This document shows, one piece after another, positions 1-64,000 of a DNA stretch of 64,000 nt. The position numbers were made by a program, and so were the translations under genes. Source of the stretch: Leucoraja erinacea (lineage: Eukaryota); the NCBI RefSeq assembly GCF_028641065.1, contig NC_073380.1, forward strand, positions 89,528,001 to 89,592,000, read 5' to 3'. Below the pieces are notes generated by a model. It was not told where the DNA came from and made no database searches. It saw nothing but the letters and a program-made list of their open reading frames with translations. How positions within the stretch are numbered: position 1 is the first letter of the stretch; every line of letters starts with the position of its first letter.

Positions 1-2825
1 GGTCCAGATGAATCCTATAAATCAATTTACTTTAGCTTATCATTTTGCTCAGTGGTTTGACCAAGCGAAATCGAATAAATTTAAAATTGATTTCGTTCAT
101 TTCCTTGTGAGAAAACACCACCCTGAGATTCAACATCTCTCAGTGATGTGGCTTAGACTTGTCACATTTGGGGAAAAAAACGATTGTCACAAATTATCTG
201 AAGAGTAGGTAGGAGGGTAAACTGGCCAACAGGTAAGAGGAAATGTGGAAACAAAGAACTGCCGATGGTGGTTTATACCAAAGATGAAGTGCTGGATTAA
301 CTCAGTGGGTCAAACAGCGATGAAAAAGGATAAGCATGGTGATTGGCCAGTATTCTTAATGCATGAGCTATGGTTTGTCCTGTGACACTCACTGTGATCT
401 CTTGTATTCAGACTATGATTAAATATCCCACTATTAAGTGCAACAGTTTGGTGGTCATTATTTGGATATGCAAAGGGCGTTAAAGTATATGAGAGTAGTG
501 GGTGCTTTGCATGTTTATTCCTTCACTTAAGCAATGATGTCATGGTGCTTACACTTCTTACCATTGACATTCACCCTTCATCAAAAAAGACATGACCCAG
601 AAAAAGAAAAGATGGGCTGAGCATTTATGCCAATATAAAACACACACTCCATCCCATGTGGACTTGAATCCAAAAGGAAGACCAAGACTTGCATTGCATA
701 GGTATTATTGCCAGTATCACATTTCATTAAATATGTTACTGAAATATACATAACCCCTTTCAGGTTAGATATACTGATATTCATATGACAAGGTAAAGAT
801 CTGTAAATAATTCTGAACACAATTTATTGGGAGAAATTTCTCAGATTGTAAAATGTTCTGTTATAATGAAAGCTTTCATTTGGCAAACTGGGCACCAGAT
901 ACGTCACAGTTCATTCTACATTTTTAATGACACTGCTTTTTTTAAAAATCTCCAGCCGACCCCGCTTTATACAATGCTCTGCAACAACAGACTCTGCAGG
1001 TCTTGTGTCAAAGTACTAAATGTTCTGTGATGCAATTGTGCAAAGATATAAAAGTCGTGAGCTTTGTTGTCTAAAATTTGCAGTTATGGCATCTTGGAAG
1101 GGGAAAGTCGGTGGCTGTAAGCTCTATTCCCATGTCCTCAAAGTGCATTAAAGTTCTATGATTGCTTTGGGGAGCTTGATATGTTGAGCTTGGCGCATGG
1201 AAGCGGAGGGGCCTCTGCTGGCAGTGATGGATAGCACGATTGCAATAGTCATGGGTTGTGGTATAGGCGGAGGTGGCCTTACGAGGCCAGCAGCCAGGTA
1301 AGAGACTGGGTCAGTGCAGCTTACAGCAGTTAGCGGTGGTGTTGGAATGAGTCGGTGGTATCATGCTGGGCCAGGCTGACCCCTATTTCAGTCCTGAAAA
1401 TTAAGAATTGCATATCTCCTTGGGCCACGATATTACTATTCAGAGTCTTGGAATTTGCAAGATGGAGCTAAAATGTAGCAACTCTCTATGCTTTTCCAGA
1501 AGAGGATGCATTGTAGTCATGTACAGTATGATTTGACTGGAACAAGCTTTTCATTGTATCTCTATGCACATTACAATAATCAACTAAACTGTTGTTTAAT
1601 CATTTAAGGATTTTCTTTCAGTTTGAGAATATTTTGATTTAGGAATTGTCTCATAAAAATTGTGGAATTTTTGTATTGTATTTATTGAATAATAGTCTCA
1701 GTAATATACACTTGCTCAGAAATAACATTTTCTTTCCTGAGCAGGTTTCTGGCAACTAATCAAAATTCTAACCATATGACTACTTCCATAGGAGTTTATA
1801 GAGCCAAATAACCTTGAAAAAGGCTGCCTCCAACAGGATTACTTTGGTTATCCCCATTTGGCCACATTATATGAAAAAAGCAACAATTACCAGAATGTTG
1901 CATTCTGCAGTCGATCAGGAAATTATATTTTAGCAGGAAAGCATAATAAAACGAAATGCTCAGTGTGGCAGGCAATGACTGTGAGAAGAGAAACAGCATT
2001 TTGGGTTGAGGACCTTTCAGTTATAACCTAAAGATTTAACAGCTGAAGTATTTTTAACTTGTAATGCAACATTTGAACTTTGAAGGATGTATGAAATATT
2101 TTTGACTAGATTCAATGATTGCATCCAAAAAACTACAGGAGGAACTCAGCAGGTCAAGCACTGTTCCACCAGCAGTTTTTTATTTGTTCCTGATTCCAGT
2201 TTCTTGTGTTTTTATGTAAACATATTTTGTTTTGTAGTTGAACTTGAGGGGCCTCTAACTTATTCTTGACTTTTCTAATGCCACTTCTGTTTCACTTTAC
2301 TTTCCCCTTCTGAGCTGACTTTAACTTGGTTAGGTTTGGTTAGGCTTTAGGCTTTAGCCTTTGCGGATATAATTATAGCATATGGTGGATTAAATCTAAA
2401 TAACAATTGAAACGGTCAACTTCTGACTTTGATAGTACTTTGTTTTTTACTGATTGTACCATTTGAGTGAAGCTATGACTTTAGGAAAAATAAAACTCGT
2501 TCCTTGAGACTGGAAGTCGTAGAAAGGTTGAATACTGTATTTTACGGCTAATGGAACTAAATTTAATTGTTTTCCAATCATTTGTGTTTGGAGTTGGCTT
2601 TTGAAATAATAAATGTTGGTGTTCCTCGTGTATATGGGTTTAATTTTGTGACATAAATGGTAACTTTGATCCCCCATGTCTAAGATCTTTTTGAACATCT
2701 ACATTGATTCCATTTGCCTGTGGTAGGACTTGTCTCCTTGTCTCTTAATGTAGTAACTGAAACTGATACCTGCGTCTGGCAGCAAGTTGCAGATCTCAAC
2801 CAGCAAAAAAAACAAACTGCTGGAG

Positions 2826-3200
2826 GAATTCTTATAGAAATATATAAAATTATCAAAGGACTGGACAAGCTAGATGCAGGAAAAATGTTCCCAATGTTGG
2901 GCGAGTCCAGAACCAGGGGCCACAGTCTTAGAATAAAGGGGAGGTCATTTAAGACTGAGGTGAGAAAAAACTTTTTCACCCACAGAGTTGTGATTTTATG
3001 GAATTCTCTGCCACAGAGGGCAGTGGAGGACAAGTCACTGGATGGATTTAAGAGAGAGTTAGATAGAGCTTTAGGGGCTAGTGGAGTCAAGGGATATGGG
3101 GGGAAGGCAGGCACGGGTTATTGATAGGGGACGATCAGCCATGATCACAATGAATGGTGGTGCTGGCTCGAAGGGCCGAATGGCCTCCTGCATCTAGTTT
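2826..3200 (+). mobile_element. CR1 LINE 3' fragment
   Basis: ORF2 C-terminus LIEIYKIIKGLDKLDAGKMFP...RTRGHSLRI...FFTHRVVILWNSLP, followed by the CR1 3' UTR (gaagggccgaatggcctcct). Confidence 0.9.
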
Positions 3201-6200
3201 CTAATTCAGTGAGTCAGACAGCATCTGTGGGGGGGAAATGGACAGATGATAATTCGATTCTTCTAATGAAGTAGAGGGGAGATAGCTGTAAGATAAAGGT
3301 GAGAGGAAGGGATGGGGCTGGAACTAGCAAGTGATTGGCGGATTCAAGTGTGTGGATTATTGATAGTCTTGATGGCAAAGGCCAGTGCTGAGAAAGGACA
3401 CATAACTGTGATAATAGGGCTGGGTCAGATCATGGATATGCTAGGAATCTCAGAACTGCTATTGGAGGATAACTTCTTTGAAGTTGGCACACTTTGAGGA
3501 GACTTTGCAGCGGAGCAGTATAAACCAATCAACCTGAATCCCTCCTGTCACTTGGAATTAAATTAGTCTGCAAATGCTTCACCCAACTTTCCTTTTGATT
3601 TATGTAGCCTATAGCCTTAGATGATCTTTCTTGTTGTCTGTTTTTGCAAACTTGCTAATCAAACCTCGTACATTCATATCCTAGTTAATATAGGTCAAAC
3701 AGAAGGGTCCCAGCAGAAATCTATGTGGTACACCACTGGTCACAGATTTTCAATCAGATAAACATCCCTCCACCACTACCCTCTGCCCCTGATCACCAAG
3801 ATTGTTCCACTTACATTCCAACTTCTCCTGTCTACAGAACAGCATTTCCTGTGTACGTCTATTTTTATCTGACCTCGTACTTGTTTGATTTCTTAAATTA
3901 AATTTGAGATTTTCACATGAGAATTTTAATAACATTTTTAATGTTTCCATGTGTTACACATTTGCGATAAGAGAAGCAGGCAAAAGTTCTTTCTGAAATA
4001 TTCCATGGATTTATTTGGTCATTTGCCATGCAGTACCAACAATTGCCGTTTCACAGGTTGAAAGAACTTCTCAAATAGGACAACATGTTCCATAAATAGG
4101 GGAACATACTGTGACTTTTGGTGCTAAACTGTCTTGTACAGCTAGCTAGTTTGTGAGCAGATTTTAATTGAAGTTTGAAGTAATTTCATTTTAAATCACA
4201 AAAGTTTTTAAAGAATTTTACGAGAAATCAGGTAATCCTTAAATTTGATGAAAACTTTGGGAAAACAACTAAATCATCTATCAAGTGCTTTTGCTGGAAT
4301 ATTGTTACAACTGACCTGCACTTTATTCCATAATGTAACATTCAATATTTGGACATGCCACCTTTTAGTCTGTGGTTCCAAATGATCACTAATATAAGAA
4401 TGCTGCTGCCAAGGAATAGTTTTAGTATCATGTAATGCAAAATACTATATAGTGTGATTTTTACATATCTGATTGCTCTCCTGTTCCTTTGTCATCTTTT
4501 CTAAGTGTGCTATTTTCAAGTTATTACATTTTCATTTTTAAATGAAACTTGTTTGCTGTACCTAGTTGATTTAATGTCTATTTTGAAAGTTGGAAATGCT
4601 TATGAAAAATGGTTTCCAAGACATTGGCAGGACTGGCTGCAATAACACTTTGTTCAGCCAAACTTAAACATAAGTCAACCGTTTGATACTTCATTACTTG
4701 TGATCAAGGAGGTCTGACTAGTATGTCATCTTTAGTTTGGTTCTCATTGTGCTAGACAAGTTAATACCCCTCGAAGTATGTTAACATTTCACGTGAATGT
4801 TTTGAACAGAAGCACCTGTATTCTGACAATTCTATACCTTTTATGATTGTGAAATCTTATATTGTTCATTGCCTACTTGATTCCTCTAGTGAAAATGTAT
4901 AACCCTAAATAACTCCTCTTTCATTTTTTTGGTCTTTTTTTGCGAGACGTTAGTCAAGTTTGAACCTCCTGTTTGATATTGACTTGGACGAAGCAATGGT
5001 AAATGAATTGGATTCTCCCTCCATTTTGGCCAGTGGACATGGAAGGCAACTGAGTATTTTCAGTTTGACCAGACCATGTTTGAAATTTCGCATCTTCCTG
5101 CTATGAGTGGTACATTGCACCATTAGATCTAAGTGAATGTGAAGAGGCTTGCTTCCAGAAATAATCTGAGTGGATTTGTAATGGATAAATTGAAAATGCA
5201 AGTTATTTTTGCTCAAAATGGAAAGGATTGCAATGGCAGATTTCCTTCAGCAAAAGACATGCTGAGCCAGATGTGTTTTTATGGCAACCTGTCAACTTCA
5301 TGGTCATCATTATAAATACAGCGTTTTCATTTCAGATTTACGATTCATTTCACTGAAGTTCCCCACCTGTTGAGATAGGATTCAAACTTATGTCTGCGTT
5401 ACCAGTCCAGCATTAGGATTGCCTGTCTAGTAATTTAATCACTAAAGCCCTTGTCAGGCAGCATCTGTGGTGAAAAAAAATGTGACTCTTTGGATTTATG
5501 ACCTTTAATTAGAAAATTTTCTTTCTGAAATTTTACTTGAATGATTTAGTGTCAAAATTGCTAATGACTTTATTGATAGCTGTTGTCCTCGTGTAACCTG
5601 TTCAATGATTTGTTTCTGGCTTTTCAATATTCCTCACAATAATTGCCTTGTATGCATACATGATAAATTGATGGTTAGGTCTTTATGAAAAGGCAGGCGT
5701 GACCTGTTTACAAAGACAAATACACACAATTTCTTCCGGCCTTGATAGACATTTTGTGCAAAGCATTCTATCTTGAGAGGGAGAAAAAAAAAAAAGATCT
5801 TCAATGTATACAATGAACTTGGAAGAAAAAGTATTTTAAATGAGTTTTCTCAAAAGGCAGCTACTGCATCCATGAAACTTTCCTTAAATCTTTTTTAACC
5901 TTGTTATCATAGCTTTGAAGTATTTAATCATTGAAATTGCTATGTTATATTGAAGTAATTCATGAACATTTTGTTGCCAGGCCATGTCACAAATCCCTAC
6001 CACCCAAGGCATCTGTCACTGAGAAAAAAACATTTAAACATAAAATCCAAAATATATTGAGAGTGGCAATGGTGGAAAGAGCTACATAATATCTACATCT
6101 TAACAGATTTTCAGAGCAAAGGATAGAAAATTACAGGCAATTTTCTACATATGATGAATTTCTAGATGCGCTAGATATGGGAATAAGTCGCCCAATTGGG

Positions 6201-6655
6201 CATATGTTCAGATTTTCTTCAGAAGATTGTAGTTCCTTCTATCCTTCGCAGTGGATGGTCACAGAAATCCTTGGATTTGTAACTCTGGACCTAATAAATT
6301 TCAGATTTGTTCAAACCAGTGTGTGCACTGTTACTCAGTGAAAATTGAGATGTGGTAGTGTGTGATGGTCATCATGGCAAAAGAATATGCAATAATTTCA
6401 AGGGATGATCTCTAGTCTGCATTTGGTCTGAACTGCACTCAGTTGATGTAGATGTTTGTTAGTGGTCTGCAAAGGATATAGTTGTATGTATAGAATTTGT
6501 AATGTTGTTAATGCTTGTGAATATTATGTAAATCTTCGAAAACTCTACAGTTGTCCTTGGCAAAAAACATTTAAACCATTTGAATTTTTTTTTGAACTAA
6601 TTTAGCAGCAGCATGTGATGGTGCTAGATTAACTTTGTTTAATTTTTGGACACAG

Positions 6656-6829
6656 GTATCAAGTGGAAGACGAGTCATTAAGTTTAGATGAGATGCCATT
6701 GATGATGTCGGAAGAAGGTTTTGAAAATGATGAATGTGACTACCATACATTACCAAGAGCTCGAGTTACTCAGAAAAAGCGAGGGCTAGGATGGTTTGTA
6801 CTTGGTGGATGGAAATTACTTTGTACGAG
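6656..6829 (+). CDS. ATP9B: ATP9B P4-type phospholipid-transporting ATPase, coding exon (human exon 2 equivalent)
   Basis: Acceptor cacag at 6651-6655 and donor gtaagg at 6830. Translates [57 protein letters not shown], matching the ATP9B N-terminus as I recall it ([36 protein letters not shown]). Confidence 0.96.
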
Positions 6830-6912
6830 GTAAGGTTATTTATTCTTTTGATATTTTTCCCTCCAACTTGTTAATTTGCAATGTAATACATCCAGTGAAT
6901 TAATGAATTTTT

Positions 6913-7172
6913 TTAAGAAGGAACTGCAGATGCTGGAAAATCGAAGGTACACAAAAATGCTGGAGAAACTCAGCGGGTGCAGCAGCATCTATGGAGCGAA
7001 GGAAATAGGCAACGTTTCGGGCTGAAACCCTTCTTCAGACTGATGGGGGGGTGGCGGGGAGAAGAAAGGAAAAAGGAGGAGAAGGAGCCCGAGGGCTGAG
7101 GGATGGGAGGAGACAGCCCGAGGGCTGAGGAAGAGGAGGAGACAGCAAGGGCTAACAAAATTGGGAGAATTC
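6913..7172 (-). mobile_element. Penelope-like element terminal fragment (pLTR) with hammerhead-like core
   Basis: Homologous to the end of the PLE at 10704-11940. The minus strand reads CTGAAGA-a-gggt-ttca-gccc-GAAAC-GTT at about 7011-7038. Confidence 0.75.
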
Positions 7173-7431
7173 AAACTTTGCTGATCTAAGTAGCTGAGTT
7201 AAGTAGCTATGATTAGTGATAAGAAATCGAAGGTGTTTCAAGTGTACGCAGGCTTTCTGAATGAGTGGGTTGCATTATGGCAGGAAGAGTACAATATAGA
7301 TAAATGCGAGGTTGTCCACTTTGGTTAAAAAAGAACATGCTATTGCGTAGGGTATTGGTTGTTGCCTACATGGACTTTAGTAATGCGTTTGACAAGGTCA
7401 CTTATTTTAGGCTGACCTAGATTAAGATTCA

Positions 7432-7459
7432 CTAGACCAATTGGGACTCTTTGGGTCCC
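7432..7459 (-). mobile_element. Helitron-like 3' terminus running into an assembly gap
   Basis: Minus strand: hairpin gggaccc-aaa-gagtccc, then aattggtCTAG|T. Confidence 0.55.
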
Positions 7460-7617
7460 NNNNNNNNNNNNNNNNNNNNNNNNNNNNNNNNNNNNNNNNN
7501 NNNNNNNNNNNNNNNNNNNNNNNNNNNNNNNNNNNNNNNNNNNNNNNNNNNNNNNNNNNNNNNNNNNNNNNNNNNNNNNNNNNNNNNNNNNNNNNNNNNN
7601 NNNNNNNNNNNNNNNNN
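7460..7617. other. Assembly gap
   Basis: Run of N. Confidence 1.
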
Positions 7618-7839
7618 TTATCCCAGTCAGCCTTAATAAAAGGAATTGCCATCAAATGACAGAGTAGGTGACAACCATGGTAAAAAGGTATTGGTATTGC
7701 AGTTGCAGGGGCAGTGGCCAATCTTAGTTGATCTGCCAAACCTGAGCTGGGATGCTCCCACATGTTGTGTTATAGGCAATTTAAATTATGATCAGTTCTT
7801 TACTCGTTGGCAGACTTCACACTAATACCCACAATCTCT

Positions 7840-8052
7840 AAAGATGGTCACAATGCTGGAGTACTTTAGTGGGTCAACCAGTATCTCTGGAGGAAATGGA
7901 TACGTGACATTTCGGGTCAGGATCCTCCTTCAGACCTGACCTGAAACGCCCGACACAAATTTTTTCCAGACATGTTGCCTGACCCGCTGAGGTACTCCAG
8001 CAATTTGTGTCTATCTTCGGTATAAACCAGCATCTGCAGTTGGTCTCCACAT
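7840..8052. mobile_element. Inverted pair of Penelope pLTR fragments
   Basis: caatgctggagta...cttcagac followed by its diverged reverse complement (...tactccagca...catctgcagt). Confidence 0.6.
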
Positions 8053-8232
8053 CCAAACACTAACTTTGTCAAAGGGAAGTAAAATACCATTCTGTAGTAC
8101 CTTGAATTCCAGTGTCCTGTGGTCTCATGCTCATACACACAAGTAACTGAGGAATCTGCTTTCGTAACTGGCCAGACTGGGCCATGATAGCTAGAGTCGT
8201 TGGGTCATATGACTCTTGTCTGTCGGGGCTTT

Positions 8233-8890
8233 TAGAAACATAGAAACATAGAAATTAGGTGCAGGAGTAGGCCATTCGGCCCTTCGAGCCTGCACCGCCA
8301 TTCAATGTGATCATGGCTGATCATCCAACTCAGTATCCCGTACCTGCCTTCTCTCCATACCCCCTGATCCCCTTAGCCACAAGGGCCACATCTAACTCCC
8401 TCTTAAATATAGCCAATGAACTGGCCTCAACTACCCTCTGTGGCAGAGAGTTCCAGAGATTCACCACTCTCTGTGTGAAAAAGGTTCTTCTCATCTCGGT
8501 TTTAAAGGATTTCCCCTTTATCCTTAAGCTGTGACCCCTTGTCCTGGACTTCCCTAACGTCGGGAACAATCTTCCTGCATCTAGCCTGTCCAACCCCTTA
8601 AAAATTTTGTAAGTTTCTATAAGATCCCCTCTCAATCTTCTAAATTCTAGAGAGTATAAACCAAGTCTATCCAGTCTTTCTTCATAAGACAGTCCTGACA
8701 TCCCAGGAATCAGTCTGGTGAACCGTCTCTGCACTCCCTCTATGGCAATAATGTCCTTCCTCAGATTTGGAGACCAAAACTGTACGCAATACTCCAGGTG
8801 TGGTCTCACCAAGACCCTGTACAACTGCAGTAGAACCTCTCTGCTCCTATACTCAAATCCTTTTGCAATGAAAGCTAACATACCATTCGC
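8233..8890 (-). mobile_element. CR1 LINE 3' fragment (young)
   Basis: Open 183-aa ORF containing LYRVLVRPHLEYCVQFWSP...RRLRGDLIETYKI...FFTQRVVNLWNSLP, with a (tatgtttc)n tail. Confidence 0.95.
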
Positions 8891-8979
8891 TATTTTCTAT
8901 GGCTTCTCTGATTTCATTCTGGTCACTTAGTATTTGGTATTGCCATAACACCAGTGTCAGAATCGAGACTGATTCCCAT

Positions 8980-9765
8980 TTAGAAACATAGAAAAATAGG
9001 TGCAGGAGAAGGCCATTCTGCCCTTCGAGCCTGCACCACCATTCAATATGATCATGGCTGATCATCCAACTCAGTATCCTGTACCTGCCTTCTCTCCATA
9101 CCCCCTGATCCCTTTAGCCACAAGGGCCACATCTAACTCCCTCTTAAATATAGCCAATGAACTGGCCTCAGCTACCTTCTGTGGTAGAGAGTTCCAGAGA
9201 TCCACCACACTCTGTGTGAAAAATGCTTTTCTCATTTCGGTCCCAAAGGATTTCCCCTTTATCCTTAAACTGTGACCCCTTGTCCAGACTTCCCCAACAT
9301 CGGGAACAATCTTCCTACATCTAGCCTGTCCAACCCCTTAAGAATTTTGCAAGTTTCTATAAGATCCCCCCTCAATCTCCTAAATTCTAGCGAGTACAAG
9401 CCGTGTCTATCCAGTCTTTCTTCATATGAAAGTCCTGACATCCCAGGAATCAGTCTGGTGAACTTTCTCTGTACTCCCTCTATGGCAAGAATGTCTTTCC
9501 TCAGATTTGGAGACAAATTGTACGCAATACTCCTGGTGTGGTCTCACCAAGACCCTGTACAACTGCAGTAGAACCTCCCTGCTCCTATACTCAAATCCTT
9601 TTGCTATGAATGCTAACATACCATTCACTTTCTTCACTGCGTGCCGCACCTGCATGCCCACTTTCAATGACTGGTGTACCATGACGCCCAGATCTCGTTG
9701 TATCTCCCCTTTTCCTAATCGGCCACCATTTAGATAATAGTCTGCTTTCCTGTATTTGCCACCAG
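8980..9765 (-). mobile_element. CR1 LINE 3' fragment, same subfamily as the neighbouring copy
   Basis: Frameshifted ORF2 pieces RDLGVMVHQSLKV and RRLRGDLIET, with the same 3' UTR. Confidence 0.93.
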
Positions 9766-9939
9766 TACTGTCACTCTCCATATTTTCATATTATCAAAAC
9801 AGTATTTTTCCAAGGGGGCCTGGCAGTGGATCCTTTAACTGATCCATGCCCAGTATATTTTCAGGTAGATTTGTGATTAAAATGGAGTCTGTTTGTGGTC
9901 TGCCGCTATGGATGACAATCGAATGGCAGGTTTATGTTT

Positions 9940-10690
9940 ATTATTTTCAAGTACTGAGGTACAGTGAAAAGCTTTGTTTTCCATGTTATCCACACAGACC
10001 ATGCATAGATGCAATGTTCAAACTCAAGTACAATAGATAAAGAAGAAAATGTAGTGCAAAATATAGTTCTTAGCATTGTAGCGCATCTGTTCCTTGGACA
10101 AAGTCCAATGTCTTTAATGAGGTGGAGGTGAATCAAACACTTCCCTAGCATATTGAAGGACTGTTCAGAACCTTGAAAAGAAGAGACTCGGAGAGTTGCT
10201 GAGTCTGGTGGTGCCCGCTTTGAAGCATTTGTAACATCTGTCAGATGGGAGCAGGGAGAAGGAGGAATGACTGGGGTGGAACAAGTCTTTGATTATATTG
10301 GCTGCTTTTCCGAAGTGGAGATGGAGTCAAAAGTGGGATGTCTTGGCTGTGTGATGTCTTGCAGTCTTGGGCAGAGTTGTTCCCAAACCCAGCTATGATG
10401 AAACCTGACAATATGCTTTCTGTGGTGCATCTGTAGAAGTTTGTAAGTGCCACTGGAACCATGAAGAATTTCCTCAGTCTCCTCAGGAAGGAGATGCCTC
10501 GGCTGTCGAATCTTTGTGGTTGCTCCAAGACAGATCATTGGTTATATTAACACAAAAACCTGAAGCTCTCAACCATTTCCACATCTGCACATTGGAGTTG
10601 ATTGGGCATGCACACAACCATGTTTCCTGAAGTCAATAACTGGCCACTTAATTTTGCTAACATTGTGGGAGACGTTATTGTCCTGTTGCC
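9940..10690 (-). mobile_element. Rex1/Babar-type LINE 3' fragment (decayed)
   Basis: Peptide FLRRLRKF...LTNFYRCTTESILSGFIIAGFGN, the typical Rex1/L2-group C-terminal block. Confidence 0.7.
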
Positions 10691-10703
10691 ATATCACTAA
10701 ATT

Positions 10704-11940
10704 CTCGAAGGCAGACAAAAATGCTGGAGAAACAGCGGGTGAGGCAGCTTCTATGGAGTGTAGGAGTAGGTGACGTTTTGGGTCGTGACCCTTCTTCAGA
10801 CTGATGTGGAGGAGGGGAGGGGCAGGAAGAAGAAAGGAAGAGGCAGAGACAGTAGACTGTGGGAGGGGAAGGAGGGAGAAAGCACGGACTACCTGAAATT
10901 GGAGAAGTCAATGTTCATACTGCTGGGGTGTAAACTGCGCAAGCGAAATATGAGGTGCTGCTCCTCTGATTTGCAGTGGGCCTCACTCTGGCCATGGAGG
11001 AGGCCCAGGAGAGAAAGGTCGGATTCGGAATGGGAGGGGGAGTTGAAGTGCCGGGCCACCGGGAGATCAGGTTGGTTAGTGCGAACCGAACAGCGGTATT
11101 GGGCGAAGAGATCGCCAAGCCTGCGCTTGGTCTCACCGATATAGAGCAGCTGACACCTAGAGCAACGGATGCAATAGATAAGGTTGGAGGAGGTGCAGGT
11201 GATCAGCTGCCTCAGATGGAAAGACTGCTTGGATCCTTGGATGGAGTCAAGGGGGGAGGTAAAGCGACAAGTGTAGCATTTCCTGTGGTTGCAAGGGAAA
11301 GTACCAGGGGCGGGGGTGGTTAGGGTGGGAAGGGGAGTGAGAGCGGAGCTACGGGATATAGAGGAGGCCCTGGTAAGAGCCTCATCTCTTATCGAAGAGG
11401 GGAACCTCCTTTTTCAAAAGAGTGAGGACATCTCCAGTGCCCTGGTTTGGAACGCATCATCCTGGGTGCAGATGCGGCGTAGATGAGGAGTTTTGGGAGT
11501 TTGGGATAGAATCCTTACAAGAAGCAGGGTGGGAAGAAGTGTAGTCCAGATAGCCATAGGAGTCAGTGGGTTTGTTGTAGGTCGGTCAGTAGTCTGTTAC
11601 CTGCGATGGAGACAGAGAGGTCTAGAAGCGGTAGGGCGATGTTGGAAATGGTCCAGGTGAATTTGAGTGCCGGATGGAAGTTAGTGGTGAAATGGATGAA
11701 GTCCATGAGTTCTGTCTGGGTGCAGGAGGTAGCACCAATGCAGTCTTCAATGTAGAGGTGTTCAGGGCTAGGGTCATGGTATGCTTTGAACAAGGATTGT
11801 TCGATGCACCCTACAAAGAGGCAGGCTTAGCTTGGGCCCAAGCGCATGCCCACAGCTACGCCTTGGATTTGGAGGAAATGGAAAAGTCAAAGGAAAAGTT
11901 TTTGAGGGTAAGGACCAGCTCCGCTAGGCGGAGGAGAGTA
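10704..11940 (-). mobile_element. Penelope-like retroelement (RT C-half, GIY-YIG endonuclease, pLTR), 5'-truncated
   Basis: RT-like YIEDCIGATSC...NFHPALKFTWTIS...LDLSV. GIY-YIG LLYIGETKRRLG on the minus strand near 11115-11149. Terminal repeat with CTGAAGA...AAAACGTC at about 10772-10799. Confidence 0.85.
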
Positions 11941-12875
11941 TTTGTAAATTCTCTATCTAATTTCTGAACTCCATCTCATTGTTTGTGGTGTCTTCAGCAA
12001 ACATGTTGATGGAATTGGAGCCGAATTTGGCCGTATAATCGTGAGTGTCAAGTGAGTATAGAAGGGGACTGAGAACGCTTTGTTGCACAGCCTATACTGC
12101 GGGAATGAACACGTCTCTGTTTCCACAATCGACACTTGCTCGCCCATAAATCAATCAGGATTGCCATGTATTGGAGTAACATCCGCACCCGTCTCTCAAC
12201 ATCTTTGCCCTCTGTGTATTTCTTCTGGTCTACCATTAAGTTATTGGAACATTTAGCTTCAGATCTGTAGGTGATACTCCAGGGACGAGGGTTCCTTGAA
12301 TTTGAGCCCTAGAAAACCTGGTCACATCACAAGTTTAAGGGGCAGCTGACAATGCTGCACAGGAGATGTCAAGGGCTTCACATCCTTCTACTGCCTCTCC
12401 TCCTCCTCCCCCTCCTCCTCCTTCTCCTTTGCTTTCCCTGACTGTCTGCCACAATGCTGTTTCCAATGGACAGACAAGATATCAATCAGAAGACCATTTA
12501 TTTTATCTTTCCTCCCCAGCTCTTAACAGATACAAATACATTTTTAATGGTCTTTTTCTTCTTATTTGTCTCCATCTATCCTTCATTTTCAGTCTTTGTA
12601 CTGGATTTACTTTGCTGCTTCAGTTTTAACTGACCTCCTTTCAACTTCATCCAGCTGTGCAAGCAGACTTGCAACCTCTGCTATGATTCTCCCAACTCTG
12701 TCTCGACACAACCAGCAAGATGCCAAGCAGATGAGTAGGCCCTGTTCACATCAGACGGCGGCATATACTGCTGCTAAACCTTTTGGCTTTTGGTCGTGCA
12801 AAAAGCTGCCCATACATTCCTGCTTGAGACACCATATCATCTTGTGATAGATACAGAGCGCATGTTTTTACTATG

Positions 12876-13010
12876 TGTAGGAAATAACTGCAGATGCTGG
12901 TTTAAATCAACGGTAGACACAAAACACTGGAGTAACTCAGCAGCACAGGCAGCATCTCCGGAGAGAAGGAATGGGTGACGTTTCGGGTCGAGACTCTTCT
13001 TCAGACTGAT
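12876..13010 (-). mobile_element. Penelope pLTR mini-element with hammerhead-like core
   Basis: Minus strand: tcagtCTGAAGA-a-gagt-ctcg-accc-GAAAC-GTC-accc...catctgcagtt. Confidence 0.75.
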
Positions 13011-13320
13011 TTTACACCCACTCCTAATTTAATTTGTTTCATTATTAAATAGAAGTTAATTCACCGGCGGTATTGATTTGTTTCAATTTCACCGTGTCTG
13101 CCCGTTTCTGCTCAGCCTTTTCTGACTGTCAAGGTCACGCGGTGTTTTTCCAGTGCGGTTAACACTTTTTAATCTTTCAATTTCGGTTTCAAGATTATTT
13201 TTTTAATGACACTGATGTTTTAATGTAGTGACAAATATCTATACCACCTGTGGGAGGTCCTTTTACTTTTAGGGGAGGGCTACAAACATTTAATAATCAA
13301 GATTGCTTGATTGCTTTGAT

Positions 13321-15188
13321 TGAGGTTGCTTTGGCAAGTAAGGTGAAAGTAAATCCAAAGGGTTTCTACAGCTATATTAATAGCAAAAGGATAACGAGGG
13401 ATAAAGTTGGTCCATTAGAGAGTCAGAGTGGACAGCTATCTGCAGAGCCAAAAGAGATGGGGGAGATATTGAACAATTTCTTTTCTTCGGTATTCACCAA
13501 GGAGAAGGATATTGAATTATGTGAGGTAAGGGAAACAAGTAGAGTAGCTATGGAAACTATGAGGATCAAAGAAGAGGAAGTACTGACACTTTTGAGAAAT
13601 ATAAAAGTGGATAAGTCTCCAGGTCCGGACAGGATATTCCCTAGGACATTGAGGGAAGTTAGTGTAGAAATAGCAGGGGCTATGACAGAAATATTTCAAA
13701 TGTCATTAGAAACGGGAATAGTGCCGGAGGATTGGCGTACTGTGCATGTTGTTCCATTGTTTAAAAAGGGGTCTAAGAGTAAACCTAGCAATTATAGACC
13801 TGTTAGTTTGACGTCGGTGGTGGGCAAATTAATGGAAAGGATACTTAGAGATAATTTATATAAGCATCTGGATAAACAGGGTCTGATTAGGAACAGTCAA
13901 CATGGATTTGTGCCTGGAAGGTCATGTTTGACTAATCTTCTTGAATTTTTTGAAGAGGTTATTTGGGAAATTGATGTGGGTAAAGCAGTGGAAGTTGTAT
14001 ATATGGACTTCAGTAAGGCCTTTGATGAGGTTCCTCATGGAGGTTGGTTAAGAAGGTTCAATGGTTGGGTATTAATGGTGGAGTAGCAAGATGGATTCAA
14101 CAGTAGCCGAATGGGAGATGCCAGAGAGTAATGGTGGATGGTTGTTTGTCAGGTTGGAGGCCAGTGACTAGTGGGGTTCCACAGGGATCTGTGTTGGGTC
14201 CACTGTTGTTTGTCATGTACATCAATGATCTGGATGATGGTGTGGTAAATTGGATTAGTAAGTATGCAGATGATACTAAGATAGGTGGGGTTGTGGATAA
14301 TGAAGTAGATTTTCAAAGTCTACAGAGAGATTTATGCCAGTTGGAAGAGTGGGCTGAAAGATGGCAAATGGAGTTTAATGCTGATAAGTGTGAGGTCCTA
14401 CATCTTGGCAGGACAAATCAAAATAGGACGTACATGGTAAATGGTAGGGAATTGAAGAATGCAGGAGAACAGAGGGATCTGGGAATAACTGTGCACAGTT
14501 CCCTGAGAGTGGAATCTCATGTAGATAGGGTGGTAAAGAAAGCTTTTGGAGTGCTGGCCTTTATAAATCAGATCATTGAGTATAGAAGTTGGGATGTAAT
14601 GTTAAAATTGTACAAGGCATTGGTGAGGCCCATTTTGGAGTATGGTGTACAATTTTGGTCACCTAATTATAGGAAGGATGTCAACAAAATAGAGAGAGTG
14701 CAGAGGAGATTTACTAGAATGTTGCCTGGGTTTCAGCAACTAAGTTACAGAGAAAGGTTGAACAAGTTAGGGCTTTATTCTTTGGAGCGCAGAAGGTTAA
14801 GGGGGGACTTGATCGAGGTCTTTAAAATGATGAGAGGGATAGACAGAGTTGATGTGGATAAGCTTTTCCCACTGAGAGTAGGGAAGATTCTAACAAGGGG
14901 ACATGACTTGAGAATTAAGGGACAGAAGTTTAGGGGTAACATGAGGGGGAACTTCTTTACTCAGAGAGTGGTGGCTGTGTGGAATGAGCTTCCAGTGAAG
15001 GTGGTGGAGGCAGGTTCGTTTTTATCATTTAAAAATAAATTGGATAGTTATATGGACGGGAAAGGAATGGAGGGTTATGGTCTGAGCGCAGGTATATGGG
15101 ACTAGGGGAGAATATGTGTTCGGCACGGACTAGACGGGTCGAGATGGCTTGTTTCCATGCTGTAATTGTTATATGGTTATATGGTTAT
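13321..15188 (+). mobile_element. CR1 LINE, 3' 1.9 kb (RT domain), lightly disrupted
   Basis: ORFs 13250-14086 and 14131-15105 contain NYRPVSLTS, QHGF, YMDFSKAFD, GVPQGSVLGPLLF and YADD. One frameshift near 14040 and a stop near 14104. Tail is (ttatatgg)n. Confidence 0.97.
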
Positions 15189-16154
15189 TGGCAGCTTTTC
15201 TGACGTTCTTCAACTATATCCTAATGTACTTATGTGATCCCTGTTTACTCAATACGAAGCCAAGCTTCCTAATCCCTCAGTTGTCTGAGTGTTCCGGGAC
15301 CTAAAATGTCTCTGTTCACCTCTTTGGTCTTTCTCCATATTTTCACTGAATCTTCACGAGTCAAGGATGTTTTATTTTCATATATCCCAGATAGAACAAT
15401 GAAATTCGTACTTGAAATGAAATCCTGCTGATAATGTGAAAATGTAACAATACAAATAGGTTTCCAAGATTTGGGCAATGATGAAGAATAAACACTTAAT
15501 CATATAAGATTAAAAATAAACCAATTTAAATTGCATGGTAAATGGTAGCGAATTGAAGAATGCAGTTGAACAGAGGGATCTAGGAATAACTGCATAGTTC
15601 CCTCAAGGTGGAATCTCATGTAGATAGGGTGGGAAAGAAAACTTTTGGTGTGGTAGCCTTTATAAATCAGAGCATTGAGTATAGAAGTTGGGATGTAATG
15701 TTAAAATAGTACAAGGCATTAGTGAGACCAATTCTGGAGTATGGTGTACAATTTTGGTCGCCTAATTATAGTTGCTGAAGTCCAGGCAACATTCTAGTGA
15801 GAGTACAGAGGAGATTTACTAGAATGTTGCCTGGACTTCAGCAACTAAGTTACAGAGAAAGGTTGAACAAGTTAGGTCTTTATTCTTTGGAGCGCAGAAG
15901 GTTAAGGGGGAGACTTGATGGAGGTCTTTAAAATGATGTGAGGGATTAACAGAGTTGACATGGATAAACATTTCCCATTGAGAGTAGGGAAGATTCAAAC
16001 AAAAGGACATGACTTCAGAATTAAGGGACAGAAGTTTAGGGGTAACATGAGGGAGAACTTCTTTACTCAGAGAGTGGTAGCTGTGTGGAATGAGCTTCCA
16101 GTGGAAGTGATAGAGGCAGGTTCGATTTTATCATTTAAAAATAAATTGGATAGG

Positions 16155-16457
16155 TGTTGACATATATGAAAATATGCTCTCAATTGTAAAGAAGTTAATC
16201 TTAATGTTGTATTGTTACTCAAGACAATCTTGGTGCAGGTAGTGAATGACTGACAATGATAGCAGCCAATAGTAACTGACAATGATAACAGCCAATGAGA
16301 GGTACTGTAATTGATGTGTGAGCAAGTGTGTAAATAAAGTTTCTCTTCCAGTTTGAACAAGATGGATGCCCCACTGTGTTTTTTACTGCTCTGAATTATC
16401 TTCGGTCTAGCACTGGGTAGGCTGCAAGAATCGCTGCACAATGCACCTCTGCCAACA
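16155..16457 (+). repeat. Copia 5' LTR (303 bp)
   Basis: Direct repeat of 19887-20188 (one 1-nt indel seen). Contains a duplicated CCAAT-bearing motif and AATAAA at 16333. Confidence 0.97.
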
Positions 16458-16471
16458 GGTTATGGGCCCAG
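16458..16471 (+). promoter_or_regulatory. Primer-binding site GGTTATGGGCCCAG (internal half-tRNA-iMet type)
   Basis: Immediately follows the LTR. Complementary to the tRNA-iMet anticodon arm (CTGGGCCCATAACC), as in Drosophila copia. Confidence 0.9.
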
Positions 16472-16579
16472 CTTTAGCCAGCTTTACCTAGAGTTACACA
16501 GAGGTACCCAGAGACAGTTACCCAGGGATTTACCACCGAGAGAAACGTCCGGTGAGAGTTAACTTGCTAAGCTAGCACC

Positions 16580-19500
16580 ATGAGTAGACGGAGCACCCAG
16601 TCGAGTAGCTGCTGGTCTCGGCTAGTTTTTGACGGAGATGAAAAGAACTATGAGCTGTGGGAGACTAAATTTTTGGGCCATCTTCGGTTACAAGGGCTAA
16701 AGGATACCATCTTGGAAGAGCCTACCGACAATGAAGAAGGAGACGAGGCCAAAAATGCAGAGGCATATGCTGAGCTAATCCAGTTTCTGGATGACAAGAG
16801 TTTGTCGCTGGTAATGCGAGAAGCAGCAGACGATGGGCGGAAAGCGCTAACTATTTTGAGAGATTATTATGCGGGTAAGGGAAAGCCACGTGTAATAAGT
16901 CTGTATACAGAACTGACTTCACTTCAAAAGTTGAGCAGCGAGAGTGTAACTGAATATGTTATAAGGGCAGAGACAGCCATCACAGCATTGAGAAACGCTG
17001 GTGAGGTATTGAGTGACGGACTGTTAATTGCAATGATTCTGAAGGGACTGCCTGAATCTTTCAAACCATTTGCTATCCATGTCACGCAAAGTGAGCAGGC
17101 AATGCCTTTTGCCGAATTTAAAACTAAATTACGGAGCTATGAAGACACGGAAAAGATGCGTGCAGCAGCATCCGACGACAATGTCATGAAGGCACGTGTG
17201 CAACCGAGTGTGAGACCCGACACGACAAGTACAAGTGCGGAGAGAGCGGACATTGTGTGTTTCAGGTGTGGCCTAAAAGGACATAAAGCCAGAGCATGTC
17301 AACGCAAGCAGTGGTGTAGTCACTGTAAAAGCACCACACATCGGGACGCAACCTGCAGACGGAAACAGCGGCGGGACGACGCACGACAAGTTTCCGGGGA
17401 GACTAACAACAAGAAATATGCATTCCTGGTGAGTGAAATAGACGTGAAGATCCAGTCAGAGCGTGGAGTCGAGTTGAAAGGGCTGATGGTCGATACGGGG
17501 GCAACTTCGCATATCATCACTGATATAGCAAGGTTCAAGAAGTTCGACGTTATGTTCCAGTCCGAGACACACTGCGTGGAGTTGGCTGACGGCACAAGGT
17601 GTGATGGAGTCGCGGAGCGCAGAGGAGACGCGGAGGTTTGCTTGGTCGACAGCCAAGGGCGTCGCCACAACACAACACTGAGGCAGGCGTTGTACATCCC
17701 CTCATACCCGCAGGACATCTTCTCTGTAAAAGCAGCTACTTCCAGCAGAGCAACCGTAATCTTCAGGGACGGGGAAGACGTCCTACAACACAAGGACGGT
17801 ACAAAATTCCACATTCATGAGTACAACAGACTGTACTATTTGCACACGGTAAACGTTGAATGTGATGACCAATGTAAGAGCAGTTATGATATGCAGACAT
17901 GGCATGAGATTCTAGGGCACTGTAATTATGAAGATATTAAAAAATTACAGAATGTTGTTGAAGGTATGGCAATTAAGGGCAAAACAGACAAACCTGCTCT
18001 ACACTGTGAAGTGTGTACTCAGGGAAAGTTTATCCAAACTAGGAACAGAGACCCTGATGTAAGAGCCAAAGCAGCTTTGAAGTTGGTACACACAGATTTA
18101 GCGGGACCGATAGACCCAGAGTCCAGAGAGGGGTACAGGTTTGCGCTATCATTCACTGATGATTATTCCAGTGCAGTGTTTGTGTACTTTCTAAAGAATA
18201 AGAGTGACACAGTGCAAGCCACCGAGAGGTTTCTTGCTGACACAGCCCCATACGGGAAGATTAAATGTATGAGGTCTGACAATGGTACTGAATTTCATGG
18301 GAAAGAATTACCAGGCACTACTCAGCAGAAATTGCATTAGACATGAGACCTCAGCGCCATACTCACCACACCAGAATGGTACTGCTGAGCGAAATTGGCG
18401 CACCCTGTTTGACATGGCCAGGTGTATGCTAATAGAGAGTGAGTTACCTAAACAGTTTTGGACCTATGCAGTGCAGACAGCAGCTGTAGTGAGGAACAGA
18501 TGCTTTAACAAGCGCACAAAGCAGACTCCTTACTTGATGCTGACAAGAAAACGTCCCAACCTACCTAGGATGCAAAAGTTTGGGTCTGAGTGTTATGCCT
18601 ATAAACAGGACAAGAGAAAACTGGACTCAAAGTGTGAGAAGGGAATCTTTGTCGGGTACGACAAGAATAGCCCAGCTTACATGGTTTACTATCCTGACAA
18701 TGGGAAAGTAAAGAAGCACAGACTGGTGAAGTTTGTGACCAAAACAATTATAGAGAGGCAGACACAGACTGACATGACCCCCAGTGACGATGACTTTGAG
18801 GTGCAGAATAGGGCCAGTAGGATGAGAAAAAATACTGATGAGAGTCCAGGACATACTCAGGGCCAAGATCCAGTAACTAGGCCTGAGGTGAATAGCCAAG
18901 CACAGATAGGTGAAAACAAGCATGAGCCTGCACGTTACCCTTCTAGATTGAGGAAGAAACCAGGTTACTTAAGTGAATATGTAACTGGCAAGGCGAGTGA
19001 TGATCATGTAATGATTAACATAGATTATTGCTACAGATTGATGTGTAACATCCCCCTAACATTCAGGGAAGCTGTAACCTCAACTAACTCAAAGGAATGG
19101 GTTAACGCAATGCATGAGGAAATGCAGTCGCTGAGAGAAAATGACACATTTACCCTAACCAACTTGCCTGAGGGTAAGAAAGCAGTGGGGGGTAGATGGG
19201 TATATGCAATCAAGAACAATGAGGATGGATCTGATAAATACAAGGCACGGTATGTAGCCAAAGGATACAGTCAAATATTGGGTGTAGACTATGAGGAGAC
19301 ATTTTCTCCTACTGCTAACCTGACCAGTATCAGAGTGATGATGCAAAAAGCAGCACAGGAAAACCTGATTTTACATCAGATGGATGTCAAATCTGCCTAC
19401 GTACATGCATCAATAGATTGCGAGATTTCATGGAAAACCAAAAAGCAGCCCACCGTTGCACTGTCAACTTGTGAGGCTGAGTATATGGCGTTAGCCGCAA

Positions 19501-19796
19501 CACTACAAGAGTGTATGTACCTAGTACAATTACTAGAAGGTATTGATGGACATCAGTACCCAACACCCAAGGTTTATGAGGATAACCAGGGTACAATTGC
19601 GTTAGCAAAGAATCCTGTAAGTAGACAGAGGTGTAAGCATGTGGACATAAAATATCACTTTGTGAGGTCCACTGTGTATCATGGCAAAATAAGTTTGGAG
19701 TATTGCCCAACAGACCAGATGGTAGCAGATGTGATGACAAAACCTGCAACAAAATTTAAGTTGATGGAGTTTGCAAAGTTTATGTTTGGAGAGTAA
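16580..19796 (+). pseudogene. Copia gag-pol polyprotein (one frameshift at about 18293-18295, RT core deleted at about 19426)
   Basis: Two CCHC knuckles ([28 protein letters not shown]), protease [23 protein letters not shown], integrase HTDLAGP/SDNGTEF/QNGTAER, RT YKARYVAKGYSQ..QMDVKSAY, RNase H STCEAEY/YEDNQG/KHVDIKYHFVR/ADVMTK. Confidence 0.93.
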
Positions 19797-19886
19797 CCAT
19801 GTATGTAAAAGTCTACATGATGTAAGGTAGAAAACCTTAGGATGTTTTATTTTGAGTTAAGATAACAATGCGAGAGCAAGTGGGGG

Positions 19887-20188
19887 TGTTGACATATATG
19901 AAAATATGCTCTCAATTGTAAAGAAGTTAATCTTAATGTTGTATTGTTACTCAGACAATCTTGGTGCAGGTAGTGAATGACTGACAATGATAGCAGCCAA
20001 TAGTAACTGACAATGATAACAGCCAATGAGAGGTACTGTAATTGATGTGTGAGCAAGTGTGTAAATAAAGTTTCTCTTCCAGTTTGAACAAGATGGATGC
20101 CCCACTGTGTTTTTTACTGCTCTGAATTATCTTCGGTCTAGCACTGGGTAGGCTGCAAGAATCGCTGCACAATGCACCTCTGCCAACA
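19887..20188 (+). repeat. Copia 3' LTR (302 bp), preceded by PPT 19872-19886
   Basis: gagagcaagtggggg|TGTTGACA...GCCAACA. Confidence 0.97.
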
Positions 20189-20527
20189 ATAGTTATATGG
20201 ATGGGAAAGGAATGGAGGGTTAAGGTCTGAGTGCAGGTAGACGGGACTAGGGGAAAGTAAGTGTTTGGCATGGACTTGTAGGGCTGAGATGACCTGTTTC
20301 CGTGCTGTAATTGTTATATGGTTATATATTATGGTTATAGAGGGTAAAAACACAATAAAATAATGAGTTTTACACATCCTTAAATAATGAGTTTCACATA
20401 CCCTACATGTCAGGAATTTCTGACCACTGCTTTTTCTGGAGAGCTTGAGTCACAGTAATGTTCCGGATCTCGGCCCAAGGAGATATTCAGTGAGCTCACG
20501 TGTAGCATACTTTTATATAGTCACTAA

Positions 20528-21220
20528 AGGGCCTGTCCCACTTGCGTGTCCTTGGCATGCAAATTACGCAACCTCGTTGTCGCGTTGAGGTGCACGGGCA
20601 TTGTATGACCACGCGGGGCCGGTGCGGAGAGAAGTGCGGAGGGGTATGTAGTTGTGCGTGACATCGCGCGGGGCTCCGAAATCTTTGCAGCGAACAAAAT
20701 GTTCGCCCGCCAACGGCCTGTCGCGTTGCTGACGGCCAAAGTGGGACAGGCCCAAGAACCTGGCGCGACGCAACGTCTCACCTTCAACAGTAGCAGAAGT
20801 GGGCAAATGATCGCTGAGCTCGGACTGGGGCTCACGGCCGTTGCTGTCTGGATTCGCCCCCACTTCTACTCCCAGAGCGAGGCCAAGTAAATTGAAGATA
20901 GACACAAAATGCTGGAGTAACTCAGCGGGACCGGCAGCATCTCTGGAGTGAAGCAATGGGTGACGTTTCTGGTCAAGACCCTTCTTTCAGACTGAACAAG
21001 AGTCTCGACACGAAACATCACCCATTCCTTCTCTCCAGAGATGCTGCTGGGCCCGCTGAGTTACTTATGCATTTTGTGTCCATCTTCAAATGACGTCACA
21101 CGCTCCATACGGCTGTGCGGGCGAATGAAGTCGCGTGCGACCTTCGCGGGACCGTTGCGCCTCAACACGATCACGAGGTCGAGTAATTAGCTTGCCAAAG
21201 ACACGCAAGTAGGACGGGCT
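20528..21220. mobile_element. PIF/Harbinger-type MITE
   Basis: Imperfect TIRs of about 65 bp (agggcctgtcccacttgcgtgtc... / ...gacacgcaagtaggacgggct) flanked by TAA on both sides. CpG-rich. Confidence 0.75.
20892..21089. mobile_element. Inverted (foldback) Penelope pLTR pair nested in the MITE
   Basis: ttgaagatagacacaaaatgctggagtaactcagcggg... mirrored by ...cccgctgagttact..gcattttgtgtccatcttcaa. The pivot lies at the hammerhead-like core. Confidence 0.8.
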
Positions 21221-21544
21221 TAAGCCTGTGATTTTCCCCGAATCTATAAAGAAAAGCAAACGATGTTTCAAAACTAGCTATACTCCCCAGTACTGAAAAT
21301 AGGAGTTATTTTGTTAGATCAGAAATCAAGATAATCTGTCTTTAGCAAGAAAGGTTTGTCTTGTCTTACTGCCATATGTCTTTGTAGTTGCATTTTATGA
21401 GGTCTAGTTTTTCCAAGGAAGCAAAATTATTTTTCCGGGCTGCAATTTTGTTTTTTTAAGCAATCCTGCTTGCTTGATGTCAGTGCTGTTAGAAGACAAC
21501 TCAATTTTAGATAAAAAGCCTATTTTAACCATTACATTACACAA

Positions 21545-21900
21545 TGCTAGCAAATCAAAGGAGCTGGTCATCAACATCAGGAAATTGTGTGGAGTACATA
21601 CCCCAGTCTATATCAACGTGTTCAACTGTAGATGGTCATGAGCTTTTCTACGTGTGAATACCACCAACAATTTTTCCTATTCCAACCGCATTGGCATCAA
21701 GGCCAAGAATGCACAACAATGCCTCTGCTTCCTCAGAAGGTTTAGGAAACTTGGCATGTTTCCAATGCCTTTTACTAATTTCTACTGATGCACTGCAGAG
21801 AGCATCCTATCCGGATGGATCACAGTTTGGTACAGCATCTACTCTGCCCAAAGCTGCAAAACATTTCAGGGAGTTCTGACAGAGCCCATCCAACACTTAA
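21545..21900 (+). mobile_element. Rex1/Babar-type LINE fragment (old)
   Basis: aaggagctggtcatcaacatcagg...ttcctcagaaggtttaggaaacttggcatg, homologous to 61188 onward. Confidence 0.6.
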
Positions 21901-22314
21901 ACCATAATCTCTCCTCCTTATCTATCTCCTTCAGATGGAGATTGTTTGAATTGGCATCATAATCAACACAGATATTGTGGACCAAAGGCTTGCTCCTATA
22001 ATGTACTGTTCAATATATTTTATGCATATTGGCTATTCAGGCTGATAATTTACTACTCAATATTTGTTGCATATGAAGACTTGGCAGCCTTAAGTTCTTT
22101 TCCTTTAGTAATCAGGATTGTAAAACGCAGTGTACAGGCACCTGCTGGAGCTAGATTTGGGCACTTTTCAGCAAACTAGGCCTCAATATGCTATTTTCTG
22201 TAAATGCCTTCTGAGTGCTTTTCTTGACAAGTACGTGTCAGAGGTTATGGGGGGGAAGGCAGGAGAATGGGGTTAGGAGGGAGAGATAAATCAGCCATGA
22301 TTGAATGGATGAGT

Positions 22315-22560
22315 CCTTGCTGTCTCCTCCCCTTCCTCAGCCCCCCTGCTGTCTCCTCCCATCCCCCAGCCTTCGGGCTCCTCCTCCTTTTCCCTTTCTT
22401 GTCCCCACCCACCCCCGCCCCCGATCAGTCTGAAGAAGGGTTTCGGCGCGAAACGTTGCCTATTTCCTTCGCTCCATAGATGCTGCTGCACCCGCTGAGT
22501 TTCTCCAGCTTTTTTGTGTAACCTTCGATTCTCCAGCATCTGCAGTTCCCTCTTAAACAC
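22315..22560 (+). mobile_element. Penelope pLTR fragment inserted in a CR1 tail
   Basis: CTGAAGA-a-gggtttcggcgc-GAAAC-GTT at 22430-22457. Flanked by tgagt repeats (22310-22314 and 22561-22565). Confidence 0.75.
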
Positions 22561-22946
22561 TGAGTACACTTGATGTGCTGAATTACCTAATTCTACTCCT
22601 ATCCCTTATGACCATATGAATATGTAGATTAGAGATTATACAACCTGTAGATTGACAAACGCGTTCCTCCAAACTCTTTAAATCTTTTACAATGTGTCCA
22701 CTCCCCAAAAGATCAGTGATTTGCCGATCTTCCATTTACTAATCCTGTTGGAAGGGAACCTAATCTGTGCTGCCTTCAAAAATTGGTAATTTGGAGAAGT
22801 ATCAGTACTTACTGGTTTATCTTGTTGCCCAGTATTATTCTGACAAAGACTCTTGTTGCTTGTCCTTTATTATGCAACTCAATTTAATTAAGACGCCTGT
22901 TCAAATTTACATCTCAACCTGTTTCCCACTATTTATAAGTGCATTA

Positions 22947-23365
22947 AGGACCTGTCCCACTTAGGCGATTTTTTTTCTGCAACTGCCGGCGACTTTAACA
23001 GTCGTAGCAGGTTGCCGAAAAAGTGGCTACTGGACCCCCCCCCCCCCCACGACAAATGTCTACGACAACCTATTACTTAGTAGATGGCAAGCTACCGACA
23101 ACCAGCGACCCATTTGGACGTCCACCTACGACAATCTATGACCAAATAGGCGACAACCTACGATAACCAAAGTCAACCTACATCCACCCGCGACAAGCTA
23201 TGACAAACAACGACCCTGTCGGCGGCAATTGAAGCCAACTGAAGACAATCCAGTCGTCGGTACCTATCGCCGGTTGACGTAGGTAGTCGCCAATGGAATT
23301 CACCAAAGTCAGCACCTGGCAACAACCTGCGTCATCTTGGCGACAATCAATGACAGCAGGCGTTT
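22947..23365 (+). mobile_element. Harbinger-MITE-related fragment with internal cgacaacctacga repeats
   Basis: Starts tta|aggacctgtcccactt, similar to the 20528 TIR. No matching right TIR seen. Confidence 0.5.
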
Positions 23366-24239
23366 GAGTGATTCTAATGAAATATATCTGTAATCATCTG
23401 CAGTAAGAAGTAAAAATCATTTGTAGATTGCAGGTGACCTGGGTTCTCCAGGATTGCCTGAAGAATATCTGCAGGAGTGTTATTTCCATACGAAAAATTT
23501 CAAGCTCTATTTGCTATTAGTGACCTTTTTTGACTGTTAATCAAGCAACCTTAAAATAACTCTCTTCATCCCTCTTTTTTGTTCTTGTATGTTCTAAAAT
23601 GGTCCTTCAATGCACTCAGCAGCATCAACAACAATTCATTGTTTATCAATTATAAAGCATTATGCACAGTCTTTTTTTTTTTTTACTAACCCAGCTGGAA
23701 TTCCATTATAACTTGTGAAATTAGCAATACATACTATATATAGATCTGTACTTCAGGGGTTTCAAGATCGATTGATTTCTCTGTCATGAGATTTTCATCT
23801 ACCGAGTTATCAAAAACATTTTGTCGTAATGGAAATTATGCTGTTGTATGTCATTTCCATAGCAAGGATTAATCTGGTCATTGAGGTGGCCTTTGTGCCC
23901 TCAAAGTTATTAATAGTTTGTTATCTGGGATCTGCAATGCATAAAAGTATTATGTTGTAAATGCAGTTGTGCGTCTAATCTGAGATAACCGTCCCTTGAT
24001 TGACCTGTTGTTCTTTTGGAGAAAGTGATGCTTTAGAGTCCAGTTTTTTAAAATTGGAAATTACATTTATTTCAGTGGCATTTTGCTGTAATCAATTGTT
24101 GATAGGTTTTAAGTGTATAGAAAGCTTTTGTCAGTAAAGTCTATTGCCTGGGGCTTGCAACACCTCTTAGGTTGTCATGAGCACCAGAGCAGAAAGATAA
24201 AAGCACTAGATTTTAAATGTTTAGCTATCCTTGAATAAT

Positions 24240-24503
24240 AGAAACATAGAAAATAGGTGCAGGAGTAGGCCATTCGGCCCTTCGAGCCTGCGCCGCCCTT
24301 CAATATGATCATGGCTGATCATCCAACTCCGTATCCTGTACCTGCCTTCTCTCCATACCCCCGATCCCTTTAGCCACAAGGGGCACATCTAACTCCCTCT
24401 TAAATATAGCCAATGAACTGGCCTCAACTACCTTCTGTGGCAGAGAATTCCGGAGATTCCCCACTCTCTGTGTGAAAAATGTTTTTCTCTTCTCGGTCCT
24501 AAA
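24240..24503 (-). mobile_element. CR1 3' end
   Basis: Same sequence family as 8240-8505. Confidence 0.9.
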
Positions 24504-24998
24504 AGGCCACATTAACCTCCCATTTACCAACCCCTCCCCCTGTACACTCCCTCCCTGTTAATGAAGATTTCCATACCACCCCTGCCCTTTAGCCATGAAG
24601 GGCCACTCTACTCCCTCTTTTAATAGCCATGATTGCTTGCCTCAACTACCTTCTGTGGCAGAAAAGAAAAGGAACCCCCCGTCTTTGATTCCACACTCTG
24701 TAAATTGAATGTTAATAATGAAAAAAAGCCCCCCCCCCCCCCCCCTTATGGTATCCCCCGTCCCCCCCCCCCCCCCCCCCCCCCTCCTTTGTTTTTCTCT
24801 TCTCGGTCCTATAAAACTAATCCCCCCCCCCCCCCCGCTTGATTCACCACTCTCTGTGTAAATTGAATAATACACTATATTTTTTAATAGGTGATTGCTT
24901 GTCATAGGCATGGGAATGAAAAGGAGTCTTTCAGTCCAACTTGTCCACATGGACCAATATGTCCCATCTAAACTAATCACGCTTGCCCACATTTGGCA

Positions 24999-25285
24999 TG
25001 AAACCGCACTTGAATTTGGTGGCCTTGCACCCTGCTTGAAATGGCATTAAACTGCACTTGAATTTGGTGGCCTTGCACCCTGCTTGAAGTGGCAGGAAAC
25101 TGCACTTGAGTTTGGTGGCCCTGCACCTTGCTTGAAGTGGTAGGAAACTGCACTTGAGTTTGATGGCCCTGCATGTGCTGCTTGAAGTGGTATGAAACTG
25201 CACTTGAATTTGGTGGCCTTGCACCCTGCTTGAAGTGGTAGGAAACTGCACCTGAACTTGGTGGCCTTGCACCCTGCTTGAAATG
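24999..25285. repeat. Minisatellite with a unit of about 48 bp, about 6 copies
   Basis: Unit aaactgcacttgaatttggtggccttgcaccctgcttgaagtggtagg, repeated. Confidence 0.9.
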
Positions 25286-25544
25286 GAATTTCGAAGAATA
25301 GCCGTGAGTCAACTGCTAATTCACAGTGAGTGAGCTGCCAGCACATCAGGCTTGGGTGACTGAGGTGCCACCACAAGGTCCATAATAGCCCTCTGGAAAC
25401 CAGTCCCTTCAGCCCACAATACCCATACTAGCGCTCCAGAAAGCGCCCCCCCACTGGCCACCAATATTGGAATTGGTGGAGAGGTGGAATATTGCCCAGC
25501 CCTCCCGTGTGAACATGGGACCCAATTGGTCCCACTTAGTCTAG
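24999..25544 (+). mobile_element. Helitron-like non-autonomous element, 3' part
   Basis: Ends with hairpin gggacc-caatt-ggtccc, then acttagtCTAG|T (25517-25545). Confidence 0.6.
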
Positions 25545-27982
25545 TATTCTAATATTTGGGAAGGGTCTGATTACTCTTTGATGAATACAATTTAAGGTGG
25601 ATGACAGTAAAAAGGTAAGTAGGGCTAGAAATGTTATTGTCTTGGCTTGAGTGGGTCCTTCTAGCTCTGAAGGATTGGCTCCAGAAATGGGTCAGAACCT
25701 GAGACTTGGAGTCTGGTAAGAATGTAAAATCAAACACTTTGAATGATGGTTCACAGGATGCAAGTCATGGCCTAGTTACATTTTATTTGAATCATACATT
25801 TTGTTCAGTGAACATATCATTCCAGTAAAGATCGGATGAAAATAAAATGTTACATTTTTTTCAAATTTGTTATATTGTTTTTAAAATCACATGCTGGGAC
25901 AGATGCTTGGACAATACAGGAGAACTTACTTTAGACAGTATAGCATGCACCTGGAAATACTGCTGTCCTCTCATATGTTGCAGAAGCTGGACTCTGTGGG
26001 GGCTGCTGCTATTAGCTAACGTGAGAATATAACAGGAGATTTCTATGGTAACTGGCAGTTTTCCGATTCCCACAAAATATATACTGATGCTGCCAGGAGG
26101 CACTCAAGAATGAAAGAAGGCATAAATGATTAGAACTGTTTAACTTCTCAAGTACATTGTGACTGTTGAGCAATGGCAGAAAATGTGATATTTGTGACTT
26201 CCTCCTTTCTTTTGTGTATGAGAGAGTATCACAGAAACTCGTCTGAAGACTTTCGACCTGAAACATTGCCTATCCATTCCCTCCTCAGATGCTGCCGAAC
26301 CCTCTGAATTCCTCCAAAACCTTTGTTTTGAATCGCAGAAATCCTGCTTTGTTTGTATGCCTTCACACATAATATGATCAGTTTTCCCTCATGATTGATG
26401 TGCAGGCATAATTCCTTTTATTTAAGCTTTTTTTTTCATTATCCATGGGAGGTAGTTGAGGCTGGGATGATCCCAACATTTAAGATACAGTGAGACAGTT
26501 ACATGGATAGGTCAAGTTTGGAGTGAAATGGACCAAACGCAGGCAGGTGGGACCAGTGTAGCTGGGACATGTTGGCCGGTGTGGGCAAGTTGGGCCGAAG
26601 GCCTGTTTCTACACTGTCTCTATCACTCTATGACTCCATCTGGCTTTCCCAAAACGTGAGTTTCTTGTTGCATTTGTAAGTCGAGCGTGGATGCAAAGCA
26701 GTTTTCTTTGAAATAGTTTTAAATTTGTATGATATAATTTAGATAAAGTGCTTTGTTCTAAAGTTAATCCCTCATTGTTTGTGTATAAAGTAAAAGTTTA
26801 ACATTTCGAGCAAAAATAGCTCCTAAGATTTGAAGCATTTGGCTCGAATGATTGAGGGATAAATATTAGCCAACCCCACGATGTAATAGGAGCTGTACTA
26901 CACCGTCCAACTGAAGATGAACATCTTTACTCAAATGAGCAGGTAGTTTGTGTGACAGACAGGCTGTCGAAATCGACTTGCAACCTTCTGGCTAGGAAGC
27001 TGGCACCCTTACAACGTGTTCAGCCTTTTAAATTCATTAACTTTACAGTTGTATGAAGGAGTTTTGTGATAAATACACTATCTTCTCAGTAAATTATTTC
27101 CATGATATTGTTTTTCATGTACTGTACTTGCTACAGATCCTATCATGTTGCCTATTGTAATTAAAATGAGGATTCTGTGAGGGGTAATTTGCTATCTTAG
27201 TACATTGGCATTCTACTTTTCTCCACTGATATGTATGTATAAAATAACATTGTCACTATTATAAGTGGTGTACAATTTCCCTGTCTAAATTGTGCTATAT
27301 CCAAGGTTATGGTATATCAAAAGAACATTAAAGTAATAGGTTGCCGTACCACAAAAACTGTTCTCAATCATGCTTCATTGAGCAATTATAACCTAATACA
27401 TTGAGGCAGTGGCGGATGTGAAGAATTAATGACTTTATTCTTTGCCTACAATGAAAAAAAATTAAAGATACGGAGACAACAGAGCATTTTGTGACCTCAT
27501 ATACTTTTGTAGTGTGTGACTGCTGCATTAAACGGTTATAGGCAATTGCAATGCTGCCCAAAAAATGCTTTGAACTCCTTATTTTAAAATAATCACAATA
27601 TATTTAGAATCTTGTACTGTTTTATTACAATGGCATTCAATGGAACCTAGAAGATAGAACAGTAGATCACGTGAAAAGGCCCTTTGGCCCATAATATCCA
27701 TGCCGAACATGATGCCAGGTTAAACTAATCTGTTCTGCCAGCATGTGATCCATATCCCTCCATTTCCTGCATATCCATGTGCCATTCTAAAAGCCTATTA
27801 AATGCCACAATTGTATCTGCCTCCACCCCATCATCCCTGACAACACATTCTAGGCACCCACTGCACTAAAAAAAAATTGTCCTGCACATCTCCTTTATAT
27901 GTCCTTCTCATCCTTGACATCTTCACCCTGGACAAATGGCTCTGACTGCCCTATTTGTGCCCCTCATAATTTTACATTCTTA

Positions 27983-28914
27983 CTGGACCAGGTGCAAACC
28001 CAAAAGGCCTGTTCCCCAAGGCAATATTCCACCACTGACCCATAGCTCCCAACTGCGCAGGTGCGGCTGAAAGGTTCCCGTTATGACACCAGAAATCCCC
28101 GTTGTGACGCGTGTCACGGCAACCCTCCCCTTACTGTGCCTCGCCATCCCTCTTCCTGCCCCTATCCTCCTCCATTCCCTCTCATCCCCATCACTCATCC
28201 CCCAGCACTCCCTCCACCTCCTCCACCCTCCTTTCCCCTCTCCTCCTCCCCTCCCCCACTCCCTCCCTCATCTCTCCCTCCCTCTCCTTTCCCCTGCCCT
28301 CAGTCACTCCTTCCATAACCCCTTATCCTCCCTACCCCCATCCTCTCCCTGTATCTCCCTCCTCCTCATGCTCCCTCCTCATCTCCCCCCATCCCACACA
28401 CCCACAATGAAAATCGCGATATTTTAAAAAAACATTTTTTTTTTTAATGAAACCTCTCCCCTAACTGAGCCCCTCACAATGAAATTTGTTTATTTTTAAT
28501 GAAACTCTCAATGAAAATCACTTTTTTTCTTTTAAAATGTTAGCTGTTAATGAAAACGGAAGAATTAGATTAAAACAGAGTTGTTTTTTAAATCACAATT
28601 TTATATGTAAATGAGATTCGGGATCCGATTGTGACGTAATTGTGAGGTCGAACGGGATCCCATTATGATGTTGAACGTGGCTGATGGGCAGGGCAAGTGG
28701 AAAAGTGGTTTAAAGTGTTTTTTGTAAAGTTTAAAATGTCAATAACTTGTACATAATATAACATCAATCAGAACAAAACTTGTTTTATTTACATCCCAGG
28801 ACAATGGTTAGGAAGGTGGGCCAAAAGGTAGCGCTATCGTGTACCGTTTTGGCGAGGTTTCGGCATCTCACGCACGCATGCAAACAAACAAGATGAGAGT
28901 TTTTGTTTTATATA
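27983..28914 (-). mobile_element. Helitron-like non-autonomous element (near full length)
   Basis: Minus-strand 5' end tatataaaac..ctctcatcttgtttgtttg, decayed 3' hairpin plus CCAG|T, and an internal C/T-rich tract at 28130-28400. Confidence 0.55.
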
Positions 28915-29044
28915 CGCAAGCACCCTATCACCAAGCCACTCTTCCCCCCCCGCCGCCGCCACCACCACCACTGCCTGCTCTCCCAACGCAACCTGTTTTC
29001 CCCAACGCAATATTTTGCCCATTCCCCAACGCAATATGCCCATC

Positions 29045-29189
29045 NNNNNNNNNNNNNNNNNNNNNNNNNNNNNNNNNNNNNNNNNNNNNNNNNNNNNNNN
29101 NNNNNNNNNNNNNNNNNNNNNNNNNNNNNNNNNNNNNNNNNNNNNNNNNNNNNNNNNNNNNNNNNNNNNNNNNNNNNNNNNNNNNNNNN
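29045..29189. other. Assembly gap
   Basis: Run of N, preceded by short cccaacgcaa repeats. Confidence 1.
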
Positions 29190-29959
29190 GCCCTCAACTC
29201 ACGCATAGCCCCCAACTGCACAGGCGCGGTTAGAGAGGGTGGGGGTGTTGGGGTATAGAGGGAGGGGGTGGGGATGTAGGGATTGAGGGGTAGGAGGAGT
29301 GTGCGGCGACACAGGGGAGGGCTGGTTCCCGAACGCTATACTCCACCACTCACCCATAGGTCCAAATACTCACCACTCCCTAGAGAGGGAGGGTGGTTAG
29401 AGAGGAAGGGGGGTGGGGGGCAGAGAGGGAGGGGGTAGATAGGGAGTGGGAGGGCAACTTGTTCTTTTTGATCTTATTTGATTGTGCACGGCAGGTTCAT
29501 TGCATTTGTGGAAACACGTGAAGGTTGCAATATCCCACCCCTGTCCCATTGTGATGTCATATGTCAATGAGATCCATTGTGTTTGGACATGTGTGAGATG
29601 GCACTGTGACATCATCAATCGAATGTGCTGCAAGAGTCTCCCACTGAAAAGCAGTTAATTGTTTTAAATACACGATTAAAACATAAACTTCGGATATATA
29701 GGTTGAAATGCAACGGGAAGATGTTTATCCCGTCGAGGGAAAAAATGTGAGTAGCATGTGTGAAAATGGGAAGGCTGCGGCGAAGCGCTTTGGAAGGCGA
29801 TACAAATTTAGGAGATTAAAAGAAAGCCAACACAATCCTGCATACACACATTGGACATCCGGTGGCGCTGTTGCTAGCTGCCTCCGCCGTCAGTCCGGTA
29901 TCTTTTTGGTTTTTTTGTTACGTTTGAAGAGCGTTTTTTGTGTTTTTTTATGTCTTTAT

Positions 29960-30797
29960 GTTGGCCGATTAGGAAAAGGGGAGATGCAACGAGACCTGGG
30001 TGTCATGGTACACCAGTCATTGAAAGTAGGAAGGTACACAAAAATGCTGGAGAAACACAGCGGGTGCAGCAGCATCTATGGAGCGAAGGAAATCGGCGAC
30101 GTTTTGGGCCGAAACCCTTCTTCAGACTGAATTCTTAAGGGGTTGGACAGGCTAGATGCATTGAAAGTAGGAATGCAGGTGCGGCAGGCAGTGAAGAAAG
30201 CAAATGGTATGTTAGCATTCATGGCAAAAGGATTTGAGTATAAGAGCAGGGAGGTTCTACTGCAGTTGTACAGGGTCTTGGTGAGACCACACCTGGAGTA
30301 TTGCGTGCACTTTTGGTGTATAGAGGGAGTACAGAGAAGGTTCACCAGACTGATTCCTGGGATGGCAGGACTTTCATATGAAGAAAGACTGGATAGACTC
30401 GGCTTGTACTTGCTAGAATTCAGAAGATTGAGGGGGGATCTTATAGAAACGTCCAAAATTCTTAAGGGGTTGGACAGGCTAGATGCAGGAAGATTATTCC
30501 CGATGTTGGGAGATCCAGAACTAGGGGCACAGTTTAAGGATAAGAGGGAAGTCTTTTAGGACCGAGATGAGAAAATTATTTTTTACACAGAGAGTGGTGA
30601 ATCTGTGGAGTTCTCTGCCACAGAAGGTAGTTGAGGCCAGTTCATTGGCTATATTTAAGAGGGAGTTAGATGTGGCCCTTGTGGCTAAAGGGATCAGGGG
30701 GTATGGATGATCAGCCATCATCATATCGAATGGCAGTGCAAGCTTTAAAGGCCGAATGGCCTACTCCTGCACCTATTTTCTATGTTTCTATGTTTCC
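29960..30797 (+). mobile_element. CR1 3' fragment with a nested Penelope pLTR (about 30030-30130)
   Basis: GRLGKGEMQRDLGVMVHQSLKVG...RPHLEYC...RRLRGDLIET, with a (tatgtttc) tail. Confidence 0.88.
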
Positions 30798-31572
30798 ATG
30801 TGAGGGAAGAGGGTAAGGGGGATACCGTCCTTCAGTCGCTTCTTGGAGAGGATGCGACTACTATTCGAGTCTCGTCCTCGAGCCCCCCCTCCCCCCCCCC
30901 CCCCCCCCACGGCCTACCTACTGGATTGTCACAGCCTTTCCTGCCGGGACCGACCAGAGCTCCACAAGCGGCGGCGCAGCGTAGGATACATCGCGTGGCG
31001 GGCGATGCATTACCGGGGATCGCCGTTTGGAGCTCCGGAGTGCTGGGCCTGCGCACCGACATCGCGGAGCTCCCAACGCGGGCGGCACTGACCAACATCG
31101 CGGAGTTCTGCGACTCCGCCCGGTTCGGCCTGTGGACTTCGGGAGCAGCGGACTCCGGTGGGAGGTGGCTGATCTGGAGGTCCGGGCCGCTGAGGATGTT
31201 CTCCGTCGGGGTTCGGCGTCTGGGTTCAATCGTTCCTGAGAGAACCTGAGCATCGGGCCGCCCGTGGCGGCGACTGAGGGTGCTCAGGAGGCCCGACCAC
31301 AGGTGAACATCTGGGAAGATCGGCGGGGAGGCTGACTAGACTATGGTATTTTCCTTAATTTTGGTTCCGCTGTGGGGTTATGTTGTGTCGTGGACATCTG
31401 TGTTTGTGCTTTAAAAAAAACCCCGTTTATTTATTTATTTATTATTTATTTTTATGTTACTTGACTAAGGAAAATCCATTTCTTTGTTTCTTATGAGATA
31501 ACAATAAATTGAATACAATACAACACAGAAATTTAGAATGTTGAGAACAAAGGGAAGAGTTTTAGTATAATA

Positions 31573-32080
31573 CAAGATCAAGTGCAGACCCGTTGGGTCT
31601 GCTCCCCCAACGCACCCGTTCCCTACCCGTAGCCCCCACGGAAGGCGTGGTCCTCCAATTCAAGCCGTTCCCGAACGTAATCTTCCAGCACTCCCCTTGC
31701 CTCCCTCAGAAGTGATCTTTAAAAAAAATTACAATTGCACTTGCCCCAGGTGTTGCAATAGCAATCCGCCCTCCCCCTGCCAGCTGAGCCATTGTGAGCC
31801 ATCAGTTGAAGCTTCCATTGTGACGTCATCAGTTGAAGCTGGTCGGTTAGAAATTGAAGGTATTTTGATTATTTTTTTTACTTTAATCAGTAATGTCGAG
31901 AATAAAGCATAAAATGTTCAGTGAAAGTGATATCTGTCTGCCTAGAGGGGAAAAATGTGAATCAGAATATGTAAAAATCTTGTGAAAGATGGCATTTTTA
32001 AAGCTTTAATTGTGAATAACATGTCAAATATAGGATGAAATCTTCATTGAGGCTGGTCTCTATCGATGTAATAGATAGAT
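31573..32080 (-). mobile_element. Helitron-like non-autonomous element
   Basis: Perfect hairpin gcagaccc-gtt-gggtctgc (31584-31602) about 11 nt from a CTTG|T end. Minus-strand 5' end tctatctattac. Related to 27983-28914. Confidence 0.6.
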
Positions 32081-32259
32081 ACGTAGTTATCAGATATAAG
32101 ATAATGGTTTTCTCCCAACGTCTGGGATTGAAATAGAGGATGCAAATTTATTTTAAAAGGGGGAAGTTTGAGATTTTAGAAAATGAGAGGAATGTTGTTA
32201 ATCATTTTACTTCAAGTTTTACGTTCAAACTTTGAATTTCTTTGTTGTTTATTTGACAA

Positions 32260-33180
32260 CAAAAAAGTTGATGAGGGCTGTAAATGTTGTCTATATGGAC
32301 TTCACCATGGCATGGTGGGCTGCTCTGGAAGTTTAGATTGCATGAGATCTAGGGAGAGCTCATCAACTGAATAGAGAATTCTGTTCATGGAAGGAACCAG
32401 ACAGTGGTGGTAGAAGGTTGTTTTTCAGACTGGAGGCCTGTGTCTAGTGGTGTGCCTCTAGGATCAGTGCTGGACCCGTTGCTGTGTGAGTAGCATTATT
32501 TTTAAGTTTACAGGAGACACCAAAGTGGATTGGATCGTGGATAGTGAAGATGGTTAGTACAAAATCACAGCATGATCAAGATGATCTGGCAAATGAGCCT
32601 AAGGGACGGTTAATGGAGTTTATTGGAGAATAAATGTGAGGTGCTGCTTTTTGGGAGGTCAAACCAGGAGTGATCTAATTGAGGTGTACAAAATTATGAG
32701 GGGATAGATAGGGTGAATGCAAAGAGTCTTTTACCCAGAGCAGGGGAATCAAGAACCAGAGGGCAAGTTTAAAGTGAGAGGGGAAAGATTTGATAGGAAG
32801 GATTAGGTTGGGAGGAAAGATTGCTTGGCCTGCACTCACAGGATTGGAGAAGAATGAAAGGCATGCCAGTAAAAATACTGTACAAGGAGGACATGTCCTT
32901 TCATGACACAGTCCAGGACCAGAGTGCATAATTTTAGAGTGAGAGGAAGGACACATAAAACTGAGATGAATAACTTCTCTCAAAGTTTGAAAATCTTTGG
33001 AATTCATTCCCCTAAAAGCTGTAGATCCTTGAATGTTCAAAGTGAGTTAGATTTTTCATCAGCAAGGTATAATTTGAAGAGGTCAGGAAGGTGAACAAGA
33101 AAAGTCAAATTGGTTGTGATCTTATTGAATAGTGCTGGTTTGAGGGCTGAATGGCCAAACACCTGCTCCTGTTTCTTGTG
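32260..33180 (+). mobile_element. Old CR1 fragments
   Basis: Decayed gtctatatggacttca, agtggtgtgcctctaggatcagtgctgg and agaaccagagggca motifs. Confidence 0.7.
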
Positions 33181-33969
33181 GGATTGAATTTGCAGTTTCT
33201 AAAAGTGTATTTAGTTTTGAGAAACTAAAGGTGTTGATCATCAGATGTTAAAATTACAAAGAAAATGAGAGAAGGAGAATGGGAAGTGATGTAGGTGTGC
33301 TATGTTTTTATTTCATTAAAATATTTAGTTGCTTCAAAAAAAAAATGAGGATTACAACCAGTTACACCTTGCGTAGAAATAACGCAGTGGAGGGAAAGAG
33401 AGAATAGGTCAATAGGGCAAACAAGATACATTTTATTTGGATGATAAATGGCACATGGGACAGTTGGTTAGTATGTTCTGTTTATTATTGCAAGAAGCGT
33501 ACAATCTATGCTTGATACTGTAAAAAGTATATTAAAAATTACTTTGATTTTATTTTCCCAATACTCCATTTGTTCAACGATTGAATCTTAGTACAAATGG
33601 GTTCCTGAAATTGTATGGGATCAGAAATAGCCTGCAATGTTAAGCATGAACTCCAGCCATTCTGATTGTTAATGGTAGATGGTTTAACACCTGTACTTCC
33701 TGCCTGGGACTTCCAAGCTTTGGGCGAATAGAATGACTGGACAATATGAAATGTGATTCCGATTGGCATTTTTATAGCAATGCTGAGATCTTTTAATCGA
33801 TTCATGAAAATCGCATAAAATACATGGACAATTTGATATATCTGGGACATATGAAATCGTAGTAGATAGCATTTGGTCTATCATGGCTGCTTCACCGGTT
33901 ATGGCTGATCTTTTGCAGGTGGCATTTACTTGCACTATCCTCATATCCAACTGTAGGCAATAATTAAAG

Positions 33970-34395
33970 ATGAAAGAATGGGTCGGCTGGGCGTATCCAC
34001 TGGAATTTAGGAGGATGAGAGGGCATCTTATAGAAACATATAAAATTCATAATGGATGGGACAGGCATCACATGTTCCTGATGTTGGAATCCAGAACCAG
34101 GGGTCACAGTTTAAGAATCAGGAGTAGGCCATTTAGGACTGAGATGAGGAAAAATCTTTTTTACCCAGTGAGTTGTGAATCTGTGGAATTCTCTGCCACA
34201 CAAGGCAGTGGAGGCCAATTGACCGGATGTTTTCAAGAGAGAGTTAGATATAGCTCTTTGGGCTAACAGAATCAAGGGATATAGGGAAAAAGCAGGAATG
34301 GGGTACTGATTTTGGATGATCAGCCATGATCATATTGAATGGCAGTGCTGGCTCGAAGGGCCGAATGGCCTACTCCTGCATCTATTTTCTATGTG
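33970..34395 (+). mobile_element. CR1 3' fragment
   Basis: LEFRRMRGHLIETYKI...SRTRGHSLRI plus the 3' UTR. Confidence 0.88.
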
Positions 34396-34504
34396 TCTTG
34401 TGCTTCTAATTCCGTAATTTGACGTTAAATTCTTATTAGAATTTACTTCTAACCTCTGTGATCCATGAAGAGTAGATGAACATCTAGGTTCTTGTATCTT
34501 TCAG

Positions 34505-34655
34505 TTGCTGCGATTGGCTGACCCACATCTGTCGGAGAAGGCAACAGCTTAAAGCTCGCACAGTATGGCTGGGACATCCAGAGAAGTGTGAGGAAAAATA
34601 TCCAAGGAATGCTATTAAAAACCAGAAGTACAACCTCTTCACATTTGTGCCTGGG
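34505..34655 (+). CDS. ATP9B: ATP9B coding exon (exon 3 equivalent)
   Basis: tttcag acceptor and gtgagt donor. The phase-2 junction fits the previous exon (ag+t = Ser). Translates [50 protein letters not shown]. Confidence 0.96.
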
Positions 34656-34734
34656 GTGAGTAAGTGTACTGTTTGGAATACATTTCCTTTGAATGGAAAT
34701 GGGGAAGTTCTAATTCAGAATCACCTCTTTCAGT

Positions 34735-34906
34735 TTGTAGGAAAGAACTACAGATGCTGGTTTAAATCTAAGGCAGACACACAATGCTGGAGTAACTCAG
34801 CAGGTCGGGCAGCATCTCTCGATAGAAGGAATGGGTGAGTTTTGGATCAAGACCCTTCTTTCAGAGATGCTGCCTGTTCTGAGTTACTGCAGCATTTTGT
34901 GTCTAC
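34735..34906. mobile_element. Penelope pLTR mini-element with a short inverted segment, 80 nt after ATP9B exon 3
   Basis: gtaggaaagaactacagatgctgg...cccttctttcag, then gagatgctgcctg..ctgagttact..gcattttgtgtctac. Diverged flanking repeat cacctctttcagtt/cagctcttttagtt. Confidence 0.7.
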
Positions 34907-35119
34907 CAGCTCTTTTAGTTCATTTGTTCCCAGTGTCAATATTTTCATTCCATTTTAGTAATCACAGTTACTTGGTTAAAGCAACACTTGGACATAATAA
35001 GTTACCCAATCAGGTTGAAAAAAAAATTTACCACTTGCACAATAGGTGCAATAAATAATGTCTGCCAAATCAATTTCTAAAGAGCCGTGTGGTGCTGAAC
35101 TTTGTTTTCTCCAGATGCA

Positions 35120-36725
35120 AATAGACAATAGGTGCAGGAGTAGGCCATTCGGCCCTTCGAGCCAGCACCGCCATTCAATGTGATCATGGCTGATCATCCC
35201 CAATCAATACCCCATTCCTGCCTTCTCCCCATATCCCCTGACTCCGCTATTTTTAAGAGCCCTATCTAGCTCTCTCTTGAAAGCATCCAGATAACCTGCC
35301 TCCACCGGCCTCTGAGGAAGAGAATTCCACACTCACCACTCTCTGAGAAAAAGTGTTTCCTCGTCTCCGTTCTAAATGGCTTCCTCCTTATTCTTAAACT
35401 GTGGCCCCAGGTTCTGGACTCCCCCAACATCGGGAACATGTTTCCTGCCTCTAGCGCGTCCAAACCCTTAACAATCTTAAATGTTGCAATGAGATCCCCC
35501 TCATCCTTCTAAACTCCAGAGTATACAAGCCCAGCTGCTCCATTCTCGCAATCCCGGGAATTAACCTTGTAAACCTACGCTGCACTCCCTCAATAGCAAG
35601 AATATCCTTCCTCAAATTAGGGGACCAAAACTGCACACAATACTCCAGGTGTGGTCTCACTAGGGCCCTGTACAACTGCAGAAGGACCTCTTTGCTCCTA
35701 TATTCGATTCCTCTTGTTATAAAGGCCAACATGCCATTCGCTTTCTTCACTGCCTGCTGTACCTGCATACTTTCATATACTGTTGTGTTCAAGAAGGAAC
35801 TGCAGATGCTGGAAGATCGAAGGTACACAAAAATGCTGGAGAAACTCAGCGGGTGCAGCAGTATCTATGGAGCGAAGGAAACGGGCGACGTTTCGGGCTG
35901 AAACCCTTCTTCCGAAAGCATACTTTCATATACTGATGAAACCTCACATTTATCCGCATTAAATTTCATCTGCCATGCATCTGTCCACTCCCCTAACCTG
36001 TCCAAGTCACCCTGCATTCTCATGGCATCCTCCGCACTGCCACCCAGCTTTGTGTCATCTGCAAATTTGCTAATGTTACTTTGAATCCCTACATTCAAAT
36101 CATTGATGTATATTGTAAATAGCTGCGGTCCCAGCACCGAGCCTTGCGGTACCCCACTAGTCACTGCCTGCCATTCTGAAAGGGACTCGTTAATCCCTAA
36201 CCTTTGCTTCCTGTCTGCCAACCACTTCTCTATCCATGTCAGCACTCTACCCCCAATACCATGTGCCCTAATTTTGCCCACTAATCTCCTATGTGGGACC
36301 TTATCAAATGCTTTCTGAAAGTCCAGGTACACTACATCCACTGGCTCTTCCTTGTCCATTTTCCTAGTTACATCTTCAAAAAATTCCAGAAGATTAGTCA
36401 AGCATGATTTCCCCTCCGTAAATCCATGCTGACTCGGACCGATCTCGTTACTGCTATCCAAATCTTCGACTATCTAATTTTTATAATTGACTCCAGCATC
36501 TTCCCCACCACCGATGTCGGGCTAACTGGTCTATAATTCCCTGTTTTCTCTCTCCCGCCTTTCTTAAAAAGTGGGATAACATTAGCTACCCTCCAATCCA
36601 CAGGAACTGATTCTGAGTCTATAGAACATTGGAAAATTATCACCAATGCATCCACGATTTCTAGAGCCACTTCTTTAAGTACCCTGGGATGCAGACCATC
36701 AGGCCCTGGGATTTATCAGCCTTCA
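35120..36725 (-). mobile_element. CR1 LINE RT fragment
   Basis: NYRPVS, QHGF, YLDFQKAFDKVPH, GVPQGSVLGP, FADDTKL, RPHLEYCVQFWSP. Confidence 0.95.
35783..35917 (-). mobile_element. 135-bp Penelope pLTR mini-element with an 18-bp TSD
   Basis: gcatactttcatatactg at 35765-35782 and 35918-35935. Confidence 0.85.
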
Positions 36726-37339
36726 AACTAACTTGTGCAGTCATAAATGGAACATGGCTGAACCTCTAGATCCCAAAGGTGCTTTTCAAGACCAGTCATG
36801 GCTTCAGTGGAAAATAGCCCTCAGGTGGCACGGTTCCATTGCCATCTATTGGCTTGGCATGTTTTCGCTCAAACTTTAATTACCTTGTGTCAAAGCTATT
36901 GAAAAGTTTACGATTAAAATGTTTTTGATACATTAGAGACATTAAAAACCTATTGAAGTTATATTTGTAGTAAAGAAAATTAAGTTCCTCAAAAACACAT
37001 GCTGTGACATCGGTTATTCAGCAAGTTCTGTATCAGCGGTGGATCTTTGCAAGTTTCTCTCTTTGATACAGTTGGTTGAAGCTGCAGCTCCTGCAGCCAG
37101 TATGGTGTAGCTTGAAATCTCTCAATTTTATCATTCTTCTCCTGAGGAAATAGACGGGCAAATGTGGTTGATTTTGTTAAAAGTATCTTAATTGCTATGA
37201 AAGATAAACTAATAGATGCTCTATGGGATCTTTAGAAAACTAATATCCCAGAAGCCTTGACATCTTCAGGCACATGCTGATTCTGATTGAACCATAACTA
37301 CTACCCCACTATTGTGAATATACCAAGCTGATTTGACAA

Positions 37340-37880
37340 CACGATACGTTAGGACTTTATTTATCCCAGGAGGGAAATTGGTCTGCCTACAGTAATAAAA
37401 CATAACAAGATGCATGAAACATGAAATTAAAGTGACGAGTGGAAAGTCCAGAATTGGGGATGTGCAAAGATTGGCGGGGAGGGATGAGGAAGTGGGATAA
37501 GGGGGAGAGTAGCCAGTCTAACCCATGACAGAAGGCAGAGGAGTTGTACAGTTTGAAAGCCACAGGGGAAAAAGGATCTCCTGTGGTGTTCTGTGCTGCA
37601 TCTTGGTGGTGAAGTCTGTTGCTGAAGGTGCTCCTCAGGTTGACTGGTGTCATGGAGGGGTTGAGCTGTTTATCCAAGATGCTCTGCAGTTTGAGGAGCA
37701 TCCTCCCCTCCAAGACCATCTCCAGTGAATTCAACTCCACCCCCAGACGGAGCCAGCCTTCCTGTTGAACTTGTTAATTCTGTTGCCATCCGCGGCCTTC
37801 ATCCTGCTACTCCAGCATACGACAGCGAAGAAGATGGCACTGGCCACCACCGATTGGTAGAACATCTGCAGCATCTTAGC
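37340..37880 (-). mobile_element. Rex1/Babar-type LINE 3' fragment
   Basis: KMLQMFYQSVVASAIFFAVVCW...RINKFNRKAGSV...FKLYN. Confidence 0.75.
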
Positions 37881-39694
37881 TAGAGCATGACCTAATTTAA
37901 ACATATTTAAAGTTTTAAGTATATGTTGGTCCTTCATCATGTCAATGTATGGCAAATGCAATTTTTTTGTTTAGTTAAACGTTTCCGTAAACAAGTCAGA
38001 GATTTCAATTGACAATAATAAATAGAGGTCTCCTGATTTGCTTACAAGTAACAGCCAAATTGGATTTGTCATAGCAAAGCAGCAGTTGCAAACAACCTGA
38101 GGGTGTGAAATGACTCTGAAGTTGACTGCAGCAGATTTATGGAGCAATATCTTTTAACTTTAGTGGTGGAATTGATATAATTTTGCTGAAAACAAAACTT
38201 TTGTGCATTTTGCAATAAAACTGGCATGGTGGTAGTTCCATTGTTTGGATGCTTTTGTGTTATTACCTTGAATTGTATAGATTGTATTACACCAAAACAG
38301 GCCATTTGGTGCAAGTAATCCATCTGTGTTCATTCCACGAGTTTCTCATCTGCTGCTTCTCGGCAAGTTCAGTGCAGGACAAACTGCATCATTTAGGTGT
38401 GTCTATACAGCTTGCATTAGCCACTCTATTTGAAAGCATGTTCCAAACCTGGATAAAGAGGTTTATTTTGAATTCTCCCCTCTATTTATTGGTGTTAGTT
38501 ATATTTTTACAGCAACCTTGATGTCCCATTCAATTGAAAACAGAGCTGTGCTCAACTTATCAATCCTTTCCATAATCTTAACATTTTGGGTCATCCAAGA
38601 GATAATATCAGATTGCAGCACGGGAGCCACTTGCCTTACTGAGTCCAGGTCACATCTATGTAAGAACGATGCAACAAATGTTACTCCCCAGCCTTCCTTT
38701 TTCTTGTACGTCGGCAATTTCTTCCCTCTTCAGGATCTTATTCAGTTCCCAGATGATTCAGTCTTTCTTGCTGGGTATAACCTTTCGTCTCCACAACCAT
38801 CACTGAGCTTCCTGCTTCCTGTTAGAAATGCTGTCAGTATCTGGGCAGGCATAAAGCAGGAAGTTTTGAAATGAGTTTGGAGGAAAAATCCGGCTGTGCA
38901 CAGTTTTCTGATGAGCATTGGTATTGGATGTAGCACAAGCACACATTTAAGTTGTCTGCAAAGTTGAAAAAATAATTGCATGCTTTTGTAGGGGGAGCGT
39001 CTCTGAAACATCAGGGAAATAAATGCTGCTTTTTGAGATTATCTGCGAAAATGATTGTGCTGCCCAATTTATTCCCTTTCACACAATAGCATATGGCACT
39101 ACCTTGTTATTTTTGATGAATTTCCTGGTAGATGCCTACAAATGTGGTCACGAGTCTGTAAATTAAAAATGCCAGTACCTTTTTGATGATGTGATGATTG
39201 CCAAGGCATACCAATTAGTCTCTTTGTCCTGTGAATTGAGAGGTTTCAAGATCAGGCTGCTTCAATTGATTCAAGATTTTAATATTTTCTGATTGCTTTT
39301 TTCCTTCAATCCAGTCATTCATTATTAACTCAGTCTTTCTCTCCACTAGTTCTTTGACCCATTGTTGATTCCACTGTTCAATAAAATCCTGCTTGCCATG
39401 CTGCCTTTCTATTATTAACCCACACTTAGCAAATGTTAGCAAAGTTTTTTAGCTGAAAGTATAGTAAAAAAGTTCACTTCATAGTAGGTACTGTGAGATG
39501 CACATCCACATTCTGCTGTATTAACACTCTGCATTCTATTAACAATTTGCATTCCCACTATTTTGTTTGATTTTTCTCTAGCCTCTTCCAAGCATCTTTT
39601 CTAGCAAAGCATTTAAAACTGCCAGCACTAAGAAATTGTTTTGATAAGATGTGAAAAGGAAGTGAGGTCTAATTATTATAATGTTATTTTTCAG

Positions 39695-39808
39695 GTCTTG
39701 TATCAACAATTCAAGTTTTTCTTGAATCTTTATTTTCTGGTCGTATCATGTTCACAGTTTGTCCCATCATTGAAGATAGGCTATCTATATACATACTGGG
39801 CTCCTCTA
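39695..39808 (+). CDS. ATP9B: ATP9B coding exon (exon 4 equivalent, TM1-TM2)
   Basis: ttttcag / gtaagt, phase 0. Translates [38 protein letters not shown]. Confidence 0.97.
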
Positions 39809-40213
39809 GTAAGTAAAAATTTGTCTTCTCCTGTACTATGCTTTTAAACTGTTACCTTTGCAAATAATAAAACATTTCTGAAATTATAGAAATTGTAGGA
39901 AATCCAACCTTTAATTGCTTTCAATCGTACACTGCAAATCTTTTTAGCATCTTTTTAAGCAATTTGAAACGAGTGGAACCAGAAATTTGAGGGAATTATC
40001 CCGTCTTAAATAGTAAGACATTTTTAGGGTGTATTTATTTGGTGACAATAAATAATGAGAACAGATTTAAATAGTCATGGAATATATTCTGCAAATGCGT
40101 CAAAACATGATACCATTGAACAACAAATATAAGTTGTGTCAAGCTACCGAGGTTACACGTCATCAAATATCCTGTTTACACTGTAAATAAATTGTTGTGT
40201 TTGTAATAAAAAG

Positions 40214-40438
40214 AAAATGCAGTTGCTGGTTTATACTAAAGATAGATACAAAGTGCTGGAGTAACTGGATCAAGCAGCATCTCTGGAGAAAGTGGATGCG
40301 TGAAGTTGCAGGTCGGTACTCTTCTATAGACTCTTTCACACCATTCAGGGTCCTGGCCTGAAATGTTACCTATCCATTTTCTCCAGAGATGCTGCCTGGC
40401 CTGCTGAGTTTCACTCCAGCATTCTGTGTCTATCTTCA
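40214..40438. mobile_element. Inverted Penelope pLTR pair (older)
   Basis: agatagatacaaagtgctggagtaac... mirrored by ...ctccagcattctgtgtctatctt. Confidence 0.7.
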
Positions 40439-40790
40439 GTTTTGGTTCCATTGATTCCGTCTAAATTATAATCCCGGGGACCCACGCACGCGGTTCTTAA
40501 ATGGTCCTCAAAGTTTATGACCATTCCAAACATCTTCAGTCCTTGAAAATAATTAATTTAAAATAAATTTGTTTCTTTGCCTCACTGGTTTTTCTGAAAA
40601 CTTATGATTGCTTATCCTGGAACAAATTAATTTTAATCAATAGCTTCAGGCCAAAGATTGTGCCTATGTAAAACTCTCTGAGCTGGCATTTCTCACCAGA
40701 GTTGCAAACCAACAGTGCACAGATAAGAGTTTAAATCCTCCCATAGCAGTAGGAGAAGTTGTGAAATAACCCCATTATATTTATTATGTT

Positions 40791-40917
40791 TAAGAAGTAA
40801 CTGCAGATGCTGGAAAATCGAAGGTGGACAAAAATGCTGGAGAAACTCAGCGGGTGAGGCAGCATCTATCGAGCGATGGAAATAGGCAACGTTTCGGGTC
40901 GAGACTCTTCTTCAGAC
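40791..40917 (-). mobile_element. 127-bp Penelope pLTR mini-element with a 13-bp TSD
   Basis: tatttattatgtt at 40778-40790 and 40918-40930. The minus strand begins gtCTGAAGA-a-gagt-ctcg-accc-GAAAC-GTT. Confidence 0.85.
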
Positions 40918-42121
40918 TATTTATTATGTTCTTTTTAGAGCAGGTAGCATTACTAGCTCTTACTCCAAGCCCACTGCAATATGGTTGATTCTTAACCACC
41001 TTCTGAAGGCATTTAGGCAATGAGAGTAAATGCTGACACAACAGCTACAATTGCATCCAGCAAATGGCGTATGGGTTGCAACTACAGGCAACGCAATCTT
41101 TTACAGCTTGGCATGAGTCTGTAATACAAGTTGAAATTTGCAATGCCAGACGAGCATATGCCCAAATGGTTGACTATGACTCCAGCTGTAGCTGTGTGAC
41201 TTTGGTTTGTGATGTACATTCACAAACACTACACTATCAAAAAAAATCCAGGAACTAGAACTATGAAATGAAAACTGAAAATCTACAAATATTCTGCCAT
41301 GCAATATCTGTGGAGAGGGGTAAAGAGTTAATGTTATCTCCTCTCTTTACAGAAGCTATTTGATCTGAGTATATCCACCTTTTCTACTTTTATTTTCCAT
41401 GACTCTACCACATTCATGCATAATGTTTAACTCCAGAAGACTTGTACTGTGAGGCTTTGTCACTGGATTTGTTTTTTTCTGCTGTGCCAACATTTATTCT
41501 TGCTGTCTAATTGCCCATGAAATGAGCCGCGTTTCAGATGGTGGTTAAGAATCAACCATATTGCAGTGGACCTGGAAATACATAGGCAAGAGGAGGTAAG
41601 ATTTCCTGCTCTCAAAGACACAATGCACATGATGGATTTTTACTTACAAATTCCCATGTTGCTGTGGCAGTATTTAAACTCTTTGGGCTGTCCGACTGCA
41701 CCTCTGGATTGCTATTCTCTGAACAAAATTGCAATGCCTTTTTTTTTTCTGTTATTGTTCCCCTTGCATGGCAGTCCATCAGCAACCCAACTTTTCATAG
41801 AAGGTATGCAGCTTGTATAGTAAAACACTTGCAGCTGCAAACATAAGCATATTCATGTTGAAAGTATGATATTTTAAAAACTTCATTAAAGGTCCCAGAC
41901 AGCAGCTCTAAAAATTCACAGCAGCCTAAAATGATTATCTGGATACCTGCCTACTGAGGGTGAGGGCACATTTAAGTACTGCTGTTCCAGACTGCTGTTT
42001 CCTAAGTGATCTCTATTTCATTGCTTGAACTTGAGAATGGTTGAATAAAATACTGCTTGGTACCAATTTTCCATGAGGGGGTCTGATTTGAGCTCAGCTC
42101 CTGTTTTCATTTTAGTGTGGC

Positions 42122-42151
<30 letters not shown>
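42122..42151. repeat. (TAT)n microsatellite
   Basis: Direct reading. Confidence 0.95.
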
Positions 42152-42152
<1 letters not shown>

Positions 42153-42414
42153 AATTGTTAGGGAGCTCTTGGAGCACCTAAACAATTATAACTCCATCAA
42201 GATTCCACTATAAAGTTTGTTGAATGCTAATTATGTGGGGTAACATAAAAAGTATAATTTTTGTTCCTAGCTGGATCCCAAACAGTTGGAAAAATTATGT
42301 TAAAAGACTATCAACGTTTAGCTTAATTATGCCAACCCTATAAAAAAAATATTTTTGTTTGCTCAATATATTTTTGTCATGCTATTTTTTTCTCTTGGCG
42401 AAAGCAAAAACAAA

Positions 42415-42910
42415 AATGATGTTGTCAAGCTGGAAAGGATACAGAGAAGATTTGTGGATGTTGCCGGGACTGGAGGGACTGATCTATAGGGAGAGATGTT
42501 GAGTAGGCTGGGACTGTATTCCTTGGAGCGCAGGAGGATGACGATCTTATAGAGGTGTATAAAATCTTGAGAGGAATAGATCAAGTAGATGCACAGAATC
42601 TCTTGCCCAGAGTAGGTGAATCGAGGACCAGAGGGCATCTGAAGTGGAAAAGATTTAATAGGAATCTGAGTGTGAACTTTGTCACACAAAGGGTGGTGGC
42701 TGTATGGAACGAGCTGCCAAAGGAGGTTGTTGAGACGGGGACTATCCCAACATATCAGAAACAGTTCCACAAATATATGGACAGGACAAGTTTGGAGTGA
42801 TATGGGACAAATGCATGCAGGTGGGACTAGCATAGCATAGCATAGGACATGTTGGTTGATGTAGGCAATTTGTGCCGGTGGGCCTGTTTCCATGCTGTAT
42901 GACTCTATAT
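42415..42910 (+). mobile_element. CR1 3' fragment
   Basis: YKILRGIDQVD...SRTRGH...TQRVVAVWNELP, with a ggcctgtttccatgctgtatgactctat tail. Confidence 0.85.
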
Positions 42911-43018
42911 CAAGTAATTTGTATTTTTGAATCTAAATTATTTTTGTCACTGGGTTGCTGGTACATCTTGGGCATTAATATTTTGATTTCCAATAATGTT
43001 TAATCTTTTTTTTAATAG

Positions 43019-43127
43019 GGCTTTGTTATGGCAGTGACAATGATTCGAGAAGCATTAGATGAATTTCATCGCTATCAACGAGATGAGGAAATGAATTCGC
43101 AGTTCTACAGCAAGCTTACCATACGAG
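43019..43127 (+). CDS. ATP9B: ATP9B coding exon (exon 5 equivalent)
   Basis: Poly-T tract with aatag acceptor, gttaga donor. Translates [36 protein letters not shown] plus 1 nt. Confidence 0.96.
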
Positions 43128-43641
43128 GTTAGAATGTTCCTCCAAGAATACTACAATAAAATCTGTTAGATGGTTTAGCAAGTAGCTTCTAGTTTGGGGA
43201 ATTTTCTGCAGTCGGCAATGATCCTGATTCTGAATATTGTTTTTTTTTTTGTTAATACCATGCAACTTTAAGATGTTCCCTCTACGGTCAAATAATGCCT
43301 GCACAAGAAAATACAGTAAGCAGATAACAAAGGGACATAGTTAAATGATAGTTGAAATTGATCCAGTGCATAGAAGCAGAATTACATTTAATGTTCCAAT
43401 TTACAATATTGCAGAAAAACATTTGTTAATGTGGTTTCTTCAACTTTCATTTGCTGAATGGTATTATTACGCTTTTCTTGTTGGATGTTCTGCAGTATAC
43501 AAATGAATTGTTTTGGATTGTTTTGTGCTCCAATGAATTTTGACTAAAATTTTGGGAAAATATATATCTAGCATAATATGTTGTATGCAAATATCATTTA
43601 TATTTGAATTAAACTACATTTTACTGCAATAACGGCATTAT

Positions 43642-44943
43642 AAGCGAGTTAGGTATCCAAAAAAACACAAGGAATCATGGGATTTGTCAAAGGTCAAAAG
43701 CAATAACGGTAAATAGATCTCGGCGCTATAGATTACAGTGAGCATACTTTTGGCCTGATTTTTTTTGTTTTGTTTATTTTTTTGTCTTTTTTTAAACTTC
43801 TATTTGGCATGGCTGATTCAAAGTACCAAGATATGAAGCTAGAAGATTTTATGTCATGGAAAGTCGATGCTTTGAAGATTTTTTTAGTGGAGAGGGGGTT
43901 TTAAAAAAAAAGGGAAGAAAAGCTGAACTTGCAGCTCTTGCTATATGCAGCTCTTGCAGCAATTTAAATCAGTACAAAGAACTCATTAAAGTCTATTGAA
44001 AGTTATAGAAATCATACATTTAATTTCATTCCCCACCCTCAAGAAAAAAATATAAAAAATGCTCACTAAAAGAGGCATGAACCAATAAAAACGAGAAAAA
44101 ACATTGCAGCTTTGTACATAGGCAAAATAAATGCAACTAATTAATAGTTTTAAAACAGTATTTCCTTAACTAGAATAATGAAAGATCGAAAATATGGAGG
44201 AAATAAAGCCCTGTTTACACAAAGCAGCTCAGCGCCGCTCAGTGACCGGGGGAGGGGGGGGAGAACCGGGCGGGGGACTGGACCGGCTCTCATCCGCAGA
44301 ACCGCACCTCATTTGCACCCAGGATCGAACCCGTGCCCCCGCAGCCGCAAGTGCTGCAGAACCGCCTCTGGACCATCCCCGGTTCTTTCCCCCCCCCCCC
44401 CCACTCAAGTGTCCCATCCCTGCCCAGGGGGTGGCTGGAGACGTCCGGACCGACGGGATACCAGCCCCCAGGAACCCACACACCCACAGCCAGTGCCAAC
44501 TCCAGCCCAATCCCACTCCAACTCCAGAGGAACCTGCTACAGATGGGCTACTACGGCGACAAGTGCCAGTTCGCCTGCGCCTGGCCGAGCTGCGCTCTGC
44601 CCCTGTGGTACCCGCTGCCACTTCATCCAGCCACGGCTGCCCATCTTCAGCAGGATCTCTGTCAGTCAGAGGTGGAGGTGGAGGGCTGCCGGCCAACCTG
44701 GCAGAGCTGAGCTGGAGTTATCGGCTGCAAGTCCGGGGCTGCCCCGCCAGCCCAGGGCCACCCCGGACACCTCTGGACAGGGACGGGACACCGGGGAGGG
44801 GATGAGGGTGGCCCAGCAGCAACAAGAGCACCCCGACCACTCACGAAACACAAGCCTGCACACAATGCAGCACCACCATTGTGAGACTTTATAGCTAGTG
44901 ACCTATGACCTGGGCATGCACAGTCGGAATACCAAACTCGCTT
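43642..44943. mobile_element. Non-autonomous TIR DNA transposon, ISL2EU/Harbinger-group-like
   Basis: AT|aagcgagttaggtatcc ... gaataccaaactcgctt|AT (17-bp imperfect TIR, AT TSD). Contains a SAP-like relic from 43809: MADSKYQDMKLEDFMSWKVDALKIFLVERG/LKKKGRKAELAALA. Confidence 0.65.
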
Positions 44944-46535
44944 ATTAAGAATGGATGCTGCCATGGAATTCTCCACTGTTTAATTGGTAAATAAAGCATG
45001 AAATGTTTATCTTATGGAATTAATAAAAAGCAATTTAAGAAAACAAAATAGTAGTGAAATGATGTAGATTCTTCATCTCATTGTGTGTTGGGACTGATAT
45101 GATAAAACAACCCTGAAAGTCTAATTGGTTTCTTTGGTGTATCAAGATGTGACCAATTTAAAATAAGTATAGCTCAAAGAGTCAGGACCTTGACATGACT
45201 TCTTTGCAGACATGAAGGTTTCAGGCACTTGGGTATTTAAAAACAGAAAATTGAATTTGTTTTTGCCTAGTAATTTGCAGGTTAAAAATTCTGAGATGAA
45301 ATCTACATTACAGAGGGCTAGTGTGAAATCTGTAACAAGGAATGGAACGTGGTAGTTTCTGTGGGAATTGCTTCCTGACTTCCATAAATAGGTATTAAAT
45401 GGCTGTATCTGATATGACCTAAGGAACAAGAGTTTTATCCATGCAGCTTCCCATTAGTTTCCTGTGGCCTTGTGCCCAGTATTATAATTGGAGTTAGGCC
45501 TACAGGATTAGATACAAGGTTCAGCAAATTGAAAAATAAACCTTGGGAAACTATTTTATTAAAATGACCACAGAACAGTAAACAGGATGAATTTCTACTC
45601 GTAAACTTATACACATTCCAAGGAGGTTTCATGAAATTTACACAATGTGTTCTATTACACACATAATGACAAGATATCTTAATGATCAAATATTACATGA
45701 ACAGAAATTTGATGTAGTTAAGTTCCTACCATTTATGTGCATCATTGTGATCTGATTGCTACAGTAAGTTAATAAAACAGTGATAAAGATGTTCCATTTT
45801 CTTTCAAATGTTAAAAATAGCTAAGAGGTTTGGCACAGATTTATTATTTACAAGTGCATTCTTGATTACATTTATTAACCGTGGAAATAACAATATTTTT
45901 AAAGCAACTCTAGTAAGTTTTAAAAATGTTATGCATGATATTGACCATCTGAATTTTTCACCTTGCCAGGGTCTTCATAAGGAACAAAATAAAACTAGTT
46001 AGTTTTGCTAAGAGTACATCACCTCCTTAATACAAAGCACTGACCTTAATATTGATCACAGATAACATAAGAACATAATAGGAGCAAGAGTAAGGCCACT
46101 TGATCTGCAAGCCTACCCAACCACCTAATATGATCGTGATTTACTCTGTCTCTCCCCTTCTGTGGGAAGTAGCAACCCCCCCCCCCCCCCCCCCCCCCCC
46201 CCTGTCACCTCCAAATGTCATACACCTGTCCAGTCATTTGTGAGTGTTCCACTAGTAGAAAGATCTTAACTTCTGTCATCATTACCCCTCAGGATCTTGT
46301 ATGTTACAATAAGATCACCCCTGATGTTTCCTGCTCTGTTTAAAAAGAGTATGCAGTTTTCTTTAATGTTCCTTTCCTCAAAGCAGTAACAATAAAGACA
46401 ACGCCTGGAAGTAGAAATCATGCTCTTTTTACTGATATTCAATCCGATATATTGCTACATTGTCCTGTTATAGGTATCTGACGATTCAACAAATATGAGA
46501 CTGCTCAATATATGTTGTTTTTTTTTTATGTACAG

Positions 46536-46594
46536 GTAAAGTGCAGGTGAAGAGCTCTGATATCCAGGTTGGAGATCTTATTATAGTTGAGAAG
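46536..46594 (+). CDS. ATP9B: ATP9B coding exon (exon 6 equivalent, start of actuator domain)
   Basis: tacag / gtgtgt. The phase-1 junction completes Gly. Translates KVQVKSSDIQVGDLIIVEK. Confidence 0.95.
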
Positions 46595-46917
46595 GTGTGT
46601 ATTTGCTGCATTTATTGCAATGGTTTTTCATATTATGAGCCAACTTTTTTTTCTAAATCCTTCACTGTGCTTCCTATCGCAATAACTATCAAATAAAATT
46701 CATTAAAATTCAAAAGAAAATAATTATGATTTTACTGTTGATAAAACAGTATTTCTATAATTGCGTTGTGCTGCAGAGAATTTGGAAAGTATCTGAGGCA
46801 TGAATCGGGGAGTCTTAAATAATATTCAGGTCCTTTTATATTTGTCATTATTTGACAACTGTTATCCATGGATGCAAGGAGATGTTACTGCTGTAATAAT
46901 GCATAAAGTAATTGTAT

Positions 46918-47227
46918 TCCCAGTGGTGTAGCTGGTAGAGCTGCTGCCTCACTGAATCAGCAACCCAGATTTGATCTTGACCTCAAGTGCTATCTGTGCA
47001 AACTTAGCTTTTTCTCCCTGTGCCTGCATGGTTTTCTTCTGTGCTTTGGTTTCCTCCCAAAGAGGTGTGGGTTTGTAGGCGAATTGGCATTTGTAAAATT
47101 GCCCCTAGTGTCTGGGGAGTCGATAAGAATATGGGATGGTAGAATTAATATGAATGGACAATCAGTGGTCGGCATGGAATTGGTGGGCCAGAGGGCCTGT
47201 TTCCATGCTGTGTTTCTAAACTCTAAG
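46918..47227 (+). mobile_element. tRNA-derived V-SINE (HE1/HER1-like) with CR1 tail
   Basis: A-box-like gtggtgtagctggtagagc, V-domain-like ggtttcctccca..aaag..gtg, and tail gggcctgtttccatgctgt..tctaaact. Confidence 0.75.
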
Positions 47228-47671
47228 CTATTATGTCTTGATATGAGAATGAGATATTGATTTATTGAGCAAAACACAAAGTGCTCGAGGAAATCAGTGG
47301 GCCAGACAGCATCTCTGGAAAGAATGGATAGACTATTCTATGGAAGTGTCCATATGGTCATAATAAAAAGTTAGCAATGTGGTAACACAAGGAGGCAAGC
47401 ATGATCATTTTGTTAATAGTGAAAGATGAGGAAAGTGCACGATATGAAGATGTTAGTTGTGGGACATGCAGCCAATAGATATGTCTCAAGGTGTGCACAT
47501 TGCTGCACTTGTTCCATAGAACAGCCAGTGATGATTTCTATTTCCCCACAAAGTTGAGCTTAAGTTCTTTTTTATTTCTTATGCCTGTCAAAACTTTGTC
47601 ATTGTGTTGGGTGCATTGAAATATTCATCCTTTCAAAGTTCCAAATATTCTTCTCCTTCTCCTTCTCTTCC

Positions 47672-47705
<34 letters not shown>

Positions 47706-47829
47706 ACCCCTCCTCCCCTCACCGTCTAGTACCACAGATGCCTAGTGCAAGAAACGGGCAACAAAGCACTAATTTGAAGCACAAAGTGCTGTATAATGTG
47801 GGCCCATAATTTAAAACATTTAGCAGAAG

Positions 47830-50800
47830 ATTTTACTTCGGAGTCACGTGAGTGACTATGTGAAGAACCCCGCCAGGACGCATGCGTGTCATATCGCTAC
47901 ACGCATTGCAACGAGTCACAGCAGGAGGAACGACGTTCCCCTTAGCGGCAAAATTGAAAGCCGGGAACAGCAGGTAAGGAGACTCTGCGTTCCTTCCACT
48001 TACCTTACAGGTGGAGACATGGACCAGATCCACGAAGGCTGCGGGAAAGCTGGCGGGGGAGAACCGCGTAGTTGCGGGCAGCCGGCAGCAGCAGCCAACG
48101 GCACGCCAATCTTCCGTAATGGGAACATCTGTGCCCGACTTCGCTCCCAAAGCAAAAAACCAACAGTCATTGACTCCGATGAGTCTGACTCTGAATAGCC
48201 GCGAGCGGCCAGTGCCCATGCGCATTGCAGCCGGTTGGAACGGCTTTAGGAGCAGCCACGAGCAGCCAGTGCCCGTGAGCATTGGAGCCGGTTGGAGCGG
48301 CTGCTGGAGGAAATACTCCAAAGTGGCAGGCTCCGGGAGATGGAGGCTAGCTACAGTGGGCAGCTAGTAAGCCCCACAGCAGTACCTCTTGTGGGGCTGC
48401 ACAGTGTTTCTCCCTCATCAGAGGGGAGCACGGAGGGTCAATCCTGGGCTGAGTGCTGGAGCAGGAGCGGCTTCAACAGCAGCCACGACGGCCAGTGCCC
48501 GTGAGCACTGGAGCTGGTTAGAGCGGCTGCAGGAACTGAAGCAGCAGCGAGTGGCCAGTGCCCGAGAGCATTAGAGCCAGCTGGAGCGGCTGTTGGAGCA
48601 GGTAAGTGGCAGGCTCCGGGCAATGGAGACTAGTCACCGGGGGCAGCAAGTAAGTCCTACAGCAGTACCTCTTGTAGGGCTGCACAGGGTTTCTCCCTCA
48701 TCAGAGGGGAGTATAGGGGGTCAATTCTGGGCTGAACCTGAAGAGGGGTGCAGAACATACCCCTAGTGCACATGGGGTGCAAGAAAACCTATTGGAAGAC
48801 ACTTACCGTCAGGGAACTGCAAAACACTGAATGTTCCCAGTGTCAACCAGTGTATTTGAAAACCTGGCAGAGCCAGGGACTTGAAACAACAGAAAGTTCT
48901 GAAAGTCCTAACAGTGGGAATTACGGTTTTCGCCCGCACAATAAACAAAAAAGACATGACACAAGATCATCAGGATGCACTGGCTTTATTTTGCAACTAC
49001 CAATACGAGTGAACAGCATTAGAAGAAGAGCCATCCAACCGGCTTTAGACCCTAATTTGCAGGCCTATGCAAACCTGGAACCTCCAAACCACCACTATTA
49101 CTATTTGGAGGCAACTTATCAAAACAGGTAAAAGAACTTGACAAAGAGGGTAAAACCCTGCGGCTCATTAAAGCAACGTCTAAAAACTACTTCCTGGGGA
49201 ATGCGCTAACCCTCAACATCGACCCAACTACAGATCCAGACACCGGCACCTCAACGTCCACGGAGGATGCCGAAAAAGTAACAAACCTACCAATAGTAAC
49301 CATGGAGGTAGGTGGGTCTGGTTCCTTACGAGGTTGGTGGGAGATTACAATTCTATCTGGATGCATGGAATAAATTAACTATTTTCAGAAGTACAGGTGC
49401 ACAACCTTTTATCCGAAAGCCTTGGGACCAGACACCTTTCGTAATTCAGAATTTGTCGGTCTTCGGAATGGAAATTTTTTTGCGTAGATTTTAATGGCTG
49501 GCTCAGTGGTAGAGTGCTCGGCTCATATCCGCAAGGTCGCGAGTTTGCGCCTTGATCCCGGCAGAAGAAGTTGGAGCGGGGCTGGGCTGGGCTGCTGCTG
49601 GCTGTGGGTCTCTGGGATCTCTGTGCTTGCGGTGGGCCTGGTGGTCGACGTCCAATTGGTCCTGACGTCTCCGGTGACTGCACTGACCTGCAGCCATCGC
49701 CGTCGTGAAGACAGTACAAAGCCCCCACGCCGGTGCAATGAGCGGGGAGCTGGAGAGGGGAGGGAAGGGGTCACACACATGGCCGGGAAGCAGAGGGGTG
49801 TAGGTGGGGTGAAACTGAAGGGAGCGACAATTTGCTGCTGCCTGCACGCTGAGTTAAAAAGTTCCCACGCAAGACTCACGATACTGTGTATCGTGTCTAC
49901 CGTGGGAACTTTTTAAACTCAGCGGGCAGGTAGCAGCATATTGTCGCTCCCTTCAGTTTCACCCCACCTACACCCCTCTACTTCCCGGCCATGTGTGTGA
50001 CCCCTTCCCTCCCCTCTCCAAACCAAATGTTCGTGCTTACAGGCAAAGAAAAAATCAAAAGCACATGCTGAACTACAGTGCCCATATAAAAAAGGAGTAA
50101 TGGAGGATATCCAACACGAATCGCAGGAATTCGTGTCCAAAATCTTTATCATAAACTAGATGGTGGTTGCCACATCATCATAGATTTGACTAATTTGAAT
50201 ACTTTCATACTATATATTCATTACTAGATGGGAACCTTTGTTACTGCTAAGCAATTGATTCCTAGGTTACCACATGGCAAGCATCGTATTAAAAGATGCT
50301 TACTATATAGTACCCATTAGAGGTTACCACAGATGTTATTTAACACAATGGATCATCTGCGGTACACCCTTAACACAGTTCACATGTCAGTGACTTTGCC
50401 GAAAGAAAAGGTTACAGCCTTAATGGAGGCTTGCAGCAAAACAAAACCATCCATCAGACTGGTAGCAAGAATAATTGGCATTATAGTTGCTGCGTTTCCA
50501 GCCACACAAATCGGACCTTTACATTATCAAAAATTACAGAGGGCAAACATTCGTGCACTCAAAAAGTATGGGGGTCATTCTGACAGACCAGTGAAGGCTA
50601 CCAACAGAGGCCACAATGGAACTAAAATGGTGGAAACATAACATTAGGCATTGTTCCGTTCCAAACATTATCAGCTATCCGTCTATGGAACTACATACTG
50701 ATGTCAGTGCACTTGGATGGGATGCTACCAATTCCAACTCCAGCTGTGGGGGAGATGGAATGTACAGGAGGCATCATTATTACAAACAATGGGCATAAAC

Positions 50801-52915
50801 TACCTGGGAATGTTGAGTGCATTCCATGGCTTTAAGTCATATTGTTCTGGGTTATATCACCAGCATGTTAGACTACAAATTGACAACACCACCGTGGTAG
50901 CATATATCAACCACATGGGTGGAAACAAATCGACATCATGTGACTATCTGGCCAACACCATTTGGCAATAGTGTATCCAGAGAGATATTTGGATATCAGC
51001 TACCTACTTACCAGGTAAACTGAATTAGTGGCAGACAACAGGTCACGCTAATTCTATGAAAACACTGAATGGATGTTGGATAAGAAATGTATTGCTGAAA
51101 TTACAGCATGGTATGGAACACCAGATATCGACCTATTCGCATCCATGCCCTCACCAGTTATCGAATTATGTTCATGGGAACCAGACCCTGGGGCAGTGGT
51201 ACAGATGCATTTTCACTGCATTGGGGGATTATTTATTTATGCATTCCCTCCTTCTGCCTCATCAGTCGGGTATTTAGGAATATACAGTAGACTCCACGTC
51301 TGGTATTTCGATAGTACCCGATTGGCCTACTCAACCATGGGTCCCGGTGATACACGACATGGTTTTAAAACCATGCATCACCATCCATCATAGACCTAAT
51401 TTATTGGTTCTTCCCGCAACAAGGGGTAGTTACCCATGTCATAATTATATAAACCTATTAATTTATAGAGTTGAAAGCACCTCTACTACACCTGGGACTG
51501 ACGGACCGAACAGTGGATATTATTTCAGCGGCCCACAGACAGTCCACCAAAAAACAGTACTTGGTGTCATCAAGAAATGGGAAGTACTGTCACAACAATA
51601 AACTTCACCCACAGATCTATGAACATCCCGTCTGTTCTGCAATTCCTGGCAAGCCTCCATTACGATGAGAGGCTCAGTCATAGTGCCATCAACTACGCCA
51701 GAAGTGCTCTGTCAACATACCTGTGGCAAGGAACAGAACGGCATTCTGTTGGGACACACCCTGGTAACCAAATTCATGAGGGGCATTTTAATGTTAATCC
51801 CCCAAGAACCAGGTACTCCCAAATATGGGATGTGAGCATTGTACTGACCATGTTAAGAAACTGGTCTCCAGCTACAGCTCTGTCCCTACAGAAACTGACT
51901 ATGAAAACAGTCATGCTGATGGCCTTGGTCACGGCACTAAGGGTCCAGTCACTACAGAAACTAAGGCTGGACAACATGATTATTTCATCTGGAAATTTAA
52001 CTTTTCACATCAATGAAATAGTCAAACAGAACAGCCAGGGGTCAGCAGGCCTAAAAACAGAATTCAGGGCCTACCGGACAGATGGTCGTCTCTGTATTGT
52101 AACACACTTACTATTATATATGGAGGTTACTAAGATCATCAGAGGGAAAGAAATGTCACTTTAATCAGCTACAAACAGCCACTCAAAACAGTGACAGTCC
52201 AGACCATCTCTAGATGGCTAAAAAAGGTCCTAATAAAGGCTGGAGTAGACACTAGCATTTTTTAAATCTCACTCCACCAGGGCTGCAGCTACATCGGCAG
52301 CTATGAAGTTGGACGTTCCTATGGACCAAATCCTCAAGACAACAGGATGGTCAACGGAGGAAACTTTCCAACGACTTTATAACAAACCAGTCATTGAACC
52401 TGGAACATTTGCAGAAACAAATTTAAGTTCTGTAATATAATTTACCCCATAAATAGGGGCAATAATTGGTGTTAAGATATTTATCGTTGGGTTTCAATAT
52501 TGTATTGATGTCTAATGATGTTAACTATATTCTCCCCATAATCAAGGCAGATATGATGCATGGACTCGTTTCCACGGCATGAAATCACAGAGCTTTAAAA
52601 TCTTCACGTAGTCACTCACGTGACTCCGAAGTAAAATAGTAAGATTAAATGAGAACTTACCAGTTTGAAGTTTGATCGTTATTTTATGAGGAGTAACGTT
52701 GAGGGAATGCCCACCCTTGATCATATACTCAACTGGTATCTCTTCTCTAATCTTACTATGTTTAGTCATTACAGTTATCTGTGATTTCACACCGCTGCTT
52801 TGAAGAATGACATGCATGCGTCCTGACGGGGTTCTTCACGTATTCCCTCAACGTTACTCCTCATAAAATAACGATCAAACTTCAAACTGGTAAGTTCTCG
52901 TTTAATCTTACTATT
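47830..52915 (+). mobile_element. DIRS1-group tyrosine-recombinase retrotransposon (decayed ORFs, intact termini)
   Basis: Left ITR 47831-47892, ICR 52601-52708, right ITR plus extension 52807-52913. RNase H LHTDVSALGW and RLQIDNTTVVAYINHMGG, methyltransferase-like PDIDLFAS, recombinase WDVSIVL..LTMKTVMLMALVTALRVQSL..SHSTRAAATSAA..GWS. Confidence 0.92.
49394..50020. mobile_element. Insertion within the DIRS: TA|CAG-starting (Tc1/mariner-pogo-like) truncated element with tRNA-like segment and 270-bp palindrome
   Basis: Start ta|caggtgcacaaccttttatccg, tRNA-like segment 49496-49563, inverted repeat 49751-50020. Confidence 0.55.
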
Positions 52916-53091
52916 AATTGGGTAAAAGTGAGCAACAATAAATGCTTTGGAATGGATGTCAAACCATCAGAGGTATGTTTTAAGGAAGGTCTTAAAACTG
53001 GAGAGATGCATAATGTGATCACAGATCTTGGATACCATGTGGCTACAGGTTGCTCTCATTCTGTAAAGCTGGCCAGCACCTTAAATACCTG

Positions 53092-53309
53092 GTAGACGCA
53101 AAGTGCTGGAGTAACTCGGTGGGGCAGGCAGCATCTCTGGAGAGGAGGAATGGGTGACATTTCGGGTCGAGACCCTTCTTCAGACCCGAAACGTCTCGAC
53201 CCAAAACGTCACCCATTCCTTCTCTCCAGTGATGCTGCCTGTCCCGCTGAGTTACTCCGACATTTTGTGTCTACCTTCGATTTAAACCAGCATCTGCAAT
53301 TCTTTCCTA
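53092..53309. mobile_element. Foldback Penelope pLTR dimer with a 15-bp TSD
   Basis: caccttaaatacctg at 53077-53091 and 53310-53324. Two inverted pLTR arms join at the hammerhead-like core. Confidence 0.87.
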
Positions 53310-54150
53310 CACCTTAAATACCTGATTATTTGGCTTGTTAAGTTCATCTGGGCACGATGATAATTTTATAATTTAATTTATCTTCGGATGTTTTCGAATT
53401 TTGCATAATGTGGAAAAGCAGAAGCCCATTGATTCTCCACCTTTGGCAGATATTTTGTTTTAAGGTAGGCTGATTTGGTCCAGCCTTTTACTCCAATCCT
53501 TTGTGCTGCCTTTTCCACCCAGTTACCCTATTGCAGATCAGTAGTTTATGAAAATGAGCAATTTGTTCTCAAGAAATTTGTTTACATCTGCTTAATTAGT
53601 AAGAGTAATTTTGTTTAATCGGTGAGTAATTAGATTTAAGAAAAGTATGGAATATGCTGTGCATAAGTATTGCATGCACATATAGACACAGGTAATGAAT
53701 AATAATTTTCCATGGTGCAAAGCAGCTCAGTAGCTGCCATTCAATCTTCATTTCTTTGACAAGCTAGGCGCATGATTTTTACTCGGGTTTCTTCCACTTG
53801 TTGACAATGTTCCATTGCAAGTTTATTCAGATGATACCAGTAACTTGATAGTTGTTGGTTGGATCTTTGCCAGCATGATAGGAGGAGATGTCTGATCTAT
53901 CTAGTTAAGAATGGGTCATGTGGATAAATTCTTAGTTTCCACGCAATATAACCTGGATCTTTTTAATTGCTGAATTATGTAGCAAGGACTGATAAGGTTA
54001 GGGAACGGTAGAATTCCGACATTATCAATTTGTTTTTTATATCCTCATGTATAAAGTATGTTGAGTTTGGATAGTGAAGTGTTTTTTAAAGAGCTTCCAT
54101 CTTTCAATTTGCTCTAAACTTAGATTTTCCTCTAAACCTTAGTTTTTAAT

Positions 54151-54151
<1 letters not shown>

Positions 54152-54190
<39 letters not shown>
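54152..54190. repeat. (AAT)n microsatellite
   Basis: Direct reading. Confidence 0.95.
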
Positions 54191-54192
<2 letters not shown>

Positions 54193-54807
54193 TCAGGAAT
54201 ACAAATAACAACAAACTGCAGCAGATATGAGAAGGGGAAATAGTTAATATTTTGTCAGTGGGTAACAGATGTGACCTGTCCTGAGTAATTCCCAGATTTT
54301 GTTATTTTAGATTTCTGGCATTTGCAGATTTTTCGCCTTTGAAATTTTTTTCATTCAAATTTAATTTGGGTTACAATTCACAGACAGCACTTGCAAATAT
54401 TAGTACTTAAAATTCCAAATCTAAACTTGGATTATATCAGCCTGCAATCTCTTGATAGTTTAGTTAATTTTGAGAAGTGTCGACTGATGCAGATTAAACT
54501 GGAGGATGTCATTGGATAGAGTGTAACACTTTGTTTACATTTGCCATCAATGTTGAAAAATCTAAGGTTAAATTTAGCAGAATTAATAAGGAAGTAAAAT
54601 TCCGAGACTTCTGAAACTACACAATCATTCACCTGCGAGAACCTTGTTTCAAAATTGCTGAATATGGCTTCATAAAAAAGGAATTATTTCTAAACAATTC
54701 AGGAAATCGTTCTTAAATTGAAAGTCTTTTGAAAGAACTTTATTTTCTGGCCATCAAGGCAAAATGTGATCTAGTGTGGCATTGTGCCACACTTGTGGTA
54801 TTCAAGT

Positions 54808-55175
54808 GCGGCAGAGTGGCACAGAGGTAGAGTTGCTGCCTAACAGCCCCAGAGACCTGGGTTCGATCTTGACTTTGGGTGCTCCCTGTACCGTATGGGT
54901 TTCCTCAGGGTGCTCCCGTTTCCTTCCATGTTCCAAAGATGTGCCAGTTCATAAGGTGATTGGCTTCTGTGGGTTTACCCTTGTATGTAGGATAGAACTA
55001 ATGTACGAGTGATTGTTGCTCGTTAGGACGAAGGGCCTGTTTCTACGCTGTATCTCTAAACAAAACTGACCAGCAAATTCTAAAGATTGAACTAATGTAC
55101 GGTGATTTTTCATCAGCAAGGACTTTGTGGTCCAAAGGGTCTGTTTCTACACTGTATCTCTAAACTAAACTTAAA
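54808..55175 (+). mobile_element. V-SINE (HE1-like) with a duplicated CR1-derived tail
   Basis: gtggcacagaggtagagttgctgcct..gacctgggttcgatc (A/B boxes). The tail gggcctgtttctacgctgtatctctaaac occurs twice. Confidence 0.78.
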
Positions 55176-57187
55176 CAGGTGATTATTGCATGCAAATATT
55201 TCAGCAGTTGGAAGATTTGAGAATCATCCCATCCAAGATTTTTCAGATAACGACCAATGAGAAACATTTCGAACTACTTGTGCATGATGTTCAGTGGCTG
55301 ACCATTTACCATCGGGTTCTGGGATCCCATCAGCTGAAGCTCACCTGACCAATGAAACATGCATATTGTGATTAGAGCACAGGTTAGAGTTTGGGTATTA
55401 TGCATCACATTCTATCATTTACAAGCACGTCTTAGGAAGGTGACAGGATCTTTTACACTTGCTTAGATGAATGCAGCTCCAACAATACTAAAGCAATTTG
55501 ATATCAGTCAGGACAAAGCAGCCAGCTTGATTGGTATCCTATCTATTCTAAAAATTTACTCAACTTACAGTATGTCACCTACAAGTATCTCCTAAACGTG
55601 CAACTTCTGCCACCATAGAGACATAGGCAGAATGCAACACTACTGTTTTGCAGGCCTTCCCCCAATTCCCCCGCCCTACGGTTTGTAAATATGTAACCAT
55701 TCCTGCATCACTGAATTTCTTTATTTCCTTTACCAACATCGTGAGAATACCTTTACAAAAAGGGCTGCAGTTTAACAGGGTTGCATTTAATACTGTCTAG
55801 ATTCTGCAAACTTTAAAAAAAATATTACAATAACTTAAAAAATTTAATTGGCAGTGAAACAATGTTGTAGCCTCAAGAAATTGTACAGTTACACTTTCCT
55901 TTCCTTCTCCTTTCTCTTCAATTTCGCTTTTGCCTGTTCCATTTCCTAATTTTCAGATATATCGTGGTGGCACCTGGTGGCAAACCACGAGCACAACAAA
56001 CCCTCGGCCCTGGAGGGCGGCGTCTTGTTTTGGGAGGCGTTAGTCACGGGGTTTGTACCTGGGTTTGTATTTAAGGCCGGGCATCGCTCGTGACCTTCAA
56101 GGAGTAGGGAGCTGTAATGGAGAGAATAAACACGTCTCGTACACACAACTTGTGTCCGCTTAGTTTTTGGCTGGACTCCTGCTAGCCCCCACTACACTGG
56201 TGACCCCGACGCCCAGGAGTGTAATCCTGGAACGGAAATTTGGAGAAAAAAAAAAGCATTCCGCCGCTGCCGCCTACAAGGCCAACGTGGCCAAACTCAA
56301 TGCGGTCTCCCTGAAACTGCCTACATTTTGGACCTCGCTGCCCGGGGTTTGGTTTCCGTCAGGCCGAGTCCCAATTCTACATCCGCAGCGTAACGGCCAA
56401 CGAGACCCGTTATCACTATGTGGTAAGCGCTCTTGATCATGAGATGGCTGGTTGGGTCATACCGTACGTCGATAATCCGCCGGCGGTGGGTAAGTACACA
56501 GGCCTCAAGGAACTGCTGCTCCGGATCTACGGGCTGAGCCGAATGGAGCGCACGTGTTGGGTCCTCAACATGGGTGGTCTCGGCGACCGAAAGTCCACGG
56601 CCCTCATGAGCGAGATGCTCACGCTCATGGGCGACCACCAGCCCTGCCCGCTTTTTGAATTTACTTAGCTGCAGCAGTTGCCGTGCGACATCCACCGGCA
56701 GCTCTCGGGGGAGAGCTTTGAGGATCTGATCAGAATAGCGGCGCGCGCCGTCGAGCTGTGGTTGTCCGACTGGCAGCAAGTGGGTGCACTGGAATCCCTG
56801 GAATCTCCGGAGTCGCTGGACTGTGTCGATTCGGTACCCTGGAAGGCCCAGTGACCCAGGACCACGCCCACAAGAGCCACAGACCAGAAAAGTGGCACAG
56901 GAGTGGAGGATAGCTGAGCAGCACCCAGGAGATCCATGGAGAAGGATGTGGTGTTTTTACCACCTACGCTGGGGTTCAGTGGCCCACCAATGTCGCCAGC
57001 TATGTTCGTTTCTGGGAAACTACAGTGCCGGCCGCCGATTGTCTCTGCGGTGGCCGGCAGGATCCATCGCCTGTATGTCTGGGACCGGTGCTCGAGACTC
57101 AGGTGCTTGGTGGACACCGGGACGGCGGTCAGCATTTTGTCCCCATCTGGACTGGACATTGCTACTGGTAAGAGGCCCCCCCCCCCA

Positions 57188-58172
57188 CTATTTCTGCGGC
57201 TACTTCCTTAAGTACTCTGGGATGCAACTTATCTGGCCCTGGGGATTTATCGCCCTTTAATCCATCAATTTAACTAACACCACTTCCCGGCTAACCTGGA
57301 TTTCACTCAGTTCCTCCATCTCATTGAACCCCTGGTCCCATGCTATTTCAGGCAGATTATTTATGTCTTCCTTAGTGAAGACAGAACCAAAGTAGTTATT
57401 CAATTGGTCTGCCATGTCCTTGTTCCCCATGATCAATTCGCCTGTTTCTGACTGCAAGGGACCTACATTTGTTTTAACTAATCTTTTCCTTTTCACATAT
57501 CCATAAAAACTTTTGCAGTCAGTTTTTAATGTTCCCTGCCAGTTTTGTTTCATAATCTATTTTCCCTTTCATAATTAAGCCTTTTGTCCTCCTCTGCTGA
57601 ATTTCTCCCAGTCCTTTGATAGGCTGCTTTTTCTGGCTAACTTGTATGCTTCATCTTTTGTTTAGATACTATCCCTGATTTCCCTTGTTATCCACGGATG
57701 CACTACCTTCCGTGATTTATTCTTTTGCCAAACTGGGATGAACAATTGTTGTAGTTCATCCATGCTGTCTTTAAATGCCTTCCATTGCATATGCACCGAC
57801 AACCCTTTAAGAATCAATTGCCAGTCTATCTTGGCCAATTCATGTCTCATAACATCAAAATCACCTTTCTTTGAGTTCAGGATGCTTGTTTCTGAATTAA
57901 CAATGCATCCCAATGCACACTCCATCCTAATGAAGAACTCAACCATATTATGGTCACTCTTGCCCAAGGGGCCACGCACAACAAGACTGCTAACTAACCC
58001 ATCCTTATTACTCAATACGCAGTCTAGAATAGCTTGCTCTCTCATTTTATCCTCTACACGTTGGTTTAGAAAACTATCCCACATACATTCCAAGAAATCC
58101 TCTTCCTCAGCACCCCTGCCAATTTGATTCACCCAATCTATATGTAGATTGAAGTCACCCATTATAACTGAT
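57188..58172 (-). mobile_element. CR1 ORF2 internal fragment (end of endonuclease and linker) inside the Gypsy element
   Basis: IMGDFNLHIDW, REQAILDCVL, LGKSDHNMVEF, KSFYGYVKRKR, LNNYFGSVFTKED. Confidence 0.9.
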
Positions 58173-60235
58173 ACGGGAGCAAAGTGTAATGTCATCTCGT
58201 TATCTGAGTTTAAAAACATACGTAATGCTGAACATGTTGAAAAGGCCTTGGCCATGCAACGGTGGTGATATTCTACACCTGCTTGGAGAAACTGATTTAA
58301 ACTGCATCATAGACTCGCAGTCTCGTACCCTTAAGTTTTATATCGTCAAAGGGGATTCTGTAACTGCTTGGTATCAATACATGCCACGATCTAAGCCTAG
58401 TCTACTTTGGCAGTGCTGTCCATCAACTCTTTCTCGCTGGGGGCCCCACTCAGCAAATACTCTCTCTATATGTAGAACTGTTTAACGATGAGCTTGGTAA
58501 GCTGCCCGTCAAGTACAACATCGCCGTTGATCCCAACGTTACTCCTGTGGTTTGAGCACCACATCGTGTTCCACATACCACGCACGACAGAGTACACAAT
58601 GAGCTCAAGCAGATGGTCTCCCTGGGTTTCATTGCTGAAGTTACTGAATAATCTGACTGGGTGGTTGCAACAAAGAAAAACAAGGAAGAAATCCGTATCT
58701 GCATCAACCCTATGGACCTCAACACAACAATCAAATGCCCACACTACCCTATGCGAACGGTAGAGGAAGTTGCTGCTCAAATAGGCAACGCATCAGTGTT
58801 TTCCGTTCTGGATGCCAAAAGCTCATTTTGGCAGATTGCGCTGGTCCCAACCTTACTATGTTCGGCACCCCATTCGGTCGTAACAAATTCCTGAGAATGC
58901 CCTTTGGCATCAACTCTGCCAGTGATGTTTTCCAGTGCACCATGGAACAACTGTTTGCGGGGTATCCATGTGCCATCATTTTTGATTACATTCTCATTTA
59001 CGGGCATGACTTGGCTGAGCATGACGCCAATCTGAAGAGAGTGCTGGACCGTACCAAAGAGATTCAGCTCAACCTCAATCCCCTGAAGTGCAAGTTTCGG
59101 GTCCCTGAAATTTCCTACGTCGGACATGTTTTCACAAGTGATGGTCTCAGACCAGACCCATCAAAAATTGTTGCTATCAACGAAATGCCGGTTCCTACTG
59201 ACGTTAGGAGTCTACAAAGGTTCCTTGGAATGGTCAACTACCTGGGGAAATTTATTCCCAACCTCAGAGATGTATCTGTCCCCCTGCGGGAACTGACACA
59301 TAAAGACACTGCATGGTTCTGGTATCCACAGAACCAAAGAGCTTTTGATATCCTCAAGTTGCAGCTGGCCAGCGCACTCACCCTCGCCTACATCGCTTTG
59401 GAATTACCAGTAACACTCACATGTGATGCGTCCCAGTACGGACTTGGTGCTGATTGCCTGCAGACCACTAATGATGGCGACTGCAAGCCTGTTTCATATG
59501 CCTCTCGCACACTGACCGATGCTAAACAACGTTACGCCCAGATTGAAAAAGAATTACTCGCAGTGGTTTTCGCCTGCACTAAATTAAAATACTTTATTTT
59601 TGGGAAGTCTGTGACAATAAAAAGAGACCACCAGCCGCTGGTCACCATCTTGAATAAACACATTCACGCCGCTCCGGCTCGCCTGTAATGGATGATGATA
59701 CAGCTGCAGCGGTTTGATTTCAACATTGTCTATAAAAAAAGACAAGGACGTGTACACAGCTGACACGCTATCAAGGGCCCCACACAAAACCAGCGAACAA
59801 CAGTCCTCTGAACAGGACCAGTTCTAAGTAATGAAGGTATCGTATGTTCCTACTGGTTGCCTAAGCAGCCTGGCAAAGCACATGGCTGCTGACGAGACTT
59901 TACAATTGCTGTCAGCAGTCAACCAGTGTGGCTGGCCGGATAAACAACACAGCACCCCGCTCGCTATCTGCCCGTACTTCCTGGTTCATGATGAACTGGT
60001 GTTACAGAACAGGATAAAAGTCAAGGGTCACAAAGCAGTTATCCCAGCCTTTCTCCGGGACAAGTACTTAGATGCTGTCCACTGGGGCCACCCCGGTGTG
60101 GAGGCAACCTTACAAGGGCACAGAGCACATTTTACTGGTCTGGCATGACCAAATACATAAGTGACAAAACTGAAGTTTGCGCCATCTGCAAAAGCCTGAC
60201 ACCACACCAGCAGAAGCAGCCCTTACTGCCGCATC
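58173..60235 (+). pseudogene. Gypsy pol relic (RT, RNase H, integrase N-part), Mag-like
   Basis: IRICINPMDLN..HYPMRTVEEV, FSVLDAKSSFWQI, RMPFGINSASDVFQ, LQRFLGMVNYLGKFIPNL, LTCDASQYGLG, RYAQIEKELLAVVF, HWGHPGV..CAIC. The catalytic DD motif is mutated (IFDY). Confidence 0.85.
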
Positions 60236-61187
60236 CCAACGTCGCGTCCCATGTGCCGCTGCCGCTGATGGGCTGCCCATACGTCTTTCTTTGCTGTGAC
60301 TCCCACAGGTCGCCCTTGCAGCGCCCGTATGAAGGTCCCTTTCGTGTGCTGTGGCACGGGCCTACTATATTTGATTTGGACATGGGAGGCCGGCATTAAA
60401 CTGTGTCTGTGGCTCGTTTGAAGCCGGCCCACTTAGACCTGAGTGAGCCAGTCCATGTGGCTCAACCACCCCATTGCGGGCGTCCGCCGTCCCGGCTGCC
60501 GGAGATTCTTCCGAACCAAGCAAGTCCCCAGGGTGTGGGGTGGTATCTACGCGTTCTGGCCGCCTCGTTCGGCATCCCGTCCGGTTCAGTGCCTCTGGTT
60601 CTGGGGCGGTCATGTGACGGTACCTGGCGGCAAGCCATGGGCACAATGAACCCTCGGCTCTGGAGGGCGGCCTCTCGGTGTGGCTGCCCTCCAGAGCCCC
60701 TAGTCACGGGGCTTGAACCTGGGTTGGTATTTAAGGCCGGGCAACGCCCGTGACCTTCGAGTAGGGAACGGTATCGGAGAGAATAAACACATCGCGTATA
60801 CACAACTTGTGTCCGCTTAGTTTTTGGCTGGACTTCTGCGAGTCCACGCTACAATATAAAGATATTGCGAGAAGCTTTTGCATTCTCAAGAATACCATAT
60901 ATGCAAGTACTTTATATCCTACAAAAACACTTCATAGTTATCACTTCAATTGAAAAAGGTAGTTAAAGATTAATATAATATATCACCTTGGACATTAAAT
61001 TAAATTGGGTTAGAGGTGCTAAGAAATCCAGTGGCACGTGTTCTCTTATCAATATACTGCTATCATAAAACAAAAGATAAAGAACTAAATATAAACAAAA
61101 CATTGGTTTGACTTCTAGATATCAAAGGCCAAGACATTGTAGTAAACATATTTAACGGCTTTGGGAACATCTGGAGGCATATCAGCG

Positions 61188-61710
61188 CCTCTACTTCCTG
61201 AGAAGATTACGGAGAGTCGGTATGTTGAGGAGGACCCTCTCGAACTACTACAGGTGCACAGTAGAGAGCATGCTGACCGGTTGCATCATGGCTTGGTTCG
61301 GCAACTTGAGCGTCCAGGAGCGGAAAAGGCTGCAAAAAGTTGTAAACACTGCCCAGTCCATCATTGGCTCTGACCTCCCTGCCATTGAGGGGATCTATCG
61401 AAGTCGCTGCCTCAAAAAGGCTGCCCACACCATCCTGGCCACACACTCATCTCTCCACTGCCTTCAGGCAGAAGGTACAGGAGCCTGAAATCTGCAACAT
61501 CCAGGTTCAGGATCAGCTACTTCCCCACAGCCATCAGAACTCAACTTCAAACAAACTCTGAACTATAAAAGCCTATTGCACTTTATGTGTGTATGTATAT
61601 ATTCTATGGTATATGGACACACTGTTCTGTATTTATGCCTACAATATTCTGTTGTTCTGCAGCATGCAAGAATTTCATTGTCTGGGACACATGACAATAA
61701 AGTCTCTTGA
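61188..61710 (+). mobile_element. Rex1/Babar-type LINE 3' fragment (copy 1)
   Basis: QRLYFLRRLRRVGM..LSNYYRCTVESMLTGCIMAWFGN...RKRLQKVVNTAQSIIG, with an aataaa tail. Confidence 0.8.
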
Positions 61711-61939
61711 ACGCTCTTGAAATGAAGAGGCAAAAGAGGTTTAAAAATGTCAGAACAAATTATACCAGCAGGAATCAAACAACCAGGCGTTACAAACAAA
61801 TTCAGTTAGGATTTAAAGTCATGGTTTCAGAACCCATGACTCTCCGCACCAAGTCTCTCTGAAATGAACGCAAGAGGCATGACTCAAATACTTGTTACTT
61901 TCCTGGCCTCTGCAAAAGCTGTTTAATTACACCAGCAGA

Positions 61940-63112
61940 AGCGCCTTTCCTGCCGCATCCCACTTCTGATGGCTGCCCATACGTTTCTTGAACGTAAATT
62001 CCCTTTATGCCTACTGACATGGGAGGCCCATAAACTGTGCCTGTGGCTCGTTTGAAGCATTATGGGCTCAACCACCCATTGCTGTCCGCCGTCCCGCTCC
62101 ACATTCTTCCTCTATTTAGGTTTGACATTCACAACGTAAGTGCCTCTGGGGGCGTTCATATTTATGCCATGGTGGCATGCCATGGGCAATGATCTCGGCC
62201 GCTCCGTTCTTGAGCCGTCCAGAGCCCCCCATAGTCTTGAACCTGGGTTGGTATTTAAGGCCGCATGATTTCAAGAGAAATAAACCCGTCTCCCAAACTT
62301 TTGTACTCCGCTTAGTTTTTGGCTGGACTTCATCTGTACAATATAAAAGATATGGGAGAATACCATATATGCAAGTACTTTATATCCACAAAATTTCATA
62401 TTTCCTTCAATTGAAAAGGTATTTAAAGATTAATATAATATATCACCTTTTAAATTAAATTTAGGGTGCTAAGAAATCCAGTGGCAAAATAAAGAACTAA
62501 ATATCAACAAAACATTGGTTTGACTTCTAGATATCAAAGGCCAAGAAAGAACATCTTTCAGCGCCTCTACTTCCTGAGAAATTACGGAGAGTCGGTATGC
62601 TTATTGTAAACTACTACAGCGCACCTAGAGAGCATGCTGACCGTTTGCATCATGGCTTGGTTTCGGCAACTTGAGCGTCCAGGAGCGGAAAAGGCTGCAA
62701 AAAGTTGTAAACACTGCCCAGTCCATCATTGGCTCTGACCTCCCTGCCATTGAGGGGATCTATCGAAGTCGCTGCCTCAAAAAGGCTGCCCACACCATCC
62801 TGGCCACACACTCATCTCTCCACTGCCTTCAGGCAGAAGGTACAGGAGCCTGAAATCTGCAACATCCAGGTTCAGGATCAGCTACTTCCCCACAGCCATC
62901 AGAACTCAACTTCAAACAAACTCTGAACTATAAAAGCCTATTGCACTTTATGTGTGTATGTATATATTCTATGGTATATGGACACACTGTTCTGTATTTA
63001 TGCCTACAATATTCTGTTGTGCTGCAGCATGCAAGAATTTCATTGTCCTATCTGGGACACATGACAATAAAGTCTCTTGAACGCTCTTGAAATGAAGAGG
63101 CAAAAGAGGTTT
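61940..63112 (+). repeat. Second copy of about 60220-61742 (indel-ridden first half, near-identical second half)
   Basis: 62665-63112 is nearly identical to 61305-61742. 61940-62660 is a noisy copy of the Gypsy end, LTR and flank. Confidence 0.85.
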
Positions 63113-63599
63113 AATATGATAACAGAACTAAATTATACCAGCCAGGAATGATGAACAGGCTACACATCTCGAAAACCCGACGTAACGGTGAAATGTTTAC
63201 ATATTCCGTTAGAGATTTACCTCATGATTTCAAAAATCCTTTCATCTGTAAATTTGATTCATTATTTTCTTAGTTTTGTTTTTACTAAAATTGTTCACCA
63301 ATCTGACATCTTTTTAAAATCTAACGAGCTGGATGACGTCACAATGCCTTTGCTCCTCGCAGCAAGCTGCGCAGAATATTCAACGCGCTGGGGCACTGTT
63401 TTCCACGAGCTGCCTCGGCTCCTCACGGCCAGCTGCACACACAGCTTGCTGGGCACTGTTCCCCGCTGGAGGTCGTGTGCTCCGTTGATAAAGTTGGCAA
63501 TACATCAACTTGATGATTGGCTGCCTGCAAACTGTCAATATAGGCAGTCCCTGATTGTGTCAATACTCGCACTCGGCCGTCCATCCGCAGGGCAACGCC

Positions 63600-63990
63600 C
63601 CGCACCTTCCCCCTCCCCTTCCCTCTCCCTCCTCCTCTCTCCTCCCTTCCTCCTCCCTCACCACCCCCCTCTCCCTTTCCAGCCCTCTGCCCTCCCTCCA
63701 CCTCTCCCTCCACCTCCCCTCCCCTTCCACATCCCTTCTCCCCTTCTCACCTACTCTCCCCCACTCCCCCCTCTCCCTCCCCCCTCCCTTTGCCCCCCCC
63801 CTCCCCCCCTCACTCTCTCTCACCCCCCTCCCCCTCTCTGCTCTCCACCCCACCCCCTCTCCATCCCCCCTCCCCCCATTCACCTCCCTCCCACTCTGCA
63901 CCACTCCCCTCCCCCTCCACCTCCCCCCTCCCCCTATCACCCCCCCCCCTCACCTGTGTGTGTGTGTGTGTGGGTGGTCAGTGTGTGTGA
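63600..63990. repeat. C/T-rich low-complexity tract followed by (TG)n
   Basis: Direct reading. Confidence 0.9.
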
Positions 63991-64000
63991 CGCCACAGGC

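What the first reader, a model, noticed from the sequence alone, without database searches (positions are those of the whole stretch)
6913..53309. Dispersed family of 130-220 bp hammerhead-bearing mini-retroelements with long TSDs
Seen: at least 10 short copies of a Penelope terminus (about 7020, 7900, 10790, 12990, 20980, 22440, 30110, 34850, 35900, 40370, 40900, 53180). The better-preserved copies read CTGAAGA-A-GGGT-(TTCG/CTCG)-(G/A)CCC-GAAAC-GT(C/T). Three are discrete insertions with exact TSDs: 18 bp (35765/35918), 13 bp (40778/40918) and 15 bp (53077/53310). Two subfamilies keep stem II paired with different tetraloops. Established: Penelope pLTRs carry minimal type I hammerheads with a palindromic ACGU stem III that can cleave as dimers. 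Inference: these may be a retrozyme-like non-autonomous family driven by the local GIY-YIG PLE, seeding ribozyme cores through ATP9B introns. Caveat: the visible stem I is only about 2 bp.
Basis: partly seen in the sequence, partly recalled or inferred. Interest (0 to 1): 0.75.

Follow-up and report, generated by a model that had tools for sequence, protein, structure and literature searches.

The report
Fixed-length end copies of Penelope retroelement
These short repeats in the introns of an animal gene are tail-end copies of a Penelope-like jumping gene, and most begin at one fixed point just before a small, usually decayed ribozyme motif; they are likely dead by-products of the parent element's copying rather than a self-cutting mobile family of their own.

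Summary
The repeats are real: 20 arms at 15 loci, and the three TSDs (18, 13, 15 bp) are exact. All are the 3' end module (minimal type I hammerhead core, about 65 nt, optional ~33-nt tail) of a Neptune-type Penelope-like element (PLE); the local PLE is a dead fragment. Five loci are head-to-head pairs, 4 of 5 with the tail on one arm only, the published PLE signature. The retrozyme reading fails: no tandem units in the window, copies keep the cut site intact, only 1 of 20 arms has a perfect motif, no compensatory change, short copies are spread over three subfamilies, and only 1 of 7 arms on the host gene's sense strand keeps the core. What survives is a discrete size class: 11 of 20 arms start within -6..+5 of the core, and in public runs depth falls to 6-10% (3 of 4 runs) just upstream. 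That edge coincides with a pyrimidine tract + CAG, placed like the D. virilis Penelope intron end, and with an initiator-like motif. Most likely these are run-off or stalled cDNAs. Known kind, one testable clue on PLE replication.

The parts
6909..7174 (-). Longer PLE 3'-end copy (subfamily B): last ~20 nt of ORF, GTAG-like site, 111-nt pyrimidine tract, CAG, the only perfect minimal hammerhead (7009-7040; predicted cut between 7011 and 7010), tail
7851..8056 (.). Old head-to-head pair: left arm (-) without tail, right arm (+) with tail; cores broken or missing
10693..11930 (-). Dead 5'-truncated PLE remnant: end of RT, thumb, CX4CxxC linker, GIY-YIG endonuclease, stop at 10889, 87-nt pyrimidine tract, CAG, hammerhead with G12 to A, short 3' end. 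The 5' limit (about 11930) is read by eye
12872..13009 (-). Short copy (subfamily A) with tail; starts at -5; core intact, A.C mismatch in stem II; possible 6-bp TSD (12866/13010; 6-bp matches arise by chance in 17% of random pairs)
20887..21090 (.). Head-to-head pair, both arms without tail, joined at the imperfect palindrome that spans the CAG and the start of the core
22316..22560 (+). Longer copy (subfamily B) with pyrimidine tract; the only arm on the host gene's sense strand with an intact core; G.G mismatch in stem II; 5-bp flank repeat at chance level
26241..26328 (+).
30030..30158 (-). Short copy without tail (30030-30135; G12 to A) plus a filler of about 25 nt of LINE-like sequence at its 5' junction, all inside a 15-bp duplication (30018/30159, of which 3 nt are shared with the element end)
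34734..34909 (.). Head-to-head pair just after exon at 34505-34655: left arm (-) with tail, starts at -1; right arm (+) short, starts at about +46
35783..35917 (-). Short copy (subfamily B) with tail, 18-bp TSD (35765-35782, 35918-35935); starts at +5 behind a 6-nt stub, so the CUG of the core is missing
40207..40437 (.). Old head-to-head pair with 14-nt spacer; left arm with tail starts at -3; right arm without tail starts at +8
40791..40917 (-). Short copy with tail, 13-bp TSD (40778-40790, 40918-40930); starts at -2/-3; core intact, A.C mismatch in stem II
47272..47331 (-).
53092..53309 (.). Head-to-head pair inside a 15-bp TSD (53077-53091, 53310-53324): left arm (-) without tail starts at -2, right arm (+) with tail starts in stem II
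252..318 (-). Decayed tail-bearing fragment without core (weak match, E 4.8e-05)
6656..6830 (+). Exon of the host ATP9-type P4-ATPase gene (AG/GT bounded); further exons at 34505-34655, 39695-39808 and from about 43019
   Evidence: assignment to ATP9B rather than ATP9A is recalled, not tested

Best explanation
The repeats are 3'-terminal pieces of a Neptune-type Penelope-like element, most of them starting at one fixed edge just upstream of the hammerhead core, and they are likely dead-on-arrival products of the parent element's reverse transcriptase and GIY-YIG endonuclease. Shown: the module is the end of the PLE; insertions have TSDs; there are two 3' ends about 33 nt apart; many insertions are head-to-head pairs with one tail; the cut site lies intact inside the copies; the 5' ends cluster at -6..+5. 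Taken from the literature (PAc in vitro, PMC11167929): the enzyme cuts and extends both target strands, starts reverse transcription at two internal sites in the RNA that make the tail, and uses uncleaved RNA. Inferred: cDNA starts at one of the two tail sites, copies 95 or 130 nt through the uncut hammerhead and stops at the CAG in front of stem I; if both target strands are primed the two cDNAs join head to head, often through short palindromes; otherwise the cDNA end joins the target by microhomology or a local filler. Inferred cause of the edge: the template RNA begins there (promoter start or processing; about 0.5), a protein bound at the pyrimidine tract/CAG blocks the enzyme (about 0.3), or the joining step trims there (about 0.2). 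After insertion the motif decays and is predicted not to cleave.
For: Same module ends the 1.2-kb RT/GIY-YIG remnant at 10693-11930. Two 3' ends in the window and in all 4 public runs laid (loose ends at 6912 and 6943-6946). Tail on one arm in 4 of 5 pairs, as described for PLE insertions. 11 of 20 arms start at -6..+5 of C3; binomial P about 3e-8 against the best-case geometric truncation, 6e-7 after x20 for window choice. Depth at 7046 is 6%, 10% and 10% of that at 7010-7030 in X1, X7, X22 and does not fall further up to 7177; the largest listed 5'-side loose end in X1 (165 contigs) and X22 (281 reads) is at 7040 (-2) with mixed flanks, agreement 0.33-0.34. Short copies occur in three subfamilies, and short B copies group with the long copies (branch 97/95). 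1 of 20 arms has a perfect motif; G12 reads A, at a CpG, in 4 of the 17 arms aligned. The active dimer fold lies 19 kcal/mol or more above the best dimer fold in 5 of 5 motif-bearing arms tested. 95% (X22) and 86% (X23) of RNA reads run on into unlike sequence, as passengers of host transcripts would.
Against: No autonomous full-length element or whole genome was available, so the parent is inferred. In X23 depth at 7046 is still 31%, and its listed 5'-side loose ends (7045, 7050) are purine-rich rather than mixed; 7040 is not among the six rows listed for X7 or X23 (1310 rows not shown). Contig depths are not copy numbers, and the 88% likeness filter drops tracts of other subfamilies, which deepens the step. 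The 5' ends in the window were curated by eye, arms of one pair are not independent, and the 11-nt window was chosen after seeing the data. A fixed-length class is also what a SINE-like family would give. Head-to-tail dimers of the 131-nt unit exist in DNA runs (5 contigs each in X1 and X7). Stem changes between subfamilies keep pairing (U-A versus U.G in 3 to 4 pairs), which fits selection on the motif in the parents. Folding energies ignore the tertiary core and protein help.
Confidence: 0.75

Rival explanations
1. SINE-like non-autonomous family: the 130-nt unit carries its own start site (initiator-like TCAGT at the edge) and the protein-binding and initiation sites, so short copies are transcribed and copied again in trans by the PLE enzyme, without need for ribozyme cleavage.
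For: Discrete 5' edge and two discrete 3' ends; very high abundance (103,765 and 72,562 contigs laid in X1 and X7; 7,546 of 7.3 million reads in X22); PAc accepts 5'-truncated RNA and needs only about 170 nt; pLTRs mobilise other sequence in trans in A. vaga; subfamily A has no long copy among its 6 arms in the tree.
Against: Short copies sit in three subfamilies and are 94-95% identical to long copy 7020 in subfamily B; no pile-up of RNA starts (weak test); in D. virilis the start site is 46 nt upstream of the intron, not at the hammerhead; the promoter-like matches are short and overlap the ribozyme core.
Confidence: 0.15
2. Retrozyme-like family: transcripts are cut by dimeric hammerheads, circularised and reinserted by the PLE enzyme.
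For: Minimal type I core with ACGU palindrome; long TSDs; rare head-to-tail joints of the 131-nt and 97-nt units in DNA runs (7042 to 6912 in 5 contigs each of X1 and X7; 7038 to 6942 in 1 contig of X7); Li et al. propose that animal retrozymes arise from PLE ends.
Against: 0 of 15 loci are head-to-tail; copies begin about 30 nt upstream of the cut site, which a cleaved linear monomer cannot give; only 1 of 20 arms starts near the cut site; 0 of 8 pairs compensatory; the tandem joint has no RNA support in X22 or X23; minimal PLE hammerheads cleave poorly or not at all without protein, and 8 of 9 Xenopus dimers did not cleave.
Confidence: 0.05
3. Plain random 5' truncation, with the apparent edge caused by failure to align the low-complexity tract.
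For: PLE copies are known to be heavily 5'-truncated; the tract differs between subfamilies (about 75% identity); X23 shows purine-rich loose ends at 7045-7050.
Against: In the window the edge is fixed by TSDs and junctions, not by alignment (40900, 12990, 30110, 53180, 20980); depth drops before the tract begins and stays level to 7177; P about 6e-7.
Confidence: 0.05

Closest known systems
5'-truncated insertion units of endonuclease-positive Penelope-like elements, Neptune type (Craig et al. 2021 PMC8557442; Arkhipova et al. 2013 PMC3846280; Frangieh et al. 2024 PMC11167929)
   Same: 3' module with hammerhead in the pLTR; heavy 5' truncation; adjacent inverted truncated copy; optional 30-40 bp tail on one end; TSDs; palindromes at inverted junctions; Cys-rich linker before GIY-YIG.
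   Different: Most copies here stop at one edge (-6..+5 of the core) instead of a spread of lengths; I did not find this stated in the passages read. TSDs here (13-18 bp) are longer than the 8-10 bp quoted for A. vaga.
Minimal type I hammerheads of metazoan PLEs (Cervera and de la Pena 2014 PMC4209133)
   Same: CUGANGA core, extra base before G10.1, G10.1-C11.1 pair, palindromic 15.2-16.2 with no loop 3; thousands of single motifs ascribed to truncated PLEs; pairs on opposite strands 100-700 bp apart. The D. virilis variant has a 2-bp helix I whose 5' end maps to the intron end, as the CAG does here.
   Different: Stem II is 4 bp (7-8 bp in S. mansoni) and stem I 2 bp (4-5 bp in S. mansoni); cleavage untested here.
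Non-LTR retrozymes of animals (Cervera and de la Pena 2020 PMC7229834; Li et al. 2026 bioRxiv 10.64898/2026.07.22.740005)
   Same: Small, non-coding, type I hammerhead, PLE-related, TSDs longer than 4 bp.
   Different: Retrozymes are head-to-tail tandems, mostly with canonical hammerheads, expressed as circular RNA; here copies are single or head-to-head, tandem units are rare, the motif is minimal and mostly broken, and no circular RNA is shown.

Membership tests
EN+ Penelope-like element (Neptune type), truncated insertion | Module is the 3' end of an element with PLE RT and C-terminal GIY-YIG endonuclease | tested here: met
   Remnant 10693-11930: RT motifs read by eye; Atlas features match GIY-YIG clusters at 0.96-0.97, where 13-56% of members carry PF01541. 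Pfam gave no hit at E<=0.001.
EN+ Penelope-like element (Neptune type), truncated insertion | Cys-rich CX2-5CxxC linker between RT and EN (Neptune/Nematis) | tested here: met
   CX4CxxC before the GIY-YIG motif; definition. Neptune versus Nematis not separated by a tree.
EN+ Penelope-like element (Neptune type), truncated insertion | Optional 30-40 bp tail | tested here: met
   Two 3' ends 31-34 nt apart in 4 of 4 runs; tail on one arm in 4 of 5 pairs.
EN+ Penelope-like element (Neptune type), truncated insertion | Adjacent inverted 5'-truncated copy and TSD | tested here: met
   5 of 15 loci are head-to-head pairs; 4 of 14 loci searched have a flank duplication of 13 bp or more.
EN+ Penelope-like element (Neptune type), truncated insertion | Spliceosomal intron in the pLTR | tested here: inconclusive
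   AG/GTAG at the stop codon, 83-85% pyrimidine tract and CAG in 3 of 3 long copies (the donor-like site is whole only in 10790); no spliced joint among the 15 of 158 joints shown.
Minimal type I hammerhead of PLEs | Conserved core, stem II, palindromic stem III, short stem I | tested here: met
   Whole in 1 of 20 arms, nearly whole in 4 more; 91% of cells paired in 10 copies.
Minimal type I hammerhead of PLEs | Compensatory base changes in stems | tested here: not met
   0 of 8 pairs with a change on both sides in 10 copies; only one-sided U-A/U.G type changes. Small sample.
Minimal type I hammerhead of PLEs | Self-cleavage as dimer or with the element's protein | not testable with these tools
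   Needs an in vitro assay; no pile-up of read ends at 7010/7011 in two RNA runs is a weak test.
Non-LTR retrozyme | Head-to-tail tandem of two or more units, each with a hammerhead | tested here: not met
Non-LTR retrozyme | Unit RNA bounded by ribozyme cuts, accumulating as circular RNA | tested here: inconclusive
   DNA copies are bounded by the CAG edge and the tail, not by the cut site; poly(A) and single-cell libraries cannot show small circles.
Non-LTR retrozyme | No coding capacity, TSD longer than 4 bp | tested here: met
   Units of 95-135 nt; TSDs 13-18 bp. Shared with truncated PLE copies, so not diagnostic.
SINE-like non-autonomous derivative | Own lineage of short copies with own transcription start | tested here: inconclusive
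   Short copies are not one clade among 16 arms (4 of 20 arms too short for the tree); start site not measurable with these runs.

The most novel reading that the evidence does not exclude
The PLE transcript has a defined 5' end at the first base of hammerhead stem I, so internal priming at the tail makes a fixed 95- or 130-nt run-off cDNA, a Penelope counterpart of retroviral strong-stop DNA. Most such cDNAs integrate directly and make up the great majority of copies; some jump to the tail of another RNA, which builds the pLTR and partial tandems, and the rare head-to-tail dimers of the 131-nt unit are retrozymes at birth.
Probability: 0.25. Interest if true: 0.7.

Novelty: new member of a known kind. 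Interest (0 to 1): 0.33.

Why it matters
As a family of elements this is ordinary: dispersed single and inverted hammerhead motifs from truncated PLEs were described in 2014. The useful part is the sharp 5' edge. How PLEs build their pseudo-LTRs, keep their introns and use their ribozyme is still open; tens of thousands of copies that end at one spot, which is at once the stem I edge, a splice-acceptor-like CAG and an initiator-like motif, make the question testable by 5' RACE and by the existing in vitro PLE assay. The claimed effect on the host gene is unlikely, since almost no intact core lies on its sense strand.

Tried and rejected
Whole-genome census: no genome is held for this window; replaced by one lay of 4 of 24 listed runs on the 7020 copy. 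No RNA holder was listed for 10600-13100 (no evidence either way). A 31-nt core pattern found nothing in viral or metagenome contigs. Rfam gave only chance microRNA-type hits on hairpins. Single-strand folds of 6 copies are no more stable than shuffles and none shows the hammerhead fold. Idea that 7020 and 22440 both start at the splice-donor-like site: rejected for 7020, which aligns about 20 nt further into the ORF end (to 7174). Idea that short copies come from spliced mRNA: rejected, because no copy in the window carries the ORF-end exon joined to the core, loose ends at 7040 are mixed, and no such joint is among those shown (143 joints not shown). Ribozyme-cut template: rejected, 1 of 20 arms starts near the cut. 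DPE match to the Penelope motif quoted: 5 of 8 letters, offset by 3 nt, inside the ribozyme core; lead only. Antisense excess of single copies (8 of 10) is not significant by itself (two-sided binomial about 0.11, my arithmetic). Lunse et al. 2017 is not held. Look-ups of earlier findings by place and by sequence were empty.
Full report
1. Observation. The three TSDs are exact (18, 13, 15 bp) and a fourth duplication of 15 bp surrounds the 30110 copy (14 of the 15 loci were searched). Matches of 13 bp or more occurred in about 0.07% of 3000 random flank pairs drawn, of 15 bp or more in none; 5- and 6-bp matches are at chance level (51% and 17%), so the short flank repeats at 12990 and 22440 prove nothing. 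The description needs correcting: of the 12 loci, 4 are simple short copies (12990, 30110, 35900, 40900), 5 are head-to-head pairs (7900, 20980, 34850, 40370, 53180), 2 are longer copies with the pyrimidine-rich part of the pLTR (7020, 22440), and 1 is the 1.2-kb PLE remnant.

2. Parent. On the minus strand, 11930 to 10693 reads the end of an RT, a thumb, a CX4CxxC linker, a GIY-YIG endonuclease, a stop codon, an 87-nt pyrimidine tract, CAG, the hammerhead core and a short 3' end. Atlas features match GIY-YIG clusters at 0.96-0.97 (13-56% of members carry the family); Pfam gave no hit. The Cys linker marks Neptune or Nematis (passage). The remnant is 5'-truncated, has stops and frameshifts, and has G12 changed to A; it cannot have driven anything itself. 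No full-length parent was available.

3. The PLE insertion signature. Copies end at two 3' positions, about +93 and +128 from C3. In four public runs laid on the 7020 copy the loose 3' ends fall at 6912 and 6943-6946, 31-34 nt apart, in 4 of 4 runs. This is the optional 30-40 bp tail (PMC8557442, passages; PMC3846280, parts 1-4 of 5), which for the anole element PAc equals the distance between two internal start sites of reverse transcription (PMC11167929, parts 1-2 of 4). In 4 of 5 pairs only one arm has the tail. PAc cuts and extends both target strands, which offers a route to such pairs; A. vaga shows palindromes at inverted junctions, and here the 20980 pair is joined at the palindrome across the CAG and the 53180 pair at stem II. 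Cervera and de la Pena (PMC4209133, parts 1-2 of 4) already report thousands of single minimal hammerheads per genome, ascribed to truncated PLEs, and pairs on opposite strands 100-700 bp apart.

4. The ribozyme motif. The layout is a minimal type I hammerhead: 2-bp stem I, CUGAAGA, an extra A, 4-bp stem II, GAA, ACGU, cut site. It is whole in 1 of 20 arms (7020); 4 more keep the core with a stem defect; the rest are broken or lack the core, including the copy with the 18-bp TSD (by eye). In 10 copies aligned, 91% of cells pair, 0 of 8 pairs show a compensatory change, and the subfamily differences are one-sided U-A/U.G, which fits selection in the parents and decay in the copies. The active dimer fold is -7.1 kcal/mol for 7020 against -26.3 for the best dimer, and -1.8 to +7.7 for the other 4 tested (no tertiary or protein term). 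Minimal PLE hammerheads cleave weakly as dimers (review passages), and that of PAc only with protein; its cleavage is not needed for insertion. The host gene runs on the + strand (four AG/GT-bounded exons; best solved relative ATP9A, E 2.4e-13; the name ATP9B is recalled). 8 of 10 single-arm copies are antisense to it, and 1 of 7 sense-strand arms keeps the core. Seeding of working ribozymes into this pre-mRNA is not supported.

5. Retrozyme test. Animal retrozymes are head-to-tail tandems with a hammerhead in each unit (PMC7229834, passages; Li et al. bioRxiv 2026, parts 1-3 of 5; its supplements are closed and may list families from this group of animals). None of 15 loci is such a tandem. 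The copies start about 30 nt upstream of the cut site and hold it intact, so their template was uncut. In a tree of 16 of the 20 arms, short copies fall in three groups, and short B copies sit with the three long copies on a branch supported 97/95; most other branches are weak. The short form therefore recurs in each subfamily. They are rare but are the kind of seed Li et al. propose.

6. What is left: a sharp 5' edge. 11 of 20 arms start at -6..+5 of C3, 6 start inside or behind the core, 3 run on upstream; P about 3e-8 against the most favourable geometric truncation, 6e-7 after a factor 20 for choosing the window (ends curated by eye, paired arms not independent). In runs, depth at 7046 is 6% (X1), 10% (X7), 10% (X22) and 31% (X23) of that at 7010-7030, and stays level to 7177. 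The largest listed 5'-side loose end in X1 and X22 is at 7040, the G at -2, with mixed flanks; X7 and X23 do not list it among their six rows, and X23 lists purine-rich ends at 7045-7050, which I ascribe to oligo-dT priming on the antisense tract (inference). Contig depth is not copy number and the 88% filter deepens the step, but in the window the edge is fixed by TSDs and junctions.

7. Cause of the edge. Three features coincide there: the 5' strand of stem I; a CAG after an 83-85% pyrimidine tract, with a donor-like AG/GTAG at the stop codon, placed like the D. virilis Penelope intron, whose end maps to the 5' end of helix I and whose start site lies 46 nt upstream of the intron (PMC2377424, passages); and an initiator-like TCAGT (consensus recalled) inside a 9-nt palindrome. 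A spliced template is unlikely, since no copy carries the upstream exon joined to the core. I rank an RNA 5' end at 0.5, a protein roadblock at the tract at 0.3 and trimming at joining at 0.2; none is shown. The RNA runs gave no pile-up of starts or ends, a weak test with 6% and 1% of two fragmented libraries read.

8. Novelty. Eight literature searches gave no paper that states a fixed 5' edge of PLE copies at stem I; subscription journals, Repbase, Lunse et al. 2017 (not held) and Fig. S2 of Frangieh et al. (figure not held; text search of its supplements empty) could not be seen and may bear on this. Earlier notes of this scan describe the same edge and the same pairs in other genomes; they are unchecked and not independent support, but they show the pattern is not special to this window. 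Verdict: new member of a known kind; interest 0.33. The boldest reading not excluded is a strong-stop-like intermediate that both floods the genome with fixed-length copies and seeds retrozymes (probability 0.25, interest 0.7).

Noticed in passing
window 16222-20188: Copia-type LTR retrotransposon with two 236-bp repeats that are 100% identical and gag, protease-like and integrase domains; pol is split over two frames and the RT part looks shortened. A recent insertion.
   Followed up: no
window 30136-30158: A filler of about 25 nt of LINE-like sequence lies between the 5' end of the 30110 copy and its right TSD, and resembles sequence about 350 bp downstream: a likely local template switch during 5' joining.
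   Followed up: partly
runs X1 and X7 laid on window 6912-7042: Head-to-tail joints of the 131-nt unit (5 contigs each) and of the 97-nt unit (1 contig, X7); the joint fits tail end joined to the -4..-2 edge.
   Followed up: partly
window 7010-7030 and 22438-22455: In subfamily B the stem II loop can pair with the GAAA core in a 6-bp hairpin that competes with the hammerhead fold; recurring joints 7028-7032 to 6998-7001 in DNA runs lie at this near-palindrome (kind of joint not printed).
   Followed up: partly
window 49751-50020 and ORFs 50321-52164: A 110-nt inverted repeat at 95% followed by ORF pieces that look like a DIRS-type RT and tyrosine recombinase (resemblance recalled, not tested).
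   Followed up: no
window 61297-61596 and 62662-62961: A 300-bp direct repeat at 100% identity, 1365 bp apart: recent duplication or assembly artefact.
   Followed up: no
window 24984-25334: Array of about 48-bp units.
   Followed up: no
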